Below, piece after piece: positions 1-64,000 of a stretch of 64,000 nucleotides of DNA. How positions within the stretch are numbered: position 1 is the first letter of the stretch; each line of letters opens with the position of its first letter. The position numbers were made by a program, and so were the translations under genes. The notes beneath the pieces were generated by a model. It was not told the DNA's origin, did not search any database, and worked only from the letters and a program-made list of their open reading frames with translations. This DNA is from a virus (lineage: Duplodnaviria; Caudoviricetes). The stretch lies in IMG/VR virus record IMGVR_UViG_3300021124_000001. The stretch is one strand, 5' to 3'.

Positions 1-1
1 C

Positions 2-364
2 ATTATCGCTAATGATGGTTCAGTCCAACATTTAGATATTCTAAGTGAAGATGAGAAGGCAGTATTCAAAACATCAATGGAAATTGACCAGCGTTGGGTA
101 ATTGATTTGGCCGCAGATAGACAAGTATACATTGACCAAGCACAGTCCTTGAACTTGTTCTTCCGTCCAGATGCACACATCAAATATATCCATGCTATTC
201 ATTTCATGGCATGGAAAAAAGGTTTGAAAACTTTATACTATTGCCGTTCAGAAAAGATTGGCAAAGCGGATAAAGTTTCCAAGAAAATTGAACGTCAAGT
301 AATTAAAGAACTAGATATGACACAAATTGCTCAGGGCAATGATTGTATCGCATGTGAAGGATAA
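2..364 (+). CDS. nrdA: Ribonucleotide reductase class Ia alpha subunit, C-terminal part (truncated by window start)
   Basis: Open frame from base 2; IDQAQSLNLF, GLKTLYY and terminal CIACEG motifs. Confidence 0.97.
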   Translation: MIANDGSVQHLDILSEDEKAVFKTSMEIDQRWVIDLAADRQVYIDQAQSLNLFFRPDAHIKYIHAIHFMAWKKGLKTLYYCRSEKIGKADKVSKKIERQVIKELDMTQIAQGNDCIACEG

Positions 365-368
365 ACAA

Positions 369-611
369 ATGAAAAAGATTTTAAGATTTACAGCATCGTG
401 GTGCCAACCTTGTAAAGGTTTGGCTATGAATTTGGAGTCAGCCGAATTGGATATTCCAGTTGAGGTTGTTGACATTGATGTTATGTCTGACGTTGCTATA
501 GAATATGGCATCCGCTCAGTTCCAACTTTAGTTATGGTAGAAGATGGAACAATCCTGAAGCGTTCTTCAGGCGTTCTGTCTGTACAACAACTAAAGGAAT
601 GGGCAGTATGA
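369..611 (+). CDS. Thioredoxin
   Basis: WCQPC active site, GIRSVPT; lies between the RNR subunits. Confidence 0.95.
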   Translation: MKKILRFTASWCQPCKGLAMNLESAELDIPVEVVDIDVMSDVAIEYGIRSVPTLVMVEDGTILKRSSGVLSVQQLKEWAV

Positions 612-1594
612 TTAAGAAAACCAAAAACAATGTAACTTCAGAAAGAAGTTATTTCAAACCTTTTAATTATCCATGGGCTTATGATGCTTGGTTGAAACAT
701 GAGCAATCACATTGGCTTCATACAGAGGTGCCAATGATGGAAGATGTTAAGGATTGGAAAAAGAAACTAACTGATAATGAAAAGAAGTTTTTGACACACA
801 TCTTCCGTTTCTTTACTCAGGGTGACATTGACGTTGCTGGTGGTTATGTTAGCAATTATTTGCCATACTTTCCACAACCTGAAATGAGAATGATGTTGTT
901 GGGATTTGCCGCCAGAGAAGCATTACATGTGGCCGCATACTCACACTTGATCGAAACTTTGGGTTTACCTGAAACAACATACAATGAATTCTTAGAGTAT
1001 TCAGAGATGAAAGAAAAGCATGACTATGTGCTTGATATCTCTAAACAAAACACAACAAAAGAGAATACTGCAACACACATTGCGGTGTTTAGTGCATTCA
1101 CTGAAGGTATGCAGTTGTTCTCATCATTCATTATGTTGTTGAACTTCCCTAGACATGGCAAAATGAAAGGCATGGGCCAAATCGTTACCTGGTCTATTGT
1201 GGATGAAACACAACATGCTGAGAATATGATTAAGTTGTTCAGAACTTTCATTCAGGAAAATCCAGAAATTTGGACAGATGAATTGAAGTCACGCATATAT
1301 ACGATTGCAGAAAAGATGGTAGAACTTGAAGACAAGTTTATCGATCTTGCTTTTGACATGGGTGAAATGGAAGGACTTAATGCCGAGGATGTTAAGAAGT
1401 ACATTCGTTACATTGCAGACCGTAGATTGATCTCGTTAAGTCTCAAAGGCATTTTCAAAGTGAAGAAGAATCCTTTGCCTTGGGTTGAAGAAATGATTAA
1501 TGCTCCAACCCACACAAACTTCTTTGAGAATCGTGCCACAGACTATGCAAAGGGTGCACTGTCTGGTGATTGGTCTGATGTTTGGGCTAATTAA
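608..1594 (+). CDS. nrdB: Ribonucleotide reductase class Ia beta subunit
   Basis: EALH..AYS, DETQH di-iron ligands, NFFENR.TDY; ATGA overlap with thioredoxin. Confidence 0.97.
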   Translation: MIKKTKNNVTSERSYFKPFNYPWAYDAWLKHEQSHWLHTEVPMMEDVKDWKKKLTDNEKKFLTHIFRFFTQGDIDVAGGYVSNYLPYFPQPEMRMMLLGFAAREALHVAAYSHLIETLGLPETTYNEFLEYSEMKEKHDYVLDISKQNTTKENTATHIAVFSAFTEGMQLFSSFIMLLNFPRHGKMKGMGQIVTWSIVDETQHAENMIKLFRTFIQENPEIWTDELKSRIYTIAEKMVELEDKFIDLAFDMGEMEGLNAEDVKKYIRYIADRRLISLSLKGIFKVKKNPLPWVEEMINAPTHTNFFENRATDYAKGALSGDWSDVWAN

Positions 1595-1623
1595 TTTTTT
1601 AAAACTATAATAAGAAGAATAAC

Positions 1624-1812
1624 ATGACAAATAAAGTTATCAGTGGCGAATGCCTAGAGTGTGAATCATCTTACTCAGTAGAGTATACACAAGAATTAGT
1701 TTCACAACCAATGCCAGAGTTTTGCCCATTTTGTGGTGATCCCATCGAAGAATTATCCGAAGAATATATAGAGGATGATGACTTAGATGAAGATGACCTC
1801 AAATGGGAATAA
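1624..1812 (+). CDS. Small zinc-ribbon protein with acidic tail
   Basis: CLEC...CPFCG. Confidence 0.8.
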   Translation: MTNKVISGECLECESSYSVEYTQELVSQPMPEFCPFCGDPIEELSEEYIEDDDLDEDDLKWE

Positions 1813-2234
1813 ACTGGCAATATAATGATATAGAATTCACAGAAGATTTAATTGGTGATAGTTATGGGTTTGTTTACCTCATAACAAATTTGGAGAACAA
1901 CAGGAAATACATCGGTAAGAAGTTATTCTGGTTCTCCAAGACCAAACAAGTCAAAGGTAAAAAGAAAAGAATTAAAGTCCCATCGGACTGGCAAACTTAC
2001 TATGGAAGTAGTGACGAATTGCAAAAAGATGTTATACTATATGGAACGGATAAGTTCCGCAGAGAGATACTACATCTATGCAAATCAAAAGGTGAGTGTA
2101 GTTACCTTGAAGCGAAAGAACAGTTCGCCAACAATGTAATGGAAAGCGATGAGTATTACAATAACTGGATCATGGTTAGAGTAAGAAAGTCACACATCAA
2201 GGACTACAATGCTAGAATCACTAAAACATCTTAA
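1803..2234 (+). CDS. denA: GIY-YIG endonuclease, T4 endonuclease II-like
   Basis: GFVYLITN..YIGKK, YYGSS, YYN; located downstream of nrdB as in T4. Confidence 0.75.
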   Translation: MGINWQYNDIEFTEDLIGDSYGFVYLITNLENNRKYIGKKLFWFSKTKQVKGKKKRIKVPSDWQTYYGSSDELQKDVILYGTDKFRREILHLCKSKGECSYLEAKEQFANNVMESDEYYNNWIMVRVRKSHIKDYNARITKTS

Positions 2235-2553
2235 AGATGAAAAATTAGACACATATACTTTTTTCCCATCAGAAGTAAACGGCCAAATACATTTTAAAGG
2301 AAGCAATTATGCTGTACCTGGAACAAAACTAGATGGCTCTGAAATGGGTGATTGTTACCACATAATTCTGTTCAAAGAATCTGAAGAAGAAAAAGTAATA
2401 CATTTAGATAGATTTGAAGCCATTTTAATTGATCCTTTAGAATACATGTCCAGATTATTGCTAGATGGTTGGTTTGGTGTTATTTGCAAAAAAACAACAA
2501 CCTCTCATGAATACATAGAAGAAACATTTGACATGATTAAAGAAGCGTGTTAA
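2209..2553 (+). CDS. Hypothetical protein
   Basis: ORF with AAGGA SD, in operon. Confidence 0.7.
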   Translation: MLESLKHLKDEKLDTYTFFPSEVNGQIHFKGSNYAVPGTKLDGSEMGDCYHIILFKESEEEKVIHLDRFEAILIDPLEYMSRLLLDGWFGVICKKTTTSHEYIEETFDMIKEAC

Positions 2554-2581
2554 GATATAATTTTACATATTTGGATTCATA

Positions 2582-3430
2582 ATGATTCTTGTTGACCTGA
2601 ACCAAGTCCTTCTTGCTGGACTTATGGCTCAAATTTCTAATCAAAAGACAATTAAGTTAGAAGAAGACTTAATTCGTCACATGGTATTAAACATCCTCCG
2701 TATGCACCTCAAGAACTTCCGTAACGAATACGGTGAAGTTGTGCTTTGCTGTGACAACCGCAAATACTGGCGCAAGGAGTTCTTTCCTTACTACAAGGCA
2801 GGTCGTAAAAAGACTCGTGAAAAGTCCGCACTTGACTGGCATCTCATTTTTGACATGTTGGCCAAGTTCAAGCAGGAACTTAAAGAAAACTTTCCATACA
2901 AAGTGATTGATGTTGAAGGTGCAGAAGCTGATGACATCATTGGAACATTGGTACCTCGTCATGCACCACATGAAAAGATCCTGATTTTGTCCAGTGACGG
3001 AGATTTCTTGCAATTGCAACAATATGGTAGTAATATCAAGCAGTACAATCCAGCATTGAAGAAATACCTGAAGTCGGAAAGTCCATTGATTGACCTCAAA
3101 GAGAAGATTATCCGTGGAGATAAAGGTGACGGCATTCCAAACATGTTTTCACCGGCCGATTGTTTTGTCCGTGACCAACGCCAGAAGCCAATCACTAAAG
3201 CAATCATGGAGAAATACCTGTGGCAGGACGTTGAAGAATATGGTGAAACTGACAAAGCTAATTTTATTCGGAACGCAACTTTGATTGACCTCAAGAAGGT
3301 ACCAGTTGAAATCCGAGAGAAAATCATAAATACCTATGATGAGATCAAACCTGCTACGAAGCAGAAGATGCTGAATTATTTCATTCAGTATAAACTTAAA
3401 AATCTAATGGATGTGATTGAGGAATTTTGA
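2582..3430 (+). CDS. rnh: T4-type RNase H (5'-3' exo/flap nuclease)
   Basis: ILVD, YWRK..P.YK..R, EADDIIG, SSDGDF.QL, GDKGDGIPN. Confidence 0.95.
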   Translation: MILVDLNQVLLAGLMAQISNQKTIKLEEDLIRHMVLNILRMHLKNFRNEYGEVVLCCDNRKYWRKEFFPYYKAGRKKTREKSALDWHLIFDMLAKFKQELKENFPYKVIDVEGAEADDIIGTLVPRHAPHEKILILSSDGDFLQLQQYGSNIKQYNPALKKYLKSESPLIDLKEKIIRGDKGDGIPNMFSPADCFVRDQRQKPITKAIMEKYLWQDVEEYGETDKANFIRNATLIDLKKVPVEIREKIINTYDEIKPATKQKMLNYFIQYKLKNLMDVIEEF

Positions 3431-3852
3431 TGAAAAATATATATGAAGTTTTTGACGAGTTTGAATTAGCCAAAAATAAAAAAGCAAGAATGGAAGTTAT
3501 AGGTAATAACCTATCAAAGGCTCTAACAGAAGTATTACAGTTAACATTTGACCCACAATATGAGTGGTATGTTAAAGAAGTTCCTGAGGGCTATGTAATT
3601 AAAGAAGTACCGGCAGGAATGGGATATGCTAAATTGTCCACTGAACTCCGTAAAATGTATATGTTTCGAAAGGGACACCCCACAGCCGATAAGTTGACAC
3701 CTAAGAAGCGTGAACAACTTTTGGTTGAGTATCTCCAAAACCTGGAACCCCGAGAGGCCGAAGTAGTTATGGGCATCTTCAATAAAGACTTGGGTGTTAA
3801 AGGTTTGGATTATAAGTTCGTTAAAGAAGCATTCCCAAATCTCATACCTTAA
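3427..3852 (+). CDS. Conserved T4-like phage hypothetical protein
   Basis: KRE.L....L..L.P.EAE...KDL...VKEAFP pattern, follows rnh. Confidence 0.75.
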   Translation: MMKNIYEVFDEFELAKNKKARMEVIGNNLSKALTEVLQLTFDPQYEWYVKEVPEGYVIKEVPAGMGYAKLSTELRKMYMFRKGHPTADKLTPKKREQLLVEYLQNLEPREAEVVMGIFNKDLGVKGLDYKFVKEAFPNLIP

Positions 3853-3865
3853 TAGGAGTTAGTAA

Positions 3866-4045
3866 GTGTCAAAATTTGTAGCTAAGTTTCGCCCTGAAAG
3901 AGACTACAGCGATGATTATGAATTCAAACAGAATACATATGAACGTAAAAAGCGAGACAAACAAAGAGAATCGAAAAAACAATCTAAATATTTCGACTCA
4001 TATGAATCTGAATGGTATTCCGAACCTAAACGCCAAAGACGATAG
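3866..4045 (+). CDS. Small charged hypothetical protein (59 aa, MSKFVAKFRP...)
   Basis: AGGAG SD plus GTG start; below the ORF-track length cutoff. Confidence 0.65.
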   Translation: MSKFVAKFRPERDYSDDYEFKQNTYERKKRDKQRESKKQSKYFDSYESEWYSEPKRQRR

Positions 4046-4097
4046 TGTTGTTTTTTTACAACACCTAGGTTGACAAGAAACATAGGCTCTGTATAAT
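4046..4097 (+). promoter_or_regulatory. TGTTG-N8-CAACA box plus sigma70-type early promoter
   Basis: Box 4046-4063, TTGACA 4070-4075, TATAAT 4092-4097. Confidence 0.85.
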
Positions 4098-4119
4098 ACA
4101 AATCTTGTATGGAGTTTTT

Positions 4120-4464
4120 ATGTTTATTCACGGCAGTATTCCAAAGTCCAAAAAACGCAAAGTGCCTAAGGCTAAGCAGGCAGAGTATGATGCATGGTTA
4201 AAATCTATCGAAGATATGAAGCCAAAATCATTGAGTAAATTTACTCAGCGTCCTACAATCAAAAATCCAGTGGTTACTGGCGTTTTTGTTCGGGAAACTC
4301 GTAAAATTGAATCTTTAGACTCAGGACTTGGCACGGCCACAAAGCCAGCACCAAAAGTCTATACAGGAACCGCAATGAAAGGTATTGCAACTATGCATAA
4401 GAGCAATGCAGTACCAGTTTTTACGGATGAGCAAGCAAAAGACATTTCAAGTATGAGGCGATAA
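4120..4464 (+). CDS. Conserved basic phage protein
   Basis: C-terminal YTG...KGIATMHKSNAVPVF...DIS.MRR motif; GGAG SD. Confidence 0.8.
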   Translation: MFIHGSIPKSKKRKVPKAKQAEYDAWLKSIEDMKPKSLSKFTQRPTIKNPVVTGVFVRETRKIESLDSGLGTATKPAPKVYTGTAMKGIATMHKSNAVPVFTDEQAKDISSMRR

Positions 4465-4613
4465 TGAAAAAACTTAATTTTGTTGTAAAATTACAACGTC
4501 CGGTGTGTCGAACACCAATCAAACCTGTTCAAGTGCATAAACCTGTCGTTTTTAATGCACGTAAAGAGAAACATAAACGTACTTTGTCGCATTTTTTGAA
4601 CGGAGATGAATGA
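4464..4613 (+). CDS. Small basic protein (49 aa)
   Basis: TAATG coupling; ...HKPVVFNARKEKHK... Confidence 0.55.
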   Translation: MKKLNFVVKLQRPVCRTPIKPVQVHKPVVFNARKEKHKRTLSHFLNGDE

Positions 4614-4750
4614 TATGACAGATTTTTTAGCCCAAAGTGACCACCGATTGATGGAGCCACTAAAAATTGACCAAGAAGCAGTAAAATCACTAACTGAAGT
4701 TACTAAAATGTGGGCCAATTTGACTCAATTCGAGAAGGACCAAGAAAACT

Positions 4751-4942
4751 ATGAGCGACTCAAGCAACAATACGACTAAAATCACTTGGACTACAAAAAT
4801 CGAAGATGCCAATGACGGCACCGGCGATGGAATTCTTACTTTTCCTCCAGAAGTAGTTGCACTGAACGGTTGGAAAGAAGGAACCATACTCCATTTTAAG
4901 GTTGAAGATGGTGCATTGATTATTTCTGAAAATCCGTTGTAA
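4751..4942 (+). CDS. AbrB/MazE-like small DNA-binding protein
   Basis: LTFPPEVVALNGWKEG..LHF.VEDG.LII swapped-hairpin pattern. Confidence 0.65.
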   Translation: MSDSSNNTTKITWTTKIEDANDGTGDGILTFPPEVVALNGWKEGTILHFKVEDGALIISENPL

Positions 4943-4986
4943 AAAAACAACAAATTAATTGACATTATTAGGAATACTTGTATAAT
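4935..4986 (+). promoter_or_regulatory. Palindromic box plus sigma70-type promoter
   Basis: CGTTG-N8-CAACA 4935-4952, TTGACA 4959-4964, TATAAT 4981-4986. Confidence 0.85.
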
Positions 4987-5011
4987 AGATACATATTCTT
5001 AAGGACATACT

Positions 5012-7174
5012 ATGAGTTTAGTTCAAACCAAATCACTTCTTGCCAAATTAATGGCAACAGAGAATCTCCACATTGAGCAACGCAATGTTTCGACTGCATC
5101 CTTTGATGTGGTTAATCGGATTCTCACTGTACCTATTCTAAACGATACAGTTACTAGCGACCAATACGACCTTTTCATGGGCCATGAAGTCGGACATGCA
5201 CTTTATACTCCACTTGACGGTTTAAAACGTGCTTCAGAACTAAATTACTCTATGTCCGTAATGAACGTGCTTGAGGATTCACGTATTGAGCGTAAAATTA
5301 AGATAAAATATCCAGGAATTCGTCAATGTTTCATCCGTGCTTACAAAGAATTGATGGAAAATGACTTTTTTGGCACTTCCGACAAAGATTTGAACACTTT
5401 GAACTTTATTGATCGTGTTAATTTGTACTGCAAAGCAGGAATTGACACCGGAATTGTTTTTTCCGATGAAGAAAAAGCAATCGTCAATGAAATTGAAAAC
5501 ACAATCACATATGATGATGTCATGGAAGTGTACAAAAAAGTTTCGGATTACATGAAAACACAAAATCAGCCTGAGCCACTAGAATCTTCTCTTGGTTTTG
5601 GTTTTGCCGATGAAGATTTTGATGGTCCGACTGAAAAATCCCCAGGTTCAAATTCTGAAAATTCTCAGTCTGGTGAAAAATCAGAATCAAAATCTTCAGA
5701 AAATCAAGAAGATCATTCCGATTCCGATAAGGCCAACAAAAGTGGTGATAATAAATCAAGTGATTCTGTGAAAGATACGATAGAATCTGGTAAAAGTACT
5801 GGTACTGGAAAGAATGCATCGAACTCAAATAAGCCAATTGAGGAGCCAGTTTCACATACTGACAATGCATGGCGTAAAAATGAAGATCGTTTGTTCTCCA
5901 ATAAACCAGGACGTTACTACTATGGTAACATTCCAAACTTCAATCTAAGTTCTATTGTAATAGATCACAAAAGATTGTGGGTCCGTTACAAAAAAGATGT
6001 TGCAGATCGTCAGAGGCAATTAGGAATACAAAATGACGGTACGAATGTTCCTGCTTTCAACAAGTTCCGTGAAGATTCTAAAAAAATTGTATCATACCTT
6101 GTGAAAGAATTTGAACTACGTAAGAATGCAAATGAAATGAAACGTACATCCGTTGCTAAAACGGGTAATCTGAATATGTCTAAGATTTTTTCTTACAAAT
6201 TCAGTGAAGATATTTTCAAACGCATGACTGTTGTTCCTAATGGAAAATCACATGGCTTGGTTATGTTTATCGATTGGTCTGGTTCTATGCACACCAATAT
6301 TGACAATACAATTCGCCAATTGTTGAACTTAGTTATGTTTTGTAAAAAAGTGAATATTCCATTTGAAGTATATGCATTTACAAGTGCTTATGGTGAAAAC
6401 TTAGGTTTTGCAAAATTCTCTGCAAAACCCGGTGATTTTGTTTTCAATAGTTTCCATTTGATGAATTTGTTGTCAAGTCAAATGAACGCATCTGAATACA
6501 AGTATGCCGCATCAGCATTGTTGGCTTTCTCAAATCGTTACAACAATAGACCATCTTGGTTTGGCCTATCTGGTACTCCATTAAACGAGGCCATTGTGGC
6601 TGCCATGAAAATTGTTCCTGAATTTCAGAAAGAGCGTAAACTACAAATTGTAAATACTGTTTTCTTAACTGATGGTGATGGTTCTAGACCTTATGGAATC
6701 TACACAGAGCATGGTCAACAATCATTGCGTAGTGATGGTATTATTGTAATTCGTGATCCTATTACTAAACATGAAGAAAAGATTGATGACACTTCGTCTA
6801 GAAAAATCACTTCAGCCTTCATCAAACTAATGAAAGAACGGACAAAATCCAATGTTGTTGGTTTTTATATTTTAGATGGCCGAAATTTCAGCCATGAGAT
6901 TCATAACTTTTATCCAGATACTCTAACAGATGCTAATAAAGTTGAACAGTTGAAGAAGGAGTTTAGAAGTGAAAAGTATAAAATTGTGACCACAGATGGT
7001 TATGATGAATATTATTTGCTACGTGCTGAAGGCCTAGATACTGAAGAAGGTGTGGAGTTTGAAGTAAAAGAAAACGCAACTACTCGTGGTTTTGTTTCTG
7101 CATTCTCCAAATTTACTAATAACCGTAAAGCCAATCGAGTGGTGTTGAACCGTTTTATTGGAATGATTGTATAA
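5012..7174 (+). CDS. Zincin-motif plus vWA domain protein (CobT-like MoxR partner)
   Basis: HEVGH and NVLED.RIE; low-complexity S/E/K linker; MIDAS DWSGS, GTPL, LTDG. Confidence 0.88.
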   Translation: MSLVQTKSLLAKLMATENLHIEQRNVSTASFDVVNRILTVPILNDTVTSDQYDLFMGHEVGHALYTPLDGLKRASELNYSMSVMNVLEDSRIERKIKIKYPGIRQCFIRAYKELMENDFFGTSDKDLNTLNFIDRVNLYCKAGIDTGIVFSDEEKAIVNEIENTITYDDVMEVYKKVSDYMKTQNQPEPLESSLGFGFADEDFDGPTEKSPGSNSENSQSGEKSESKSSENQEDHSDSDKANKSGDNKSSDSVKDTIESGKSTGTGKNASNSNKPIEEPVSHTDNAWRKNEDRLFSNKPGRYYYGNIPNFNLSSIVIDHKRLWVRYKKDVADRQRQLGIQNDGTNVPAFNKFREDSKKIVSYLVKEFELRKNANEMKRTSVAKTGNLNMSKIFSYKFSEDIFKRMTVVPNGKSHGLVMFIDWSGSMHTNIDNTIRQLLNLVMFCKKVNIPFEVYAFTSAYGENLGFAKFSAKPGDFVFNSFHLMNLLSSQMNASEYKYAASALLAFSNRYNNRPSWFGLSGTPLNEAIVAAMKIVPEFQKERKLQIVNTVFLTDGDGSRPYGIYTEHGQQSLRSDGIIVIRDPITKHEEKIDDTSSRKITSAFIKLMKERTKSNVVGFYILDGRNFSHEIHNFYPDTLTDANKVEQLKKEFRSEKYKIVTTDGYDEYYLLRAEGLDTEEGVEFEVKENATTRGFVSAFSKFTNNRKANRVVLNRFIGMIV

Positions 7175-7183
7175 GGAGTTTTT

Positions 7184-7396
7184 ATGAGTAATGTGATAAT
7201 GTCATATCAGTTAAATGGTAGACGCACCGAAGTATTACAAGAACACAATGGAATGTACCGTGTTGAGTTTTATGTCAATGGTCGTTTGTCTCATGTAACT
7301 AACGCATTTAACTTTGACGAGGCTCAACGCCTTGCTGAGAATTATGTGGAAGTGGCCGGTCAGAATAAACCTGGTCCTGCCTTCTTGCAAGAATGA
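7184..7396 (+). CDS. Hypothetical protein
   Basis: AAGGAG SD, clean ORF. Confidence 0.7.
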   Translation: MSNVIMSYQLNGRRTEVLQEHNGMYRVEFYVNGRLSHVTNAFNFDEAQRLAENYVEVAGQNKPGPAFLQE

Positions 7397-8208
7397 TGAA
7401 CGTTCTAATCACCGGTGATTCTGGTTATATTGGTAGTCATCTCAAACAGATGATTATCAAAACCGGAAAACAATATAATGTGCAATGCTTGAATTTGAGT
7501 AATGCAGATGTTGAAGTGCCAGCCACATTATTCAAAGCCGGCTTTGGTGATGTTAAGTGGGATACAGTCATTCATTTGGCCGCTTTAGTTAAAGTTGGAG
7601 AATCTGTGGATAATCCATCTAACTATTTTGAGACAAATGTGAATGGTACAATAAATGTACTTCGATATTTGAATTATGAAAATTTTATATTTGCATCGAC
7701 AGGAGCTGCCGCTAACCCTAATAGTCCATATGGGCTATCAAAGTTAATGGCAGAAAATGTCGTGTTTGAATTTGCTAACAAAAAACCTATTGACTTTACA
7801 ATCTTTAGATTCTATAATGTAATTGGTCAAGATGGATTTGAACCAACTAATCCAGACGGGCTATTTTATAACTTGAAAAAGGCGGTACAAACAAAACAGT
7901 TTGATTTATATGGTACAGATTACGATACCAAAGATGGTACCTGTATACGAGAGTATGTGCATGTAAACGATATTTGTTGGGCAATCATTCGAGCAATCGA
8001 GAAACCAGCATATAGTATTGAGAACCTGGCCTACGGTGACACCAGAACAGTCCGTGAGATTATCGACACTTTTAAGATGACAAACTCAGTAGACTTTGAA
8101 GTAATTGAGAAACCGAGAAGACCAGGCGATCTTGAGGCATGTTACTTGCCCAACCCATCAAAGTATATGGTGCGTGATTACACCTATGAACAAATGCTGA
8201 TGATTTGA
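7393..8208 (+). CDS. NAD-dependent epimerase/dehydratase (UDP-glucose 4-epimerase-like)
   Basis: TGDSGYIGSH, HLAA, YGLSK, RFYNV, DGTCIREYVHV. Confidence 0.9.
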   Translation: MMNVLITGDSGYIGSHLKQMIIKTGKQYNVQCLNLSNADVEVPATLFKAGFGDVKWDTVIHLAALVKVGESVDNPSNYFETNVNGTINVLRYLNYENFIFASTGAAANPNSPYGLSKLMAENVVFEFANKKPIDFTIFRFYNVIGQDGFEPTNPDGLFYNLKKAVQTKQFDLYGTDYDTKDGTCIREYVHVNDICWAIIRAIEKPAYSIENLAYGDTRTVREIIDTFKMTNSVDFEVIEKPRRPGDLEACYLPNPSKYMVRDYTYEQMLMI

Positions 8209-8211
8209 TCC

Positions 8212-8367
8212 TCAGAAGTATGCTACTCGATTTTTTCTTTCCCATTGTTGTACCCAATAATCGATCTCAGCAGTGCTTTGAACGTTTTTAGATTTTAGAT
8301 AAAGATCCAATGCACTGGTGTTATCACCGGAAAAGAAATTGAATAGTTTTGAAAGATAAGCAAACAT
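8212..8367 (-). CDS. 51-aa late-expressed protein, loosely DUF3563-like
   Basis: MFAYLSKLFNFF...YLKSK...AEIDYW; AGGGG SD; TATAAATA on the minus strand at 8398-8405. Confidence 0.65.
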   Translation of the reverse strand: MFAYLSKLFNFFSGDNTSALDLYLKSKNVQSTAEIDYWVQQWERKNRVAYF

Positions 8368-8445
8368 TTTATTAACCCCTAGTAGTAACTATATTAGTAT
8401 TTATACTAGGTTATGTTGCAATGCAACAAAAACAGAAAGAAAATT

Positions 8446-8706
8446 ATGATTAAAGCATTAGGTAAAAAAGTTATTGTTGAATTACTTGAAAAAGAGACAG
8501 TCACTCCAGGTGGCATTGTCCTGACACGAGCAGATTCGGATGAAGCCACTCGTGGTGTTGTTCTTGCAGTCGGACCAGATGTGGTTGACATTTCTATGGG
8601 AGATGTTATACTCGCTAACTGGAACAAAGGCCAAAAAATGAAAGTAGAGGACATTGATGCTTACGTTGTTTCGGAAGAAGATATTGTTTTGGTATTTGAA
8701 GATTAA
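8446..8706 (+). CDS. groES: Co-chaperonin GroES-like
   Basis: T.GGIVL, G.VLAVGPDV, G.VIL, E.DI. Confidence 0.92.
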   Translation: MIKALGKKVIVELLEKETVTPGGIVLTRADSDEATRGVVLAVGPDVVDISMGDVILANWNKGQKMKVEDIDAYVVSEEDIVLVFED

Positions 8707-8756
8707 ATCATCCTTCAAATCTGATTGTACCGGTAATTGTATGCAAGGAAGAAATT

Positions 8757-9347
8757 GTGACTGCCGTAAGTAATTTGGATAAGGTCGTTGCCGGTTTAAC
8801 CGGCAGCGGCCAGACAGATTTTGAAATTGAATGTGGAAATCTGAAGAATAGAATCCGGACAAAACTCAATCAAAAGTTGGCTGAACTCCCAAAAGATGTT
8901 CAGGAAACATTGGTGGCAAACTGTATTCTTTCTGGTGGTGCAATTGCTTCCTTATACCATAATGAAGAACCAAAAGATTATGATCTCTGGTCTTTCTTTT
9001 CAACTATTATTCCACTCATTCAAATGAAATTGCAGGGAGTAGAAGATTTTTCGACTATTGATACTGGGAAAAATTATTCTGAAATGGGAGTTGCTTCATT
9101 TACTTCACCAAATGCTGTCACACTTAAAAACTCTATTCAGTTTATCACTTTAGGTGATTACCAAAGCCAACGTGAAAAGTTTGACTTTGTTCACTGTAAG
9201 CCCTATTATAATTTATATGCACAAAAACTTTTTATTTCAGAAGAACAATGGAGCTGTATTAAAAATAAGAAACTTGTTATTAGCCCCGGCCAAAGTCCTA
9301 GTGATATAAGAATTAGCAAGTTTGTCGGTAGAGGATGGAGACATTAA
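8757..9347 (+). CDS. Nucleotidyltransferase (polyA polymerase/CCA-head-like)
   Basis: SGGAIASL, PKDYD, FDF.HC; start codon uncertain. Confidence 0.7.
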   Translation: MTAVSNLDKVVAGLTGSGQTDFEIECGNLKNRIRTKLNQKLAELPKDVQETLVANCILSGGAIASLYHNEEPKDYDLWSFFSTIIPLIQMKLQGVEDFSTIDTGKNYSEMGVASFTSPNAVTLKNSIQFITLGDYQSQREKFDFVHCKPYYNLYAQKLFISEEQWSCIKNKKLVISPGQSPSDIRISKFVGRGWRH

Positions 9348-9348
9348 A

Positions 9349-10667
9349 ATGGCGATTGTTCATAAAAAATTAAATGATACGACAGTGGTGCCTTCGGTAT
9401 CTTCGGCACCTTCGACTCTATCCAGCAATTGGTCTAACCCATTTGGTTTGACATCGACAGGAATACCTATAAAAGAACATGCAATCAGTGGCCAGATGGT
9501 TACTGTTTCGCTTAATTTTACAGACCATGAAATGAATGGTATTAATAGTATTCCAAAAGATATTATCCGAAAACAACTGGTTAATTTACTTGCAGAAGAA
9601 ATATTCAAAAAGGGCCTTGTATTCTACTCACAGCAATATAAAGCCACTGAAGGTGTCAACTGTGTCATGGCCAGAGCATACTTGGTTCCCAGTGAAACAG
9701 TACAATTACTCCGTACCTTGATATAAAATGAACTTCCTATCCGTCAGCCTTAACTCCATGAACCTATTCTCTTTCATGGTGGGTATGTTCTTTTCCGCCA
9801 CCATGTACCGAGCCAGAGCCATGATATGGGTTGCAATCTATGCTTTTGGATTAGCCGCTTACTATTGGTACCAATCCCAAAATATGACATGAGCCATAGC
9901 CACACCAATAAAAACAAACCCATCACCATAAGGGACGTGGAACTATACGTATCAACCTATGTGATGATCCATGGTCCAGTAGATTCTAAAGAGTCCTTGA
10001 TACACCTTCTGAATTGGGTAGAGGATTTCAAAGCGATTCCGAGCACCCGGCGTTCCAAAATTATCCGAATGAAGCGAGCCATCCATGAGAACTCGTAGCC
10101 CTAAACAAATCTTTGTGGTCTCTGGGAACTATAGAGAGTTTATAGATGTCGTTAATAAGAAAAGGAAAGAGTTCTTCGATGCCACGACACTTGCGAATTT
10201 GACTGAAGAATTCCCCAACTACATCTACGTGAGCCATGTAGATACTCTCAAAGGGCGTTCCGAAATAGAGGGCTTCTACTGTGGTACGTATTGGACCCGT
10301 CAAGACCTACATGATATTAAATTTGTTATTGATGTAATAAAAGCGAGAATGAATGCTACCGTCTAAACCAGCACCCCACAACAAAGTCATCGTGACCTGG
10401 AACCATGGCTTCCAGCATACTTTCATATCGGTCGGGAACGCCTTGACGGGGCATCTGAAGGCCTTAGAAGGATTAGAGTATGTCAAAGAGGTTATGCACT
10501 ATGAGATTACCAAAGAGGAATACGAAGATTTTTATAGTATGACTCTGGATACTGTAGAGTCCCCTGAAAAAAAATCCAGGGGTAAAAAAGGTTTACCTGC
10601 GTTTTCCTCCCTAGAGAATTTTTTCGGGGAACAAAAAGTACCGGTGAAAAAATCCCGGAGAAAATAA
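9349..10667 (+). CDS. Run of hypothetical ORFs (9349-9726, 10085-10366, 10353-10667 and smaller)
   Basis: Co-oriented, closely packed ORFs with no recognisable motifs. Confidence 0.5.
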
Positions 10668-10978
10668 AATAGAGAAAAAAAGAGTTTGACCATGGACGAA
10701 CTTTTTCTAACACATTTTGCCGTAGAACGCCGGCACCGCCACCATACTGTCATCCAAGGACCTGCCCCTGACAGGCCCCTGGTAACCTGTTATCCTTCCC
10801 TACCCCTCACTCCAACCACATGGCGCTCCATTAATAACTCGACCAGTGCCCCCGAATCACTGTGCCCAAGTAACTCCAAAACCATTGTATTCCATGCCAT
10901 GCCCATATTATGCTCCTAATACTATTATATCCAAAATGAGAGTGGCCAACCCAATGGCCACCAATAAGAGGGAAACCC

Positions 10979-11218
10979 TCATGCCATCTCCTTCCGTAAT
11001 TGGATCTCTATCTCCTTGCTGGCGGTGGTACGGTTCATATACTCCAGTGCCTCTTGGCGCTTTGCTTTAGGCAATTGGTCTACTATGCTTGCCAAGTGGG
11101 AACCGAGATAACCTGCCAAGAACATGTAAGCCTCGGCAGTGGTATAGCCCTTGGTAACTTGCAATTCCACGATGGAGTTGGTGAATTGGTTAATGACGGA
11201 GCGGGAATCTACTGACAT
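10979..11218 (-). CDS. Early hypothetical protein
   Basis: AAGGA SD, dedicated promoter at 11251-11278. Confidence 0.7.
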   Translation of the reverse strand: MSVDSRSVINQFTNSIVELQVTKGYTTAEAYMFLAGYLGSHLASIVDQLPKAKRQEALEYMNRTTASKEIEIQLRKEMA

Positions 11219-11362
11219 TTTCTTTCCTTTGTTTTGTTTAAGATGGCTCTATTATACCACTTCCACGGAGAACCACAAGGATTATTTGGAATACTTGACC
11301 GGAGTGGAGTGTTATTGGAGGGCCCTTGACGGGACCTCCATGGAGTGCTATAATGGATGGCT

Positions 11363-11608
11363 TCAGTCGGCCTCCTGCTCCTCTGGCTCCATCTGGTCCT
11401 CGGTATAGTCTTCCACGTATATGTCAGAATCCACCAGGCAATCACAATATTGGATAAAATCCTCACGGTATGCCACTGGATCTAATTCACGGAGTACCGT
11501 TGATGGCATAAAGGACAGGTACCCGACCTTTACCATGGGATTGGTATCATCCAGCATTTCCTCGAAAAGTTGGATGGCATCATATTCGGAGATCAATTGT
11601 GGGCGCAT
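11363..11608 (-). CDS. Acidic early protein (81 aa)
   Basis: TAAGGAACTACAATG start; ..PS.VLRELDPVAYR motif, very acidic. Confidence 0.75.
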   Translation of the reverse strand: MRPQLISEYDAIQLFEEMLDDTNPMVKVGYLSFMPSTVLRELDPVAYREDFIQYCDCLVDSDIYVEDYTEDQMEPEEQEAD

Positions 11609-11617
11609 TGTAGTTCC

Positions 11618-11728
11618 TTATTTGGTTGCGAATTGAGCCAGAGCGAGACCCATTTGGATGCCTGATATCCAGGTTATGAGGAATACCAGGTTGTCAGTAT
11701 TGGAGAAAAAGTTACGGATTTTGTTCAT
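11618..11728 (-). CDS. 36-aa membrane peptide
   Basis: Same TAAGGAACTACAATG start context; hydrophobic core. Confidence 0.6.
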   Translation of the reverse strand: MNKIRNFFSNTDNLVFLITWISGIQMGLALAQFATK

Positions 11729-11737
11729 TGTAGTTCC

Positions 11738-11836
11738 TTAGGGTTTCATTTGGAAGAGGATGTAAAAGAAAACTGGACCACCGAATAGGAGTGCCAGGAC
11801 GGTTGCTTGGATTAGGTCTTTAATTTGTTTCATCAT
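11738..11836 (-). CDS. 32-aa membrane peptide, probably leaderless
   Basis: MMKQIKDLIQATVLALLFGGPVFFYILFQMKP; ATG 6 nt after TACAAT. Confidence 0.6.
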   Translation of the reverse strand: MMKQIKDLIQATVLALLFGGPVFFYILFQMKP

Positions 11837-11895
11837 GGATGGATTGTAACCGAAGTGGATGGATTTTGCAAGCGATACTTGACCGGATTGTAGTG

Positions 11896-12057
11896 TTATT
11901 CGCCTATGATAACCAGGTCATCCGACCACACGTGGATGTCATCCGCTTCCACAGCCGCCTGGTACTCTTGGTTCATTGCCATTTCCACCAAGGCATTCTG
12001 GTTAGGAAGGGCCTGGAGGATGGCTATCAATTGTGCTACAGTCAGTTGGTTTTGCAT
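11896..12057 (-). CDS. Early hypothetical protein (MQNQLTVAQLIAILQALP...)
   Basis: AAGGA SD; promoter at 12089-12116; TV.QL...L..LP motif. Confidence 0.7.
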   Translation of the reverse strand: MQNQLTVAQLIAILQALPNQNALVEMAMNQEYQAAVEADDIHVWSDDLVIIGE

Positions 12058-12149
12058 TTTCTGTTCCTTTGTTGCTTGGTATGGCTCTATTATACCACGA
12101 CCAAGGAGAACCACAACCAATACTTGACCATTCCATGTGCCTATTGCAG

Positions 12150-12237
12150 ACACTACCTGGCCACCTGATTTCCGTGGAACATGCAAAAACCTCGAGGTTT
12201 TGACTGGTTTCCTGGAAATCAGGTGGCCAGGTAGTGT
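12150..12237. repeat. 88-bp interrupted palindrome
   Basis: Perfect 24-bp arms ACACTACCTGGCCACCTGATTTCC / GGAAATCAGGTGGCCAGGTAGTGT with concentric 16-bp core AAAACCTCGAGGTTTT. Confidence 0.95.
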
Positions 12238-12810
12238 GTCGTTTCCTTGCAACACCACGAGGCCTTGACAATCCCACTGGTTCTGGTATAATTGGTACCA
12301 GATTCGAAGCCAAGCGGGATGCACGTGGAGGCTGCCTGTATGGTTTCTGGAGTGCCGACACCTTACTGGAATTATAGCATAAAAACTAGGAACCTGTCAA
12401 CCGTGAACTTTTTTCTTACGTGGGGCATTGTGAGAACCTTTCGGTACCTTGTGGTATCCTCTGGAAGTGGTATAATGGCACCATGATTCGAAGCAAAGGC
12501 GGGGTGGACGTGGAGTGTGGTCGTATGGTTACTGGAAACTTTTGAGAACCTTTGTGTTCCAAGTGTTTTGAATACCAAACGGTACCTTGCGGAATCTCGG
12601 AAACCGTGCTATAATGCCAGGATTTTCGCCGGACAATCGCACCTAAACGCTAACATGTTAGTGGACACTCACAAAAGCGACAGGTGTTGCGCGGATACAA
12701 CAAAATGTAAAAATATGCGTGGAAATTGTAAAAAACCCTTGACATACCATTCCGGTCAACCATTCCACATTGTCCTTGCATAGTGGAACTGGATCGGTTA
12801 TAATGGCACC

Positions 12811-13809
12811 ATGCAATCAATGAATGGATCCTCTATGAATACCAAAGACTTAATGGCTCAATTAGAATCCCTTAATAAGGAAATATCCAAAATGGAATAT
12901 GCCGAGGCAGTTAATGCTAATAAGGGTCGCTATAAAATGTCCAATGATATTAAAGCATTGGATAATCTGGAAGTGGATGCCATTCAAAATCAAAAATATA
13001 TCGACCGGATTATCTCGGTTAATGCTATGATTGATTATCGTTCTAATGGTGGTAATATCACTAAATGTAGAACGGTTACTAGTAAGAGAATGAAACGTTT
13101 ATATGGAGTATAATATGATTAAAATGGTTAAACTGGTTAATGGTGTCGAAACTGAATTGGTATTATCCCATACTGATTTGGATGTGATTATGTCGGCATT
13201 GAATGTATATGAAAATTACATAATGGATAATGAGCCATTATTCGGAGAAGATGAAAATGGCGATAAAACAGAGGATTATGATATATGGTCCGAAGAAAAT
13301 GGTAATTATGAGAGTTTTGATAATCGGTTCACGCAGTTTTTGAATCAATAAGGAGATAATATGAATAAAATTCTATTCAATAAGAAAATGGTATTATATT
13401 CGAATCATTATAAAAATGTTTCTGAAGTATATCTTGTGCCATTTACATTATCGGCTGAATATCAGCATTTTCATTTACACGAACCAAATATCAATTTAAC
13501 TGGTATTGAGTTAACCGCCAAAGTAGATATTCAAAATCGTATTCGTGACGTATTATCTAAAATGAATATGGTTTTATTGAATATCTCATTTACTTCAAAC
13601 ACATTAACTATAGGAATTGAATAATGATCGGAATAACCACTTATAATGAAGCATTGAATATCATTAATCAATATGGTATCGATAATAACTGTGATTCTCT
13701 TATTGAGGCCATTTCTATGATGGAAGATAATCAATATGATTTGTCGAGGTTTCAATTAATGTGCATGAATATTGTATTAGGTGAAATGGAGGCATATTAT
13801 GGTACATAA
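12811..13809 (+). CDS. Four early hypothetical ORFs (12811-13113, 13103-13351, 13361-13624, 13624-13809)
   Basis: Coupled AT-rich ORFs downstream of the promoter at 12776-12804. Confidence 0.65.
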
Positions 13810-13828
13810 TGAGGTAAATATTTAATAA

Positions 13829-13859
13829 TAACCCGCATGGATTATCCCAGCGGGTTTTT
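13829..13859 (+). terminator. Rho-independent terminator
   Basis: AACCCGC...GCGGGTT followed by T-tract. Confidence 0.7.
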
Positions 13860-13976
13860 GAGGTGAAAAGGTACTATAATGAAATATATGTTAATCACAA
13901 GTAAAGGTAAAGTTTTTACATTTTACATTAAAGATTTGGCATTATCTTATTATTATGCTTATGGTGGTGTTCTAAG

Positions 13977-14038
13977 TGTTGTTTCCATGCAACATGACGA
14001 TAAAAAACCGTTGACAATTTCCAGGATTCCTGTATAAT
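13977..14038 (+). promoter_or_regulatory. Palindromic box plus sigma70-type promoter
   Basis: TGTTG-N8-CAACA 13977-13994, TTGACA 14011-14016, TATAAT 14033-14038. Confidence 0.87.
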
Positions 14039-14094
14039 AACCACATTGATTCAGTAATTCAGCACTTTGATTGTAATTTTTAAAGGAATATATT

Positions 14095-14844
14095 ATGCAC
14101 TTATTATCTACTGGTAATCCCAAGACATTAAAAGGTCAATCACAAGGTTATATGACGTATATTCTGCATTTAGCACCATATACATTATCCGGTAAAAATA
14201 CGTGCCCAAAAGCAACCGCCGGTTGTATTATGTCCTGCCTTAATACTGCTGGTCGAGGTGGTATGTTCAAAAAAGGTGAAAATACTAATATTATCCAGCA
14301 AGCTCGTATTCGTAAAACACAATTATTTTATAATAATCGTAACGAGTTTTTCAAATTATTGTTCAGAGATATTACTTTGGCAATTAAACAATCAGCTAAA
14401 CTCGGATTAACTCCTGTTTTCCGTTTAAATGGTACATCTGATTTATCGTGGGAGAAATATGGTTTCACAATTAATGGTTACTATTATGAGAATATCTTTA
14501 ATGCTTTCCCTAATGTAACCTTTTATGATTATACTAAGGTATTAGGTCGTAAAGTATCGAATATCCCCAATTATTCGTTGACATTTTCTGCCGCTGATGG
14601 TAATGATGGTGACGTATTATTGGCAATTCAACAAGGTTATAATATTGCCACTGTATTTGGTATTAAGAAAACTAGCCCAATGCCTGAAACATATAATGGT
14701 TTGCCTGTATTTAACGGTGACGAGTCCGATTTGCGTTTTCTTGATCCAAAAGGTGTTATCGTTGGATTATATGCAAAAGGTAAAGCCAAGAAAGATAATA
14801 GTGGTTTTGTTAAGTATCCAACGATTATGATGCAACCGGCATAA
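14095..14844 (+). CDS. GP88-like Cys-motif protein (radical-SAM-like fold)
   Basis: CPKATAGCIMSCL, RLNGTSD, FYDYTK, GDESDLRF. Confidence 0.75.
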   Translation: MHLLSTGNPKTLKGQSQGYMTYILHLAPYTLSGKNTCPKATAGCIMSCLNTAGRGGMFKKGENTNIIQQARIRKTQLFYNNRNEFFKLLFRDITLAIKQSAKLGLTPVFRLNGTSDLSWEKYGFTINGYYYENIFNAFPNVTFYDYTKVLGRKVSNIPNYSLTFSAADGNDGDVLLAIQQGYNIATVFGIKKTSPMPETYNGLPVFNGDESDLRFLDPKGVIVGLYAKGKAKKDNSGFVKYPTIMMQPA

Positions 14845-14919
14845 TCCAGCATTACTGATGAGGATTTAATATCCGAAACCGATGTGAATCGGTCTAATGC
14901 AACATATAGAGGTAACAAA

Positions 14920-15328
14920 ATGCGAGATAAAATGATTGAGGCATTGGTCGATAATGATTTTAATTCTATTATGAGTGGTGATGCAACTGAATTGCTGAAT
15001 TCATATTTGGAATTTGGCCATCGTGGTTACCGTGATTATTCCACTTTGGAGTTAATCAGAGAATGTAATGAACGTGAAATTTATTTGGATATTTTGGAGG
15101 CTTAATATGAAACGCAAGTTGCCATTTGATTGTTTGATTATGGATTCTGAACCTGTCGAGGTAAGAAACCCATTTTCGGGCCAATCATGTAAATTAGAAC
15201 CAGATGCCGTTGCGGTATATGACTCTATTATGGGAGGTAATATGACCGGTAACTATAAAATCGTCCAAAAGGGCTGTGATTGGTTTCGTAAGTATTTTCC
15301 TGAAGAATATATGATTTTATTGGATTGA
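14920..15328 (+). CDS. Two small hypothetical ORFs (14920-15105, 15107-15328)
   Basis: GAGG/GGAGG SDs. Confidence 0.65.
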
Positions 15329-15376
15329 TTATGTTCAAACTCAAAGAATATGAATATGAGATTGTGGAAGAAGATG

Positions 15377-15438
15377 TGTTGTAAAAAAACAACATAACCA
15401 AGGATATTTGTTGACAATCCTTGGATTCCGTGTATAAT
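15377..15438 (+). promoter_or_regulatory. Palindromic box plus sigma70-type promoter
   Basis: Box 15377-15394, TTGACA 15411-15416, TATAAT 15433-15438. Confidence 0.87.
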
Positions 15439-15465
15439 TGTATTTTTTATTGATGAGGTAATGTG

Positions 15466-15999
15466 ATGTCTAATGTATTCAATACTGGTGTTAATCCAGT
15501 CCATTCTGGTATTTACGTGGTCGACCGCGGTGAGAAACTAGGTACACCGTTGCGTTGGTTCGATGCCGACACTGGTGAATGGTCTCGTTGTGAATATACA
15601 ATGGAAGATGTTATTAATGCCAAGGGTAAACCATCGGCACTTGGATTCTTGCCCTGGCGCGGTCCTGTCAAGGTAGCAAAACCAAAACCAGCCGCTGAGG
15701 TTGCATTGGTTAATGATGTACACGTTACAAATACCAATAACCCAGTCGATTTTCCCAAGACTAAAGCCAAACCAGTCAAGGTTGCTAAAGTAAAAGCACC
15801 AAAAGCTGTTAAGGTAGCAAAATCAACTGGTACTAAAGCCACACACCCTGACGGTACTATTATCTTCCGTGCAGACCGTAACAAATACATGGCATGGTTT
15901 GGCGGTAAGCCAGTTGCGGCGCGACCAACTATCGAATCGGCTAAGAATTTTCTAATTAAGAAAGGTATTACTGCCGAAAATATCAATGTAATTGCATAA
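15466..15999 (+). CDS. Protein with K/A/V/P-rich, histone-H1-like linker
   Basis: KAKPVKVAKVKAPKAVKVAK repeats between two small domains. Confidence 0.75.
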   Translation: MSNVFNTGVNPVHSGIYVVDRGEKLGTPLRWFDADTGEWSRCEYTMEDVINAKGKPSALGFLPWRGPVKVAKPKPAAEVALVNDVHVTNTNNPVDFPKTKAKPVKVAKVKAPKAVKVAKSTGTKATHPDGTIIFRADRNKYMAWFGGKPVAARPTIESAKNFLIKKGITAENINVIA

Positions 16000-16063
16000 A
16001 TAGGTGTGGGTCACCACCCACCACAGGTGCACCCACTCTAATATCTATTACGGAGATACCAGC

Positions 16064-16501
16064 ATGAAATATGTATATATTACGGCCGAGTTTAATAAAA
16101 AAATGTGTGAGATTTTTGAAGTTGATTATACGCCGACAGATACAACAAGATTTTTACTAAACAAAACCGAATCCATAATGCCTGTTAACATTGGTATTGA
16201 TATTGGTGTATTTGGTAAAGACCCATGGAACAAAGGTAAAAATACTGGACCATTATCAGAATCACACAGAAAATCATTATCATTGGCGGCAAAAAATTAT
16301 AAGAGAACACCAGAGCATCAAGAAAATAATAGAATCGCAAGGTCAGATTCTTGGTCAGTAACTAATCCAAAAGGTGAAACATTTACTATAAAAAGTATGA
16401 ATCATTTTTGTAAATGTAATCAATTAAATGCAGGACATATGACCTTGGTATCTCAAGGTAAAAGAAAACAACATAAAGGATGGACTTGTTCCAAAATATA
16501 A
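16064..16501 (+). CDS. Homing-endonuclease-like DNA-binding protein (NUMOD3 plus C-terminal HTH-like), no nuclease motif
   Basis: PWNKGK, SESHRK.LS, GKRKQHKGW; conserved hairpin leader at 15995-16063. Confidence 0.8.
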   Translation: MKYVYITAEFNKKMCEIFEVDYTPTDTTRFLLNKTESIMPVNIGIDIGVFGKDPWNKGKNTGPLSESHRKSLSLAAKNYKRTPEHQENNRIARSDSWSVTNPKGETFTIKSMNHFCKCNQLNAGHMTLVSQGKRKQHKGWTCSKI

Positions 16502-16698
16502 TGAACGAACGAATTAAAGAACTTGCTAAACAAGCAACTGTTCATGGCGATACTGAGCATCACCTGGACATACCGTTATGGTACTTGGAGCAGTTCGCCA
16601 AGTTGATTGTGAAAGAATGTACCAATATTGTGTTACACTATACTGATGTTGATGAAGGTGTAGCAGTGGCCAAGAAACATTTCGGAGTTGAAGAATGA
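16501..16698 (+). CDS. MNERI/KFAELIV/HFGVEE family member
   Basis: All three constant blocks present. Confidence 0.8.
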   Translation: MNERIKELAKQATVHGDTEHHLDIPLWYLEQFAKLIVKECTNIVLHYTDVDEGVAVAKKHFGVEE

Positions 16699-16988
16699 AA
16701 ACATCAGATATTAAAAAAGGTATGCGTGTCCGTCTTGCCAATGGTTGGTACGGTACTATGATGGATAATATGCGAGGTACTACCCGGCTTGTAGAGGTAG
16801 AAGGCCATTACACTGAAACCGGGTCGGTATATTCACATGATATTATTGTGGCTCAAACACCTACAGGCTGGGAAGCCGTTGTGCATACTGCAAAAGAATT
16901 GCAGTGCAAAGAAATGAATGAAGCGTTTTTTGGTGGTGGTGAAGAAGACCTACCATTTAAAAATGGTCTAGAATATATGTCAAACTAA
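16695..16988 (+). CDS. Hypothetical protein
   Basis: ATGA-coupled to the HFGVEE junction. Confidence 0.7.
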   Translation: MKTSDIKKGMRVRLANGWYGTMMDNMRGTTRLVEVEGHYTETGSVYSHDIIVAQTPTGWEAVVHTAKELQCKEMNEAFFGGGEEDLPFKNGLEYMSN

Positions 16989-17010
16989 GTATTGAATAAA
17001 GGAATATATT

Positions 17011-17553
17011 ATGCCAAACTGGTGCTCTAATGTTGTGGTTATCTCTCACGTTGAACCATCCAAACTGGATGTTATTCGTGATGCTGTTAAGGTAGCGGCC
17101 GAAGCCTCTACTGGTGAACATTTTTTCAATACTCTGGTGCCACGACCAGTAAATGAAGAAGAAAATTGGTATGAATGGAACGTGACCAATTGGGGTTGTA
17201 AATGGGATGTAGAGCCACAAATTACCGAAGATACTGGTGATTCTATTACTTTGACCTTTGATACCGCATGGGCACCACCAATTCAATTCTATAATGAGAT
17301 GGTCGAGCGTGATTATGAGGTTCGGGCATTCTATGATGAATCTGGTATGGCATTCGCTGGCATTTATGATAATGGCAATGACGATGATTATGAATATGGC
17401 AGTATGGACTCCAGTGAGATTGTAGATAATCTACCTCAAGAATTGGATGAAATGTTTGCTATCTCTGAGCAAAAGGCCGATTGGGAATCTGAAAACGAAG
17501 AACCTGATGTGGATGAAGCACAGGAATGGAACGATTTTGATCCAGAGTGTTGA
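17011..17553 (+). CDS. Api92/YubB-like ferredoxin-fold protein
   Basis: MPNWC.N, NWGCKWD, FDTAWAPP. Confidence 0.8.
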   Translation: MPNWCSNVVVISHVEPSKLDVIRDAVKVAAEASTGEHFFNTLVPRPVNEEENWYEWNVTNWGCKWDVEPQITEDTGDSITLTFDTAWAPPIQFYNEMVERDYEVRAFYDESGMAFAGIYDNGNDDDYEYGSMDSSEIVDNLPQELDEMFAISEQKADWESENEEPDVDEAQEWNDFDPEC

Positions 17554-17563
17554 AAGGAAATAA

Positions 17564-18142
17564 ATGTTTGTCTTTGATGTTGAAACACTTGGTAAGGAAT
17601 CTAGTGCAGTGATATTATCCATGGCGGCCGTATACTTTGACCCGAGGGAAAAACCATCACCAAAAGATATGCGAGACACCGCATTTTTTGCCAAATTCAA
17701 TGTCAATGACCAAATTGCAAGGCTTGGTCGCACCATGACCAGGTCATCCATATCATGGTGGGGTAAACAATGTGACATTGTAAAAAACAAATCATTTAAA
17801 CCAAGCGCCGATGATATTATCATTGATGATGGTGTAGAAGCCATGAGACAATGGTCAAAACAATTTCCAATGCACGACAAATGTTGGGTGTGGGCACGTG
17901 GCAACCTCGACCAATTGGTGCTTGATTCGATTGAAGAAAAACTAGGCATTGAACCTGTGTTTTTCTTTAATCGTTGGCGTGATGTGCGTACCGCATTGGA
18001 CCTATTGAATGGGTCTGTGACTGGTTATGTGGATGTGGATTATCCTGGTTTCAATCCTGCACATCATATACAAAAACATGACCCAATTGATGATTGCATT
18101 TTTGACGCCATGCAGTTACTATACGGAAAGAATGTAGAATGA
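17564..18142 (+). CDS. dexA: 3'-5' exonuclease (DEDDh, T4 DexA-like)
   Basis: FDVETLG, WARG..D, RDVRT, HDPIDDC..D. Confidence 0.85.
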   Translation: MFVFDVETLGKESSAVILSMAAVYFDPREKPSPKDMRDTAFFAKFNVNDQIARLGRTMTRSSISWWGKQCDIVKNKSFKPSADDIIIDDGVEAMRQWSKQFPMHDKCWVWARGNLDQLVLDSIEEKLGIEPVFFFNRWRDVRTALDLLNGSVTGYVDVDYPGFNPAHHIQKHDPIDDCIFDAMQLLYGKNVE

Positions 18143-18360
18143 ACGAACGAATTGAACAAATTATTGAACAGGCATATTGCGATTTACATAAACAGGATCC
18201 AAATAGATTTTTTGGTGAAAGAACTATTGCTAAAAAAGTAGCCGAGTTGATTGTCCAAGATTGTGCCAATTTTGTGCGTGAAACATATGACCACGAGGCG
18301 GCAGAATCTATCGCATGGACAATGGAGATTAATTATGGTTTACACGGAGATTATGCATGA
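18139..18360 (+). CDS. MNERI/KFAELIV family member (diverged)
   Basis: MNERIEQ, KVAELIVQDC. Confidence 0.75.
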   Translation: MNERIEQIIEQAYCDLHKQDPNRFFGERTIAKKVAELIVQDCANFVRETYDHEAAESIAWTMEINYGLHGDYA

Positions 18361-18519
18361 AAACAATTTTTGATAAAGAGTATGATTCGGAATCATTGTG
18401 TGATTTGAGCCGAGATGTCCATGAGGCATTCAACAATGATTTTAATCCAACAGTAGCCGACATACCAAAAGACGAGTATGGCTTCCATGAAGGCCGGTTC
18501 ATTGTCACAATAAAATGGG

Positions 18520-18581
18520 TGTTGTAAATTAACAACAAGCATACCAAAAGTCCTTGACGGACCGTCCAGATGTGCTATAAT
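18520..18581 (+). promoter_or_regulatory. Palindromic box plus sigma70-type promoter
   Basis: Box 18520-18537, TTGACG 18554-18559, TATAAT 18576-18581. Confidence 0.85.
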
Positions 18582-18609
18582 TGCCACTTATTCGATTGAT
18601 TAGGACACT

Positions 18610-18858
18610 ATGAGAACCAAGCAAATTGTTCAAGGGCTTAAAAATAGCCAGCGTATACGTGCCATTGTGAATGGTGTTGGATTTTATACAACCGTACAAG
18701 ATGCCCTGGCTGGTCCATTTACTACGCAAACCTCGGCAGTTAATGTTGTATTGCATGAGATTGGTTCAAATAAATTAACTGGTTTTGGTCGAACCGTTAA
18801 AGTTTATAATAGCTATATGGAAGCTGTTAATTTCAACATTCAAATTGATTTGGTTTAA
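18610..18858 (+). CDS. Hypothetical protein
   Basis: AGGA SD following the promoter. Confidence 0.7.
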   Translation: MRTKQIVQGLKNSQRIRAIVNGVGFYTTVQDALAGPFTTQTSAVNVVLHEIGSNKLTGFGRTVKVYNSYMEAVNFNIQIDLV

Positions 18859-18868
18859 GGAGATAATC

Positions 18869-19321
18869 ATGGGTTTAGATATGTACTTGTCGGCACGTAA
18901 ATATGTTTCTGATTTTGGTTTTAAACCAGAAGATACTAAACTAAATGCATCGATTAAAGAATCATTGGGTTTTGGTCCTAATGAATTTGGCCACATTTAT
19001 GTTGAATTAGAAGTGGCATATTGGCGTAAAGCAAACCAGATTCACGCATGGTTTGTGAATAATGTCCAAGATGGTGAAGACGATTGTGGAAATTATTATG
19101 TTTCCCGCGAACAAATTAGTGAATTGGTTAATCTGTGTTCGGAAGCCATTGATAATAAAGACTCCGAATTATTGGAACCAAAAAGTGGTTTCTTTTTTGG
19201 TTCGACCGATGTGGATGAATACTACTGGGACGAATTGAAACGCACCAAAATCGTCCTCAATCAAATTTTGAATGACAAACGACTGGAAGATTGTTCCTTC
19301 CAATATCATGCGTCCTGGTAA
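18869..19321 (+). CDS. Conserved phage protein (MGLDMYL...YWRKANQIH.WF)
   Basis: Recognisable motif family; AAGGAG SD. Confidence 0.8.
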   Translation: MGLDMYLSARKYVSDFGFKPEDTKLNASIKESLGFGPNEFGHIYVELEVAYWRKANQIHAWFVNNVQDGEDDCGNYYVSREQISELVNLCSEAIDNKDSELLEPKSGFFFGSTDVDEYYWDELKRTKIVLNQILNDKRLEDCSFQYHASW

Positions 19322-19416
19322 TGTTGCATAATAATGATTATAATATAAATAGGTGTGTATCGCGTCCTGGCAGGGACCATACACTCTAGCCATCGAAACA
19401 ATAATCAAGGACTATT

Positions 19417-19827
19417 ATGACCAGCACTAATATGTATATACCCCAGTCGGAATGGGATGCAATGTCCCAAGCATTATCTACCATATTCGATGTAGATTAT
19501 GTACCAAGTAACACCGAACCTTATATTGTAACCCCATTATATTCTAATAATTCTGGACATTTCAATCTAGGCATAAAAAGAACGGCCGAACAAAAAAAAG
19601 CTCAAAGTACTAGACAAATAGGAATGAGATATTCCCATTTACGCAATGAAAAAATTGGATTTGCAAATTCTAAAAATTGGTTAATCACTGATCCTATCGG
19701 TATCACATATAGAGTTTTTAATTTAAGGCAATTTTGTCGAGAAAAAAACTTAAATCAATCTAGTATGACTATGGTAGCCAAAGGCAAATTTAAACAACAC
19801 AAGGGTTGGACCTGTCAGAAAATTTGA
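19417..19827 (+). CDS. Homing-endonuclease-like DNA-binding protein, no nuclease motif
   Basis: NUMOD3-like repeats, NLRQFCRE..L, KGK.KQHKGW; leader at 19344-19416. Confidence 0.8.
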   Translation: MTSTNMYIPQSEWDAMSQALSTIFDVDYVPSNTEPYIVTPLYSNNSGHFNLGIKRTAEQKKAQSTRQIGMRYSHLRNEKIGFANSKNWLITDPIGITYRVFNLRQFCREKNLNQSSMTMVAKGKFKQHKGWTCQKI

Positions 19828-19828
19828 T

Positions 19829-19890
19829 TGTTGTTTTTAAGCAACACCGTCCCGGATTGTCCTTGACTTAGGTGCCGGCCGTGTTACAAT
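19829..19890 (+). promoter_or_regulatory. Palindromic box plus sigma70-type promoter
   Basis: Box 19829-19846, TTGACT 19863-19868, TACAAT 19885-19890. Confidence 0.85.
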
Positions 19891-19922
19891 GGACTCTTAC
19901 TTTGATTGATGAAGGAATTTAA

Positions 19923-20786
19923 ATGTCTGGTATTTTTATGGTTGACGGTAAGTATGCGGCTAATATCAACGGCAAGATTGTAAAACGTGCTAATCGCCGT
20001 GCATTGGAGCGTATGTTAAAAGTAACTGATGCCGTTGTTGCACCCACTGAGTCCAAATTCTCTATTAACCAGCGTTTTGGTTTCGTCCGTGATATGGTTC
20101 AAATGCTTGCAAAAGGCGACCAAGCGTCCGTGGTTGTATCGGGACCTGGTGGTCTCGGTAAGTCACACACCGTATCAGCCGCTTTGACCGATGCCGGCTT
20201 CACTGATCTGTCCGTGCTTGACGAATTGGCTGATGGTGCCGTTGTGCCTGATAAATCTTTCCGTGTTGTTAAAGGTTATTCTACACCAAAAGGTTTATAT
20301 CGTGTTTTGTTTGAGAATCGTAATTCGGTTGTTGTATTTGATGACTGTGATTCGGTGCTCAAAGATCCAGTATCTCTTAACCTATTGAAAGCGGCTCTAG
20401 ATTCATATTCTCGCCGTATTATCTCTTGGCGTGCCGATACTCGTGATGAAGAATTGCCTAATGTGTTTGAATTTAAAGGCCGTGTTGTCTTTATCTCTAA
20501 CCTGTCGTCATCTTCATTGGATCAAGCCATTATCTCACGTTCACTAGCCGTTGACTTGTCTATGACTGCCAAACAAAAGGTTGAACGTATGCGATTCCTG
20601 CTTGACCAAAAAGACTTTATGCCTGAGTATGACAAACAACACAAGGTCGATGCAATGGACCTTATTGCTGAGTTATGCGATAATGTGAAAGAGTTGTCTT
20701 TGCGTACACTGATTCAGGTAACAAAGATTCGTAAATCTGCCGGTGCAAACTGGAAAGATTTGGCTGAATATGCTATTGTTGGTTGA
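19923..20786 (+). CDS. AAA+ ATPase
   Basis: Walker A GPGGLGKS, Walker B VVFDDCD, FISN, AIISR. Confidence 0.88.
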   Translation: MSGIFMVDGKYAANINGKIVKRANRRALERMLKVTDAVVAPTESKFSINQRFGFVRDMVQMLAKGDQASVVVSGPGGLGKSHTVSAALTDAGFTDLSVLDELADGAVVPDKSFRVVKGYSTPKGLYRVLFENRNSVVVFDDCDSVLKDPVSLNLLKAALDSYSRRIISWRADTRDEELPNVFEFKGRVVFISNLSSSSLDQAIISRSLAVDLSMTAKQKVERMRFLLDQKDFMPEYDKQHKVDAMDLIAELCDNVKELSLRTLIQVTKIRKSAGANWKDLAEYAIVG

Positions 20787-21279
20787 TTTTTTAAAGGATT
20801 TATTATGTTTGAACAAACTGTAATGCAAAAAATTGGACATTTATTGAAAGAAGGCGAAACTGCTGAATTTCATAATGGTACATTGTTTCTCAATTCAGGC
20901 CGACCAACGGCCAATGATGTTTATATTGAATTGTGTAACATTTATCGTAAACGATTTATAAATTTCAATATTGTTACTGAAGGTGAATATGCGTTTGACT
21001 TTACTGCGTGAGACTACAAAGTGGGCCGATGGTTCGGCCACCAACTTCATATATGCCTTTGTGGATAAACCGGGTAAACGGTTAGGTAATGCTGTTGGTT
21101 ATATCAATCACCTATCTGATGAGTATAAGGAATTTAGTAAGCCAATGGTGATTGATATGAAGGATAGGACCTTTGTAGAGGTAGGTAATATCAAATTTGA
21201 ATTGGATACACCTATTCATTGAAAGCGGCACACCGCTATCTTATACACCATTTTTAAAATTGTCAAGGTAACTTTTGGT

Positions 21280-24200
21280 ATGAATGAAAAAATTCAAAAA
21301 CTAATGGGTAAGGCTCTAGATAGCGAAATGCGGCGAACCTGGGATACCATGACTTACGGAGACCTATTACAGTTTAGTGAAAAGTTCGCCGAGTTGATTG
21401 TTCGGGAATGTATGTATGTAGGTCGCTTATCTCAGATTAACAACGGCCTTGTTGATTCAGATATCAAAGACCATTTTTACGGAGTTGAAGATGAACGAGA
21501 CTGAAATTAAATTACTAATCGTCGGCACCATTATGCTTGGAGCAGGCATGATGTGGTTGGGCAATATCTTAGGGAGATTAGCATGAGCAAAAGAATGAGA
21601 GAACTTGCCGAACAGGCTGGATTTCAATACATTAAAGATGAAGGCATTGGCTGGGCTGGAAATTACAATGACAGTTTACCCAAGTTCGCCGAGTTGATTG
21701 TTCGGGAATGTATCGGATGTTGTGAACAAGTTATTAGTGATCCTGTTCCTAACTATATTGACACTTGGTTAAATGGTGGTTCGCAATGTATTGACGAAAT
21801 TAAACAACATTTCGGAGTTGAACGATGAAAGTCATTATTGAAAAACCGGATGGATCACCATATCTCACAGTAAGTGATGATAGACTAATGGTGTCTGTTC
21901 AAATGCACGATTGTGTGTGGATAGGTGAGCCAGTAAAGATTCACTTTGACCGCAGAACCATACCAGCACTGATTGATGCGTTAAGCAGATTGAATCGTGG
22001 CGAACTTGACACAACCATTCGCACACACCACTTTAACCAGGATATAGAATGAAAAAGATACCAATGTTAGAACGGTTCGCCGCACAAAGTCTTGTTGAAC
22101 ACGATGGTGAGTTGATATTCAGCAAAGAAAAGTTCGCCGAGTTGATTGTGCGTGATACATTAGACCAAGTTGCTGAATTTAGTCGTCTAACAAAGGCATA
22201 TCAAACACAAGGCATTGATCCCGAGATTGATGTTACCCGAGAAGTTTTGAAAAACTATGGGTTTACAAGATTTCCCAGGAGTTGAAGAATGAACGAACGA
22301 ATTCGAGAACTTGCCGAACAGTCCAGAGAAAAGAAATATGATTACGGTGCTAGAGAAGGTGAAAGTCATTACATTTATGTATTCAATGAAGAAAAGTTCG
22401 CCGAGTTGATTGTCAAGGAATGTCAAACTCGTGTAGAACAATATATCTGTGATTGCGGCGAGATTGGTTCATTGCCTGATGCTGTGATTATGAAACATTT
22501 CGGAGTTGAAGAATGATTGATTACTTCCAAGCACTTAAAGAAATGCACCAGGGCAATGTGGTCAAATATGTGGGCACAGTAAATGGTAATGTGATGAGCG
22601 ATAATGGTGCCAGTTTTTGTATGTGTCGTGGTTGTATCTTTCGATTCGACGATGGAGTAATCAAGTGGAACAAGTTGGGATATATGGTTTACGATCCAGA
22701 CTACCGTTATGAACTAACAGGTGAAACTGTGGATCCAAGGGCATGGAAACCAGAAGAGACAAAAAAGCAAAAGGATAAAGAATGAAAGACGATGATGTAA
22801 GAAAAGAGATTAGGCGTATAATGGAAAATCGTAAACACTATTCAAACACAAATAACCCTATTGATTTTCCAAAAATACAGGCAGGCGCTGATATCCATGC
22901 AGGTGATGGTGGTTATAGTATAGGCACACAAGAAAAGTATGAGGAGTTCGCTAAGGCTCGCAATAAGTCATTAGCCAACGCAAGAATTAGAGAACTTGCT
23001 GAACAGGCTGGATCAACCCATAAACAAAATCTCGGAGTATATCAATTTTATACAGATGAATTGGAAAAGTTCGCCGAGTTGATTGTTCAGGAATGTATCG
23101 AGGTCGTGGGAGACTGTTCCGATCAATTTGCTACACGGTCGCAGATTACTGAAGAAATTAAAGAACATTTCGGAGTTGAAGAATGAAATCATATAATGCA
23201 GTAAACGATTTACACATGGCCATGGCTCACGCTATTTACGAGGGCTTTCCTGAATATGAATACGAAAGCCGTGATTTCAACAACCCGGATAGAAATGCCC
23301 GAGTGGTTAAAAAAACACGCCACACCGAATACAATCTAACAGTCAAGGCCATGTTTCCTCAAGTCTGGAGTTCAACTGCGCTGGGCTTTGGTGGCATTGG
23401 TGGACAGGCTATTACTACCGCATATACCACGGTGGTAGAAAGCGACATTGACTCAAGTTGTTGTGTGTATTTTGGTGGACAATTTGCTTACCGTATTGAA
23501 CGACCTAATACTCAATTCTTTGAGGACCTGTCCAAACAACAAATGACCAAGGTGTCGGAAGCAAAGAAAAGATATGAACGAACGAATTGAAAAACTTGTC
23601 GAACAGGCTACTATTAAAACTTCTCATCGGTATATTACTTGGGGAAATACGGTTGCTACTCAGTCCGAAGAAGTCTTTGACAAGGAAAAGTTCGCCGAGT
23701 TGATTGTTCGGGAATGTGCTAAAATTTGTATTGAACAGAATGTATCCAACCTTGATTTAGATGTTATTCGTGAGTCTGGCAAATTTACTTTACAGGATCT
23801 TGCTACCAAATCGTGTGGTGAGAATTTGTCTAAACAGATTAGGAAACATTTCGGAGTTGAAGAATGAACTATTTTATTGTTGGGCTGGTCATTGGACTTA
23901 TTCCAGGTATGTGTGTAGCGGCTAATTATCATTACAAAAAATGGAGAAATTCTAAATGAACGAACTAATCAATAACTTAAGGCTTGATGCTGGAATAGCA
24001 CAACTCAAAGATGATCCACGATTAGTGGTAATTGATCGTGAAGGCAATGTGATTGATCCATTGATTGGGTTAGAAAAGTTCGCTGAGTTGCTTGTTCGAG
24101 AATGTGCTAATATTGCCACGATAAATCAATATCAATCCTACACTCCTGGTCATTATATTTTGAATCATTTCGGAGTTGAAGAATGAACGAAGACGAACGA

Positions 24201-24454
24201 GCAGGTTGGTGGGCTGTTGTATGCCTATTGATGGTTGGTGCGGCCGCCTACTTTACGATTTTTATGATCGTTTTCAGTTTGTTAAAACATTTTTTCGGAG
24301 TTGAATGATGGACGCATTTGATTTTATATGGAATGCAGACCAAGAATCCAAAATCAATCAACTTGAAAAACGTATTGAACAGTTGGAAAAACAGAATGAA
24401 GTCCTATGTGAATGTATTTTATATTTCAAACAAAAATTAGGAGTTGAAGAATGA
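21280..24454 (+). repeat. Core of the cassette-like ORF array: family members at 21280, 21583, 22049, 22289, 22782, 23574 and 23956, interleaved with unrelated ORFs at 21825, 22513, 23183, 24183 and 24305
   Basis: Recurrent DNA motifs CATTTCGGAGTTGAAGAATGA, AAGTTCGCCGAGTTGATTGT and ATGAACGAACGAATT. Confidence 0.9.
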
Positions 24455-24918
24455 AACCTAAATTGTATATGTTAATTGGTGTACCCGGTTCTGGTAAGAC
24501 CACATGGATTTCCAAACAAGAATGGGCCAAAGATTGTTGTATCGTATCAACCGACAAATATGTTGAAGAATATGCCATGATGCAGGGCAAAACATATTCT
24601 GAAGTATTCCAAGAGTTTATGCCCACGGCTGTAGAGTTGATGACTGATAATGTTAGACTCGCAAGGGAAGATAACCAAGATGTTATTTGGGATCAAACCT
24701 CAACCACAGTATCAACCAGACGGAAAAAGTTTGCATTGTTGCCTGACCATTATGCCATTGCAGTAGTATTCCGTACACCGAGCCGTGATGAATTGGATGT
24801 CCGACTATCTGGACGCCCAGGCAAACACATTCCTAAAGAAGTGGTTGATTCTATGATTGCAAAGTGGGAAGAACCAACCGAAGATGAGGGCTTCAGTGAA
24901 ATTTGGTACGTCAATTAA
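24451..24918 (+). CDS. P-loop kinase (AAA_33, polynucleotide-kinase-like)
   Basis: GVPGSGKTT, STD, WDQT, R..R. Confidence 0.85.
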   Translation: MKPKLYMLIGVPGSGKTTWISKQEWAKDCCIVSTDKYVEEYAMMQGKTYSEVFQEFMPTAVELMTDNVRLAREDNQDVIWDQTSTTVSTRRKKFALLPDHYAIAVVFRTPSRDELDVRLSGRPGKHIPKEVVDSMIAKWEEPTEDEGFSEIWYVN

Positions 24919-24922
24919 GCCC

Positions 24923-24951
24923 TTGACAAATGCCACAAAGTGGTATACAAT
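24923..24951 (+). promoter_or_regulatory. Sigma70-type promoter
   Basis: TTGACA-N17-TACAAT. Confidence 0.7.
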
Positions 24952-25158
24952 GGTCACACAAACTAAGGAGTTCCAATGGGTAAGATGAAAGAAGTTGTTG
25001 ATAGAATCTTGGACTTGGTTCAAAATGATTATGATGATGAGGCCATTGCATTGATTGTTGGTGTGGACATCACAATTGTTGAACAAGTCAAACGCAATTC
25101 TGGTCTTTATGAAGAACCAAAAGACATAATTGAAAAATACTAATTTATGGAAATCGCA

Positions 25159-26298
25159 ATGAACAAAAATCAAAAAGCATTTATCTCTGCATCTGAGCGT
25201 AAACATGGCCGTGGTGCCACATTGACTCGTGACCAGATCAACGACATTGTTGAAGAAACTGGTTTGTCATTCCCATTCTGGTTGACCACAAAGTCTGAAT
25301 ATCGTGCTGGCCGTGGGCAGTATGAAGTGCCTACATTGGGCAATACACCTGTCGAGGTAGAATCTCCTGAGTTGGCTACTGTTGACCTTGCACAAGTTAT
25401 GGTTCTGCGCCAGCCTAAACTGAAAGATGAATCTGATACCTCTATCCCTGAAAAGTACCCTGATTATGTCCCTTTTGGATTTTTTAAAGATTTACGGAAC
25501 ATTGTTAAATCCTCTCTATTTTATCCTGTGTTTATTACTGGTCTTTCTGGTAATGGTAAAACCCTCATGGTTGAACAAGTTTGTGCCGAACTCCAAAGAG
25601 AGTGCATCCGTGTCAATATTAGTATCGAAACTGACGAAAGCGATTTGTTGGGTGGTCCTACTCTTGTCAATGGCAACGTTGTTAACCGTGATGGTCCTGT
25701 CATTATCGCTATGAAGCGTGGTGCCATTCTATTGATTGACGAAGTTGACCGTGGTTCTAATAAACTAATGTGCTTGCAAGGTATTCTTGAGGGTAAGCCA
25801 TACTACAACAAGAAATCTGGTGAGTTGGTGCATCCTGCTCCTGGCTTCAACATCATTGCTACTGCTAACACTAAAGGCCGTGGTTCTGATGAGGGCAAGT
25901 ATCTATCTCAGATTCTTGATGATGCATTCTTGGAACGTTTCCCTATTACTGTAGAACAGGAATATCCTGACAGCAGAACAGAGACTAAGATTCTTACACC
26001 ATTGATTAAGGACGAAGACTTTGTTAAGTGCCTTGTTATGTGGGCTGAAGTGGTCCGTAAGTCATTCGATGAAGATGCAACCGATGAAGTTATCTCTACT
26101 CGCCGTTTGGTGCATATTGCAAAAGCATATGAAATCTTTGGTGAACGTATGAAGGCTATCAAATTGTGTGTGAATCGTTTCGATGAAGAAACCAAGACTG
26201 CATTCCTTGACCTGTATACAAAAGTTGATGCAAAGATCAATGCACCTGAAGCGCCTGCTGTTCCAACGCCAAAAGTTGATGAAGAAATTCCATTTTAA
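25159..26298 (+). CDS. MoxR-family AAA ATPase (phage CobS-like)
   Basis: GLSGNGKT, LLIDEVD, TANTKGRG, LDDAFLERF, ISTRRL. Confidence 0.92.
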   Translation: MNKNQKAFISASERKHGRGATLTRDQINDIVEETGLSFPFWLTTKSEYRAGRGQYEVPTLGNTPVEVESPELATVDLAQVMVLRQPKLKDESDTSIPEKYPDYVPFGFFKDLRNIVKSSLFYPVFITGLSGNGKTLMVEQVCAELQRECIRVNISIETDESDLLGGPTLVNGNVVNRDGPVIIAMKRGAILLIDEVDRGSNKLMCLQGILEGKPYYNKKSGELVHPAPGFNIIATANTKGRGSDEGKYLSQILDDAFLERFPITVEQEYPDSRTETKILTPLIKDEDFVKCLVMWAEVVRKSFDEDATDEVISTRRLVHIAKAYEIFGERMKAIKLCVNRFDEETKTAFLDLYTKVDAKINAPEAPAVPTPKVDEEIPF

Positions 26299-26308
26299 GG
26301 AGTGAGTT

Positions 26309-26656
26309 ATGATTAAGAAAATTCGTACAGGCAAACAAAATCGTCATGAAAAAATTACTGTTGCTTTGTTATCGGGTAAGCCAGTGGCTCCTGATGATAT
26401 TAAAGCGTTGTTTAAGGGCACTGACCAAGAAGCCGTGTTGTACCGACTGAGTACAAACATCTATAATATTCGGCGTGATGGTGGTATCATACGTGTTCAA
26501 AAAAATGGGCGAGCGGTATCATCCTATCAATTGATGAACCCACAAGATTTCAATGCCGATGGCCGTTTTGTTGGTCGTAAATCAGCCGAATCAGTAAATA
26601 AAACTGTTGAAGTTAATCCAACAGAAATCATTGTAGATGAATTGGAAACAGTATGA
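26309..26656 (+). CDS. Putative winged-helix DNA-binding protein
   Basis: YRLSTNIYNIRRDGG.I......YQL pattern. Confidence 0.55.
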   Translation: MIKKIRTGKQNRHEKITVALLSGKPVAPDDIKALFKGTDQEAVLYRLSTNIYNIRRDGGIIRVQKNGRAVSSYQLMNPQDFNADGRFVGRKSAESVNKTVEVNPTEIIVDELETV

Positions 26657-27030
26657 ACGAAAAAGGTATAGTGATTCCTTATGAAGTGGCTGATGGTATT
26701 ATTTTGGCTGGTTTGATTGACCAACGTGCATACCTCACTGAAGAATTGCGAGCAAATGAGGAAGAACTCTCGTGGTTGCATCCTGAAGATATTGTCCGTA
26801 ACAAGAAACTTATCAAGGCATTGACAAAGATTATCCATTACTATGGAGGTGAATGATGAGTTCACTTGATGCTTTGAGAATTGTTTTTGGTCTTTCTTGT
26901 TTTATTGGTGCAACTGTCGGTTTGTATAATCAAGAATGGATGATGTCTTGTGCTTACTCTTTGTTCTATATTGCATTTGAGTTTGGTAATAAGATAGAAG
27001 AATAAATATTAAATTTGATGGTGAACAACA

Positions 27031-27252
27031 ATGAAAGAACGTATTAAAGAAATTGCGTTGCAGGCTGGTGGTAGCCATTACCCTGATGTTGGTGGCGATC
27101 TATTACAGAAGTTTGCAGACCTATTGATTGATGAATGTATTAGAGCAATACAAGAAACACCTAATCATCATTGCTACACTAGTTTTGATATTGCACAATC
27201 TGATGGTACTAAGGCTGAATGTATTGAACACATTAAAAAAATTCTAATGTAA
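27031..27252 (+). CDS. Diverged MKERI/KFADLLI family member
   Basis: MKERIKEIALQAG...KFADLLIDEC. Confidence 0.75.
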   Translation: MKERIKEIALQAGGSHYPDVGGDLLQKFADLLIDECIRAIQETPNHHCYTSFDIAQSDGTKAECIEHIKKILM

Positions 27253-27537
27253 GGAAATTAAATGGATCGATTAACAGAACACGACTTACGTAATGTTAGA
27301 TTTTTGATGTCATTGGGTAGTATTGGTCTGATGAGATTCATGCAACAAGCCAGCGAAGATGATATTCGTTATGCGAATGAGATTATGAGAATGTATAAAA
27401 GGGAAATGGAAGAGGCAGGCAGTAGGTTCACAGAAGATTCGTTCCTATCCCACAATCACAATGAGATTGAAGATTTTAGTGATGCAAAGTTGGTTCTGAA
27501 AAAGTTTATGTTAAACAAGTGATACGGAGATTATATT

Positions 27538-27855
27538 ATGACTGCAAGTGAAATTAAATTAGAATCTGATAAAGTAACGGCGGAGTTGTTTGCTGATGAA
27601 GTGGCCCGCCAATGGCTTAAGAGTTGCCTGAACACCTCTATTTGCACTATCACCTTCACCAAGAAAAATGGTGATGAGCGTGTTATGAAGTGCACACTGG
27701 ACGAACAACATTTCCCACCAATCCAAAAAGAAGCCGCAGAGGTCGGTGAAGTTCGTCAGAAATCCAAGGACGCCCTGGCCGTTTTTGACATCGAGGCTCA
27801 AGCATGGCGTTCATTCCGTTGGGATTCCATCAAACGATTTGAAATGGCGCTATGA
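27538..27855 (+). CDS. WYL_2/Sm-like SH3-fold protein
   Basis: FTKKNG.ER.M.CTL, VFD.E...WRSFR. Confidence 0.8.
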   Translation: MTASEIKLESDKVTAELFADEVARQWLKSCLNTSICTITFTKKNGDERVMKCTLDEQHFPPIQKEAAEVGEVRQKSKDALAVFDIEAQAWRSFRWDSIKRFEMAL

Positions 27856-28002
27856 AAGATACCCTTGACATTGCACTGGTACTGTGTTACAATCTAGCCA
27901 TACTTGCCGGCACTGCATACCTTGTGGAATTCCACAATTGGTCAGGCTGGTGGTTCCTTATGACACTCTGCTTCATGGTAAGCATTAAAACGGACGATTA
28001 AA

Positions 28003-28836
28003 ATGAAATTTGCACTATGCTCAGACCTCCATTTGGAGTTTGAAACACTTGAATTGAACAACACCGAAGGTGCTGATGTATTGGTGCTGTCCGGTGATAT
28101 TTGCCTTGCTAAAGATTTGTGGCATAAAAATACTGAGCGCAGTGAAATCTGGATGAAATTCTTTACTCATTGCTCTGAACAATTCAAAGATGTGATTTAC
28201 ATTATGGGTAACCATGAGCATTATCATGGTGACTTTGCTAAATCATATAATCAATTAAAAGAAGCATTGGCTGAACTGCCTAACATTCATGTGATGGAAA
28301 AAGAATTCATTCACATTGGTGATGTGACCTTTATCGCAGGTACTCTTTGGACTGATATGAACAAAGAAGACCCTAGTACCTTGTTTGGTATCAAGGGTTA
28401 CATGAATGATTATCGTATCATTGAAGACTCTGCACGTCCTGTTCACTTCCGTGATTCTGATGGTAACTTCCACACTCGCACATCTAAGTTTAGTCCTGAA
28501 CAGTCTGTTGAAGAACACAAGGCCATGTTGAAAGTGATTGATGAAGTCACTAAAGATAATGTCACTGGAAAGTTTGTGGTTGTTGGACATCATGCACCAT
28601 CTAAAATGTCCACTAAGCCAAAATATCAAGGTGATGTAATGGTCAATGGTGCATATAGTTCCGACTTGTCAGACTTTATCTTGGATCGTCCTATGATTAA
28701 AGTATGGACTCATGGCCATACACATGATACGTTCGATTATATGATTGGTTCCACTCGTATTGTTTGCCGGCCGAGAGGATATGCAAACTATGAAGATGTT
28801 GCCGATACTTTTAAATTGCAGTATATTGAGGTTTGA
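28003..28836 (+). CDS. Calcineurin-like metallophosphoesterase
   Basis: SDLH, GD, GNHE, HH, HGHTH. Confidence 0.92.
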   Translation: MKFALCSDLHLEFETLELNNTEGADVLVLSGDICLAKDLWHKNTERSEIWMKFFTHCSEQFKDVIYIMGNHEHYHGDFAKSYNQLKEALAELPNIHVMEKEFIHIGDVTFIAGTLWTDMNKEDPSTLFGIKGYMNDYRIIEDSARPVHFRDSDGNFHTRTSKFSPEQSVEEHKAMLKVIDEVTKDNVTGKFVVVGHHAPSKMSTKPKYQGDVMVNGAYSSDLSDFILDRPMIKVWTHGHTHDTFDYMIGSTRIVCRPRGYANYEDVADTFKLQYIEV

Positions 28837-28837
28837 T

Positions 28838-29970
28838 ATGGCCATCGAAAAAGCCAAACCATCTCGTGAAGAAATCAAGGAAAATGCTCAACTTCAAATG
28901 GAAGAAGACATTGCCAATTGGAAAAAACTATACAATGAACATATCGATAAAGATATGTTGGATGAAGATGGTTATCCGACAGATGATGCATTGATTATTA
29001 TTGAGAATTGGTATTGGAATGATCCAAAAGGTTGGTTTGAGTTTATCAAATCACTTTGGCATCTGAGTTCATGGGGTTGGGGTGAGGGTGAAGAACCACA
29101 CGACTGGCGGAAAGATGAAATGTGTTATCGCTATCACATCTCCACTGCCGGTTGGTCTGGCAATGAAGCAATCATACATGCAATGCAAAAGAATGATTGG
29201 ATGTGGCATCTTAATTGGGTACAATCACGCCGTGGTGGCCACTATATTTTTGAATTGAAAGAAATTACATGAAAGTCTACATCTCAAACTATCGTAATCA
29301 TTGGTTAAGCCCATACACTATTCTAAAGAATGTGTGTTTTTGGGAAAAAGATCATGACGTATTCTATGACCTTGAAGAAAAAGGTAGCAAGTATACCAAA
29401 TGGGTAAACTTTCTTAATCCAATTTGCCAAGCATGGCAGAAGTTCTTAGACATCGTGCACCCAAGAATCAATTATGTGAAGATTGACAACTACGACACAT
29501 GGAACATGGACGGCACATTGACACCAATCATTCTACCGATGTTGAAGCAATTGAAGGCAACTAAACATGGTTCTGCTCCTGTTGATATGGAAGATGTTCC
29601 AGAATCAATGAGAACGATTGACCATGAAGAATATGAAGATCAAAAATCTTTTGACTTCTACCATGATCCAGATTTACAAAAGGTTCAATGTGATATTCAC
29701 GACCGTTGGGATTGGGTCTTGGATGAAATGATTTTTGCGTTCGAACACCTTGCTGATGATTCATGGCAAGATGCTTACCGTAGTGGTGTTATGGATTGGG
29801 GAAGCAAAGCGTGTGAATGGAACGAAAATGGCAAAGCAACCATGTTCCAAATGGTTGAAGGTCCAAACCATACATATAAATGTGACTATGATGGAATGAA
29901 AGTAGTTGAAGACCGTATTAATAATGGTTTGAGACTTTTTGGCCGGTATTTTAGAGGATTGTGGGACTAA
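28838..29970 (+). CDS. Two hypothetical proteins (28838-29272, 29269-29970)
   Basis: Coupled ORFs; STAGWSGNE and GLRLFG.YF..LWD phage motifs. Confidence 0.75.
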
Positions 29971-29971
29971 T

Positions 29972-30387
29972 ATGAACGAACGAATTAAAGAACTTGCTAT
30001 AGAGGCTGGGATGATTGTAGGTGAGGCAAATGGATTTGACATGACACGGTTGATGCCCAGAGAAGTAAAGTTCGCCGAGTTGATTGTGAAGGAATGTGTG
30101 GGCATTTACAACAAACTTGATAATGGTAATCAACATCTTGGCACTGACGATTACTTGGAAGCATTACAAAAACATTTCGGAGTAAAGTAATGAATGCCGA
30201 ACGAGTTACAAACAAGAGATTAAACCGTAATGGATGGTACTGGGCAGTAAAGTTTGCTGACCCAGCGGATGCTGATGACCTAATCGCAACTTTGCCATTG
30301 GGCACAAAAGGATACTACCGGGCCAAGGGGCATACTGCTCGACCACATTGGGTTTTAGTTAAAAATACTTTCGGAGTTGAAGAATGA
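29972..30387 (+). CDS. Family member (29972-30190) plus an unrelated ORF ending FGVEE (30190-30387)
   Basis: Constant DNA blocks present. Confidence 0.8.
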
Positions 30388-30614
30388 AATCTCTCTTTAA
30401 ACAAACAAAGGTTGTGTATGATGCACACATGCAAGAATATGTTGTATTCTATAAGAATTGGTTGTTTTGGAAACATGAATGGACATATAAAGTATCTGAG
30501 TATCTTCCTGATGAAAGAGCAAAAGAACTTGCTGTAACCAGAGCAAAGAATATGTTAGATACCGTTGAAGTGTATCGTAGTCCCAAACCAGTATATTATT
30601 GTTAAGGATAAAAA

Positions 30615-31019
30615 ATGATTGAATGTCTAGTAATCGGTGACTCTATTGCCGTAGGTACTCACATGATGAGGCCCGAATGTGTTGCATATGCACAGACAGG
30701 TATCACCTCACATGGATGGAACAAAAAGTTCGGCAATAAAGACCTGTCCGCAAATACCGTTATCATTAGCCTAAGCACAAATGACTTGACAAGTGCAGAC
30801 ACATATGGTACACTGATGAACATTCGCACCAAAATCTTAGGTAACCCTAAAGTATTTTGGATTGAACCTAATCGTGAATCGAGGTTTGAGGCTGTTCAAA
30901 TTGTTCGCCGTGTTGCACATGAATTTGGTGATACTGTTTTAGTCAACACCAAATGGGCAAGAGACCACATTCATCCAACGACAACAGGTTATAGGGAACT
31001 TGCAAATAGCACAAAATGA
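30615..31019 (+). CDS. SGNH/GDSL hydrolase
   Basis: GDSIA, STND, DHIHP. Confidence 0.85.
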   Translation: MIECLVIGDSIAVGTHMMRPECVAYAQTGITSHGWNKKFGNKDLSANTVIISLSTNDLTSADTYGTLMNIRTKILGNPKVFWIEPNRESRFEAVQIVRRVAHEFGDTVLVNTKWARDHIHPTTTGYRELANSTK

Positions 31020-31151
31020 CTGACCAGCAATTAGAAGAAATTGGCCGTGATTTAGTAAAGATGTTTGGTGACTCTTTACCTAATCCTGAACAAGAACCAA
31101 TCAGGTTCAAATACTACATAAACTTGTTATTCTATATGAAAAGGAACGGCT

Positions 31152-32925
31152 ATGAGTAAAGAAGAAGATCGTATTAAGCATTCTAAACGCCTGCATCAAG
31201 AAGAAACAGCAATCAAACATAACATGAAGGTTGCTAAAGCACATGGTGTTCCTGTTGACCAATATGAATCACATCGTTATGCTAAAGTCAATGCAGTTAA
31301 CTGTGGTGATCCAAAATGTGTATTGTGTATGAATCCTCGTAAGTCAATGGGTGAGAAAACAATTCAAGAACAACGATTTGAACAATCAGGATTATATGAT
31401 GAGTGAGGTTGACAAACCCGATTGTGGTTGTTATAATTGTATGCACAAGAAGAAGGACAAGAATGGTTGGCCACTAACCATGTCTATCTTCATTGTGTGT
31501 CCTAATTGTGGCAATAAACGTTGCCCTAAGGCAACAGACCACACATTAGAATGTACAAATAGTAATGAACCAGGACAAAAAGGAAGTCGTTATGGGTGAA
31601 AATAAGGTGACTGAAATTGAGAAAAAACTTTGAATATTACAAACGTGATTACTGGTCATTCGGTATTGCTGTACGTAATCCTTATGAACGTGAGCACCAT
31701 GAAAAGCCTTATTGCACATTTAATATTTGTTTGTTCAAGCATTCATGGTGGTGGAAAATTCCTGAGTTGTTCAAACCAAAAGAAAAGTGGATTGATACAA
31801 CCAATATGTCATGGAACAAAGACAAAGAAGGTCCATGTGGATTCATGGAAGAGATTCGTAAAGAATACGGATTCACATTTACACCTGATGGACTACACAC
31901 CTATTATGGTATTCAACCAGGTAATTGGACTCGTGATGATCCAGAAAATTCAGACCATTCAAAATTATTCAGTTATCCATGGCGCCTAGAGATTGTACGT
32001 CACGACCTATTGTATCCAGATGGTGATTTACTTTGGCGAAATAGTTATCCTAAAAAGAAAGATGATAAACACCTTCTCTGGTATGAGGTATTTGAGTGGC
32101 CTAGTGTTAAAGGGGAACAGTCCGCAGAAGACTTGTTTGCTGAGTTTGTTGAAATAGACCACTGGACTAAAGATGGTGTAAACCAAAAAGCAAAGATTAG
32201 ATTGACTGGTGAAGAACGTGAATGGCGTCCAAAATGGACACGTTGGTTGCCAATATTCAAACACGTTCGAAGGGTCGTTGATTGTGATTCTGACACCGAA
32301 CTTGGACCTCGTGCGGGTTCATGGAAAGGTGGCATGATGGGTTGGTCATGTGATTGGAAAGAGGATGAATCTATGAAAGATGCATTCAGACGTTGGTATA
32401 AAAATTGGGATGGGAATTGAAATGAGTTTATTATCTTATGCTGAGAGTGAATTGGACCTTATTGGTCTAACTGAAGAAGATGAATACAATAGAATGATGC
32501 GTAAGCATATTCTGCATATGATTAAAGAGTTTTCTGATGAAGGACATTCTGGTTTCTCTGCTCAATATGCAATTGATATTCTAAGCAAACTGTTGTCATT
32601 CAAACCATTGACACCGTTGACTGGCGAAGATGATGAATGGTGTGATGTTAGTGAATATAGTGGAACAACCACTTATCAAAATAAAAGATTGTCTTCCGTA
32701 TTCAAAGAAGGTAAAGACGGTGAAGCATACAACATTGACGGCAAGGTCTTTTGGGAATGGTATAAAGATGAAGATGGCAATGCTGTAAAAACATATTACA
32801 CTAGCCGAGACTCAAGAGTTACTGTAACTTTCCCTTACACCGTACCTGATAAACCAATCTATGAGTATCGTCAATCGGATGCGGAACCAAAATCACCACC
32901 ACAAAACGAACAGGGTTTTCTATAA
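31152..32925 (+). CDS. Hypothetical ORFs (31152-31406 and 31396-31599 Cys-rich, 31617-32420, 32422-32925)
   Basis: Packed ORFs; CPNCGNKRC zinc motif; GHSGFSA...PLTG motif. Confidence 0.7.
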
Positions 32926-33188
32926 TGCTTTCTATCTTTCACTATTGGTCGGCCAAAGAACGATTGGCTGAACACGAAAAGACCATCATGATGCTTGGTG
33001 GTGAATCTGAATGCCAACCAATGATTCTTGCACAGCGGGATTTCATAAAAATGGAATTGGAATACTATCGCAAACCAGCAAAAATTTGGTCGATAATTTT
33101 ATGCGTACTTCCAGTTATTTTTATTTTTCTTGCACCATTTGGATATGGTGTAATAAGTAACATTGTGATGAATTGCTGCATCAAGTAA
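32925..33188 (+). CDS. Hypothetical membrane protein overlapping the endonuclease 3' end
   Basis: TAATG coupling; C-terminal hydrophobic stretch. Confidence 0.55.
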
Positions 33189-33695
33189 ACTTCCAAAAAT
33201 AATGCCATTCGGATCAATAACACCTTTTGCATTTGGATTTTTTGATGCCGTCAATCCATAACAAGGATTATTTACACCAGAAGTCCTAATCGATTGTAAG
33301 AGTTTTCTTTGAGTATTATTTTCCCAGTGTGATTTTACAATTTTTTTAAGTTTAATTCTCACATCATTTCTACGGCATGGATTTTTGTCACCATATAATT
33401 TATTTTTTTCGGCAACAACAATACCAGTTCCGCCATCACCCCCATCAGTACGATTTCTAAGTATACCAGTTTTTTTATCTTTTCTTCCCCACCAGCGGAT
33501 ATATCTGCGTTCAAGAGCAAAAGCACCAATTTCGGTAAGATTACCTTCCATAATAACGATTTTGGATTTATCTTTTGGTGGATGTATTACATCATTTTTT
33601 GTGTGTTTCCATGCTCTATCTTCTTTACCTTTACCAATGTAATAAGGTGAACCGTTTTTACGGAGATAGGCATAGATGTAATAAATACTTGACAT
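33099..33695 (-). mobile_element. Free-standing GIY-YIG homing endonuclease
   Basis: [29 protein letters not shown]; leader and late promoter at 33696-33772. Confidence 0.88.
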
Positions 33696-33790
33696 GTGCT
33701 GTGTCCTTATGTTAGAATTTGACATAGAGTAGGTGGGAATTCCCAGTTCCGTGACCTACACCCTTATTTATATCATTTGAAAGGTAAATT

Positions 33791-33967
33791 ATGATTAAAA
33801 GACCCGCAACTTACAAAATGTCCAAGGCATTGAAATCATCTTTGCGCTTAGGCCGTTACAAAGACAAAGATCAACGTGCCGAATGGAAAAAAGCCATGGT
33901 CAATGCTGAGATTTATGCTAACTCAGTTGAACGTCACATCATGGGTAAGCCAGGTGGAAACGACTAA
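33791..33967 (+). CDS. Small basic protein (58 aa)
   Basis: AAGGT SD, clean ORF. Confidence 0.6.
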   Translation: MIKRPATYKMSKALKSSLRLGRYKDKDQRAEWKKAMVNAEIYANSVERHIMGKPGGND

Positions 33968-33996
33968 ATATTTGTCCGTTATTTGAAAGGAAAATT

Positions 33997-34389
33997 ATGT
34001 CCCTATTTATAGAAGTCCATTCTCTTGAGAAGAATTGCAAAGTGATTATTAATCTTGAAACCGTTATGGAAATTGCACCGCTTGCTTCAGGTGGTTGTGC
34101 ATTGTTCTTCCCTGATGCGGCTGCTGTTGGTGGTAAGACATCTATGAAGGTATCCGACTCTTATGCATTGTTCCATCAGTTTGTCCTTGAGACTGTTTCA
34201 CCTGAAATGATTGCAAAGCGTATCGAAAGTATGCCTAAGCAACAATTGGAACAACATCCACGATTCATTTCTGATGCTGAGACTACTCCACGCCCACAAG
34301 TTGAACAGGAAGCCGCTAAAGCAGAACAGAAGCGTGGACCAGGCCGTCCAAAGTCAGTTATCGGCACAACCTCGTCATCCCTAGGTTAA
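33997..34389 (+). CDS. Hypothetical protein with AT-hook-like C-terminus
   Basis: KRGPGRPK. Confidence 0.7.
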   Translation: MSLFIEVHSLEKNCKVIINLETVMEIAPLASGGCALFFPDAAAVGGKTSMKVSDSYALFHQFVLETVSPEMIAKRIESMPKQQLEQHPRFISDAETTPRPQVEQEAAKAEQKRGPGRPKSVIGTTSSSLG

Positions 34390-34436
34390 AACGGGAATAA
34401 ATACGGGGTAATAAGCAAATTATCCCGGAGTTTACA

Positions 34437-35900
34437 ATGACATTAAAGAGTTTTACTAAGTTTACCGCTAACCTAAACGAGGCGGCCAAACCTAAAAAAG
34501 CATCAAACCACGCAAATTTCGACAAAAAAATCTTAATTATTGGCTATGGCTCAGTCGGACAAGCCATGTTGCCATTAGTTCTAAAGCACATCACCAATGA
34601 TCCAAAGAAAGTTACTGTGATTGAGAAAGACAATCATGGTAAACTTTTCCGTAAGCGTAACGCAAATAATGGTGTAAAGTATGTAAAGAAAGAGATTCTA
34701 CCAAACAATTTGGAAGCCACTCTTAAAGCATATACTGAGCCTGGCTCATTCATTATTGACGTTTCACTTAACATTGCCGCACATGCCATCATTGAATGGT
34801 GCTTACAGAATGATGTAATGTATGTAAACACATCATTGGAACGCTGGGGGCACATGCAGGACGAGAAAATACCTAATATGGCTGATCGTACTCTGTACCA
34901 CACTCACAAACACATCCGTGAGATTGCCGCTAAGTATCCTAATGGTCCTACAATTGTTGCTACCGGTGGTGCTAACCCTGGTCTTGTAACATATCTGACA
35001 AAAGCCGCACTATTAAAGATTGCTGAGAAAGCTGGTCGTAAGGTTGAGGCTCCAACTGATAAAGAAGGTTGGGCACAATTGATGAAGAAAATGGGTGTGG
35101 AAGTTGTACACATTGCTGAACGTGACACACAGGTTATTAATCAGCCTAAACTAAAAGATGAATTCACTAACACATGGTCTTGTGAGGGATTCTGGGCTGA
35201 AGGCCGTGCACCCGCTGAGATGGGTTATGGTACACATGAACCAAAAGAACTTGAGGGTGGTACAATTCAAGGCCATGCGGCATTCTTACATCAACCTGGT
35301 CTAACTGTATTGGTCAAGTCATGGGTGCCAAACGGTGGTCCATACAATGGTTTTTTGGTACAACACTCAGAAGCCATCACAATGTCTGAATACTTTGAGA
35401 CTGCTGATGGTAAGTTCCGTCCTTCAGTTTATTACTGCTATCAACCAACTGATGCCGCTATTGCATCGGTGCATGAGTTGCGTGGTAAAGAATTGGATAT
35501 GCAGAAAGAACACCGTATCGTCAAAGATGAAATCGTTGGCGGTATGGATGAACTAGGTGTCCTATTGATTTGCAAGAATGGTAAATCATACTGGCACGGT
35601 TCACAGTTAGACATCAAGGAAGCACGTAGATTGATTCCTGGTGAGAATGCAACATCTTTACAGGTCGTTGCTACAATTCTTGGTGAAATGATGTGGGCTA
35701 TTCAGAATCCACGCCGTGGCTATGTTGAGCCTGAATCATTACCACATGAGTTTGTGCTAGAACATGCATTACCTTATCTTGGTCCAGTTCCATTTGTGGA
35801 AACCACATGGCGCCCTGAAGAAGATAAGAATGAGTTGTTCAAGCGCCCATTTGACAAGAAACATCCAAACGCACTATCTAATTTTAGAGTCTGGTGCTAA
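34437..35900 (+). CDS. hss: Homospermidine synthase
   Basis: IGYGSVG, GANPGLV, HIAERDTQ, NTWSCEGF..EG, HSEA, RP.VYY.Y.P, G.DELGVL, NATSLQV. Confidence 0.93.
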   Translation: MTLKSFTKFTANLNEAAKPKKASNHANFDKKILIIGYGSVGQAMLPLVLKHITNDPKKVTVIEKDNHGKLFRKRNANNGVKYVKKEILPNNLEATLKAYTEPGSFIIDVSLNIAAHAIIEWCLQNDVMYVNTSLERWGHMQDEKIPNMADRTLYHTHKHIREIAAKYPNGPTIVATGGANPGLVTYLTKAALLKIAEKAGRKVEAPTDKEGWAQLMKKMGVEVVHIAERDTQVINQPKLKDEFTNTWSCEGFWAEGRAPAEMGYGTHEPKELEGGTIQGHAAFLHQPGLTVLVKSWVPNGGPYNGFLVQHSEAITMSEYFETADGKFRPSVYYCYQPTDAAIASVHELRGKELDMQKEHRIVKDEIVGGMDELGVLLICKNGKSYWHGSQLDIKEARRLIPGENATSLQVVATILGEMMWAIQNPRRGYVEPESLPHEFVLEHALPYLGPVPFVETTWRPEEDKNELFKRPFDKKHPNALSNFRVWC

Positions 35901-35914
35901 ATTAAAAGGTTATT

Positions 35915-36365
35915 ATGAATCGAGTGAAAGATGTTTTTAACAACATCGGAAATTATATCGCACAGGATTACAGGTCAAACAGGATCAGATTCTTTTTAGA
36001 AATCTTTTCTTGGACCTGTAGTCTCATCAGTTCGATTATCTTTGCGGCCACGGTGCCGGATATTCCAGTTATTCCATTGTATTCCATCTTCATTGCTGGA
36101 TGTTGTTCTACATTCTACTGTGCATGGACTCGTGGATCTTTCGGATTAATGGTCAACTATGCACTACTCATCAGTATCGATGCATATGGGCTAGGGCGTT
36201 ACCTGTTGAGTTGATATGTGGAGACTGTGGGCATCGGCACTAGGCGAAAAAAGTGGCAAATCTGATGATGAATCCAATAAAATTGCTTGCATTCGTACCG
36301 TAATTGTGTTATCATCAGTTATGACCAACCTTTTTATTATAGCCGGAGTAATCCGACACTGGTGA
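35915..36365 (+). CDS. Two small membrane proteins (35915-36214, 36216-36365)
   Basis: Hydrophobic segments; MWRLWA.ALGEK...IRHW T4-like motif. Confidence 0.7.
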
Positions 36366-36368
36366 TAT

Positions 36369-36644
36369 ATGAATTCAAAAGAGAAAGAAATCCTCGACAT
36401 TACGCAAGAAGAATGTGCAGAGGTAATTGTTGCTATCAGTAAGATTAACCGATTTGGTATAGACAACTTTAAACCTGGTAAACCTAAGACCAATCGAGAG
36501 CATCTAGCAGAAGAACTAGGTGACCTGCAAGCAATGATTGACCTATGCATTCAGTTTAATCTGGTAGGAAGTGAACAAGTAAGTATTGCAACAGACAACA
36601 AAATTGCTAAACTCAAGAAATGGTCTAACATTTTTTATGAATAA
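36369..36644 (+). CDS. mazG: MazG-like nucleotide pyrophosphohydrolase
   Basis: EECAE...EELGD. Confidence 0.85.
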   Translation: MNSKEKEILDITQEECAEVIVAISKINRFGIDNFKPGKPKTNREHLAEELGDLQAMIDLCIQFNLVGSEQVSIATDNKIAKLKKWSNIFYE

Positions 36645-36688
36645 TTTATGATTGGTAATTTTTATAAAACTTTGAAAGAGAATCAGAA

Positions 36689-37252
36689 ATGAATATTTTT
36701 TATCTTAATTCCGACCCGGTAATTTGTGCACAACAACATGCGGATAAGCATACGATTAAAATGGTCTTGGAATATAGCCAACTCTTGTCCACAGCGCACC
36801 GGGTGATTGACGGCACAGAATCTACAGGCAAGTCTGCTTCTGGTCGTATGATGCGCCGGTGGGTTCTTCCTGATGACCGTGAAGGTAAACTATATAAGGC
36901 AACCCATATCAACCATCCTTCTGCCATATGGGTACGTAAGTCGTATGCAAATTATGTCTTTCTGTGGAAATTGTTAGAAGCACTCTGCACCGAATACACC
37001 TACCGCTATGGTAAAGTCCACAAGTGCCAAGAAACTGGTCTTGTTGATGAACTAATGTACCCACCGTTGAACATTCCTGCACATGTAGAATTCACAGAAC
37101 CTACACCTGCAATGCCTGAACATGTCAAAGTTGCCGGTAGTTCTATCAAGTCATATCACAATTACTACATAAATAATAAGCAGCACTTGGCCAAATGGTC
37201 AGGTAAGATTAACTCTCGTAATGTCCCGGAGTGGTTTCATGCCCCGTTATGA
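36689..37252 (+). CDS. Pyrimidine-dimer DNA glycosylase-like protein
   Basis: MNIFYL, H.DKH..KM.LE..QLLSTAH, TH.NHPS.IW. Confidence 0.75.
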   Translation: MNIFYLNSDPVICAQQHADKHTIKMVLEYSQLLSTAHRVIDGTESTGKSASGRMMRRWVLPDDREGKLYKATHINHPSAIWVRKSYANYVFLWKLLEALCTEYTYRYGKVHKCQETGLVDELMYPPLNIPAHVEFTEPTPAMPEHVKVAGSSIKSYHNYYINNKQHLAKWSGKINSRNVPEWFHAPL

Positions 37253-37523
37253 TTTTCTAAACAAAGACACAGGTGAAGTAGAAATTCACACTATGTCATA
37301 CACCAAATTGGATGAATTCAAGGAATCCAATCCACATCTTGAACGGTACTTTGCTGCCGAAGACCTTCCTGTCATGTCTGATGGTTCACGGCTAAGCACT
37401 CCTGGTATTGGTAAAAAAGACAGCACATTTGAAAAGTATGTGATTGACCGAATGAAAGCAACAATTCCAGGCAACACAATGGCTGGACACAAATCTTCCG
37501 GCCATAATATCAAAGAATATTAA
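37239..37523 (+). CDS. FmdB-like small protein
   Basis: MPRYDF.N..TGE; usual neighbour of phoH in T4-like phages. Confidence 0.65.
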   Translation: MPRYDFLNKDTGEVEIHTMSYTKLDEFKESNPHLERYFAAEDLPVMSDGSRLSTPGIGKKDSTFEKYVIDRMKATIPGNTMAGHKSSGHNIKEY

Positions 37524-37528
37524 AACAT

Positions 37529-38164
37529 ATGTTTTTGGTCAACAAATACACTGAAAGATATAATTCTATTGTGCATAAAGCCAAAAATAGAAAGTTGGTC
37601 GAGGGTGTTTACTATGAGAAACACCACATTCTACCAAAATCTATGGGTGGCAAAAACAACAAGTGCAATTTAGTGAATTTAACACCAAAAGAACATTATG
37701 TCGTGCATCACCTTTTAACAAAAATGTGTGAAGGTGATAATTCTAGAAAAATGAATTATGCTTTTTGGAAATTAAACATACGTTATAAAGATGAAAAAAG
37801 AACTAATATAAATTTTTCAACATTTGAAAAAATACGTGAAAAACAAAAAGAAAATATGTCAAAAACCATGACTGGTAGATTTGTCTCAGAAAAAGCCAGA
37901 GAATCTGTTAGAAATTCCAATAGACTAAGGGTTGGAGATAAACACCCCTTATTTGGTAAAAAAAGACCAAACCATGTTATTGAAGCCAGCAGAAAAGCAA
38001 ACTTGGGTAATAAGTATTGTTTAGGTAGAAAAGTTAGTGAAGAAACTAGAAAAAAAATGTCCGAATCCCAAAAAAATGTAGAAAAATTTGATTGTGGTAT
38101 ATGTGGTCGGAAAATTTCAGGAAAAGGTAATTTCACCCAACATACTAGGTCACATAAAATATAA
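37529..38164 (+). mobile_element. HNH homing endonuclease with NUMOD3 repeats
   Basis: EKHHILPKS.GG.N...NLV.LT.KEH...H; SEETRKKMSES. Confidence 0.88.
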
Positions 38165-38341
38165 TGGTAAATCAACAAATTCCCGCACTTCTTGGCGGTG
38201 GTTACTACAAACCACCAGTTTATCAACAACAAGTTAAGAAGAAAAATCAACCAAAAGTCCCTGTACTGCTTAGAAAGGATACACCTGTCTACAACAAAAC
38301 TTCCAAATAAAACTCATAAACAACCAGCAAGGAAAGTTTCA

Positions 38342-39106
38342 ATGGCAAGCAATAGAAAAACTGCATTACAGAAGCGTGATGATTTGGCTGAAAGTGATGT
38401 TACATATATTCATCAACCAGTCACATCTAACGCATTAAAAATTAAATTAGACCACTTGAAAACTTTTGAGGCGTTGACAGCGAATCAACAAAAGTTTTTT
38501 GATGCATATAAAAGAGGAGATTATTTCTTAGGACTGTTAGGTTCACCAGGTGTAGGTAAAACATTCTTAGCACTATATCGTGCAATAGAAGAAGTTTTAG
38601 ACAAGAGCAATCCGTTTGAACATGTGGTTGTTGTCCGTTCAGCAGTTCAGGTTAGAGACCAAGGTTTTGTTCCTGGTACATTGGAAGAAAAGATGGAGAT
38701 TTATGAAGTGCCATACAAAGAGATTTGTGAGACACTTTTCGGACGTAAAGATGCATGGGATAGATTGAAAGAACAGGGTTATGCTAGATTCATATCTACT
38801 ACTGCTATTAGAGGTATTTCTATTGATAATTCTATTATTATCGTAGATGAGTGCCAGTCTATGACGTTTCACGAGTTGAATTCAGTTATCTCTCGTGTTG
38901 GCCATAGATCGAAGATCATTTTTGTTGGTGATTTGAAACAGAATGATTTGATTAAGAGTCGTAATGATATATCTGGATTGTCAGATTTCCTAGCTGTCGC
39001 ACGTTCGATGGATGAATATAGTGAGATTTCATTTACACCTGATGACATTGTTCGTTCAAGTTTGGTGAAGTCGTGGATTGTTGCATGTGACCAGAAGGGC
39101 TTATAA
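38342..39106 (+). CDS. phoH: PhoH-family ATPase
   Basis: GSPGVGKT, GFVPG.LEEK, IRG, DECQ, GD.KQ.D, DIVRS. Confidence 0.93.
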   Translation: MASNRKTALQKRDDLAESDVTYIHQPVTSNALKIKLDHLKTFEALTANQQKFFDAYKRGDYFLGLLGSPGVGKTFLALYRAIEEVLDKSNPFEHVVVVRSAVQVRDQGFVPGTLEEKMEIYEVPYKEICETLFGRKDAWDRLKEQGYARFISTTAIRGISIDNSIIIVDECQSMTFHELNSVISRVGHRSKIIFVGDLKQNDLIKSRNDISGLSDFLAVARSMDEYSEISFTPDDIVRSSLVKSWIVACDQKGL

Positions 39107-39109
39107 ATA
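39102..39109 (+). promoter_or_regulatory. T4-type late promoter
   Basis: TATAAATA heading the 39.1-45.5 kb operon. Confidence 0.8.
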
Positions 39110-39144
39110 CTGTAGGATTATTTTAATAATAGGAATTGAGTAAA

Positions 39145-39780
39145 ATGACACCTTCAAGTGGACAAATCAGGTTAGCTGGGGATATAGGACAATCCTCTTT
39201 AGGATCCAGTTATGCGGGTTTTTTAACCACTAACGTGGCTATAAGTAACTATTATCTCGGTGGAACGTATATACCTAACGTTTCTGGTTTGGGCAGCAAT
39301 ACTTCTGTACCCACTTCTGGCCAAATATCATTTTCACAACTTTGGAATGTTTATGGTTACAAGAGATTGTCATTTAACATAACTTTTGGTAGCTCGTCTT
39401 ATGCCAGCGGCAAGTCTACTTATTCTGTATCTGGTTATTCCCTTGCAGCCGCCAGCAATCCATTTAATGTCGCGGGAGCCTATGGTTCAATATCATCATC
39501 ATCGTTTACTACATTTCGTGGAGCATATCAGATTGTTGGACTTTATTATGACCAACAAAACGGCTCCAGAATAATTCTCGCTTTAAAAGGACCTTCAGCT
39601 CCACAAGATACCGATTTGGATTATATTGCTTTTTATGAAGCATACCATGGTGTAGTTTTTGCAAGAAGTGCTAGGAATGCAACTTACACATCCGGTACTG
39701 TTCGAACCTGGTGGACTAATCCTACATATACATTTCCCTCTTCTGGAACATATGGGGGATACTTAAACTATTACGGTTAA
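39145..39780 (+). CDS. Ser/Gly/Tyr-rich putative virion (fibre/decoration) protein
   Basis: PSSGQI and PTSGQISF repeats; about no acidic residues; late promoter upstream. Confidence 0.6.
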   Translation: MTPSSGQIRLAGDIGQSSLGSSYAGFLTTNVAISNYYLGGTYIPNVSGLGSNTSVPTSGQISFSQLWNVYGYKRLSFNITFGSSSYASGKSTYSVSGYSLAAASNPFNVAGAYGSISSSSFTTFRGAYQIVGLYYDQQNGSRIILALKGPSAPQDTDLDYIAFYEAYHGVVFARSARNATYTSGTVRTWWTNPTYTFPSSGTYGGYLNYYG

Positions 39781-39798
39781 TTTGGAGATTTTATTATT

Positions 39799-40500
39799 AT
39801 GAACGAAACAGAACGAAATTTTGTGCCATTTAAGATGGTGATTAAAGACTATAAATTTGATGGAACTTTCTTTGTGGAATACATTCCAAAAGATCCTAAT
39901 TTGGCACCATATACATATGGAGTAACTTTGCCATACCACGAATCACCATCACCCTCAAAAGAAGAAATTATTTCTAGACTCGCTGGGGGTAGTCCACAGG
40001 ATTTTTGGAATTATGAGATTGAATCTAAAAAATTTGATGACTCGAAAAGAAAATCGTTAGTAGGTTCAGTATTTGAAAATGCTCAGGAACTCATGCCTAA
40101 AAATTTATTAGGATCATAAAAAGGAACAATAATGGACAACACACTTATACCATTCACGATGGAAATCAAAAAGTATCATGAAGATGGCACTTATCTTGTA
40201 GAATATAGACCTACAGACAACACAACTTACCAAAATATCGAATTTGCTATTACCATTTCATTAGAAGATACTGATGCTCAGACCGAAGAAAAGATACTAT
40301 CTCGTTTAGCATCTTGCAGCCCTCAACACTACTGGAAACAACAAGAACTCGCAAAGAATTTTGATGCTACTATGCGTAAATCTCTTGTAGGAACTGTACA
40401 TGAAGATGCACATAGTATGGTACCTGTGGTTAACACTCCTGTGGATGATCCAACATTGAGAATGCCTGAAGCAAGTACAATTCCAACACAAACTGTGTAA
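39799..40500 (+). CDS. Two paralogous proteins (39799-40119, 40132-40500), possibly assembly chaperones
   Basis: Shared PF.M.IK.Y..DGT..VEY.P and SRLA..SPQ..W and RKSLVG. Confidence 0.75.
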
Positions 40501-40503
40501 TAT

Positions 40504-41208
40504 ATGGGCATTCTCAATAAGTTTCTAAGATTCTTAGAACGACATGGTAGAAAAACAGTGTTGGTTGATCCGGCAGGTAATGTCATGTTCAACCGATACT
40601 TTGTATTCTATAAAGAAGATCCAGAAGATACTCGATGGATCGCAAACTTACCAAACATTTTTATCCATGAATTCATCAGGCCTTATAAACCTGATGGTGG
40701 TGTAGATCATGAACACCCATGGCCAACTGTTTCTTTTATGGTTTCTGGTTCATATACAGAAAACTTAAATGGTGTGGACATTGTACGCAAAGCTGGTGAT
40801 GTAATCAAAATGGATCACAACGATGTTCACACAATCGTTTCAGTTGAACCAGTAACAACAACCATTTTCTGTCATGGTTTCAAAAGGCACCCATGGTTCT
40901 TTAAACCTAAGAAATGCGAAAATGTCTGTGAGACTTGTGCTAAGAATTTTGGTAAATGTTATCTAGAAAACAAAAAGTTTGAATATGATGAGGCAGCAAC
41001 CCAATTCGACAAACAAGAACATCAATGGCGTGCACCGAAATGGTTCGATTGGACTCCAGATTTAGAGAAGAAGCTGGAACGTAGAAAACGTGCAACCGAA
41101 AAGATGGCCATCAAAATGCCTCAAAGCCAAGAAGAACGTGTCAAGTTAATGATACAGCATTCCAAATATATGGTTGATGATAGTAAGGTGACAAAACTGG
41201 AGATATAA
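40504..41208 (+). CDS. Cupin-fold metalloprotein with Cys cluster
   Basis: HEHPW..SF...GSY.E...H; CENVCETC.....C. Confidence 0.75.
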   Translation: MGILNKFLRFLERHGRKTVLVDPAGNVMFNRYFVFYKEDPEDTRWIANLPNIFIHEFIRPYKPDGGVDHEHPWPTVSFMVSGSYTENLNGVDIVRKAGDVIKMDHNDVHTIVSVEPVTTTIFCHGFKRHPWFFKPKKCENVCETCAKNFGKCYLENKKFEYDEAATQFDKQEHQWRAPKWFDWTPDLEKKLERRKRATEKMAIKMPQSQEERVKLMIQHSKYMVDDSKVTKLEI

Positions 41209-41209
41209 T

Positions 41210-42115
41210 ATGAAGTTGACAACCTTGAAAAATGGTTGGACAGTTAAGATTGAAGATGTTGATTTAAACAATTTGACGGATGAAGAAGTTAATATCATCG
41301 GTTGCTTGGTTGGTACTAGGGCTGTAGTCGTAATTAAAAATCAAGAACATCTAACAGTCGAACAAGAAGTAAAATTCTTAAAACGTTTTGGCACACCTGC
41401 CGCAGATAATCCAAACGTTAAGTCTGTAGTAATCGATAACTCAGAAAGAATTCTACGTAGGGTATCTGGCCAAAAAGACAAAGATGGTGTGCACATCGGC
41501 ATGTTTCCCTTGACTAAAGAGTTACATTGGCACGCCGATGCAATTGAAGACCCCGATAGAAAACCGGTGCTATACTTGCGAGGAGTATCTGGTGTTAAGG
41601 GCAGTATAACCAATTTCACCAATCATTCTATCGTGTGGAACTCTTTGAATCCAATTTTCAAAACCAAATTGGAACAAATGAATCTACAAGTGTTACATGA
41701 ACACGACCAAACCGGTAGATGGGACCAAACAATGCTTGACTTATACGGAACTACCGTAAGAAAGTCCATGTATAAATCTGAAGCCGATCTTCCATATCTA
41801 ATACACAAAAATCAATTTGGCACAGAAGGCTTGTTTCTATCTTTCTTACAATTTGGTAAATTTGTTGGAATGAGCATCGAAGATAGTAAAACACTTCTTG
41901 AAAAATTGAAATATACAATCACACACACTAAAAACGTAAGATATAAACATGAATGGGAAGACGGTGATGTTGTGCTTGCTGACCAATGGTTGGGCATACA
42001 TAAACGTAATGAGTTTGAACACATTGAAAAAAGAATGTTACACCGAGCAACTTTAGATTATTCTAACATTGATGTATCATTTAAAGAAACGGCACTGAAT
42101 TTATTAGAGGTTTAA
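41210..42115 (+). CDS. TauD/TfdA-family Fe(II)/2OG dioxygenase
   Basis: WHAD, T.F, HEW..GD.V..DQ...IHKR, R.LHR. Confidence 0.9.
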   Translation: MKLTTLKNGWTVKIEDVDLNNLTDEEVNIIGCLVGTRAVVVIKNQEHLTVEQEVKFLKRFGTPAADNPNVKSVVIDNSERILRRVSGQKDKDGVHIGMFPLTKELHWHADAIEDPDRKPVLYLRGVSGVKGSITNFTNHSIVWNSLNPIFKTKLEQMNLQVLHEHDQTGRWDQTMLDLYGTTVRKSMYKSEADLPYLIHKNQFGTEGLFLSFLQFGKFVGMSIEDSKTLLEKLKYTITHTKNVRYKHEWEDGDVVLADQWLGIHKRNEFEHIEKRMLHRATLDYSNIDVSFKETALNLLEV

Positions 42116-42116
42116 A

Positions 42117-42566
42117 ATGATTTACAGTGAAGAAAAGTCTGATACGATCCTTAATAGAAAAGACTTTCTTGAAATACATTATGATGAGTTAGCTCTACAC
42201 AAAGAAACGATCCCATTAGATCCAGACTACGAACGTTATTTGTCTTTAGAAGCAAAGAATCAACTAAAGGTGTATACATTAAGAACGGATGAACATGTAT
42301 TGATTGGATATGCAGTGTTTATCATAACACCAATGTTGCATTATAAAAGCACCATATGTGCGGCCAATGATCTACTGTATATCGATAAGAAATACCGTCA
42401 AGGTATGACTGGTGTAAAGTTCATCAAGTATTGTGAATCAAAAATAAAAGAATGTGGTGTAGACAAGATCACATGGCACATTAAAGAGTCAAACAACTTT
42501 GTACCAATTCTAAAGAGAATGGGATACATAACAGAAGACATTATTGTTGGGAAAGTGTTGAAATGA
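42117..42566 (+). CDS. GNAT-family acyltransferase
   Basis: LYIDKKYRQG..G, L.RMGY. Confidence 0.8.
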   Translation: MIYSEEKSDTILNRKDFLEIHYDELALHKETIPLDPDYERYLSLEAKNQLKVYTLRTDEHVLIGYAVFIITPMLHYKSTICAANDLLYIDKKYRQGMTGVKFIKYCESKIKECGVDKITWHIKESNNFVPILKRMGYITEDIIVGKVLK

Positions 42567-43063
42567 TTAAGTTTAAAAAAATTGTTGACGGTGAATTCAC
42601 TATCTTTGAAGTTACTGGACTCCCAGGAGACACCATTCGTACCGAAGCTGAGTCTGATAGAGAACGAGATAAGCTGGCCGCATCTTGGTATTATGTGAAA
42701 GGCTTAACAAACACTTATAGAGAAGATGGTAGTTTGTTTGTCACAAGATATCCTGATACATTCTCTCGTGAGTTGGATGTCTTACCGAAAGGAAAATACA
42801 ATAACATCATAGAAGAAGAAATTCTGTATTACTGTATGAGTAGAACAGATAAGGCTCCATTAGACATAAACATCTTTCGCAAAAATAATGGCGAGACCTT
42901 TGATGTAGCAAAAGGTAACCACATATTCGTAGCATCAGGCCTAGTAACTATACATTCAAGTCGTGGTGATTTTGATGCTGCCGCTCCTGCAATTATAAAT
43001 GTCGAGAGTGAGGACGTTACAATCACTTCTCATTCAAAATCAGTTTCTTTTAGATTGAAATGA
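42563..43063 (+). CDS. Hypothetical beta-rich (cupin-like) protein
   Basis: IFVASG.VTI pattern; no metal ligands evident. Confidence 0.55.
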   Translation: MIKFKKIVDGEFTIFEVTGLPGDTIRTEAESDRERDKLAASWYYVKGLTNTYREDGSLFVTRYPDTFSRELDVLPKGKYNNIIEEEILYYCMSRTDKAPLDINIFRKNNGETFDVAKGNHIFVASGLVTIHSSRGDFDAAAPAIINVESEDVTITSHSKSVSFRLK

Positions 43064-43674
43064 TTTTAGAATATAATCCAAATAAGCCGAATTGGTACTA
43101 TTCATATGTTAATATACCAAATTTGGAAAAAATAAAAGAAGAACTTTTATTTGTAAGAGAGAACGTTAGCCCTAGTTCACTGACACAAATACACTATTCC
43201 GCCTATTTCACAAAAGATGTGGTTGATTATGTTCCCAATTTATATGAATATCTAAAGAGTGTTGGTTTACATGAAAAGTTGCATTATATTCTTTTTTCTG
43301 CTAAAAACGCACCAGGAACACCACTTCAAAAATCTAATATCCACATTGACCACATAGACAAAAGAATCACACACTCATTAAACATACCACTGCTTGATTG
43401 TGAAAATACACATACGGTTTGGTATAAGGGACAGGTAAGATTTTTAGTAGAAAAAGTTCTTAGTTCGGGTGTAAAACAGTTAAAGCACTATGCACTTTTA
43501 GATGAAGAATTGGCGACCGAGATGTGTAGAGTTGAAACGGTTCGTCCCATGTTAGTTAATACGTCCATTCCACACAGAGGAATACACAATTGTCCGACTC
43601 GTATATTATCGGGCATTAGATTTCTTCCCGACCTAACAGATGCCGAAGTTCAAAGGATTTGTAATGTCGATTGA
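43060..43674 (+). CDS. Fe(II)/2OG oxygenase-like protein, paralog 1
   Basis: HID..SLNIPL..NTSIPH..R. Confidence 0.75.
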   Translation: MILEYNPNKPNWYYSYVNIPNLEKIKEELLFVRENVSPSSLTQIHYSAYFTKDVVDYVPNLYEYLKSVGLHEKLHYILFSAKNAPGTPLQKSNIHIDHIDKRITHSLNIPLLDCENTHTVWYKGQVRFLVEKVLSSGVKQLKHYALLDEELATEMCRVETVRPMLVNTSIPHRGIHNCPTRILSGIRFLPDLTDAEVQRICNVD

Positions 43675-44299
43675 TTATGGAAATATTGTTACCGCAAAAA
43701 TGAAACTCGGTAAGTACCAACCTATTGACACACACTGGCGTTATAGTTACACCGATATACCAAATTTGAAAACTATCGAAAAAGAATTGATAACTCTGTT
43801 TAAGTCTGATGCTCCAAGAAAACAGTTTTCTCCTTTCTACGTGAATGTGTACAAGCAAGATGTAAAAAATTGCCCTAAACTTTTAGAATATATTGATGGC
43901 TTAGGGCTACTGCATAAGTTTATGCGAGTTTTATTTTCAATCTCTGGTGGCCTAGATATTAACACATCATTACCACATGCAGATTCGTTTGAACCAACAA
44001 TCGGAATCAGATACTCATTGAACATACCTCTGATTGATGCGGAAGATAGTTACACAGCCTTTTATGATAAAGAGATTGGTAGTGATGTTTATTATGGACC
44101 TGAAACTAGAACTGCATATGCACATACCATGGAAGGTTTAACAGAAATTGACAGGCTATATTACACTCAACCAGCAATATTGAATACATCTATTATGCAT
44201 GTTGGTAGAGCAACAAGTCTAGATAGACTTCTAGCCGGAATTAGGTTTACACCTGAGTTAACGTATGAAGAACTTTCTAGGTTTGGTGTCAAACTGTAA
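43664..44299 (+). CDS. Fe(II)/2OG oxygenase-like protein, paralog 2
   Basis: HAD..SLNIPL..NTSIMH..R. Confidence 0.75.
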   Translation: MSIDYGNIVTAKMKLGKYQPIDTHWRYSYTDIPNLKTIEKELITLFKSDAPRKQFSPFYVNVYKQDVKNCPKLLEYIDGLGLLHKFMRVLFSISGGLDINTSLPHADSFEPTIGIRYSLNIPLIDAEDSYTAFYDKEIGSDVYYGPETRTAYAHTMEGLTEIDRLYYTQPAILNTSIMHVGRATSLDRLLAGIRFTPELTYEELSRFGVKL

Positions 44300-44308
44300 G
44301 GATCAATC

Positions 44309-44908
44309 TTGACTTATACACCAGATTACCCTAGTTGGTACTACTCTTATTTGGATATACCAAACTTGGAACAAATTCAAAAAGAACTGATATATGTTTC
44401 TGAGAATTGTGTAGTCAGTCACAATGGAGAATTGTTTTACCAATACTATAGGCAAAATTTTATACAGTATACTCCAACATTGAATGAATATTTGAAACAA
44501 CTTGGTCTATATGATAAGTTACATAAATCTTTGTTTCCTATGCCAAATAAAGAACATACGATACATGTGGATGCATACGACAAACATATAAAATACTCAC
44601 TCAATATACCATTGCTAGACTACTCAGGAACTTACACTGCATGGTATGATGTTCCAGTTATATTCGCAGAACAAAAGAAAAGACCTGGCCAACTAAGTAA
44701 TGATTTACTTAGAGTTCCTGCGGTTGCAACAGACCAAAATGCGGAACCAACACACTTAGCAGAGATTACTGGACCGATGTTAATCAACACAACTATTCCA
44801 CACAGAAGAATTACCCTCAATAAGAAAAGACTTATGTGTACGTTAAAGTTTTGGCCCGAGTTAACACTTGAAGAAGTCAACAGACTTGGTGTAAAATTGG
44901 AAAAATAA
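44309..44908 (+). CDS. Fe(II)/2OG oxygenase-like protein, paralog 3
   Basis: HVD..SLNIPL..NTTIPH..R. Confidence 0.75.
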   Translation: MTYTPDYPSWYYSYLDIPNLEQIQKELIYVSENCVVSHNGELFYQYYRQNFIQYTPTLNEYLKQLGLYDKLHKSLFPMPNKEHTIHVDAYDKHIKYSLNIPLLDYSGTYTAWYDVPVIFAEQKKRPGQLSNDLLRVPAVATDQNAEPTHLAEITGPMLINTTIPHRRITLNKKRLMCTLKFWPELTLEEVNRLGVKLEK

Positions 44909-44909
44909 A

Positions 44910-45479
44910 ATGAAATATTGGAAACAAGTAGACATAGGTGATTTCACCAAATGGACAGAAAAAGTAAATAGTTACTTCAACACAGTTTATCACACAAGGC
45001 CAAGACACGAGTTGTTAAAAAATAACACATTTTGGAATCCAGTTTCACCAGAAGATATTGATTTATATTTTCCTGAGTTAGTTGAAAGCACAGCTCAATT
45101 TGGAGAAATCAATGAGGTGTCAATCCTATTGTTGTCGTGGGATTCCAGTACATTACACATAGATCATACGATAGGAAAAAACCAAGACAAGATGGCTAGA
45201 TTAAACATTCCTATATTAAATTGTGAAGGTTCTCATACTGCTTTCTTTGAATTGTCTCCTGAAGTCTTTAACACACACCAATCAACACAAGGTGGCAGTA
45301 AATTTTGGTCTTCCGAATTGAGAAACGCACTAACACCAGTTACGTCCGTAGAACTAATACAACCCACAATTCTCAGGACATCAACTCCACATACAGTTTT
45401 TTGTAAAACCAATAAATTTCCTAGAATATCCTTGACAGTCTCTTTTAAAGATGATATAGTAAGATTCCTAGATGAATGA
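44910..45479 (+). CDS. Fe(II)/2OG oxygenase-like protein, paralog 4
   Basis: HID..RLNIPI..TSTPH..RIS. Confidence 0.75.
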   Translation: MKYWKQVDIGDFTKWTEKVNSYFNTVYHTRPRHELLKNNTFWNPVSPEDIDLYFPELVESTAQFGEINEVSILLLSWDSSTLHIDHTIGKNQDKMARLNIPILNCEGSHTAFFELSPEVFNTHQSTQGGSKFWSSELRNALTPVTSVELIQPTILRTSTPHTVFCKTNKFPRISLTVSFKDDIVRFLDE

Positions 45480-45487
45480 TTTAAATT

Positions 45488-46141
45488 ATGTTTAATTATT
45501 GCCCACCTAAAGTCCTTGCCGACTTAAAATCGCAGACTTTTCCTGATGGCAGAAGATACTACACAACACCAGACGGTGTAAAACTTCCATCTGTTACAAC
45601 CGTTATTGGTGCAAAAGGTAAACAGGCCATCATGGAGTGGCGTAAACGTGTTGGCAATGAAGAAGCCAATCGAGTATCGAAGAAAGCATCATCCAGAGGT
45701 ACCAACGTACATACCTTGTGTGAACGTTATCTGAACAATGAACCGCTAGGGAAGATCATGCCTGATGCGTTGGAGTTGTTCCTACCACTAAAACCACACC
45801 TAAATCGCATCAACAACATTCATTACCAAGAATGTGCACTGTGGTCATTACAACTAGGCATGGCCGGACGTGTTGATTGTATTGCTGAATTTGATGGTGT
45901 CTTGTCTGTAATTGACTTCAAGACATCTAAGCGCATCAAGAAAAAGGAAGACATTGATTCCTACTTTGCACAATGTGTTGCATATGCTTGCATGTATGAA
46001 GAACTCATTGGACGTGGAATAGACCAAATAGTCATTATCATGGCTGTGGAGAACTCGGAACCTCTCGTTTTTATTGAAAAAACAGAGGATCACATAAATA
46101 CCTTATTGGAATACATCACTTTCTATAAAGAAAATGGTTGA
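45488..46141 (+). CDS. PD-(D/E)xK exonuclease (Cas4-like, T4-like phage core)
   Basis: PSVTT, RGT.VH, GRVD, IDFKTS, Q..AY. Confidence 0.88.
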   Translation: MFNYCPPKVLADLKSQTFPDGRRYYTTPDGVKLPSVTTVIGAKGKQAIMEWRKRVGNEEANRVSKKASSRGTNVHTLCERYLNNEPLGKIMPDALELFLPLKPHLNRINNIHYQECALWSLQLGMAGRVDCIAEFDGVLSVIDFKTSKRIKKKEDIDSYFAQCVAYACMYEELIGRGIDQIVIIMAVENSEPLVFIEKTEDHINTLLEYITFYKENG

Positions 46142-46172
46142 CAAACTCTCCAAGAAAGGATATAATATGTCC

Positions 46173-46466
46173 ATGAAATCGAAAATTTTAGGAATTGTTG
46201 TTCTTCTGATGGCAGGTTCTGCATCTGCACATTGGCACGGTGGTTGTTGCTACCGTTCTTATGGTGGATGGGTTGCACCAGCATTAATTGGTGGTGTTAT
46301 CGGTTATGAATTGTCACGTCCCAATGTGATAGTTCAACCACCTGTAGTAGTACAACAACCACAGATCATTACTGACCCAAATATGGTTGTCATTAATGGT
46401 GTATTGTATCGTAAAGAACACACCTTGATAAATGGTGTGATGCAAGAGGTACTTATTAAGCAATGA
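46173..46466 (+). CDS. Secreted/periplasmic small protein
   Basis: Signal peptide ending SASA; promoter TTGACA 46138, TATAAT 46161. Confidence 0.75.
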   Translation: MKSKILGIVVLLMAGSASAHWHGGCCYRSYGGWVAPALIGGVIGYELSRPNVIVQPPVVVQQPQIITDPNMVVINGVLYRKEHTLINGVMQEVLIKQ

Positions 46467-46594
46467 AAGTCAAAAAGTTAGTTCAAAAATTAAACCGGGC
46501 CGAGTTACAACATAACTTGGAAAAGGCTAAAAAGTTTTGGATGAAGTTATTGAAGAAGTCGCTTAAAGGTAAGCACACCGAATCGGTGCGCTAA
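46463..46594 (+). CDS. 43-aa basic peptide
   Basis: ATGA coupling and GAGG SD. Confidence 0.5.
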   Translation: MKVKKLVQKLNRAELQHNLEKAKKFWMKLLKKSLKGKHTESVR

Positions 46595-46597
46595 TAA

Positions 46598-46922
46598 TGA
46601 TAGTAAACTTGGTATAAGAAAAGTGTTCTGGACGTGGGTTCGACTCCCACCAGGTCCACCAAAGTATATTAGAGTCCGTAAATACCCTTCAGTGGGCTCA
46701 AGGAACGGTTTAGAAGATGTTGCAATACATCACATAGTATACTTTAATGGGCCTGCATTGGTTTCGACAGGGTAAAGAGTAAGATATTCAGGCTATCCGT
46801 CAGAGTTGACGTAAACACTAAATCAAAATAAATGCAAACGATGAAAAGTTCCGCATTGCTGCCTAATTAAAGGTTGCTAGGGTTTGCTCGTAGGTTTTCC
46901 TAGTAACAGAATAAGCCTACTA
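46598..46922 (+). ncRNA. ssrA: Circularly permuted (two-piece) tmRNA
   Basis: T-arm GTGGG-TTCGACT-CCCAC plus CAGGTCC-A-CCA (ends 46661) precedes GGGCCTG...GGTTTCGAC (46749); G3-U70 pair; tag ANDEKFRIAA* at 46834-46866; outer ends approximate. Confidence 0.93.
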
Positions 46923-46947
46923 CTATGTTTAACTTAAAGGAGTTTTA

Positions 46948-47490
46948 ATGAAAAAGATCGCAATCGCCACTTTGGCATTCGTAGCATTCGCAGCCTCAGC
47001 GGCTGATTTCGTGTCTATTGACGTAGACCAGGTTACAGATCGTGCTACCAAGCAAAAATCTGTTGCTGAATACGTCCGTGCAGGTAAAGAAATTGGTGGT
47101 ATTCAATTCGGCCTACAGTCACGTACAGCACGTTATGCTGACAATTCTGGCATGTACAATAGCCTTGAATTGACAGCAGGTAAAGCTGTTGGAGCATTTA
47201 CACCATTCGCTGGTGTAGGTTATGACAACGGTAAAAACGGCGCAGTTAATGGACAGTTTGAGTATGGGCTTGTTGGTGTTACCGCTGGTACACAAGTTGG
47301 TCCAGGTTTCTTGCTTGGTGGTGTAAAAACCCGTGTAAACTTCCATGCTGGTAATCCAAAGCAAACAGTTGAGTTCGCTTCTTATAGCGTTCCTGTTGCT
47401 TCTAAAGTTGCTTTGAATGTGGGTGTATCCCTTTCTCAGCAAACTATTCAGGAAAAAGCAATCGGTGCAGGTATCACTGTAGCTTTCTAA
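46948..47490 (+). CDS. Outer-membrane beta-barrel protein
   Basis: Signal peptide (ASA), alternating beta strands, C-terminal Phe. Confidence 0.8.
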   Translation: MKKIAIATLAFVAFAASAADFVSIDVDQVTDRATKQKSVAEYVRAGKEIGGIQFGLQSRTARYADNSGMYNSLELTAGKAVGAFTPFAGVGYDNGKNGAVNGQFEYGLVGVTAGTQVGPGFLLGGVKTRVNFHAGNPKQTVEFASYSVPVASKVALNVGVSLSQQTIQEKAIGAGITVAF

Positions 47491-47502
47491 GCTGAATGAG
47501 TT

Positions 47503-47536
47503 TTTTGGTGGTTCTCTAAAAACCACCATATTTTTT
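47503..47536 (+). terminator. Putative terminator
   Basis: TGGTGGTT...AACCACCA followed by T-tract. Confidence 0.6.
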
Positions 47537-47546
47537 AGGAAGATAC

Positions 47547-48110
47547 ATGAAAAGTAAACCAATACTTTTAACCATGGCATTCTCCGCTGTCGTTATATTC
47601 CTCTCAATGGTAAACGTAAACATTTACAATTTACCTTTCAAAGCGAGTTTCGATTCTCTCGATAAAGAGACACAAAAGCAAATCACTTGCCTCGCAGATA
47701 ACATGTACTTTGAAGCCGCTACTGAGCCACTTGATGGCCAGAAAGCCGTTGCTTTCGTTACGATTAACAGGCTTCAAACTGGGAATTATGCAAACGACAT
47801 ATGTGGAGTGGTGACCCAAAAAACTGGTAAGACTTGCCAGTTCTCGTGGTACTGTGAGAAGAAGATTACCGATAGACGCTTGACAGTACGTGACACCTCG
47901 TTATATAATGAGATTCGGGAGTTAGCAGTTAATATGGTTATCAACTTTGAACATCTTGAAGATGTCACTGGTGGTGCAACGTATTACCATGCTGATTATG
48001 TTCATCCCGGTTGGAAACTAGAAAAGGTAGACAAAATTGGAAGACACATCTTTTACCGAAACAGCAAAGACGAAATTGACCGAAACAAAGGAATCATACA
48101 GTATGAATAA
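47547..48110 (+). CDS. Cell-wall hydrolase (SleB/Hydrolase_2)
   Basis: CLA.NMYFEA, NR, ICGVV.Q, CQFSW, GATYYHA, IG.HIFY; N-terminal TM. Confidence 0.9.
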   Translation: MKSKPILLTMAFSAVVIFLSMVNVNIYNLPFKASFDSLDKETQKQITCLADNMYFEAATEPLDGQKAVAFVTINRLQTGNYANDICGVVTQKTGKTCQFSWYCEKKITDRRLTVRDTSLYNEIRELAVNMVINFEHLEDVTGGATYYHADYVHPGWKLEKVDKIGRHIFYRNSKDEIDRNKGIIQYE

Positions 48111-48318
48111 AGACTTTACTACAATTTGTGTTACTCTAATCATCACATTGTGTTCGATTGTGGCCGCATATACGATTTATAACATCAATGATCGTAACAA
48201 TATGGCAAAAAACATTGAATCTGCTATTCAACGAGGTATTGATCCTATCTCGGTTAAATGTGCATATGAAACGAATGCTAATGCCGTGTGCATTGCATAT
48301 TCAATGGGTAAAAAATAA
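48103..48318 (+). CDS. Small membrane-anchored protein
   Basis: N-terminal TM; GIDP..VKCAY. Confidence 0.65.
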   Translation: MNKDFTTICVTLIITLCSIVAAYTIYNINDRNNMAKNIESAIQRGIDPISVKCAYETNANAVCIAYSMGKK

Positions 48319-48542
48319 TGCCTACTAAAGATGAAATCCGTGAGTTCTCTTTGAAGATTGAGGAGATTGCCGATCTGTATAATGTTCATTGTATGGAAGC
48401 AATCGTCCAGTATTGTGAAGAATCGGGTATCGAGGTAGAAGTTGCCGCAACCTTGATTTCTTCACACCTCAAAGCACGTATCAAAGAAGAAGCTCAATCT
48501 GTTAATCTGATTAAAAAGTCGAGCCGGTTACCTATTGTATGA
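48318..48542 (+). CDS. 33: Late transcription co-activator gp33
   Basis: FS..IE, EAIV.YCEE..IE.E, LK..I..EA...N, RLPI; synteny with 59 and 32. Confidence 0.88.
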
Positions 48543-49215
48543 TATAATATTCATCCGGTTTTCTTTTTAATTTGGAAGAAATATTGGACTTTGTACAATT
48601 CATAAATTCGGCCGCTGTTGTTACTGATTCAAATAATCCAAAAGGTGTCATTATTCTTTTTCTCTTTTTCGGTATAGGTTTGCCTTTTTTCGAATTTGAT
48701 AAATTCTGTTTATGGTGTTCTGAAAAAATCATCCCTTTTCTACCGTTTGAAATATTAGTTTTATGTTCCGAACTTTTTGGTCCTAACATTTTTTTGATAG
48801 AGTTCTCCGTGTGTTTAAAACCTAAATTGAAACCTTTCATTCCCTTATTCCACGGAGATTTGTTATAGTGGATACTATTCATACCTGAAATTTTATTTAA
48901 GGTTTCTTGTGTATGTTTATAATTCTCTACACCATCACCTCCATCGGTTTTATTTCTTAATATTCCTGTGCCTATGTCAATTCTACCATACCATCTTATC
49001 ATTCGGCGTTCCAAAGCTAGTGCTCCAACTTCAGTTAAATTGCATTCAACAATTATGACTCGTGATTTATCTTTTGGTGGCTTAATTTCTTTTTTAGATT
49101 TTAACCAAGCTCGTGTTTTTTGACCTTTTCCAAAATAATATGGTGTATTATCTGGACGTAGATATGCATAAACATAAGATCCGGGTGGTGTGTTGGTTTT
49201 GGAATAAATATCCAT
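48532..49215 (-). mobile_element. Free-standing GIY-YIG homing endonuclease with NUMOD3
   Basis: [24 protein letters not shown]; leader at 49216-49281. Confidence 0.88.
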
Positions 49216-49287
49216 GCTGACATTCCTTTACAATGTTAGAGTGGGTGCAAGCGGGAACTTGGCGACCCACACTTATTTATAATAGAT

Positions 49288-49893
49288 ATGACAGAAAATA
49301 CTGGTTTCGAAGCGTACAAACTTTATTCTGCAATGAAGTTGCACTTCACCTCTAAATCCTATGATTATTTCCGATATAACGGAAAAACTAATGTGTCACA
49401 GGATAACTTTTTAAAGAACAAAGCAAAATACCAATTCTACAAATTGTCCCGTAAGTATTCACTGGACGAATTGCGTAACTTTTATTTGGCCAACTTCATT
49501 TACGGTGATTCGACTTGGGTTGGTGAAATGACCGGACCAGAAGGTGAAGTTGCATATAAAAAGTGGCAAAAAACCAACCAGAGCTTGACCTATGTGTTTG
49601 AGAATGATATACTCGGTCTCATAGGAAATGATTCACCAGAACAGATGTTGATTGTCAAAGATGGTCAACATCCAATTCTTCTCCGTGAAGTGATGTCTGG
49701 TACAATCTCAATTGAAACGATGGTTATACTGAATGATATAATGAATTTCTTTCCCATGTGGAATAGAAAGATAAGTGATGATATTATTTGGCCCAATTGG
49801 CGCCTAAAAAGTGAAAAGTATACACCATTCGTTACCTATGATAAGGTAAAATTTAAAAACATTTTGAAAGAAGTGGTTACAGAACATGCATAA
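49288..49893 (+). CDS. 59: Helicase loader gp59
   Basis: YKLY.A.KLHF...YDYF.Y.GK, IS.ET. Confidence 0.9.
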   Translation: MTENTGFEAYKLYSAMKLHFTSKSYDYFRYNGKTNVSQDNFLKNKAKYQFYKLSRKYSLDELRNFYLANFIYGDSTWVGEMTGPEGEVAYKKWQKTNQSLTYVFENDILGLIGNDSPEQMLIVKDGQHPILLREVMSGTISIETMVILNDIMNFFPMWNRKISDDIIWPNWRLKSEKYTPFVTYDKVKFKNILKEVVTEHA

Positions 49894-50380
49894 GTTTAAG
49901 AAAATCTATTTGGACCTTGATGGTGTGATTGCCGACTTTGCAAAACGTTATAAAGAATTGCATAAGATTAGTCCAGAAGATGCAGACAAAAAGAAACAGT
50001 TTGGTAAATTCTTTGCTGAATTCATCAAGTCTGGCCAGTTTGCTACACTGGATATGATGCCAGACGCCAAGCAATTACTATCCTATCTCAACACCACAGG
50101 TGTTCCAGTAGAGATTCTTTCTTCTACTGCACGACAAGACAACCATGTAGCAATTTCTCGCCAAAAGACTATTTGGCTTGATCGGCATGGTATCAATTAT
50201 CCAGCTAACTTTGTACCAGGTAAAGCACTGAAATACAAGTTTGCTGATCCAGAATCCATTATCATTGATGACACTCAATCCGTTATCGATGATTGGAGAA
50301 AAGCAGGTGGAGTGGCAATTCATCACACAGATGCATTGACAACCATCGCCATGTTAAGTACACTCCTAGGGCGTACCTAA
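49886..50380 (+). CDS. HAD-family 5'(3')-deoxyribonucleotidase
   Basis: DLDGVIADF, ILSS, K..WL, IIDD. Confidence 0.88.
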   Translation: MHKFKKIYLDLDGVIADFAKRYKELHKISPEDADKKKQFGKFFAEFIKSGQFATLDMMPDAKQLLSYLNTTGVPVEILSSTARQDNHVAISRQKTIWLDRHGINYPANFVPGKALKYKFADPESIIIDDTQSVIDDWRKAGGVAIHHTDALTTIAMLSTLLGRT

Positions 50381-50451
50381 ATATGGATATATTATGTACA
50401 ATGTGGATAATCCGTTAATATTTTTTAATACTCCGTTTATAAAGGAAAATC

Positions 50452-51345
50452 ATGAGTTCATTTGCAAATCTTAAACGCCAATCTGGCAACCTCGACAAAC
50501 TATCTAAAGCCATTGAGCAACTCAATGCATCCTCAGCAGGTACTGACAGTAAAGAAAATTACTGGCGCCCTGAGGTAGATAAAGCAGGTAACGGTTCAGC
50601 CGTCATCCGTTTTCTCCCAACACCAGCAGTCGATGGTGATGACTCTCTCCCATGGGCAAAAGTATTCTCTCACGGCTTCCAAGGTCCTGGTGGCTGGCTG
50701 ATTGATAACTGCCTGACAACCAAGAACGAACAATGTCCTGTATGTGAACACAACAACAAATTGTGGAACTCTGGCATTGAGGCCAACAAGGAAATCGTTC
50801 GTAAGCAAAAGCGTAAACTGAACTACATTGCAAACGTGTATATCGTTTCTGATCCTAAGCATCCAGAGAATGAAGGACAAGTTAAATTGTTCAAGTTCGG
50901 TGCAAAGATTTTTGAGAAGATCACTGGTGCTATGAATCCAGCTTTTGAAGATGAAGTTGCAATCAACCCATTCGACTTGTGGACTGGTGCAAACTTCAAA
51001 CTGCGTATCACTAAGGTCGCAGGCTACCAGAACTATGACAAGTCTGAATTTGCATCACCATCGGCTTTGTCCGATGATGAAGACAAGTTGGAAAAGATTT
51101 GGAAGTCTGAATTGTCGTTGAAAGACTTGACAGCAGACAAAGAATTCAAGTCTTATGATGACCTGAAAGGTCGCCTTGAAAAGGTTCTCGGTCTGAATGG
51201 TGACACACCAGTTGCCAAGACTACTGTTGAAACCATCAAAGAACAGGCTCGTAAAGCACCTAAAGTAGATGCTGAAGATACTGGTTTTGTTGACCCAACA
51301 GAAGATGATGATTTGGCCTACTTCTCTAAGTTAGCAGAAGATTAA
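50452..51345 (+). CDS. 32: ssDNA-binding protein gp32
   Basis: DKAGNG.AVIRFLP, H.FQ, NC.TT...CPVC, NYDKS.F, acidic tail. Confidence 0.96.
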   Translation: MSSFANLKRQSGNLDKLSKAIEQLNASSAGTDSKENYWRPEVDKAGNGSAVIRFLPTPAVDGDDSLPWAKVFSHGFQGPGGWLIDNCLTTKNEQCPVCEHNNKLWNSGIEANKEIVRKQKRKLNYIANVYIVSDPKHPENEGQVKLFKFGAKIFEKITGAMNPAFEDEVAINPFDLWTGANFKLRITKVAGYQNYDKSEFASPSALSDDEDKLEKIWKSELSLKDLTADKEFKSYDDLKGRLEKVLGLNGDTPVAKTTVETIKEQARKAPKVDAEDTGFVDPTEDDDLAYFSKLAED

Positions 51346-51369
51346 ACCCTCTCGAATTCGATAGGTTAA

Positions 51370-51394
51370 GAACCCGCCTAGTGCGGGTTTTTTA
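51370..51394 (+). terminator. Rho-independent terminator between convergent genes
   Basis: AACCCGC-ctagt-GCGGGTT-TTTT. Confidence 0.85.
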
Positions 51395-52867
51395 TGTCTG
51401 TCTGGTCAGACTCTTAAAAATGTTCTTCAGTGTCGGATCATCCGTACGAACTGTTACGGAACTGTCCATACTGATCGCAGGAGCAGAAGAACCACCAGAT
51501 GCATTCACAGTCTTAGAATTATCAATCGTGACGATTTTGGCTGTATCCTGGTCAAGATTCATACTAATATTTTGACTGATTGCCGACTGCACACGAGTTC
51601 CTGTAGATGCTGGTGCTGGAGGCATCGGTGCGGCTGTAGTTGGGATAGAATATTGTTCAGCCGACATGGTACCTCGACCGGCACCAGCAGTTGATGGCGT
51701 AACACCGACAGGTAAAGGTGTTGCTTTTGTTGCAGTAACCGTGGGCATGTTACCAGAATTGTATAAGTCTGAAGCCTCGTTCAATAATTCTGGTGGAGGT
51801 TGATTACCTTTACTATCCGCAAATATAAATCTTCCATTTTTCTCCTCACCCTTTTTGGTGTAACCTTTGGAATTCAAGTATTTTTCAATCGCTGATTGTT
51901 TTTTTCTAATCGCAGACTTTAATTTTTCCTGCTTCTGTTCATATTCAGGATCAGAAGAACCTGGCATTTCTGATAGTTGATCTCGATTTTCGGAGTTCTG
52001 TATAGATTCAGTAATTGCTCTGGCTTCTGGTCCACCAAGTTCTTCACTCGAATCTTGTGCGGCACCCATTGCCTTGCCAACGCCAAATTTTATAGCTTCG
52101 GCAATCAATACACCTAATGCTACACCTCCAGCAAGTCTTTGTATGAATGGATTAGCTAACAAACTTTTAAGTAAACCAAAAGCCGCAAGTACACCCTCAC
52201 CAAAAATTTCTTTTATTTTTCCAAAGAAGTCTAATACAGGTTTAAAAAAATCTTTAACTTTTGCTATAGAACCTTCAATAAAATCCATTATATCATCTAA
52301 AAATCCACCCTTTTTGACTGGTGTTGCTGTCGTAGTTTTACTACCAACTCCAGTAAGTGCTTTAATCAATTCAGAATGCCATTTTTCACGTTGCTTCTCT
52401 CTATCAACATTCAAATTCTTATCAATTTCACTTTGTATCTTTAGTTCTTCTGAGTTTGTCTTAATCAAATTATAAATGCGAGCCATCACATCAGCAAGCC
52501 CGTCATTCTTCTTCATACTTCTTTTATCACCCTCAGGTATTTTTGTAACTAGAGGGTTCACCTTCATACTTTCTAGGGCACTAGAACGAACTCTTGCACC
52601 AGTGAAGTATGCAATATCTTCTTCTCTACGGCCAGTCATTTTACCAACAGCATAAGCACCTAGTCTTCCACCAAACATCTTGCCGATGTTCAATGGATCA
52701 AACTTTTCTTTCATACGTGTGAATTTTGCTGTAGTCTTATCTGAGATAGCAGACTTAATAGAACGACCAACGCCTTGACCAGACACGATTCTGTCAACCA
52801 TTAATCTGCCAAGGCCTACATTTTTCAGCCTTTGTGCACGTTGATATGTCATTTTATCGTTTGCCAT
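51392..52867 (-). CDS. Baseplate hub/tape-measure-like protein (gp29-like)
   Basis: Helical and hydrophobic middle region; position after gp26/gp51. Confidence 0.6.
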   Translation of the reverse strand: MANDKMTYQRAQRLKNVGLGRLMVDRIVSGQGVGRSIKSAISDKTTAKFTRMKEKFDPLNIGKMFGGRLGAYAVGKMTGRREEDIAYFTGARVRSSALESMKVNPLVTKIPEGDKRSMKKNDGLADVMARIYNLIKTNSEELKIQSEIDKNLNVDREKQREKWHSELIKALTGVGSKTTTATPVKKGGFLDDIMDFIEGSIAKVKDFFKPVLDFFGKIKEIFGEGVLAAFGLLKSLLANPFIQRLAGGVALGVLIAEAIKFGVGKAMGAAQDSSEELGGPEARAITESIQNSENRDQLSEMPGSSDPEYEQKQEKLKSAIRKKQSAIEKYLNSKGYTKKGEEKNGRFIFADSKGNQPPPELLNEASDLYNSGNMPTVTATKATPLPVGVTPSTAGAGRGTMSAEQYSIPTTAAPMPPAPASTGTRVQSAISQNISMNLDQDTAKIVTIDNSKTVNASGGSSAPAISMDSSVTVRTDDPTLKNIFKSLTRQT

Positions 52868-52868
52868 T

Positions 52869-54293
52869 TTATCCGCCTATGATTGCTGGTCTCTCTGAAG
52901 GTGTTGGTGTTCTAATTGTTTGTGGTGATGAACCACCTGAAGATATGACTGTTGTTTTTGTATTATCTATTGCAACGTTGGTGCCTTTAGTGGATGATTT
53001 TAAATCTTTATTCTCATTGGAAGATTTAATAAGATTTTCACCGGAATCTATTTTAACATTTGGTGATGATAGGAGTTTAGATTCTTTTTTACCTGATCCA
53101 TAACCCTCTCTCTTTTGCATAGCATCTAATATTAATGTTCGCTGTTGTTCATTAAAATCACGCATTCTCATAGTCTTCAATTTTTCTTCAGGAAGACCAA
53201 CAGCATCTCTGACAGCTTTCTGATAAGCAGGAGTATCATTAGCTTTTTCTTTTGCAGGTGCATATCTAGCGATTGCATCATCAATATTTAAATCTCTATA
53301 ATTTTTACCTTCAAAAATCAACTTAGCTTTGGCCGCACGACCAGCTTCATATGTTGGAAAAATTGCAAATCTTTCTTCAGGTGTTTGTGGTTTATTTTTT
53401 CCATGAGCGTACGGAATTGCACCATTCGATAAAGCAAAATCGCCATATTCGATGTTACCTGGATTATTATTTCTCCAGTTCCAAACACCTTCTTTTTTGA
53501 CTATTTCACCAGATTGCAATTCAACTATGTTGTAGCCCTTACCAACTTCAACTATTCTTTTTATTGCTGTTGCGGCCGCGGCACCAATAGCAACACCTGT
53601 AGCTACTTTAGCGGCTGTAGAAACGCCACCAGTAGAAACTGGAGGTTTTGTTGGACTAGCAGACACTGGTTTAGGTGCCGGTGCTTCCACCGGTTTTGCA
53701 GTTGCCGGTTTAGCTGTTGGTGTTTCTGTTGTTGCTGACTTTTGTGCAGGAGCTTCAGCTTTTTTAGCCTCAGGCTCCTTCTTCATGAACCTACCCTTCT
53801 CATCTCTAGGCGGTAATTCTTTTTTAGGCTTTTGAGCCTTTACACCCTTTTTGGCATTCTCGATGGTGGCAATCAGTTCTTCTTGTCTTCTTTGTTCTTC
53901 TTCGAATAGTTCTTGTTCTTTATTTTTATCCAATTCAGAACGCAACTTACGATCTTCTATATCTTGCTTCATTACAGCATAGATTTTTGCACCGATGTTG
54001 GCCGCACTGTCACCTGTTCGTAGTTTAGGCTTGCTAACGGTGACAGCATCAACGTAAAAGTTGGCGTTTACATTACCAACTTTGTTGGCCATATTTGATT
54101 GTGGTGATACTTGCTTAGCCGTTTTCTTACGCTTTGACAAACCTTTTACTATATCTTCCACATTCATTGCAGTTTGTTTCACAATCATATCAACAATTTG
54201 CTTGTCAATAGCGGCTCGTTGGGCTTCCAATTCTTTACTATTTTGGCCTTTCAACTCACCGATTACTGATTCTAATTGTGACTTGTTGTTCAT
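52869..54293 (-). CDS. Tape-measure/hub-like protein with lysozyme-like domain
   Basis: Coiled coil, P/A/T linker, WRNNNPGNI..F.T.EAG..YAP..NDT.AY. Confidence 0.7.
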   Translation of the reverse strand: MNNKSQLESVIGELKGQNSKELEAQRAAIDKQIVDMIVKQTAMNVEDIVKGLSKRKKTAKQVSPQSNMANKVGNVNANFYVDAVTVSKPKLRTGDSAANIGAKIYAVMKQDIEDRKLRSELDKNKEQELFEEEQRRQEELIATIENAKKGVKAQKPKKELPPRDEKGRFMKKEPEAKKAEAPAQKSATTETPTAKPATAKPVEAPAPKPVSASPTKPPVSTGGVSTAAKVATGVAIGAAAATAIKRIVEVGKGYNIVELQSGEIVKKEGVWNWRNNNPGNIEYGDFALSNGAIPYAHGKNKPQTPEERFAIFPTYEAGRAAKAKLIFEGKNYRDLNIDDAIARYAPAKEKANDTPAYQKAVRDAVGLPEEKLKTMRMRDFNEQQRTLILDAMQKREGYGSGKKESKLLSSPNVKIDSGENLIKSSNENKDLKSSTKGTNVAIDNTKTTVISSGGSSPQTIRTPTPSERPAIIGG

Positions 54294-54375
54294 CTACGTT
54301 TTTTTCTTATAAATAATTGTGTATCGCCAGACTCTCACCTCCGCATACACTCTAACACGAAAGAACCGTATCAGC

Positions 54376-54978
54376 ATGACTATTTATCATATAATATATA
54401 AAACTATCCACAAAAACGGAAACTACTATTATGGTCGCCATTCCACCGATAACTTAAATGATGGATATTTGGGTTCTGGTAAATGGGTGAAAAGCATAAA
54501 AAATAAAAAAGAACTTACCCGAGAAATAGTGGAATATGCGGATTCCATAGAGAAATTAAAACACTTAGAGGAAAAATACCTAGATGAACACTACGGTAAA
54601 CCAAATTGTATGAATTGGTCTAAAGGATCACACGGTTTCAAAAAAGGTGATCCTGCAACCAAGCAAATACCTAGAAGGGTGCAGTTGAAGTTGGTAAAAG
54701 AAGGTAAACACCACCTATTAAGTGGTGACGTACAGAGACAACAGTGGAAAAAATATAAAGAATTGGGAATAAATCCTATAACAAATATTCAAAATGTTAC
54801 CGAAAGAGCAAATAGACTAATCAAAGAAGGTAAACACAATTTTCAAAACACATCAAGTCGTGAAAAAGTGGTTTTACATCAAAAAACTGAAAGAGTGTGT
54901 CCACATTGTGGTAAAAATGGAAAAGGCTCAATCATGTTTAGACACCATTTTGAAAAATGCAAATTCAAATCATCTTGA
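54376..54978 (+). mobile_element. Free-standing GIY-YIG (Seg-like) homing endonuclease with C-terminal Zn finger
   Basis: IIYKT..YYYGRHST..DGYLGSG; CPHCG...HF.KC; leader at 54308-54375. Confidence 0.88.
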
Positions 54979-55161
54979 ATTTTGTCGCTCTTTAATCTTG
55001 GCATTTTCTTCTTCAATATATTGAGCAAGCATACTAACGTAAATTTCACGCTCCCATGGCATCATATTTTCTAGCTCCGTCAAACTATACTTGTGATGCT
55101 GAATCAATGCAAAGTTGGTTGTATAATAGTTCCTTAATGTATCATGACGGAAGATTACCCG
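54970..55161 (-). CDS. 51: gp51-like frame, probably reached by -1 frameshift from gp26
   Basis: HDTLRNYYTTNFALIQHHKYSLTELENMMPWEREIY; no ATG or SD before the conserved part; T TTT TTC at 55167-55161. Confidence 0.8.
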   Translation of the reverse strand, partial: RVIFRHDTLRNYYTTNFALIQHHKYSLTELENMMPWEREIYVSMLAQYIEEENAKIKERQNSR

Positions 55162-55877
55162 AAAAAATTTTCGAGACCCTCCACCTCAATCGTATGGTGG
55201 AAACCACACTTACCACAGTCCATCTCAATTGTTTTATTTAATTTAGGTAAATTGTCAAAAAATTCTTCAATCTTACTAAATTGCTCAGTGTTCAATGATT
55301 CTACAAACTCAATTAATTCTTCTCTTGCAACCTCATTCGCATAATAGAATTGTTCACCATCATAAATGTTAACGATACTACTGATAATCATTTCAAACGC
55401 CATATCGGTTGCAGTCTCAATATTCTTTGATGCATCCAACACAGAAAACTTTGGATAGGCCAACTTGATACTGATTCTGTCTGTTAGTTGAATCTCATCT
55501 TTAATATCATTGTGGTCAACTTTAATATCTAACAAATTAAACTTAACATCCATCATATTGCCACAAGCCTTATCGTCTACGATATTCTCACAGCGATATT
55601 TGTTTTCAACAACTTCACCGACCGATCTCGCTCTTAACTGGATGAAATAGTATTCAACGTCCACAATAGGAAGAGAATCAATGTCAACATTCTCTGTCAA
55701 GGTACAGTTATGTAAAACTTGTTTGATGTTCTTTTCCATAGTCTCTTTATCGTCAGATTCCATGGCCATCATTAGGTTACGTTGCTCTTTCACCAGAAAA
55801 GGTCTAAAGCGAATATGCTTCTTAGACAGCGGTAAAGTCAATTCATAGATCGGCGCATCAATTTTTGGTAAAGCCAT
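55155..55877 (-). CDS. 26: Baseplate hub assembly chaperone gp26
   Basis: MALPKI..P.YELTLP, RPFLVKE, LRARSVGE, C.KC....EGL.NFF. Confidence 0.9.
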   Translation of the reverse strand: MALPKIDAPIYELTLPLSKKHIRFRPFLVKEQRNLMMAMESDDKETMEKNIKQVLHNCTLTENVDIDSLPIVDVEYYFIQLRARSVGEVVENKYRCENIVDDKACGNMMDVKFNLLDIKVDHNDIKDEIQLTDRISIKLAYPKFSVLDASKNIETATDMAFEMIISSIVNIYDGEQFYYANEVAREELIEFVESLNTEQFSKIEEFFDNLPKLNKTIEMDCGKCGFHHTIEVEGLENFFG

Positions 55878-55896
55878 TATATCTCCTTCAAATCAA

Positions 55897-56568
55897 TTAG
55901 TAATAAGACTCAAGTTTTGGTCCTTCTTGCAATATTACATTCTTCTCGTTAACAATGTTATTATCTGTAAATCCGGTTAGGCCGCCAGTTGAATTAAGAA
56001 CTTGTGTAATTCCATACTGTAGTGCACTGTCACCAAATTTCTGTATAGAGTTGTTTTGCCAGTATCTGTAAGCGAAGACAACAGTTAATTTGTGGTGTCC
56101 ATCATTAGACCAATCCAAGTCCAATTGGTTGACTGAAACTGGAAACGCATCGATCAGGTTGATGGAGTATGTTAATTTGTTATCAACACCATACTGATTG
56201 ACTGTCAAGGTAGAGATGTAATCATTTCTATAGTTGAAATCAAAAGACATTGTTGGGTTGATGTATTCCATCCATGCATCAAAGAAAATCTTCTCAGACA
56301 TATCATCCGAAACAATGAATGTCATCTCAGACTCATTGTAGTTCGATTGGTAAGCATGTTTTTCGATTGGGTTTGAACCGATTTTCTGGTCTGCTGTTGC
56401 AAAGGTTCTGCTAGGTAACTGAGCAGACTCACAGCGTAATGTCAAATTTCTACTTGTTGACAAATAGTACAACATTGGCAGCGGAGCAGGAATAGTAACA
56501 TCAAACCTATTTGGTCTTGCAATATCGGTCTTAAACGAACCAAGAAAATCTGTAATACTTGATGGCAT
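55897..56568 (-). CDS. Tail-tube-like/baseplate tube initiator (gp54/gp19-like)
   Basis: ARPNRF.V, C.SAQLP, FD.W, DAFP, V.FAYRYW. Confidence 0.8.
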   Translation of the reverse strand: MPSSITDFLGSFKTDIARPNRFDVTIPAPLPMLYYLSTSRNLTLRCESAQLPSRTFATADQKIGSNPIEKHAYQSNYNESEMTFIVSDDMSEKIFFDAWMEYINPTMSFDFNYRNDYISTLTVNQYGVDNKLTYSINLIDAFPVSVNQLDLDWSNDGHHKLTVVFAYRYWQNNSIQKFGDSALQYGITQVLNSTGGLTGFTDNNIVNEKNVILQEGPKLESYY

Positions 56569-56570
56569 TT

Positions 56571-57194
56571 TTATTCTTCTGAGTTAAAGTGTTTCATGTG
56601 ATCTTTCCACTCCAATACCGAATCTCTCCACACTTTTTGTGGTTTTGCACCTCTAAATTGCTGTATTGGTAACATTGTTGCCACATCCCACTCATTCGGT
56701 TGGATTGTCAACATTCTGGAACGAACATGATTAAACAGGTATCGTTTCAGACAAGGCCTAAACTCCGCATACTTCTTGGATGCTTCCAGGATGTCGTAGG
56801 ATATTCTCATACGTCTAATGTCGTTCTCTGCTGTCAACTGTGCATATTTCATCAGTTTGGACAAGAACGCAATACGGAACTTGACTGGTAAATAGTGCAG
56901 ATTCAGACCCATGAAACCATCATTATATCTTTCCAAAATCAAAACCATTGGGAATCTATCCCAATATGGCATGTCTGCCTTGGTTTTAGGATCATAATAG
57001 AAACAATACATCATTCCAATACGAAACTGGGATGTCTGTCTAAATGTTTCTTTATTGATTGTAGATGGTATTGTTGACGGCCTTTTGATCTCGTCAATCT
57101 TTTCCTGCAACCAAGCCACAGCATCACGAGACATAGTTTTATGTCCTGCCGCCGCTTTTTGTTCTGCTAGTGAGGTGAGTTTGGATGTGGTCAT
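56571..57194 (-). CDS. 2: DNA end protector gp2
   Basis: YDPK.K..MPYWD.FP, GLNLHYLP, KRYL..HVRS. Confidence 0.9.
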   Translation of the reverse strand: MTTSKLTSLAEQKAAAGHKTMSRDAVAWLQEKIDEIKRPSTIPSTINKETFRQTSQFRIGMMYCFYYDPKTKADMPYWDRFPMVLILERYNDGFMGLNLHYLPVKFRIAFLSKLMKYAQLTAENDIRRMRISYDILEASKKYAEFRPCLKRYLFNHVRSRMLTIQPNEWDVATMLPIQQFRGAKPQKVWRDSVLEWKDHMKHFNSEE

Positions 57195-57265
57195 TTCTTT
57201 ATAAATAAGTGTGTATCGCCGGTGGTCAGACCGCATACACCCTAACACGAAAGAACCGTATCAGT

Positions 57266-57715
57266 ATGATTATTTATAAGCTATCTCAAAAAGAATTTGA
57301 TTCTTTAAATTTATCACTTTCCAAAGCATTCGATGTCGCATACCAAGAAATGAACGTTGGTGACCAAATTTTTGAAACTTCATCAGTTCCATCCAGTAAC
57401 TGCATATTGAGAGGCGAATCTAGTCCTAGGTGGCGTAAAAAACATTCAGAAGAATCTAAGAAAAAAATGGCGGCCGCAAGATTAGGCAAAAAAGCCACCG
57501 ATGAAACAAGAAAGAAGATGAGTTTAGCTCAATTGGGTAAAAAACAAAGGCCTGAATCTATAGTAAAAATGTTGGAAACTAGAAAAGGTAAACCGGCAGG
57601 CATGAAAGGTAAAAAGAAAATAACTACAGTTTGTCCACACTGTGGTCTAATAGGTGCTAGAAGCTCACTGAAAAGGTATCATTTCGACAACTGCAAATCT
57701 TTAAGAAATTCCTAG
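57266..57715 (+). CDS. Homing-endonuclease-like NUMOD3/Zn-finger protein, no nuclease motif
   Basis: HSEESKKKM, ETRKKMS, CPHCG...RYHFDNC; leader at 57200-57265. Confidence 0.8.
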   Translation: MIIYKLSQKEFDSLNLSLSKAFDVAYQEMNVGDQIFETSSVPSSNCILRGESSPRWRKKHSEESKKKMAAARLGKKATDETRKKMSLAQLGKKQRPESIVKMLETRKGKPAGMKGKKKITTVCPHCGLIGARSSLKRYHFDNCKSLRNS

Positions 57716-58138
57716 TTCTTTTTCTGTCCATATCTGAAATTCCCATCCTCTATCTAGACAAAATTCCTTTGCGGCAGACCATTTGGCTTGATTTACTCCC
57801 CAAGTCATCACCTCATTTAGATACTGTTTGGTCTTTCTTTTGCGCTGAGTGGGTTCTTTTGTTTGTTTAAGTGGCTTAACTTCAATTAGCATAGTTTTTA
57901 ATTTATTATCTTTTGTTCTATATTTCACCAGAAAATCAGGAAAGTAGCGGTGTTTTCTACCATCAACAGGAGATATATAAGGAATGACTAGTTCCTCTGA
58001 CGCCCATGAAATTATATAAGGCTCTTTATCGAGATGTGTCATAACCTTCGCTTCCCAGGTTGAGCGATAAATAATGTTAGTATAGTCACCCACATACTTT
58101 TGTGGATTCTTGGGGATAAATCTTCCAGAATAAGCCAT
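57701..58138 (-). CDS. 4: Head completion nuclease gp4
   Basis: Y.G.F.P.NP.KY.GD, YRS.WE, W.SEE, RYFPDF, EVKP, NQAKW. Confidence 0.92.
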   Translation of the reverse strand: MAYSGRFIPKNPQKYVGDYTNIIYRSTWEAKVMTHLDKEPYIISWASEELVIPYISPVDGRKHRYFPDFLVKYRTKDNKLKTMLIEVKPLKQTKEPTQRKRKTKQYLNEVMTWGVNQAKWSAAKEFCLDRGWEFQIWTEKELGIS

Positions 58139-58170
58139 AAATATATGTATAATCTTTTTTAGAGAACTAA

Positions 58171-59340
58171 ATGGCATCCATATCAATTCCAACATCCGTA
58201 GGTGGTGTAGCACTTCCAGGCAAACTAGGTAGCGTGGCCAGCGGACCATTGGCAGCATTGTATGGCAGCAAAGCACTCACAACACTAAATTATCCTACAG
58301 AGTTGTCTACGGATGCCACAAAATCACATTACGTGACATTTGCCATAAAGCAGGTCGTTCCTGCGACTTATGAGGGTGCAGTTAAAAGTGGTCCTAATTT
58401 GACATTAATTAATGGTAATAGATTAGGTGATGCAATTAGACAAGCGGCTAACACAGAAATTGGTAAAGCTATCGTTAACGGCATAAACACAGTGGCCGGA
58501 AGCGTATCTCCTGAGTTATCGAACTTGGGAGGAACAACAATACAGGGAATTGCTACAGGTTTTGAAGAAGGCATAGCCATCAAACCATCTGTTGTAAATT
58601 TAGGTGCAGTTATCTCTTTGTATATGCCAGATAGCCTAGTTGCACAATATAATGCACAGTATAATGAAGTTAACTTGACTGATGAATTAGGTTCAACAAT
58701 CAACACACTCAGAGCAATCGATCAATTGGCAGGTAAGGGCATCGATGCCGCATCAGGTGGTGGTGTAGATGTGCAGACAGCAAAAAAAGTTTGGGGTTCT
58801 ATTTCTACAGACCCGGCAGCCATTGGGCTGATTACAAATACTATAAGTGGTAAGTTTGGAACAGGTGCAGAACTCGGTAATATATTACTACAAGGCCAAG
58901 GTTATGCTGTCAACCCACAAGTACAAATGTTGTACAAAGGTTTAGGCATGAGAAGTTTCTCTTTGTCTTTTGTTTTTAGCCCAAAGTCACAACAAGAAGC
59001 AAAAACTGTCAACGAGATCATTCACACCTTTAAATTCCATGCGGCACCAACACTCACATCTGGTGCAACAGTATCGAGCCAAAGCATGTATTTGATTCCT
59101 CCTTCTCTATTTTCTATTTCTTTTATGTCTAAAGGAAAAGAAAATACATTCTTGCCGAAGTATGCAGATTGTGTGCTTGAGGGAATCGATGTTAACTTTG
59201 CTCCAAATGGCTTTGCGGCTCACACTGATGGTGCACCAGTACAAACAACACTAACATTACAATTTAGAGAAACTGAAATTGTTGATAGAGCAAGACTACA
59301 AAAAGGTTTCAACAATAGCGATGCTACAGGCCTAAGATAA
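58171..59340 (+). CDS. 48: Baseplate tail-tube cap gp48
   Basis: LYMP, NP...LY.G..R.F..F.F.PKS..EA, L.F.E.E; CATAAATA upstream. Confidence 0.85.
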   Translation: MASISIPTSVGGVALPGKLGSVASGPLAALYGSKALTTLNYPTELSTDATKSHYVTFAIKQVVPATYEGAVKSGPNLTLINGNRLGDAIRQAANTEIGKAIVNGINTVAGSVSPELSNLGGTTIQGIATGFEEGIAIKPSVVNLGAVISLYMPDSLVAQYNAQYNEVNLTDELGSTINTLRAIDQLAGKGIDAASGGGVDVQTAKKVWGSISTDPAAIGLITNTISGKFGTGAELGNILLQGQGYAVNPQVQMLYKGLGMRSFSLSFVFSPKSQQEAKTVNEIIHTFKFHAAPTLTSGATVSSQSMYLIPPSLFSISFMSKGKENTFLPKYADCVLEGIDVNFAPNGFAAHTDGAPVQTTLTLQFRETEIVDRARLQKGFNNSDATGLR

Positions 59341-59999
59341 TGAAATACTTTCAAAGTTTTCCACAGATAGCAACAATAGACTACGTAGGAAACAACGTAG
59401 TTCTAACAAACATCATGTTGCGTTCCGAGATTGTTCCAAGTCTATTGAACAATCCATTGTTGTTTTATAGCTATGACATCCAAGAAGGTGATACACCAGA
59501 GATCATTGCTGAGAAGTATTATGGTGATTCTTATCGTTACTGGATTGTCTTGTTCGCAAATCAAATCATTGATCCACAATGGAATTGGCCAATGAGTCCA
59601 AATCTATTCCAAGATTACATTGTTGACAAGTATACACCTGCAACAGCAAATGCATTACACATTTCTGCAAATACGGTAACACCATCTCAAGTTATGGCCT
59701 ATACTCAGGGCACAATACAAAACTATGTTAAGTCTGTAACTGTATCTGATAACCTTTCACAGACACCAAACACCACAATTTATATAATTGATTCTGCCGC
59801 ATATGCTAATGTTCCAGTAAACACAAGTCAGGCTTCTTTCCCTGGTGGTGCAGTCGTATCACAAGTGACAAACAAGTACACACAGTCAATTTATGATTAT
59901 GAGTTGCAACAGAATGAAGCTAAACGCAACATTAGTTTGGTGAATTCGATTTATGTTTCACAATTTGAAAAACAATTTACTTCTCTAATGAGTCAATAA
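59340..59999 (+). CDS. 53: Baseplate wedge gp53
   Basis: MKYF..FP, GDTPE.IA..YYG...YW, DP...WP, NE.KR.I. Confidence 0.88.
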   Translation: MKYFQSFPQIATIDYVGNNVVLTNIMLRSEIVPSLLNNPLLFYSYDIQEGDTPEIIAEKYYGDSYRYWIVLFANQIIDPQWNWPMSPNLFQDYIVDKYTPATANALHISANTVTPSQVMAYTQGTIQNYVKSVTVSDNLSQTPNTTIYIIDSAAYANVPVNTSQASFPGGAVVSQVTNKYTQSIYDYELQQNEAKRNISLVNSIYVSQFEKQFTSLMSQ

Positions 60000-61360
60000 T
60001 GGCGGATACACAGTTACCTAAACCAGGTATAGTTTATCCTAATGACTATACCTTAATAAATTTGACATTACTGACAGCAGTTAGTGCATTTGATGTTAAG
60101 AACATTATGGTTGAACTGTCTTATAACGAAGACTTGTTCACCAGTACAGCATCTGGTTATCTAATGTTGGTTGATGCTACCGGTTATATTGAGAAGTTAC
60201 ACATGAACGGCAACGAGTTCATTAGAATGACATTTGGTAAAGTAGATGATACAACAAACATCATTGATAAGATATTTCGTGTGTTCAAGGTAGCAAAACG
60301 TACACCTGAGAATGAAGGTAACACAGAAACCTATTCATTATACTTTTGTTCTGAAGAATTGATTCTATCAGAACAGTATAAAATTAGCAAGTCATACAAA
60401 GCACAAGACATAACATCAAACGTAAAAAATATTCTAAAAGATTATCTAAAAGTGCCTGACAACAAACTTGGTGTGTTTGAGCAGACTTTTGGTGTATATG
60501 ATTTTATTGTTCCAAACTTAAAACCTTTCGATGCTATCAATTGGATGTCAACATATGCTAGACCAGATAGCACAAAGTATGGTTCCGATTTATTGTTCTA
60601 TGAAGATAAGTTTGGTTATAATTTCAGATCAATTCAATCTTTGATTGGTCAGACTGTCTATAATGCATACAGTTTTAATCCAAAGAACGTTAATCAACAA
60701 ACACAGACAATAACACAAAGAGTTTACAATGCGTTGACGTATGAGATATTGGATTCTTATGACACTTTAGGAGCCATCAACTCTGGTGTCTTTGCAAACC
60801 AATTGATCTCGGTTGATCCTTTGTTACGCAGATATAGAATAACAAACTTTGATTATGGTAACTATTCCAAGACAGCAAAGACGTTGAATGGAAATCCCAT
60901 AACAAACAACATGAAGAATAGGTTTAGTGATAACCTTAATCAAACATCACAGGCTGTGTTGAAGTTGGTATTTTCAAATTACAATCAGACAGATTCAAGT
61001 TACGTTAAAACTAACGGTGGTGTTGCACACGACATCTTTGCTGAGACTTATATCCCTTATCGTTCAGCACAGTTGCCACTATTGAACTATACAAGAATTA
61101 AGATTTCTGTGCCCGGAGATCCAGGTTTAACTGTTGGTCGTGTTATAACATTCAACTTGTTATCTAAAGATCCAGATAAAAAAGAACCTGATGATTTTTA
61201 TTCTGGCAATTACTTGATTACAGCAGTTAGACACATGTTAACAGTACATGAATATAGAACCGTTCTTGAATTGGCTAAAGAAAGCACAACAACATTGTAT
61301 GCGGCCGTTGATAATAATTCACAGATTTGGGGTAATACTGTGAAAGGAATTACAAAATGA
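59999..61360 (+). CDS. Baseplate hub protein (gp27-like)
   Basis: EDLF...SG, PF.AI.W, FYE..G.NF.S, VPGD....G, SG.YLI.AVRH. Confidence 0.75.
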   Translation: MADTQLPKPGIVYPNDYTLINLTLLTAVSAFDVKNIMVELSYNEDLFTSTASGYLMLVDATGYIEKLHMNGNEFIRMTFGKVDDTTNIIDKIFRVFKVAKRTPENEGNTETYSLYFCSEELILSEQYKISKSYKAQDITSNVKNILKDYLKVPDNKLGVFEQTFGVYDFIVPNLKPFDAINWMSTYARPDSTKYGSDLLFYEDKFGYNFRSIQSLIGQTVYNAYSFNPKNVNQQTQTITQRVYNALTYEILDSYDTLGAINSGVFANQLISVDPLLRRYRITNFDYGNYSKTAKTLNGNPITNNMKNRFSDNLNQTSQAVLKLVFSNYNQTDSSYVKTNGGVAHDIFAETYIPYRSAQLPLLNYTRIKISVPGDPGLTVGRVITFNLLSKDPDKKEPDDFYSGNYLITAVRHMLTVHEYRTVLELAKESTTTLYAAVDNNSQIWGNTVKGITK

Positions 61361-62337
61361 CAAAAATGGTTAATAACTTTGCCGGTTTAAATGGTTGTGT
61401 TTGGTGGATGGGTGTGGTTGAAAATCGCATAGATCCATTAAAATTAGGTAGATGCCAAATTAGAATTTTTGGTTGGCATACAGACAATAAACAACTAATT
61501 CCTTGTGAAGATTTACCTTGGGTTGCACCAATTCTGTCCGGTAACACAACACAAACACATAAAACACCAAGAGAAGGTGATTATGTTGTCGGCTTGTTTA
61601 TGGACTCAGAATCAGGCCAATTTCCTTTCTATTTTGGTGTTATTCCTGGCATTCCAGTTACTGGACCAATTCAAGGAGCTGGCTTTTCAGACCCAAGGAC
61701 ACCAGAACAATTAGCTAAAGCACCTGTACCTTTTGGTGGAACGGCAAGTTTGTATCCAAATTTATTAAATGAACCGACAACCAGCCGTTTATACCGAAAC
61801 GAAAAGATCCAAGAAACAATTATCGCTAGAGAAGATGCAGACCTCACCACCAATGTGAACACTGCGGATGGATCATCCTGGTCACAACCAAAGTCAGCAT
61901 ATGCGGCAGTTCAACCATACAACCAAGTAACCGAAACTGAATCTGGACATGTGTTTGAGATGGATGACACCAAAGGTGCTGAAAGAATACATTTGGCGCA
62001 TAGAATGGGTACTTTCACTGAAATTCATCCAGATGGATCAAAAGTGACAAAGATTGTTGCTGATAACTATGAAATTGTGGCAGGAACAAACTTCGTTAGT
62101 ATTTCTGGGAATTGCAATTTGACTGTAAATGGAAATGTTACCTTAAATACTACAGGAAAAGTTATAGCAAAAGCATCCGAATTCGATTTAACTGGAAACT
62201 TAAATGTTGCCGGAGATGTTACAGTTACTGGTTCTATTAATGCAACAGGTGATGTGGTAGGAAGTGGCATCAGTCTTGATAATCACATACACACAGGAGT
62301 AAAAGTTGGCACCGATACTACTGGCAAACCAAGATAA
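61357..62337 (+). CDS. 5: Baseplate spike gp5 (OB fold plus beta helix, no lysozyme)
   Basis: GVVE.R.DPL.LGR..RI.G.H, LPW, TESGH.FE.DDT.GAERI. Confidence 0.92.
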   Translation: MTKMVNNFAGLNGCVWWMGVVENRIDPLKLGRCQIRIFGWHTDNKQLIPCEDLPWVAPILSGNTTQTHKTPREGDYVVGLFMDSESGQFPFYFGVIPGIPVTGPIQGAGFSDPRTPEQLAKAPVPFGGTASLYPNLLNEPTTSRLYRNEKIQETIIAREDADLTTNVNTADGSSWSQPKSAYAAVQPYNQVTETESGHVFEMDDTKGAERIHLAHRMGTFTEIHPDGSKVTKIVADNYEIVAGTNFVSISGNCNLTVNGNVTLNTTGKVIAKASEFDLTGNLNVAGDVTVTGSINATGDVVGSGISLDNHIHTGVKVGTDTTGKPR

Positions 62338-62344
62338 ATAGAAG

Positions 62345-62737
62345 ATGGCAAAATTAAACAGAATCTACGCAGACATCGACTTAACCTTTAACCGTGTGCC
62401 GGTTTCGGGGGATATTGCTTTGCGTTATGATGACCAGTCGGTGATTGCATCAGTAAGAAATTTGCTATTGACAAACTTCTATGATAGACCATTTCAACCA
62501 AACCTTGGTTCAAACATCAATGCTATTTTGTTTGAACCGACCACAAGCCTGACAGCAGGTATTTTAGAAACAGAAATACGAAATGTCATCACCAACTATG
62601 AGCCAAGGGTGCAAATCAACTCTTTGACTGTAAATCCAAACACAGACGGCAATACATTTTTGATTGATTTATCTTTCTACATTGGTAATAACACATCACC
62701 TACAGCGGTTAATTTAATTCTACAGAGGTCCAGATAA
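62345..62737 (+). CDS. 25: Baseplate wedge gp25
   Basis: DIDL.F, SVRNL.LT..DRPF.P..G, NYEPRV; GATAAATA upstream. Confidence 0.92.
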
Positions 62738-63354
62738 TGTATTACATATATGCATATCTTAGAGAAGATGGGTCTCCTTATTACATAGGAAAAGGTAAAG
62801 GTCGGAGAGCTTGGAACAAAGACCATAATGTAAAATTACCAAAAGACCTATCAAGAATTATTATAATGGAAAAAAAACTAACCGAGCTTGGTGCTCTAGC
62901 TTTGGAGAGATTCTACATAAGGTGGTATGGACGTAAAGATAATAATACCGGTATATTGAGAAATCTGACAGATGGTGGTGAAGGTTTGATTAATCCATCA
63001 TCAGAAACCAAAGAAAAAATAAGTCTTAAAACCACAGGAAATAAATCTAGAACCGGTTTATCACACACATTAGAAACTAAAGAAAAAATTGGCAAATCAA
63101 ATAGTGGAGAGAATAGCCATTTTTATGGAAAAATTTCTTGGAATCACGGTCAAAAAACACGTATTGAAACAAGAGAAAAACAATCAAAAAAAAGAAAAAT
63201 GCGTGATGATGTGAGTGAACTTGCGGGTCGTGCAGGAAAAATAAGTCAAGAAAAATATAAAACAGACACAAATCGTCAAAAAGCTCACCAAGAACGTATG
63301 AAACTTTGGTGGAAAAACAGAAAAGAACAGGTGCTCCAAAATGTCCAACTCTAA
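62737..63354 (+). mobile_element. Free-standing GIY-YIG homing endonuclease
   Basis: [34 protein letters not shown]3 repeats. Confidence 0.88.
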
Positions 63355-64000
63355 TACAAATATTCAAGTTGCTAATTTAGATTTTGGTGACATCAAGAAA
63401 AATTTCATAAGTTATTTGCAATCACAGGACACCTTTAAAGACTATAACTTTTCAGGTTCTGCAATGTCCACTCTGTTGGATGTATTGACCTATAATACGC
63501 AATACAATGCTTATTATTTGAACATGGTTGCAAATGAGATGTTCTTAGACTCAGCAATACAACGTTCTTCGGTTGTGTCACATGCAAAGCTAATGAACTA
63601 TGTGCCACAATCTGCTGTGGCTCCTGTTGCACAGATCAATCTTTCTTTCAGTGGAATTACAACCACAAACTTTACTATTCCAAAGTATACAAACTTTATT
63701 TCAGGTGTTATGCCTGATGGTACACACTATCCATATGTGACAACAGACACATATACTGTAGGTGTTACAGCAAATACTGCCACATTTGCGGGTGTGGAGC
63801 TAAAGCAAGGTACTGTTGCAACTTACACCTATACTGTAGATTCAACATCAAATCCTCAATATTTGTTTGAGATACCTGATGCTGGTATCGATACATCAAC
63901 TTTGGTTGTTAGAGTCCAACAATCATCGTCAAACTCATCATATCAAATCTTTAGTCCTACCACAGACTATTTGAGCTTAACACCAACAGATACCGTATAT
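63341..64000 (+). CDS. 6: Baseplate wedge gp6, N-terminal part (runs off window)
   Basis: LDF..IK..YL..Q..FKDYNF.GS...LLD.L.YNT.YNA...NM.ANE.FLDSA. Confidence 0.93.

Follow-up and report, generated by a model that had tools for sequence, protein, structure and literature searches.

A compact structured leader precedes six endonuclease-like genes in the window, the 64,000-nt stretch of virus record IMGVR_UViG_3300021124_000001 analysed here, and its pairing rules fit an RNA of the strand opposite to the nuclease gene. From the fold conserved on this opposite strand, an antisense control RNA of a kind so far undescribed is predicted. An earlier note on this DNA had proposed that the leader is a portable cis-regulatory module, and this is supported by sequence comparison: the leader behaves as an independent, covarying module, and the genes downstream encode nucleases from three or more catalytic superfamilies.

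Module plan and its copies in the window

The six leaders of the earlier note have all been located, and one common plan is found in 6/6, with the outer-stem types as reported there (GTGGGT in two, GTGTAT in three and GTAGGT in one). From 5' to 3', the order is (C/T)ATAAATA, 3-5 nt, a 6-bp outer stem, a C-R-C / Y internal loop, a 4-bp inner stem with a loop of 6-8 nt, YCTA, a second helix bearing the SD, CAG(C/T), ATG and TAT(T/G)TAT. As a cassette of about 80-95 bp accompanying free-standing homing endonuclease genes, this is NATAAATA, 3-5 nt, the bipartite hairpin H1, the 8-bp helix H2, CAGC, 5 nt and TATTTAT. In H2, CTA plus 5 nt is paired with 5 nt plus CAG, and the SD lies in the loop and 3' arm. 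The copies, the genes downstream and two comparison genes are as follows.

15995..16076, + strand: module copy 1 (covariance model 71 bits); CATAAATA 15995-16002, H1 16006-16036, H2 16038-16062, ATG 16064, heptamer TATGTAT 16070-16076
16064..16501, + strand: ORF 1, endonuclease-like, 145 aa; PHROG 2081/314, C-terminal DNA-binding part only
19344..19437, + strand: module copy 2 (54 bits); TATAAATA 19344-19351, H1 19355-19384, H2 19386-19424, heptamer TATGTAT 19431-19437; ATG (19417) upstream of CAGC
19417..19827, + strand: ORF 2, endonuclease-like, 136 aa; PHROG 2081, C-terminal part only
33681..33772, - strand: module copy 3 (covariance-model match); TATAAATA 33772-33765, H1 33759-33729, H2 33727-33699, ATG 33695, TATTTAT 33687-33681 (AATAAATA on + strand)
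33099..33695, - strand: ORF 3, GIY-YIG-like homing endonuclease, 198 aa; PHROG 15526/314
49204..49281, - strand: module copy 4 (91 bits); TATAAATA 49281-49274, H1 49270-49241, H2 49239-49217, ATG 49215, TATTTAT 49210-49204 (AATAAATA on + strand)
48532..49215, - strand: ORF 4, GIY-YIG-like homing endonuclease, 227 aa; homologous to ORF 3
54308..54387, + strand: module copy 5 (covariance-model match); TATAAATA 54308-54315, H1 54319-54350, H2 54352-54374, ATG 54376, TATTTAT 54381-54387 (GATAAATA on - strand, 54388-54381)
54376..54978, + strand: ORF 5, homing endonuclease, 200 aa; PHROG 314
57200..57277, + strand: module copy 6 (covariance-model match); TATAAATA 57200-57207, H1 57211-57240, H2 57242-57264, ATG 57266, TATTTAT 57271-57277; heptamer region reads as full TATAAATA on - strand, 57278-57271
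57266..57715, + strand: ORF 6, NUMOD3 endonuclease-like, 149 aa; PHROGs
37529..38164, + strand: HNH/NUMOD3 endonuclease gene, no module, co-oriented with neighbours (comparison)
62737..63354, + strand: GIY-YIG-like/NUMOD3 endonuclease gene, no module, co-oriented with neighbours (comparison)

A covariance model made from 114 copies and run on the 64 kb with filters off gave exactly these six matches (E 4e-16 to 3e-8) and no module ahead of the two comparison genes (37529 and 62737), which had been described as lacking the leader. The core pattern is present well beyond chance, with five exact occurrences in the window and eight matches with two mismatches allowed, against 2.3 expected from shuffles. 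All six ORFs (6/6) are endonuclease-like by PHROGs, with ORFs 1, 2 and 6 matching in the DNA-binding part only. The downstream proteins had been assigned to different families; this does not hold for all six, since ORFs 1 and 2 are homologous, as are ORFs 3 and 4. Leaders 5 and 6 are 83% identical, while their proteins are unrelated except for a 28-aa stretch.

Covariation, distribution and genomic context

The earlier note had called for a covariance model, a comparison with Rfam and a search for empty sites. The search pattern left free pairs 3 and 4 of the outer stem and pairs 1-3 of the inner stem; these are Watson-Crick in 117-118 of 118 copies, and each shows 3-4 pair types. Since the copies share ancestry, counts of cells, here and below, exceed the number of independent events. 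Pairing is observed in 97-100%, compared with about 59% after partner shuffling, and the covariation claimed for the outer stem is confirmed at the pattern-free positions. Twelve extra copies outside the pattern carry compensatory changes at positions that it fixes. Both H1 and H2 covary; H1 is nearly without wobble pairs, and TCRC and CTCTA are conserved in sequence. Rfam contains no described motif matching the module.

With a degenerate core pattern, the module was found on at least 119 IMG/VR contigs, the source phages being uncultured, T4-like and mostly lake-derived. It precedes HNH, GIY-YIG, NUMOD3 and TnsA-like genes (downstream ORF classes include NUMOD3 39, HNH 13+6+2, GIY-YIG 12+1 and TnsA-like 2), and over 130 genes, from different nuclease families, share the cassette. 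Prokaryote genomes totalling 596 Gb gave 77 pattern matches, and the true modules among them are ten loci, all on MAG contigs.

Fully classified cassettes are antisense to both neighbours in 45 cases and co-oriented in 19, as assigned by a crude longest-ORF heuristic for neighbour orientation. Where the module is missing, most endonuclease-like ORFs are co-oriented (9 vs 3, p=0.02). When a cassette lies antisense between host genes, the start codon of the neighbour is in most cases 0-35 nt past the outer promoter. In the window, a gp59-like loader gene (+) starts at 49288, 6 nt past the copy 4 promoter, a gp29-like late gene (-) at 54293, 14 nt from the copy 5 promoter, and a gp2-like gene (-) at 57194, 5 nt from the copy 6 promoter; a small divergent + ORF near copy 3 starts at 33791. 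Whole cassette 5 (about 54299-54985) is absent from the relative L011, where the flanking - strand genes overlap by ATGA, and was inserted exactly at this stop/start overlap of two late genes. In L035, a solo leader has remained after clean deletion. Comparison of filled and empty sites shows the module to mark the 5' edge of compact mobile cassettes. The other idea of the earlier note, a DNA end-signal, received no support from any test here.

Strand bias of the fold and the in-ORF heptamer

Over 18 pairs, canonical pairing reaches 97.0% on the antisense strand and 87.5% on the sense strand. For the inter-promoter segment, 103/108 copies have the more stable fold in antisense (-19.5 vs -14.5 kcal/mol), and z-scores against dinucleotide shuffles are -2.05 in antisense and -1.05 in sense, the antisense value being the lower one in 96/108 copies (p=4e-15). 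At the third H2 pair, 113/116 copies have A.C, which is G·U when read on the opposite strand; in the H1 internal loop, the middle pair is GC in 70, AT in 20, AC in 28 and GT in 0, and unique H2 arm combinations comprise 37 A.C-type cells vs 6 of G.U type. Sense-strand H2 is weak (mean -1.75 kcal/mol) and has conserved A.C mismatches, which speaks against masking of the SD in the mRNA by the second hairpin, as proposed earlier. H1 alone is about equal on the two strands (-10.3 kcal/mol sense, -10.7 antisense). The antisense bias is alike in divergent and tandem contexts. Since copies with variant heptamers (TATATAT, TACTTAT) retain the same bias as exact copies, the fold is not demonstrably tied to the heptamer promoter.

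At codon 2, where 11 different amino acids occur, 71/71 genes have T as the third base (37.6 expected, p=2e-20); in the heptamer codons, ATT usage is 85% vs 43% elsewhere and TAT usage 96% vs 74%. Judged by codon usage, these values show that the in-ORF TATTTAT is selected as nucleotides and not as codons, in line with the earlier note. The CAGC-N5-heptamer spacing is kept in 72/111 copies, and in 7/7 where the ATG is upstream of CAGC. The heptamer had been thought to be intact in antisense copies and T-to-G in sense copies; this is true in the window only, exact TATTTAT being found in 42/55 divergent and 21/31 tandem copies (p=0.45), and with equal integrity in both orientations promoter rescue is not the whole reason for its conservation. 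The antisense 8-mer starts with T in 18/73 copies vs 68/94 for the outer promoter, so the inner motif may be a weaker promoter, or none.

Outside modules, ATAAATA is 12-fold enriched at -70 to -12 of long ORFs (79/257 occurrences, p=4e-56), and in the window it also precedes other genes, one of them gp48-like. The leaders of ordinary late genes in these phages are short (18-35 nt) and unstructured. The start position of T4-type late promoters was used to place the nuclease mRNA start relative to TAAATA. On the antisense strand, H1' with UAUUUAUA after it does not form a canonical terminator.

Proposed antisense control, alternatives and known systems

The reading that we favour, at about even odds, is that the portable cassette carries two facing late promoters, the inner of which would make a structured antisense RNA over the nuclease ribosome site and would often feed the host neighbour. 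The outer NATAAATA would be a T4-type late promoter, with the nuclease mRNA starting at or within the first H1 bases, and TATTTAT, which is NATAAATA on the opposite strand, a second late promoter facing it. The G of GCUG, about 6 nt downstream, would be the first base of the inner transcript, which would fold H2' first (8 bp, anti-SD in the loop) and then H1' and would be fully complementary to the nuclease 5' UTR, SD and AUG. Nuclease expression would be kept low by this RNA and by head-on promoter interference. In cassettes lying antisense between host genes, the majority, the inner promoter and folded leader would restart late transcription into the host gene; if so, a nuclease gene can insert within a late operon at little cost to the phage. 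From co-oriented cassettes, the outward transcript would enter the upstream host gene antisense.

A T4-style late-only translation gate appears unlikely. Here, AUAAAUA of read-through RNA would pair with UAUUUAU (codons 2-4), close a three-way junction round H1 and H2 and bury the AUG, and transcripts from the late promoter, without the 5' arm, would be translated, like those of I-TevI, segB, Aeh1 mobE and T4 genes e and soc. Such gating is established in T-even endonuclease genes (PMC2988022) and was proposed earlier for metagenomic endonuclease leaders (PMC2677866); the two heptamers are exactly complementary, TATTTAT is nucleotide-conserved, and when sense read-through RNAs were modelled, 25/53 had the closing helix P0 in their minimum-energy fold (central pair mean probability 0.46). 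However, P0, seven A-U pairs around a multiloop of about 75 nt, is marginal, sense H2 is weak (-1.75 kcal/mol), and the fixed CAGC-N5 spacing and antisense-biased pairing (A.C 113/116; 97% vs 87.5%) are left unexplained. Sense read-through is not expected for most cassettes because most (45 vs 19) are antisense to their neighbours, and TATTTAT is equally conserved in both contexts. Of the two roles that the earlier note offered for TATTTAT, that of an outward late promoter agrees better with the fixed spacing, the antisense-biased fold and the mostly antisense placement; the promoter-pairing helix appears in about half of predicted minimum-energy folds.

A purely sense mRNA leader without antisense function, in which H1 would be a 5'-terminal stabiliser like the ompA 5' stem-loop, H2 would present the SD and TATTTAT would be an A/U-rich translation-initiation enhancer or merely a favoured N-terminus, is rather improbable. 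The TAAATA-to-H1 gap of 3-5 nt does make a T4-type transcript begin at or within the first H1 bases, SD-to-ATG spacing is normal, and H1 folds alike on both strands; but mismatches are nearly all A.C with sense-strand G.U nearly absent, the antisense z-score is twice as strong, ordinary late genes do without such structure, and an enhancer needs no exact promoter complement at a fixed CAGC distance regardless of the ATG position. The least probable reading is a DNA-level element, either a homology patch for recombinational swapping of endonuclease cassettes, like PeSLs, or an operator for endonucleases or another protein, like I-TevI autorepression at its late promoter (precedents in PMC4122927 and PMC2988022). 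Leaders more similar than their genes (copies 5 and 6), the solo leader of L035, the nearly wobble-free H1 and conserved TCRC and CTCTA would suit it. Yet both stems vary freely while pairing is kept, which argues for structure over sequence recognition, the nucleases are of unrelated families with different DNA-binding modules, and A.C at 113/116 is a mismatch in any DNA hairpin, sensible only as RNA G.U; a recombination role may follow from the shared module and not be its selected function.

Among known systems, T-even homing endonuclease leaders combine a late promoter with an RBS-sequestering hairpin (I-TevI, I-TevII, I-TevIII, segB, Aeh1 mobE; PMC2988022). The module shares with them a TATAAATA-type promoter directly upstream of the ORF, structured RNA around the SD, complementarity of the promoter sequence to a downstream segment, and restraint of a selfish nuclease as presumed purpose. 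Unlike theirs, its conserved helices are downstream of the promoter and so would be in the late transcript too, its SD helix is weak in sense with the fold best in antisense, its promoter complement, at constant spacing from CAGC, falls within codons 2-4, and a single cassette serves different nuclease families. In metagenomic 'fractured genes', Dassa et al. (2009; PMC2677866) described conserved hairpins ahead of free-standing endonucleases, found in 15/16 endonuclease 5' UTRs and in ten of these including TATAAATA. The hairpins are common to GIY-YIG and Vsr-like endonucleases, are kept after endonuclease loss and were read as sense-strand translational attenuators. Metagenomic phage-like loci and endonuclease 5' UTR hairpins are common to both; the module is set apart, by description and not by motif sequence, in its facing promoter, antisense bias and covariation statistics.

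RNA-OUT/RNA-IN of IS10 is a cis-antisense control of a mobile-element gene. Antisense RNAs opposite endonuclease genes do exist in T4-like phages, as CfrI of cyanophage S-PM2, about 225 nt, lies opposite a homing endonuclease gene and also covers psbA (PMC2984593); model R1 found no module copy in S-PM2. An outward promoter within the 5'-terminal part of the selfish gene and a stably folded antisense RNA over the translation start, predicted here, resemble IS10 and CfrI, whereas both predicted promoters of the module would be T4-type late, about 75 bp apart. PeSL/PmSL, the promoter-stem-loop cassettes of T4-like phages, have sigma-70-like early or Mot-type middle promoters in PeSLs, with the stem-loop as terminator (PMC2839356, PMC4122927). 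They are likewise short repeated promoter and hairpin cassettes dispersed in T4-like genomes, with variable genes and modular exchange; unlike PeSLs, the module combines late-type motifs with a bipartite hairpin that is no terminator, has an SD-bearing second helix and is strictly linked to nuclease genes.

Copies of the leader module and the genes behind them

The earlier note had described six leaders of one plan in the window, and both their positions and the plan are correct; exact coordinates have been determined. Each module is a cassette of about 80-95 bp, in which a promoter-like outer motif is followed by a bipartite hairpin (H1), a second helix that contains the SD (H2), CAGC, five nucleotides and the heptamer TATTTAT at codons 2-4 of the ORF. 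R1, a covariance model built from 114 module copies, was run with filters off and matches exactly these six leaders in the window (54-91 bits). There is no R1 match 5' of either of the two co-oriented endonuclease genes (37529 and 62737), which had been said to lack the leader.

Leader copies in the window and two neighbouring genes
near 15995 (+), leader copy 1, followed by ORF 1 (16064-16501)
near 19344 (+), leader copy 2, followed by ORF 2 (19417-19827)
near 33772 (-), leader copy 3
near 49281 (-), leader copy 4
49288, gp59-like helicase loader
50452, gp32-like SSB
near 54308 (+), leader copy 5
near 57200 (+), leader copy 6, followed by ORF 6 (57266-57715)

All six downstream proteins are homing-endonuclease-like according to PHROGs, as proposed; the further claim that they belong to different families holds only in part, since ORF 1 is a homologue of ORF 2, and ORF 3 of ORF 4. 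Identity between leaders 5 and 6 is 83%, and their proteins share just a 28-residue stretch. Matches of ORFs 1, 2 and 6 (136-149 aa) are confined to the DNA-binding part (NUMOD3) of homing endonucleases, with no catalytic domain detected, and these ORFs may be degenerate or may be derivatives keeping DNA binding alone. The 3' end of ORF 6 overlaps by 15 nt the 3' end of a TnsA-like (PD-(D/E)xK) nuclease-fold gene at 57701-58138 (-) (Pfam E=6e-26), which is conserved in relatives and has no leader module; its start codon, probably at 58138, falls within a CATAAATA motif (58136-58143 (+)) 5' of the divergent gp48-like gene (ATG 58171).

For searching IMG/VR, we used a degenerate pattern in which two outer-stem pairs and the entire inner hairpin were left unconstrained. 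This pattern matches at least 119 contigs, which gave 118 distinct copies, and 12 more copies, all breaking the pattern, were obtained with an nhmmer profile. When 596 Gb of prokaryote genomes were searched with the same pattern, 77 matches were found, 67 of them by chance. The true modules, at 10 loci, are without exception on MAG contigs with titles naming lake data sets; the contigs are probably wrongly binned phage contigs, and they gave no reliable host clue. A typical leader had no credible blastn hit in INPHARED, and the module was thus found in no cultured phage there. The ORFs 3' of the module belong to NUMOD3 (39), HNH families (13+6+2), GIY-YIG (12+1) and TnsA-like PD-(D/E)xK (2) groups, and because several nuclease families follow it, the leader is a module independent of nuclease family, as had been suggested. 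A search of Rfam 15 with the whole window at the gathering score matched tmRNA alone, and for two leaders at E<=10 there was nothing beyond chance snoRNA/miRNA matches.

Covariation, strand bias and promoter-like motifs

The covariation that the earlier note saw in six leaders is borne out over the 118 pattern-derived copies, including the pairs left free by the pattern. The unconstrained outer-stem pairs are Watson-Crick in 118/118 and 117/118 copies, with three and four pair types, and inner-stem pairs 1-3 in 118/118, 117/118 and 118/118 copies, with three to four pair types. Permuting the 3' partners gave about 59% pairing versus the 97-100% observed, and the off-pattern copies have compensatory changes at positions that the search pattern had fixed. 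The second hairpin is also present, and is longer than had been described: CTA plus five bases pair with five bases plus CAG, which accounts for the invariance of CTCTA and CAGC. Over all copies, the H1 loop takes two mutually reverse-complementary forms, a C-GGCA-A type (39) and a T-TGCC-G type (38); since the two are about equally common, K-G-C-M-like loops are present on both strands.

Where pairing is not Watson-Crick, the pair is nearly always A.C or C.A, corresponding to G.U on the opposite strand. The third pair of H2 is A.C in 113/116 copies; pairs 4 and 5 are of A.C type in 30 and 42 cells and G.U in one at most. In the H1 internal loop, the central base and the single 3' base combine as GC 70, AT 20, AC 28 and GT 0. 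Over 18 pairs, canonical pairs amount to 97.0% on the antisense strand and 87.5% on the sense strand, where H2 is weak (mean -1.75 kcal/mol) and has conserved A.C mismatches. The segment between the two motifs is more stable in antisense in 103/108 copies (-19.5 versus -14.5 kcal/mol). Corrected for composition by dinucleotide shuffles, the z-score is -2.05 for antisense and -1.05 for sense, and is lower for antisense in 96/108 copies (p=4e-15). This bias is equal for copies with divergent and with tandem upstream neighbours. These results point to the strand antisense to the nuclease gene as the one that folds, and the predicted antisense segment, as drawn by prediction and comparative analysis, spans the SD and AUG of the nuclease by construction.

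In six of six window copies, NATAAATA is located 61-73 nt 5' of the ATG. ATAAATA occurrences outside the modules are enriched 12-fold at 12-70 nt 5' of long ORFs of the contigs studied (79/257, p=4e-56) with a peak at 18-35 nt, and in the window the motif is also found 5' of the gp48-like gene and several others; because of this enrichment, the sequence of the outer motif fits a T4-type late promoter. No conserved -35/-10 pair was found in the alignment of copies, and a sigma-70 scan gave no enrichment (26 found versus 30.5 expected). Transcription in T4-like phages starts about six bases past the late-promoter motif. With such a start, the first base of the sense RNA would be at the edge of H1 or just within it, and that of an antisense RNA would be the G of GCUG, which is one base ahead of H2' (H1' and H2' being the antisense-strand forms of the helices). 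A simple terminator scan, which is blind to bipartite stems, called no terminator-like site at any module, H1' plus UAUUUAUA included. Gene 33997 (+) has the promoter/complement arrangement in miniature at its start (33963-34011), with a ACTAAATA motif 27 nt 5' of the ATG, CTATTTATA immediately after ATG TCC and no hairpin; the reverse strand reads TATAAATA (34011-34004).

The heptamer TATTTAT is conserved as a nucleotide element. An M-x-I-Y N-terminus is found in 71/110 ORFs, HNH and GIY-YIG genes alike. All of these (71/71) have T at the third position of codon 2, where usage in the rest of the genes predicts 37.6 (p=2e-20), and 11 different amino acids are encoded by this codon. Within the heptamer, ATT is used at 85% versus 43% elsewhere and TAT at 96% versus 74%. 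The distance from CAGC to the heptamer is 5 nt in 72/111 copies and is kept in 7/7 copies in which the start codon is shifted 5' of CAGC; since the spacing holds when the start codon moves, the constraint is on the distance to the helix and not on the reading frame. Read on the opposite strand, the heptamer is a NATAAATA motif at codons 2-4, kept at synonymous sites and at fixed spacing, and the first base of the 8-mer is T in 18/73 antisense cases versus 68/94 for the outer motif. The earlier note had tied the integrity of TATTTAT to orientation; we found no such association, and it is equally well kept in tandem and divergent copies.

Insertion sites and candidate mechanisms

Neighbour orientation was called by an ORF-length heuristic, and the upstream neighbour is divergent for 59 copies and tandem for 33. 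Of the cassettes for which both neighbours could be classified, 45 are antisense to the two genes and 19 run in the same direction. Among endonuclease-like ORFs that lack the module, co-orientation prevails at 9 versus 3, compared with 18 versus 33 where the module is present (p=0.02), and the leaderless window genes at 37529 and 62737 agree with this trend. The outer motif is often 0-35 nt from the start codon of the divergent host gene, as in the following cases.

Distance from outer motif to start codon in the window
gp2-like gene, 5 nt
gp59-like gene, 6 nt
gp29-like gene, 14 nt
small ORF (33791), 18 nt

Empty sites, proposed earlier as a way of mapping element ends, were located by blastn of cassette flanks among related loci. 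The site of cassette 5 is filled in the window and empty in the related contig L011, and the comparison is clean. The gp29-like gene of L011 overlaps a small gene through ATGA. This junction has received, in the window, an antisense insert of about 690 bp, made up of the module and the ORF with about 9 nt ahead of them and about 12 nt behind; the final codons of the small gene are rewritten by it, and UAUUUAUAAGAAAAAAACGUAG is left 5' of the gp29-like AUG. The gp29-like protein used as a query for related loci found no relatives, and the empty-site alignment of another contig, L117, with the window was too diverged for mapping ends. Contigs L035 (3177-3435) and L033 (3650-4560) are close relatives of each other, with flanks 97-99% identical, and in L035 the endonuclease ORF has been cleanly lost from codon 3 to near the stop, so that a solo leader (promoter, H1, H2 and ATG) remains and TATTTAT is absent.

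Free-standing homing endonucleases are the chief mobile elements of T4-like phages, and to our knowledge their insertion between essential genes without disruption is understood case by case only (T4, Aeh1). Judging from sequence, we consider the chances about evenly balanced that the cassette is two-faced, with facing late promoters, an antisense RNA limiting the nuclease, and a leader for the host gene in the antisense-inserted majority. The outer late promoter would produce the nuclease mRNA, and a late promoter within codons 2-4 would fire toward it, producing a structured RNA with H2' (anti-SD in its loop) and then H1'. This RNA would be complementary to the entire translation initiation region of the nuclease, which would be limited both by it and by head-on promoter interference. 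In the antisense-inserted majority, the same transcript would also serve the downstream host late gene as its 5' leader, restoring expression otherwise disturbed by the insertion. There is a precedent in T4, where endonuclease ORFs contain embedded host-gene promoters (PMC2988022). Three results argue against the two-faced cassette: copies with a variant heptamer, tested for loss of the antisense fold bias, retain it; no canonical terminator is found 3' of H1'; and TATTTAT is kept equally in tandem and divergent copies.

Chief among the rival explanations is a gate of the classical T4 kind: in RNA from read-through transcription, a helix between AUAAAUA and UAUUUAU would conceal the AUG. T-even endonuclease genes have late promoters with regulatory hairpins upstream (PMC2988022), and the module resembles them in its late-type TATAAATA motif immediately 5' of the endonuclease ORF. 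The T-even promoter lies inside the inhibitory 5' arm, which frees late transcripts from the structure; such a geometry would apply here to the long-range AUAAAUA/UAUUUAU helix only, and H1 and H2 lie 3' of the predicted start and would therefore be present in late transcripts. The very stable T-even hairpin hides the SD and AUG of longer transcripts (early or middle); the local sense H2 of the module is weak, and the long-range helix stands beside the AUG in 25/53 sense minimum-energy folds (35/53 in antisense). Such a gate is physically plausible and may operate alongside the antisense mechanism, but it leaves unexplained the antisense fold bias, the fixed CAGC spacing and the conservation of the heptamer in antisense-inserted cassettes. 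A leader acting as a sense-strand stabiliser, with no antisense role, fits less well, and so does a DNA-level recombination or operator element.

Returning to the antisense mechanism, a more specific form of it is possible, and we hold it tentatively. The conserved object may be an antisense RNA gene of about 80 nt with two hairpins and a late promoter in codons 2-4, heading >100 endonuclease genes of at least three unrelated superfamilies and serving as a nuclease brake and a portable host-gene promoter/leader, that is, an 'insulator' that makes antisense landing in essential late operons of T4-like phages non-lethal. If so, the module would represent an RNA family not described before, and the tolerance of homing endonuclease cassettes would follow a new principle.

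Several known systems of a similar kind have been compared. PMC2677866 describes metagenomic endonucleases of two families with conserved hairpins and TATAAATA upstream, and the comparison with these is one of published descriptions. PeSL/PmSL cassettes are promoter-stem-loop units with early or middle promoters (PMC4122927). Identity with them was rejected, since the conserved upstream element is NATAAATA, there is no sigma-70-like -35/-10 pair and no terminator is called at H1; their stem-loop is an intrinsic terminator with a G+C stem and a T-run, whereas H1 of the module is followed on the sense strand by CTCTAAC. Cyanophage S-PM2 has one verified antisense RNA (CfrI) opposite an endonuclease gene (PMC2984593), and a search of S-PM2 with R1 gave no match. 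In RNA-OUT-type control, an outward promoter lies within the 5' end of the gene under control; the motif on the opposite strand at codons 2-4 would be the candidate for such a promoter. As in that type of control, a stable antisense fold is predicted, also by comparison, over the translation start of the target. Full-text literature searches found no description of the module. A shared covarying two-helix module, antisense-biased in its fold and placed between facing late-promoter motifs, is described for none of the compared systems.

A single modular covarying control cassette serves >130 nuclease genes, which belong to different families and come from uncultured lake phages. For annotating metagenomic phage contigs, it is a useful marker of late promoters and of mobile nuclease cassettes. 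Should the antisense RNA exist, it would constitute a widespread new family of phage regulatory RNAs and would account for the predominantly antisense insertion of the cassettes, and the long-standing question why selfish nucleases do no harm would become testable by simple synonymous and compensatory mutants.

The phage genome around the cassettes

The window has a G+C content of 37% and most of its genes are on the + strand. It contains T4-type baseplate genes (gp48-, gp5- and gp29-like) and gp2-like and tail-tube-like genes, as well as NrdB, CobS, CobT-like and PhoH genes. Because the baseplate protein has <30% identity to any cultured phage and INPHARED contains no megablast match to a 6-kb stretch (15000-21000), we assign the window to an uncultured, distant member of the T4-like myoviruses. 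The phage carries a tmRNA gene at 46524-46931 (+) (RF01850, 125 bits; RF04321, 134.7 bits); it is of the betaproteobacterial type with two pieces (permuted), which hints at a betaproteobacterial host. At 34437-35900 (+), a saccharopine-dehydrogenase-family protein of 487 aa (Pfam PF03435, PF16653) is encoded, with a AATAAATA motif 34 nt 5' of the gene; this may be an auxiliary gene of the homospermidine or carboxynorspermidine synthase type. A G+C island is present at 10001-12000 (0.454 versus about 0.37 elsewhere), in which long ORFs are scarce.

Follow-up and report, generated by a model that had tools for sequence, protein, structure and literature searches.

A conserved N-terminal module on three homing endonuclease-like cassettes of an uncultured T4-like phage

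Homing endonuclease genes (HEGs) are thought to pass through a life cycle of invasion, fixation, decay and loss. Several known systems related to homing endonucleases (HEs) bear on the ORFs described here. The defunct I-TevIII of T4 undergoes trans-homing by MobE (PMC2790892), and I-TevI is an autorepressor, its DNA-binding domain occupying an operator that overlies the late promoter of its gene (PMC2988022). CapR, from the Vibrio PLE satellite, is a domesticated HE-related repressor (PMC8096241), and AcrVA3, a small protein with an I-HmuI-DNA-binding-like fold, was reported in a 2026 paper to degrade dsDNA (PMC13001698).

We analysed a 64,000-nt stretch of DNA (the window) from an uncultured T4-like phage, which contains three small HE-like ORFs at 16064-16501, 19417-19827 and 57266-57715 (P0001, P0002 and P0003), exactly where a previous sequence-only reading had placed them. 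These ORFs resemble the free-standing GIY-YIG HEs of T4-like phages (the Seg enzymes and the window's own genes 54376, 33695 and 49215) in being intergenic cassettes, often antisense, with a late promoter and hairpin leader, a tail of NUMOD3 and a Zn finger, and a sporadic occurrence at fixed sites; P0003 also has its first four codons in common with the 54376 gene. Unlike these enzymes, they carry a ca. 40-aa orphan strand-helix-strand module (the N-module) and no GIY-YIG domain. P0001 and P0002 share their C-terminal domain with the I-HmuI/MobE-type HNH endonucleases (phrog_2081; P0001 model against 1u3e), but, at a length of only 136-145 aa, they contain neither an HNH motif nor an HNH domain.

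The cassettes also differ from each of the unusual systems above. I-TevIII is an endonuclease gene that spreads without activity, as is proposed for the cassettes, but it is a truncated remnant inside an intron, whereas in the cassettes a conserved module under selection stands in for the lost domain. I-TevI has a late promoter directly upstream of its gene, as the cassettes do, and its DNA-binding modules act by occupancy, as predicted here; however, I-TevI keeps its nuclease, and an operator role is only putative for the cassettes. CapR is an HE-derived protein serving as a DNA-binding regulator, a putative role here, but it belongs to the T5orf172 lineage, sits in a satellite and has no sequence or module in common with the N-module family. 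AcrVA3 (PDB 9kja; PMC13001698) is a small phage protein whose I-HmuI-DNA-binding-like fold matches the P0001 model (TM 0.61 by target, 67 columns, 24% identity), but it has neither the N-module nor NUMOD3, it belongs to anti-CRISPR biology, and its reported DNA degradation is not sequence-specific.

Cassette layout, leaders and DNA-binding tails

P0001, P0002 and P0003 are each a discrete intergenic cassette in which a late-promoter and hairpin leader precedes the ORF. Their features and those of the three intact GIY-YIG genes of the window are as follows.

15995-16063, + strand: leader of P0001, with late-promoter-like CATAAATA, a covarying hairpin and the SD sequence GGAG
16064-16501, + strand: P0001, 145 aa; N-module at approximately aa 1-53 (16064-16222)
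19344-19416, + strand: leader of P0002, with TATAAATA and a hairpin
19417-19827, + strand: P0002, 136 aa; N-module at approximately aa 1-40, followed by an I-HmuI-like C-terminal domain
57200-57265, + strand: leader of P0003, with TATAAATA and a hairpin; 3' part matches the leader of GIY-YIG gene 54376 exactly
57266-57715, + strand: P0003, 149 aa; N-module at aa 1-40 (57266-57385)
54308-54978, + strand: intact GIY-YIG (Seg-like) HE gene, scaffold relative of P0003; leader 54308-54375, ORF 54376-54978
33099-33772, - strand: second intact GIY-YIG HE gene, same leader type; ORF 33099-33695
48532-49281, - strand: third intact GIY-YIG HE gene, same leader type; ORF 48532-49215

P0003 is encoded antisense in the interval separating gp2 (DNA end protector) from gp4 (head completion); its leader adjoins the likely gp2 start codon (ATG 57194-57192, opposite strand), and there is a 15-nt overlap between its 3' end and the gp4 stop. 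The leader motif has six matches in the window, one ahead of each N-module gene and each intact GIY-YIG gene, and 6 of the 12 hairpin pairs covary. GIY-YIG genes preceded by this leader were also found in IMG/VR. The 21-nt leader sequence AACACGAAAGAACCGTATCAG occurs exactly twice, at 54354 and 57244, and the DNA identity between the 54376 gene and P0003 extends through codon 4 and then ends. In addition, 14 of 28 residues are identical between the CPHC...H..C tail of P0003 and the tail of the 54376 product, and the P0003 tail also aligns with the tails of known phage HEs. The proposal that P0003 looks like a domain swap on the 54376 scaffold is supported: the two genes have their leader, four initial codons and a Zn-finger tail in common.

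Beyond the N-module, P0003 consists of three NUMOD3 motifs (Pfam, E=2.8e-9) and the Zn finger, the modular C-terminal DNA-binding region of GIY-YIG HEs. In P0001, a PWNKGK/NUMOD3-like stretch is followed by an I-HmuI-like C-terminal domain; the latter, which is the DNA-binding domain of HNH HEs, is also present in P0002. P0001 and P0002 matched phrog_2081 (E=2.7e-10 and 5.1e-12) in this C-terminal region only, over profile positions 188-248 of 433. The PF22083 match (Pfam) was under its cut-off (E=0.038), and the P0001 model matched I-HmuI (1u3e) in Foldseek at E=8.8e-5. All three ORFs therefore have HE-type DNA-binding tails, as had been claimed, and their DNA-binding parts and leader are of HE ancestry.

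The N-module and the search for a nuclease domain

The sequence-only reading had described a similar N-terminal segment in all three ORFs. The N-termini of P0002 and P0003 are alike beyond chance (BLASTP, E=6e-6) and P0001 and P0002 are homologous over their full length (E=3e-20), but P0001 and P0003 gave no pairwise alignment and are connected solely via the family profile. Among the 1363 six-frame ORFs of the window, an HMM built from the three N-termini recovered only P0001-P0003. The family comprises ca. 20 sequences, all from metagenomes and from uncultured T4-like phages, in which the N-module precedes NUMOD3 alone, NUMOD3 and an I-HmuI-like domain, or NUMOD3 and a Zn finger. The segment is, thus, a conserved module on different DNA-binding tails, with its motif kept in homologues; lack of conservation there had been named beforehand as a refuting outcome. 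A metagenome scan added three further members and found no nuclease-fused form of the N-module. No further members were obtained by a word-index search with full-length P0002 (only itself returned), by an IMG/VR pattern scan with the three-sequence alignment, or by tblastn of the N-modules against 50,697 GenBank phage records (none at E<=1).

The AlphaFold model of P0003 shows a strand at residues 2-6, a helix at 8-22 and a strand at 34-38 (pLDDT 82/92/91/75), and the P0001 model has the same elements at lower confidence. The module matched no known structure: the best hit of its profile among PDB sequences had E 1.3 (hmmsearch), the P0003 model reached at best Z 2.3 against 48,161 chains (VIA-align; residues 1-40, Z=2.2), and the ESM Atlas returned NUMOD3 clusters by features only, with TM<0.5 by structure. 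The predicted homodimer of the N-module scored 0.00, with its own fold uncertain, a score that speaks neither for nor against dimerisation.

The dN/dS of the N-module was 0.13-0.28 in five of six pairs, with 0.60 in one pair of 40 codons, and dN/dS was well under 1 in the rest of the protein as well. The N-module is, thus, conserved and under purifying selection. Its invariant residues are M1 and one Tyr only, with F and V nearly so, and the acidic residues of F-D-V-D-Y are not fixed (D/E/N/G and D/E/N/A). Because a single Tyr is invariant and the acidic positions vary, this pattern of sequence conservation argues against a catalytic N-module. Of the four functions offered by the sequence-only reading (nuclease recruitment, a minimal catalytic module, dimerisation and a repressor), these data thus speak against catalysis and single out none of the others. 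Two other assignments were dropped as too weak: M-K-x-Y...E-F as a T4 capsid-targeting sequence (no conserved protease-site pattern follows it) and I-F-D-V-D-Y as a clamp-binding peptide (it is out of register, and the clamp of the phage lies outside the window).

Pfam, PHROGs, profile-profile comparison and fold search detected no nuclease family, GIY-YIG and HNH included, in P0001-P0003, which bears out the earlier description of the ORFs as HE-like without a nuclease domain. The N-terminal domain of GIY-YIG HEs, with its GIY and YIG strands and catalytic Arg, Glu and Asn, is absent; the N-module resembles its start in the first strand (M-x-I-Y) only. P0001 and P0002 also lack the beta-beta-alpha-metal motif of HNH nucleases (no HNH match). 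A decayed GIY-YIG or HNH remnant had been named beforehand as the refuting outcome, and no trace of one was found. Fourteen N-modules searched against Pfam at E<=10 gave scattered chance matches and no GIY-YIG or HNH, and the N-module against the GIY-YIG profile gave an hhalign probability of 0.1%, although profile comparisons with ca. 40-50 columns and Neff 2.6 have low power. At the DNA level, the six frames of the N-module did not match the GIY-YIG HMM, and comparison with the three GIY-YIG genes (blastn, tblastx) showed nothing beyond the NUMOD3 region. A decayed GIY-YIG remnant was rejected on these results. BLAST extensions of P0003 into the GIY-YIG or HNH domains of full-length HEs were low-identity run-ons and were set aside as no independent evidence, and an adjacent gene as the source of a nuclease was rejected, the upstream neighbours (a 178-aa ORF, a 150-aa ORF and gp2) having no nuclease match.

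Insertion sites in related phages

The gp4|gp2 junction supports the earlier view of P0003 as an invader: gp4 adjoins gp2 in approximately 72 of 76 relatives, and the site is occupied only in the window, L018, L021 and L022. The closest relative (L101; ATPase 94% identical) has neither P0001 nor P0002, the leader and ORF of P0002 forming an insert of ca. 505 nt that is absent there, and the closest relatives have none of the three cassettes. Candidate empty sites are the gp4|gp2 junction of L029 and L030 and, in L101, the orf150|ATPase spacer and the orf178|orf97 junction. A search of four related genomes at least 90% complete, run with a positive control, found no copy of the N-module, and the leader motif was also absent from two of the four. 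In more distant phages, the cassette is present at two of the same sites, with P0001-type genes following the same ca. 180-aa gene. These free-standing cassettes thus have a sporadic distribution among related genomes, a trait of GIY-YIG HEs. In L022, an in-frame deletion has removed the entire DNA-binding part of the copy and left a 52-aa ORF. P0003 is 48% identical to the L021 protein, with flanks at 72-79%, and 54% identical to P0005, with flanks at 53-68%; cargo and flanks are decoupled in these cassettes.

Mode of action and persistence of the cassettes

We read the three ORFs as derivatives of GIY-YIG cassettes that kept targeting and lost the nuclease. Active endonucleases generate just such a site-specific, sporadic distribution, and the loss of all cutting activity is therefore proposed from sequence only. 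Moreover, AcrVA3, with its I-HmuI-DNA-binding-like fold, is reported to degrade dsDNA, so that lack of a nuclease domain does not prove inactivity. The same distribution, together with the position of the N-module where a nuclease domain would stand and its confidently predicted compact fold with no PDB match, would suit a new minimal DNA-cleaving domain. However, the core has only ca. 40 residues, the invariant Tyr is accompanied by no conserved His/Asp/Glu/Lys/Arg pattern, and the predicted strand-helix-strand order differs from the strand-strand-helix of the beta-beta-alpha-metal finger; we regard cleavage by the N-module as highly improbable. It is also very unlikely that the cassettes are HEG remnants in decay that lack any function of their own. 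The lost nuclease domain and the further decay in L022 to a 52-aa ORF fit such a course, but ca. 20 diverged copies keep intact ORFs, dN/dS is well under 1 in the N-module and the remainder of the protein, and the N-module has been recombined onto different tails.

Purifying selection across the whole protein would fit a domesticated regulator or site protector that benefits the phage and is retained for a host-phage or phage-phage function, for instance by repression of a promoter or by shielding a site from related endonucleases or host defence. The recurrence of P0001-type genes after the same gene in distant phages is in line with this role, for which CapR (PMC8096241), the I-TevI operator (PMC2988022) and the fold match of AcrVA3 to the C-terminal domain are precedents. 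However, neither the closest relatives nor the four near-complete genomes have the genes, which are therefore dispensable, and the L022 copy lacks its entire DNA-binding part; domestication appears distinctly unlikely. Somewhat less doubtful, though still unlikely, is a two-part HE, in which the N-module serves as a docking domain for a nuclease supplied by another gene of the phage or host, one nuclease serving several cassettes. One N-module under purifying selection on three unrelated DNA-binding tails, three such copies with different tails in one 64-kb window, a site-specific sporadic distribution typical of active homing, and the co-occurrence of the cassettes with leader-bearing intact GIY-YIG genes (both missing from two complete relatives) favour this arrangement. 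Nevertheless, the nuclease partner is putative, and no stand-alone nuclease domain was present among the best 25 of the 62 Pfam families of the window. To our knowledge, there is no precedent for a free-standing HE split into targeting and nuclease parts. In its specific form, with a ca. 40-aa N-module docking several targeting subunits, each with its own tail and site, onto one trans-acting nuclease, the split is a long shot; if true, nuclease-less cassettes could still home.

The best explanation, to which we give about an even chance, is that these nuclease-less, HE-derived cassettes act by DNA occupancy, with the N-module as a non-catalytic contact surface, and persist as non-autonomous riders; occupancy and non-autonomous transmission are each probable. 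The N-module stands in the position expected of the nuclease domain, ahead of the HE-type DNA-binding modules, through which the proteins are predicted to bind a specific DNA site near the insertion point without cutting. By analogy with I-TevI at its operator, such occupancy may compete with or repress related endonucleases or promoters, and the N-module itself would contact another protein. The cassettes may persist and move by means of phage recombination and of breaks that intact endonucleases make in trans, a route modelled on the mobilisation of I-TevIII by MobE in T4. Against this reading, purifying selection on a non-catalytic module joined to three different DNA-binding tails suggests a specific function beyond occupancy alone.

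With its compact orphan fold, the N-module is joined to programmable DNA-binding modules. Its family is at odds with simple HEG decay, because a conserved, selected mini-domain replaces the nuclease, the tails are of three kinds, and the patchy, site-specific distribution is like that of active elements. If the cassettes need no nuclease of their own to spread, and instead use trans-homing or a shared nuclease, they would add a new layer of parasitism among phage mobile elements; alternatively, phages may repeatedly convert endonucleases in this way into regulators that bind DNA or into site protectors.

Nuclease-less ORFs and their leaders

The three homing endonuclease (HE)-like ORFs described by the sequence-only reading were found in the window sequence, and no nuclease domain was detected in any of them (0 nuclease families in Pfam and PHROGs), as that reading had stated. 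Under a search for TATAAATA-N-GTGTG with at most one mismatch, all six sites in the window preceded HE-like genes, three of them the ORFs P0001 to P0003, which carry the N-module, an N-terminal mini-domain of ca. 40 residues, and three of them intact GIY-YIG genes.

Homing endonuclease-like genes of the window and their leaders (TATAAATA, then a hairpin)
16064-16501, +, P0001, N-module gene (145 aa); leader 15995-16063
19417-19827, +, P0002, N-module gene (136 aa); leader 19344-19416
57266-57715, +, P0003, N-module gene (149 aa); leader 57200-57265
33099-33695, -, intact GIY-YIG gene; leader 33696-33772 (-)
48532-49215, -, intact GIY-YIG gene; leader 49216-49281 (-)
54376-54978, +, intact GIY-YIG gene; leader 54308-54375

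Compensatory changes occurred at 6 of 12 pairs of the hairpin when the six window leaders were aligned. The same leader headed N-module genes of other phages as well as GIY-YIG genes on IMG/VR contigs, and the N-module genes are thus built on the regulatory framework of GIY-YIG cassettes. Because the hairpin starts 2-3 nt 3' of the promoter box, late transcription may initiate within its 5' arm.

A 21-nt leader was exactly common to P0003 and the GIY-YIG gene at 54376, and the identity extended through codon 4 (M-T/I-I-Y) and stopped there. Their Zn-finger tails were 50% identical and nothing else in the two proteins aligned, which fits the N-terminal domain exchange proposed earlier as a domain swap. 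P0003 contained NUMOD3 (Pfam, E = 2.8e-9) and a CPHC...H..C tail, while the matches of P0001 and P0002 to an HNH PHROG were limited to an I-HmuI-like C-terminal part; the AlphaFold model of P0001 matched I-HmuI itself (Foldseek, E = 8.8e-5). The I-HmuI-like C-terminal domain of this model (residues ca. 60-145, window 16240-16501) also matched the anti-CRISPR AcrVA3 (9kja; TM 0.61 by target, 24% identity over 67 columns). Since AcrVA3 is reported in one paper to degrade dsDNA (PMC13001698), the missing classical nuclease domain is no proof of inactivity for P0001 and P0002.

The N-module family

The N-terminal likeness among the three ORFs, noted earlier from the sequence alone, is statistically significant (E = 6e-6 for P0002 vs P0003, an alignment of 30 residues). 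P0001 and P0002 were homologous over their entire length, and P0001 and P0003 were connected via profiles only. Exhaustive and word-based searches, together with loci fetched later, yielded a family of ca. 20 distinct proteins, all from metagenomes; none was found in 50,697 GenBank phage records. In this family the module was joined to NUMOD3 and an I-HmuI-like domain, to two NUMOD3 motifs only (123-134 aa), or to three NUMOD3 motifs and a Zn finger, and no member had a nuclease domain.

The core consists of a short strand, a T/S-Q turn, a helix (x-E-F/W-D-x-h-x-x-x-L-S/C-x-h-F) and a strand (D-V-D-Y-h-P). An AlphaFold model of the P0003 module from a 17-sequence alignment placed strands at 2-6 and 34-38 and a helix at 8-22 (pLDDT 82-92), and the P0001 model had the same elements (pLDDT 60-79). 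Invariance was limited to the initiator Met and a single Tyr, the acidic positions being variable. Five pairs gave a module dN/dS of 0.13-0.28, and one pair of 40 codons gave 0.60.

No decayed nuclease remnant, which the sequence-only reading had named as its refutation, was found. Against an alignment of GIY-YIG sequences (the Seg-like genes of the window plus relatives of these), the module gave a profile-profile probability of 0.1%, at the limited power of a 40-50-column profile. With power limited likewise by this size, no GIY-YIG or HNH was seen in 14 N-modules at Pfam E <= 10, no match to the GIY-YIG HMM in any of the six frames of the module DNA, and no match in PDB by sequence or structure.

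Source phage and distribution of the cassettes

The window derives from a T4-like phage that has not been cultured. It encodes gp2 (DNA end protector), gp4 (head completion), baseplate hub and tail-tube-like proteins, ribonucleotide reductase and an exonuclease (PHROGs), along with gp32, a late-transcription coactivator, RNase H, PhoH, Tad3 and Acb3 (Pfam census, 126 ORFs); the last two are anti-defence homologues, a Thoeris inhibitor (E = 9.8e-42) and a CBASS inhibitor (E = 7.4e-25), respectively. The window DNA had no matches among GenBank phages, and identical P0002 copies occurred only on metagenome contigs, the largest of 168,917 bases. gp4 (57701-58147, -), which adjoins the P0003 cassette, gave weak additional PHROG 'endonuclease' matches, and the one ORF matching Pfam Tn7_TnsA-like_N (E = 5.9e-26) is probably gp4.

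The insert with P0003 fills precisely the interval from the gp4 stop to the gp2 start. gp4 and gp2 could both be located in 76 of the 80 IMG/VR relatives (with locus L018 in addition), and gp4 abutted or overlapped gp2 in ca. 72 of the 76 (gap -39 to +31 nt); the insertion parts these genes, which adjoin or overlap in most relatives. The junction was occupied only in the window, L018 (protein P0005), L021 (a 174-aa member) and L022, and was empty in L029 and L030 though their gp2 was 92% identical to that of the window. The P0003 cargo was 48% identical to that of L021 (flanks 72-79%) and 54% to that of L018 (flanks 53-68%); divergence of cargo and flanks is thus decoupled. Judged from relatives, gp2 most likely starts at ATG 57194-57192 (M-T-T-S-K) and not at GTG 57248, which would put the P0003 late promoter, on the opposite strand, at a distance of 5 nt from the start codon of gp2. 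The L022 cassette (2908-3066, -) retains its leader and has an in-frame deletion of the whole DNA-binding region, leaving a 52-aa ORF in which the N-module (ca. 35 aa) is joined in frame to the last ca. 17 Zn-finger-tail residues; it represents decay or else an N-module protein that stands alone.

Upstream of the ATPase gene, the closest relative (L101, with a 94% identical ATPase) shows a spacer of 96 nt in place of the leader and P0002, an insert of ca. 505 nt, and the cassette was also missing there in L011 and L013. The P0001 position, 3' of an ORF of ca. 180 aa, was occupied in the window, L011/12, L013-15 and L183-185; the L016/17 contigs start with the gene itself, so occupancy there is inferred. 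L101, L103, L104 and L108 had an empty site. The upstream ORF (15463-15999, 178 aa; 32-76% identity across relatives) lay directly before this position, filled or empty, in every relative showing both, and had no match in Pfam or PHROG. Directly 3' of P0001 lies one of a family of small ORFs that start M-N-E-R-I and end H-F-G-V-E-E (e.g. 16480-16698 and 18139-18360), whose copies share repeats at the DNA level (families D1, D2 and D4); this ORF is missing in L016, where orf97 directly follows P0039.

No N-module was present in any of four related genomes with a completeness of at least 90%, the positive control having worked, and two of the four also lacked the leader motif. Such a distribution is that of mobile, site-specific cassettes and differs from that of vertically inherited core genes.

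Possible roles of the cassettes

These results show cassettes derived from homing endonuclease genes that kept the targeting modules and regulatory leader, lost the nuclease, and either acquired or preserved a small conserved domain. The sequence-only interpretation is upheld in part, namely for the HE-like ORFs without nuclease, the conserved N-terminal module, the likeness of P0003 to a domain swap and its invader-like behaviour. Intrinsic cleavage is unlikely, since the N-module has no conserved catalytic residue pattern, and a new minimal nuclease is the least probable reading. Functionless decay is also very improbable. A two-part endonuclease with the N-module as its docking domain is doubtful, and a domesticated regulator or protector somewhat more so.

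The reading we favour, at about an even chance, is that N-module proteins would bind DNA specifically without cutting and act through occupancy, the cassettes being non-autonomous riders that would use recombination and breaks made in trans. Occupancy has a precedent in operator binding by I-TevI (PMC2988022), and riding in the trans-homing of the defunct I-TevIII driven by MobE (PMC2790892). How nuclease-less cassettes retain an invader-like distribution is a testable question.

Follow-up and report, generated by a model that had tools for sequence, protein, structure and literature searches.

Phage genomes are mosaics, and the formation of the joints between their parts has been argued in terms either of random illegitimate events followed by selection or of conserved linkers. 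In the lambdoid phages, short conserved boundary or linker sequences at module edges have been put forward as places where phages exchange DNA by homology; they are rare, only weakly conserved and a matter of debate. The exchange of phage modules is the subject of the modular theory (Botstein 1980, as cited in Trojet et al. 2011, PMC3157838). Among the T-even phages, the gp38/gp37 adhesins carry conserved glycine-rich motifs between hypervariable segments (Trojet et al. 2011, PMC3157838; also Tetart et al. 1996, 1998, as cited there), and the hyperplastic regions of T4-type phages contain PeSL (promoter-early stem-loop) cassettes (Arbiol et al. 2010, PMC2839356; Comeau et al. 2014, PMC4122927).

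The DNA analysed here (the window) is a 64,000-nucleotide stretch of a virus (IMGVR_UViG_3300021124_000001) that includes an accessory-gene stretch of a T4-like myovirus. Small genes in this region are built from three constant blocks, designated N, M and C, that alternate with two variable segments, V1 (20–45 aa) and V2 (18–43 aa), and the comparisons described below indicate block-bounded shuffling of mini-genes in this T4-like lake phage genome. The encoded proteins are acidic, ~65–100 aa in length and found in phages only. They form at least 7,990 clusters when grouped at 90% identity and at least 7,974 at 50%; of 249 viral loci that were fetched, 235 carry the family, with 656 members in total and as many as 12 copies per array. 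The exact M-block and C-block words are each present in over 119 IMG/VR contigs (4–355 kb), and the family is also found in 300–355 kb jumbo contigs with no gp32 match above the family cut-off. A search of 50,697 GenBank phage records found no member, and comparison with Pfam, PHROG and PDB sequences gave no match and no convincing fold match. In the structure model of one member (member 6 below), the order of elements is helix, beta-hairpin, long helix, helix; the N, M and C blocks are predicted to form the first helix, the long helix and the C-terminal helix, respectively, and V1 the beta-hairpin. The original prediction of a helical scaffold was thus roughly right.

Family genes sit among early and replication genes, outside the tail-fibre locus. 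Since the region lies downstream of sigma-70-like promoters in intergenic gaps (the best promoter-like sites are at 18554, 19863 and 24923), it is probably expressed early. That the proteins act in anti-defence or host takeover is a guess. An Acb3-like gene adjoins the region and is the sole hint from context in that direction.

In several respects the family resembles systems described previously. Like gp38, its members are small proteins of T4-type phages in which constant motifs alternate with variable segments, with chimeras whose crossovers lie in or near the conserved motifs. Unlike gp38, a single-copy virion gene involved in receptor binding, the family is multi-copy and non-structural, the silent sites of its blocks are fixed across unrelated phage lineages, and its terminal blocks form a gene joint, so that whole foreign genes are exchanged too. 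In common with the PeSL cassettes it has small non-essential genes of T4-type accessory regions bordered by short, conserved stretches of DNA, recombination between these motifs that leads to insertions, deletions and replacements among relatives, and a second role for the motif in expression. A PeSL, however, is non-coding and combines a sigma-70 promoter with a terminator hairpin, whereas the blocks are coding, contain neither element, appear to act on translation rather than transcription and shuffle sub-gene segments as well. The resemblance to the lambdoid linkers lies in short conserved sequences at module boundaries as proposed exchange sites; the blocks differ in being abundant, conserved at silent sites and associated with hundreds of block-bounded matches. 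As in an integron, small promoterless genes form an array in one orientation with a repeated site at their bounds and expression from upstream, but the array has neither an IntI integrase (~50 window ORFs) nor a structured attC site, and its exchange points fall within coding sequence, so that sub-gene segments are swapped. A diversity-generating retroelement was also considered and rejected: the variable segments differ in length and cannot be aligned, where equal-length repeats differing at adenines would be expected, the same segment recurs with different partners, and there is no reverse transcriptase among the ORFs tested.

A family profile finds exactly 11 members in the window, where about 11 paralogues had been proposed. 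Every block copy is on the + strand, between 16.5 and 30.4 kb, and a search of the other 50 kb of the window found no further copies. The N block (ATGAACGAACGAATT) occurs exactly at 16501, 18139, 22289, 23574 and 29972, against a chance expectation of 0.22, and with two mismatches at 23956 and 27031. The M block (AAGTTCGCCGAGTTGATTGT; chance expectation 0) is exact at 21382, 21682, 22130, 22394, 23067, 23688 and 30068, with variants at 16591, 18235 and 24076. The 21-nt C block is exact at 16678, 22496, 23166, 23847 and 24166, with variants at 21808, 24434 and 30367; its 15-nt core (GGAGTTGAAGAATGA) is found exactly in eight places, 22278 among them, and with two mismatches at 21814. All of the exact positions given in the original prediction were correct, and next to no copies would be expected by chance. 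The features of the region are as follows.

16501..16698, + strand: member 1, 65 aa from the N-block ATG; N and C exact, M variant (16591)
16695..16988, + strand: non-family ORF, 97 aa; starts at the C-block ATG of member 1
18139..18360, + strand: member 2, divergent; N exact, M variant (18235), no C block
21280..21504, + strand: member 3; M exact (21382); a one-base deletion in the C block extends it by 4 codons into the N-like start of the next mini-ORF
start at 21491: membrane mini-ORF, 31 aa, with an N-like start
21583..21828, + strand: member 4; M exact (21682), C variant (21808)
22049..22285, + strand: member 5; M exact (22130); its stop is the TGA inside the C core, in another frame
22278..22292, + strand: out-of-frame C core, giving the GGAG, 7-nt spacer and ATG of member 6
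22289..22516, + strand: member 6; N, M and C all exact; the protein used for the model
22513..22785, + strand: non-family ORF, cassette candidate, 90 aa; starts at a C-block ATG; no match in Pfam or PHROG
22782..23186, + strand: member 7, 134 aa; M and C exact; an unrelated 68-aa N-terminal extension is joined where the N block lacks its ATG
23183..23590, + strand: non-family ORF, 135 aa; starts at a C-block ATG
23574..23867, + strand: member 8; N, M and C all exact
23956..24186, + strand: member 9; N and M variants, C exact
24183..24308, + strand: non-family membrane mini-ORF, 41 aa; starts with N-block nucleotides 1–10 and closes in a C-block variant
24305..24454, + strand: non-family ORF, 49 aa, coiled-coil-like; ends in an exact C core
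24451..24918, + strand: AAA_33 kinase-like gene; starts at a C-block ATG
27031..27252, + strand: member 10, divergent; two-mismatch N, altered M, no C block
29972..30190, + strand: member 11; N and M exact, first part only of the C block
30190..30387, + strand: non-family ORF, 65 aa; ends in an exact C core; no match in Pfam or PHROG
30384..30605, + strand: non-family ORF; starts at the last C-block ATG

The dense array reaches its limit at the AAA_33 kinase-like gene.

In the C block, GGAG is followed after a 7-nt spacer by an ATG overlapping the stop codon. Two of its three reading frames contain stop codons, so that most upstream genes end beside the downstream restart site. In 344 of 398 distinct copies (~86%), the block ATG opens a reading frame of 35 aa or more, and the same is true of 64 of the 74 in which the block does not encode the tail, which bears out the proposal that this block supplies Shine–Dalgarno sequence, stop and next start in one piece, out-of-frame copies included. 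One such copy is that at 22278, where, as had been noted, the core is retained although the upstream ORF reads it in another frame; the same arrangement is seen in 30 further block copies elsewhere. The ORFs at 24183–24308, 24305–24454 and 30190–30387 do indeed end in the C block whilst lying outside the family, and the exact 15-mer core is confined to the array region. From these features we infer that the C block serves as a portable gene joint across which translation would be coupled.

Conservation of the blocks extends to their silent sites. Using a peptide-pattern search, which is unbiased for codon choice, we collected 201 unique members from 76 other viral contigs with a GC content of 34–53%. 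Six block codons in this sample far exceed their background frequencies: CGA (88% vs 13%), CTT (76% vs 16%), GCC (79% vs 21%), GAG (85% vs 26%), TTG (83% vs 24%) and GGA (93% vs 20%), whilst the variable segments of the same genes follow background codon usage. Given the amino acids and phage codon usage, the M-block codon set has a probability of 5e-4 per copy. The third position of the valine codon that ends the M block is saturated (pairwise identity 0.32), so the block is not merely young. Block variants show no within-genome concordance, and therefore intragenomic gene conversion, which we considered as the source of block uniformity, is ruled out. The constant blocks are thus shown to be preserved at the DNA level in many phage contigs that are otherwise unrelated, beyond what protein constraint and codon bias account for, and the nucleic-acid-level selection proposed originally is upheld. 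None of the functions tested accounts for the fixation of the particular synonymous sites of the M block.

V1 and V2 assort independently: V1 clusters of size n have ~n different V2 partners, and V2 clusters behave likewise. There are 54 pairs of V segments with a DNA identity of 90% or more; in ~80–90% of these, identity is below 50% for the other segment and for each flank. Linkage to V1 or V2 falls off within the ~30-nt M block. The breakpoints of relatives had been predicted to lie in the constant blocks, and when this check was run, 56% of the ends of non-syntenic matches lay within 20 nt of a block, compared with 7% of random positions. Among 20 matches between the window and other contigs, 19 end in a block on at least one side, and for 14 each end lies ~12 nt or less from a block; a comparison of the window's own 11 paralogues found no V segment in common. 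Both kinds of variable segment contribute to these matches. The V2 of member 1 (16586–16699) is 89% identical to contig L174 and that of member 9 (24073–24191) is common to L212, both matching from block to block, and the V2 of member 4 (21682–21829) has matches in six other contigs, each running from M block to C block. The N block and V1 of member 6 (22277–22423) give a block-bounded match of 88% identity to L241; the V1 of member 7 (22977–23104) is common to L054, L030 and L248, with matches that stop in the M block, and that of member 8 is identical over 99 nt (100%) to L035, with V2 and both flanks unrelated.

Capture of unrelated small genes between junctions, as envisaged in the original prediction, is seen in ~10 independent non-family ORFs, 87–97% identical to one another and moved as units into unrelated contexts, with a C block as their 5′ limit and a C-like joint or N block as their 3′ limit. 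Matches of the ORF at 22513..22785 to L084, L107 and L023 start 0–8 nt from the C block at 22502. The match of the mini-ORF at 24183..24308 to L137 (24171–24305) runs exactly from C block to C block, and this mini-ORF appears to be a whole-gene cassette between two C blocks. As judged from these alignments, the blocks are short-homology crossover points, and the block-bounded units that have moved separately between genomes and contexts are V1, V2 and entire small foreign ORFs. The sequences compared are all short-read metagenome assemblies, and some of the 100%-identical mosaics could be chimeric assembly joins.

The exact tracts common to random members have medians of 9–14 nt and reach 20 nt or more in 7–29% of pairs. 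Classical homologous recombination prefers longer identity than this. No integrase or recombinase family was found by Pfam comparison among the ~50 ORFs of the window (64 kb of a ~169-kb genome), nor among ten of the commonest neighbour families that were tested. The blocks are direct repeats on one strand and take part in no inverted repeats; none carries a terminator-like hairpin. No site-specific enzyme is consistently near the blocks and no nuclease constantly accompanies the arrays. The term integron-like therefore holds as an analogy only.

We consider it probable that short-homology crossovers at coding blocks conserved as DNA shuffle V1, V2 and whole small ORFs between phages. General recombination and replication functions would carry out the exchanges, by annealing or template switching at 10–25 nt of identity during mixed infection, and a dedicated recombinase would be unnecessary. 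The C and N blocks would be kept at the nucleotide level because they signal translation initiation, those copies true to the consensus would remain in the common exchange pool, and the outcome would be a mix-and-match repertoire of putative small binding proteins. A rather unlikely alternative is that the blocks are functional nucleic-acid signals first, with crossovers following passively from their identity; the C and N blocks would then act as a ribosome-site and start module, and the M block as a binding site for a phage regulator, nuclease or small RNA. The constraint is indeed site-specific, with a saturated synonymous site beside fixed ones, out-of-frame C blocks are retained and still start genes, and the variants look like draws from one global consensus, independent of genome GC or sister copies. 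However, no role can be named for the M block, there is no conserved pairing between blocks in 118 mRNAs (highest mean pair probability 0.08), and promoter-like sites are not enriched (54 vs 46.5 ± 6.8), none coinciding with a block. The other genes of this phage have different SD spacers and contexts, so this particular spacer is not generally optimal. For the C block, moreover, this alternative overlaps with short-homology shuffling and does not exclude it.

It is improbable, in our view, that a dedicated endonuclease, either a stand-alone GIY-YIG domain or an HNH/NUMOD-type homing enzyme, cuts at or near the blocks and is followed by repair from a co-infecting genome, as in intronless homing. 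The commonest array neighbour is a GIY-YIG protein of ~110 aa (54 of 249 loci) with the fold of the I-TevI catalytic domain (1mk0; E 2e-4, TM 0.63/0.71), one third of whose copies have a C-block-like tail, and the window contains several NUMOD3-type homing-endonuclease-like genes, as well as two truncated ones inside the region. The GIY-YIG gene, though, is absent from the window and from three of the five large family-bearing contigs, and where found is often kilobases from the array; a comparison with the other 249 loci gave no homologue of the truncated endonuclease-like ORFs. In any case, T4-like accessory regions commonly contain such genes. Hardly credible is a reading of the genes as ordinary paralogues, with block identity due to protein constraint combined with codon bias or with recent duplication, and with mosaics that are assembly chimeras. 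The most conserved residues do fall in the blocks, and the comparison data are all metagenome assemblies, but block codons are minority codons, and codon usage is normal in the variable parts of these genes. The mosaic partners come from different samples, many being 85–97% rather than 100% identical and therefore diverged since exchange, the window's own paralogues share no V segment, and the blocks are shorter than the large k-mers of current assemblers. This reading is already largely refuted.

Beyond short-homology shuffling itself, we suggest only tentatively that silent-site identity is a shared exchange interface, through which T4-like and jumbo lake phages pool half-gene and whole-gene cassettes in a combinatorial library of putative small binding proteins. 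Exchange through such an interface might be aided by a block-specific activity, for which the stand-alone GIY-YIG nuclease is the only candidate seen. If true, this would be a natural recombination-based diversity generator working at the sub-gene level, with a frame-tolerant translation joint built in.

For the argument over phage mosaicism, the family offers an unusually clean case for the linker view: hundreds of block-bounded exchanges, exchanged units down to 70–140 bp, and linkers that are fixed at silent sites across unrelated phages and would also handle the expression of adjacent arrivals. The C-block joint could serve as a compact part for translationally coupled gene arrays. The ~8,000 clusters of abundant, uncharacterised lake-phage proteins would represent a diversifying repertoire; such a pattern is expected of proteins engaged in an arms race with the host, and makes testing them against defence systems worthwhile.

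Every exact copy of the three constant DNA blocks (N, M and C) was found, on scanning the window, at the coordinate originally predicted for it. The N block is present in five exact and two near copies, the M block in seven exact copies and three variants, and the 21-nt C block in five exact copies and three variants with no more than three mismatches; the 15-nt centre of the C block (the C core) occurs in eight exact copies and in one copy with two mismatches, at 21814. Dinucleotide-preserving shuffles give a chance expectation of 0–0.2 copies. All copies lie on the + strand and are confined to 16.5–30.4 kb of the 64-kb window. About 11 paralogous genes had been proposed to carry the blocks, and a profile built from the paralogues identifies exactly 11 family members. 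The ORFs at 24183-24308, 24305-24454 and 30190-30387, described as unrelated, are indeed non-members with a C block at their ends. The M block together with the following Glu-Cys codons (21382-21413) has a core in common with the C block (22496-22516), the two being two insertions apart, and an old internal duplication could lie behind this common core.

The variable segments (V1, between the N and M blocks, and V2, between the M and C blocks) were clustered separately, giving 248 and 239 clusters, respectively, from 345 unique members; the comparison sequences were metagenome assemblies throughout. The number of different V2 clusters with which a V1 cluster pairs is about equal to the number of members in that V1 cluster, and the same is true of V2 clusters with respect to V1. 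There are 54 pairs of V segments at least 90% identical as DNA. The other segment is less than 50% identical in 22 of the 26 V1 pairs and 22 of the 28 V2 pairs, and each flank is unrelated in about 80–90% of these pairs. The V1 of member 8 (23574-23867), for example, matches another viral contig (L035) with 100% identity over 99 nt. Identity linked to V1 fades across the M block, from about offset 0 to offset 20, and identity linked to V2 fades the opposite way.

Location of breakpoints within the constant blocks of relatives had been set beforehand as a test of the original prediction, and this is where they fall. Matches between non-syntenic contig pairs have a median length of 75 bp and, across all loci, 56% of match ends are no more than 20 nt from a block, versus 7% for random positions. 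Between 16 and 31 kb of the window there are 20 matches of at least 70 nt; 19 of them terminate in a block on at least one side, and in 14 neither end is farther than about 12 nt from a block. No V segment is common to two of the window's own paralogues, and the V1 and V2 partners of these paralogues sit in different contigs. Block-bounded shuffling of V segments and small genes is regarded as a real and well-supported feature.

The C block was proposed to supply a Shine–Dalgarno (SD) sequence, a stop codon and the next ATG in one piece. Its make-up bears this out: besides stops in two of the three frames, it contains GGAG and, after a 7-nt spacer, an ATG overlapping the stop. Of 398 distinct C-core contexts, 344 have an ORF of 35 aa or more that begins with the block ATG. 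Family genes end in the block in 285 of these contexts and unrelated ORFs in 39; the remaining 74 copies code no in-frame tail. Even so, a downstream ORF begins at 64 of these 74, and at 30 of them an ORF from upstream, read in another frame, stops at the internal TGA. The out-of-frame C core noted earlier at 22278 is as described: the frame of member 5 (22049-22285) stops at the TGA within the block, whose ATG serves as the start of member 6 (22289-22516). The SD contexts of the remaining genes of the window phage differ from this one, and the exact 15-mer therefore does not represent a general optimum. We infer translational coupling across the C block.

Whole small genes also move between joints as cassettes. 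About ten independent unrelated small genes, copies of which are 87–97% identical to each other, are found in unrelated contexts, with homology beginning at the block ATG and ending at a C-like joint or an N block. The 41-aa membrane ORF at 24183-24308 is one such cassette, common to the window and contig L137 from C block to C block. Interspersed among the family genes are several ORFs of 31–50 aa, each with a single hydrophobic helix; three of them start at block ATGs:

21491-21586, + strand, one-hydrophobic-helix ORF
23864-23959, + strand, one-hydrophobic-helix ORF
24183-24308, + strand, one-hydrophobic-helix ORF
26853-27005, + strand, one-hydrophobic-helix ORF
27852-28001, + strand, one-hydrophobic-helix ORF

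The peptide TNTNNP-V/I-DFPK is seen both in the ORF at 15466-15999 (+ strand) and in the foreign N-terminal extension of member 7 (22782-23186, + strand), which hints that it is another small shuffled piece.

The blocks were also claimed to be conserved at silent sites. Given the codon usage of the window phage, the M-block codon set has a probability of 5e-4 per copy, and in the N block Arg is encoded by CGA, a codon with a share of 7% among the Arg codons of this phage. The exact 20-nt M block and 18-nt C block are each present in more than 119 IMG/VR contigs ranging in size from 4 to 355 kb, and the N block, which was not used to select loci, was found in 119 of 173 loci chosen by M and C words. 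Ascertainment bias was avoided by fetching 80 loci (GC 34–53%) with a degenerate peptide pattern, and codons were analysed in the 201 unique members that these contain. Block codons lie far above background, as claimed.

Codon use in the blocks and in the background, 201 unique members
CGA (Arg): block 88%, background 13%
CTT (Leu): block 76%, background 16%
AAG (Lys): block 88%, background 39%
GCC (Ala): block 79%, background 21%
GAG (Glu): block 85%, background 26%
TTG (Leu): block 83%, background 24%
GGA (Gly): block 93%, background 20%
GTT (Val): block 91%, background 36%

Gene-level codon bias is excluded as an explanation because the V segments of the same genes use codons at background levels (CGA 17%, GCC 17% and GGA 26%, for example). 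Nor are the blocks simply young: the Val codon ending the M block has a saturated third base (pairwise identity 0.32), and at the Phe position of the C block the two codons are used 54/46, yet the sites flanking both are fixed, and the constraint is therefore site-specific. Within-genome concerted evolution would make copies from one locus alike, but block variants show no concordance among the copies of a locus and likeness within loci is no greater than between them, which rules it out. Amelioration to host-genome GC was likewise rejected, with a weak trend at just one site and almost no relation to locus GC overall. The block copies behave as draws from one global pool.

The family is large. 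Of the 8,000 clusters at 90% identity scored in a word-indexed search, 7,990 were significant, which sets a minimum for the family; an exhaustive profile search identified 7,974 family clusters at 50% identity. The proteins are acidic (median pI 4.9) and 63–100 aa long, with V1 and V2 accounting for 20–45 and 18–43 aa. The AlphaFold2 model of member 6 (pLDDT 84), in which all three blocks are exact, comprises a helix at residues 3–11 (N block), a β-hairpin at 13–32 (V1), a long helix at 34–56 (M block and the start of V2) and a helix at 63–71 (C block). There is no match to the family in Pfam or PHROG, a profile search of PDB sequences returned nothing, and neither Foldseek against the PDB (best E 0.2) nor a wide fold search with VIA-align (best Z 4.9) gave a convincing solved fold. 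Matches in BFVD and the ESM Atlas are exclusively to unnamed proteins, all of them from uncultured tailed phages. Against GenBank phage records, megablast, tblastn (with two family members as queries) and blastn of the joint produced nothing or chance-level short matches, and a literature search that included the family peptide motifs found no published description. In bacterial genome collections the exact M block occurs in only 14 short contigs, from freshwater-lake MAGs, most likely mis-binned phage DNA.

The window phage itself is a T4-like myovirus encoding the small chain of ribonucleotide reductase, T4-type RNase H, gp59, gp32, baseplate proteins, PhoH and a CobS with ~51% identity to its counterparts in pelagiphage HTVC008M and cyanomyoviruses; no close relative was found among 50,697 GenBank phage records. 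The best predicted sigma-70-like promoters fall in intergenic gaps at 18554, 19863 and 24923, but overall promoter-like sites are not enriched. A gene for an Acb3-like CBASS inhibitor (PF25187, E 7e-25) lies a short way downstream of the arrays, at 31806-32420 (+ strand), so that one or more recognisable anti-defence genes are present in the neighbourhood. The gene at 27538-27855 (+ strand) encodes a WYL_2 (Sm-like SH3) domain protein, whose family is a frequent array neighbour in 22 other loci.

What drives the exchange was sought in the blocks and in their neighbours. The blocks contain no hairpin, and base-pair probabilities for 118 mRNAs reveal no consistent RNA pairing between them. Elsewhere, the commonest array neighbours are a 5'-3' exonuclease, an AAA ATPase, DNA ligase, phosphatases and a ~110-aa protein that folds as a GIY-YIG nuclease (model pLDDT 88; best match the I-TevI catalytic domain, E 2e-4). 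This stand-alone domain, which has no Pfam or PDB sequence match, is the commonest neighbour of all, being present in 54 loci (L228:227-562 and 53 others) and often close to the arrays, and a C-block-like tail is found at the end of 17 of 51 copies. The gene is, however, missing from the window and from three of the five large family-carrying contigs. The window also has four paralogous free-standing homing-endonuclease-like genes, two of them with NUMOD3 motifs:

37529-38164, + strand, homing-endonuclease-like gene
54376-54978, + strand, homing-endonuclease-like gene
57266-57715, + strand, homing-endonuclease-like gene
62737-63354, + strand, homing-endonuclease-like gene

The 22 nt upstream of 54376 and of 57266 differ by one base. 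Two further ORFs (16064-16501 and 19417-19827, + strand) match an HNH-endonuclease PHROG within positions ~190-250, its DNA-binding part, and have a C-terminal peptide in common; the first adjoins the N block of member 1. Both resemble homing enzymes that have been truncated, and they were rejected as drivers of exchange, comprising the DNA-binding part alone and having no homologue in the other 249 loci. With no hairpin and no constant nuclease beside the arrays, exchange is attributed to general recombination or template switching, which would act at short identity; random pairs of members have exact tracts in common with medians of 9–14 nt, reaching at least 20 nt in 7–29% of pairs.

The original prediction likened the array to an integron. 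That likeness fails, since there is no integrase among about 50 window ORFs tested and no attC, and the array is not a diversity-generating retroelement either. One parallel is PeSL shuffling in the hyperplastic regions of T4-type phages (PMC2839356), which the family matches in motif-mediated shuffling; the blocks, however, lack promoter and terminator, and the family is no PeSL member. Neither does it belong to the gp38 system, having no homology to gp38. The window feature is a variant of motif-mediated modular shuffling, new in three respects: the linkers are themselves coding, with their silent sites fixed in unrelated phage lineages, and their range includes jumbo contigs of 300–355 kb with no gp32 match above the family cut-off; half-genes of 70–140 bp are among the exchanged units; and one linker doubles as a frame-tolerant translation joint.
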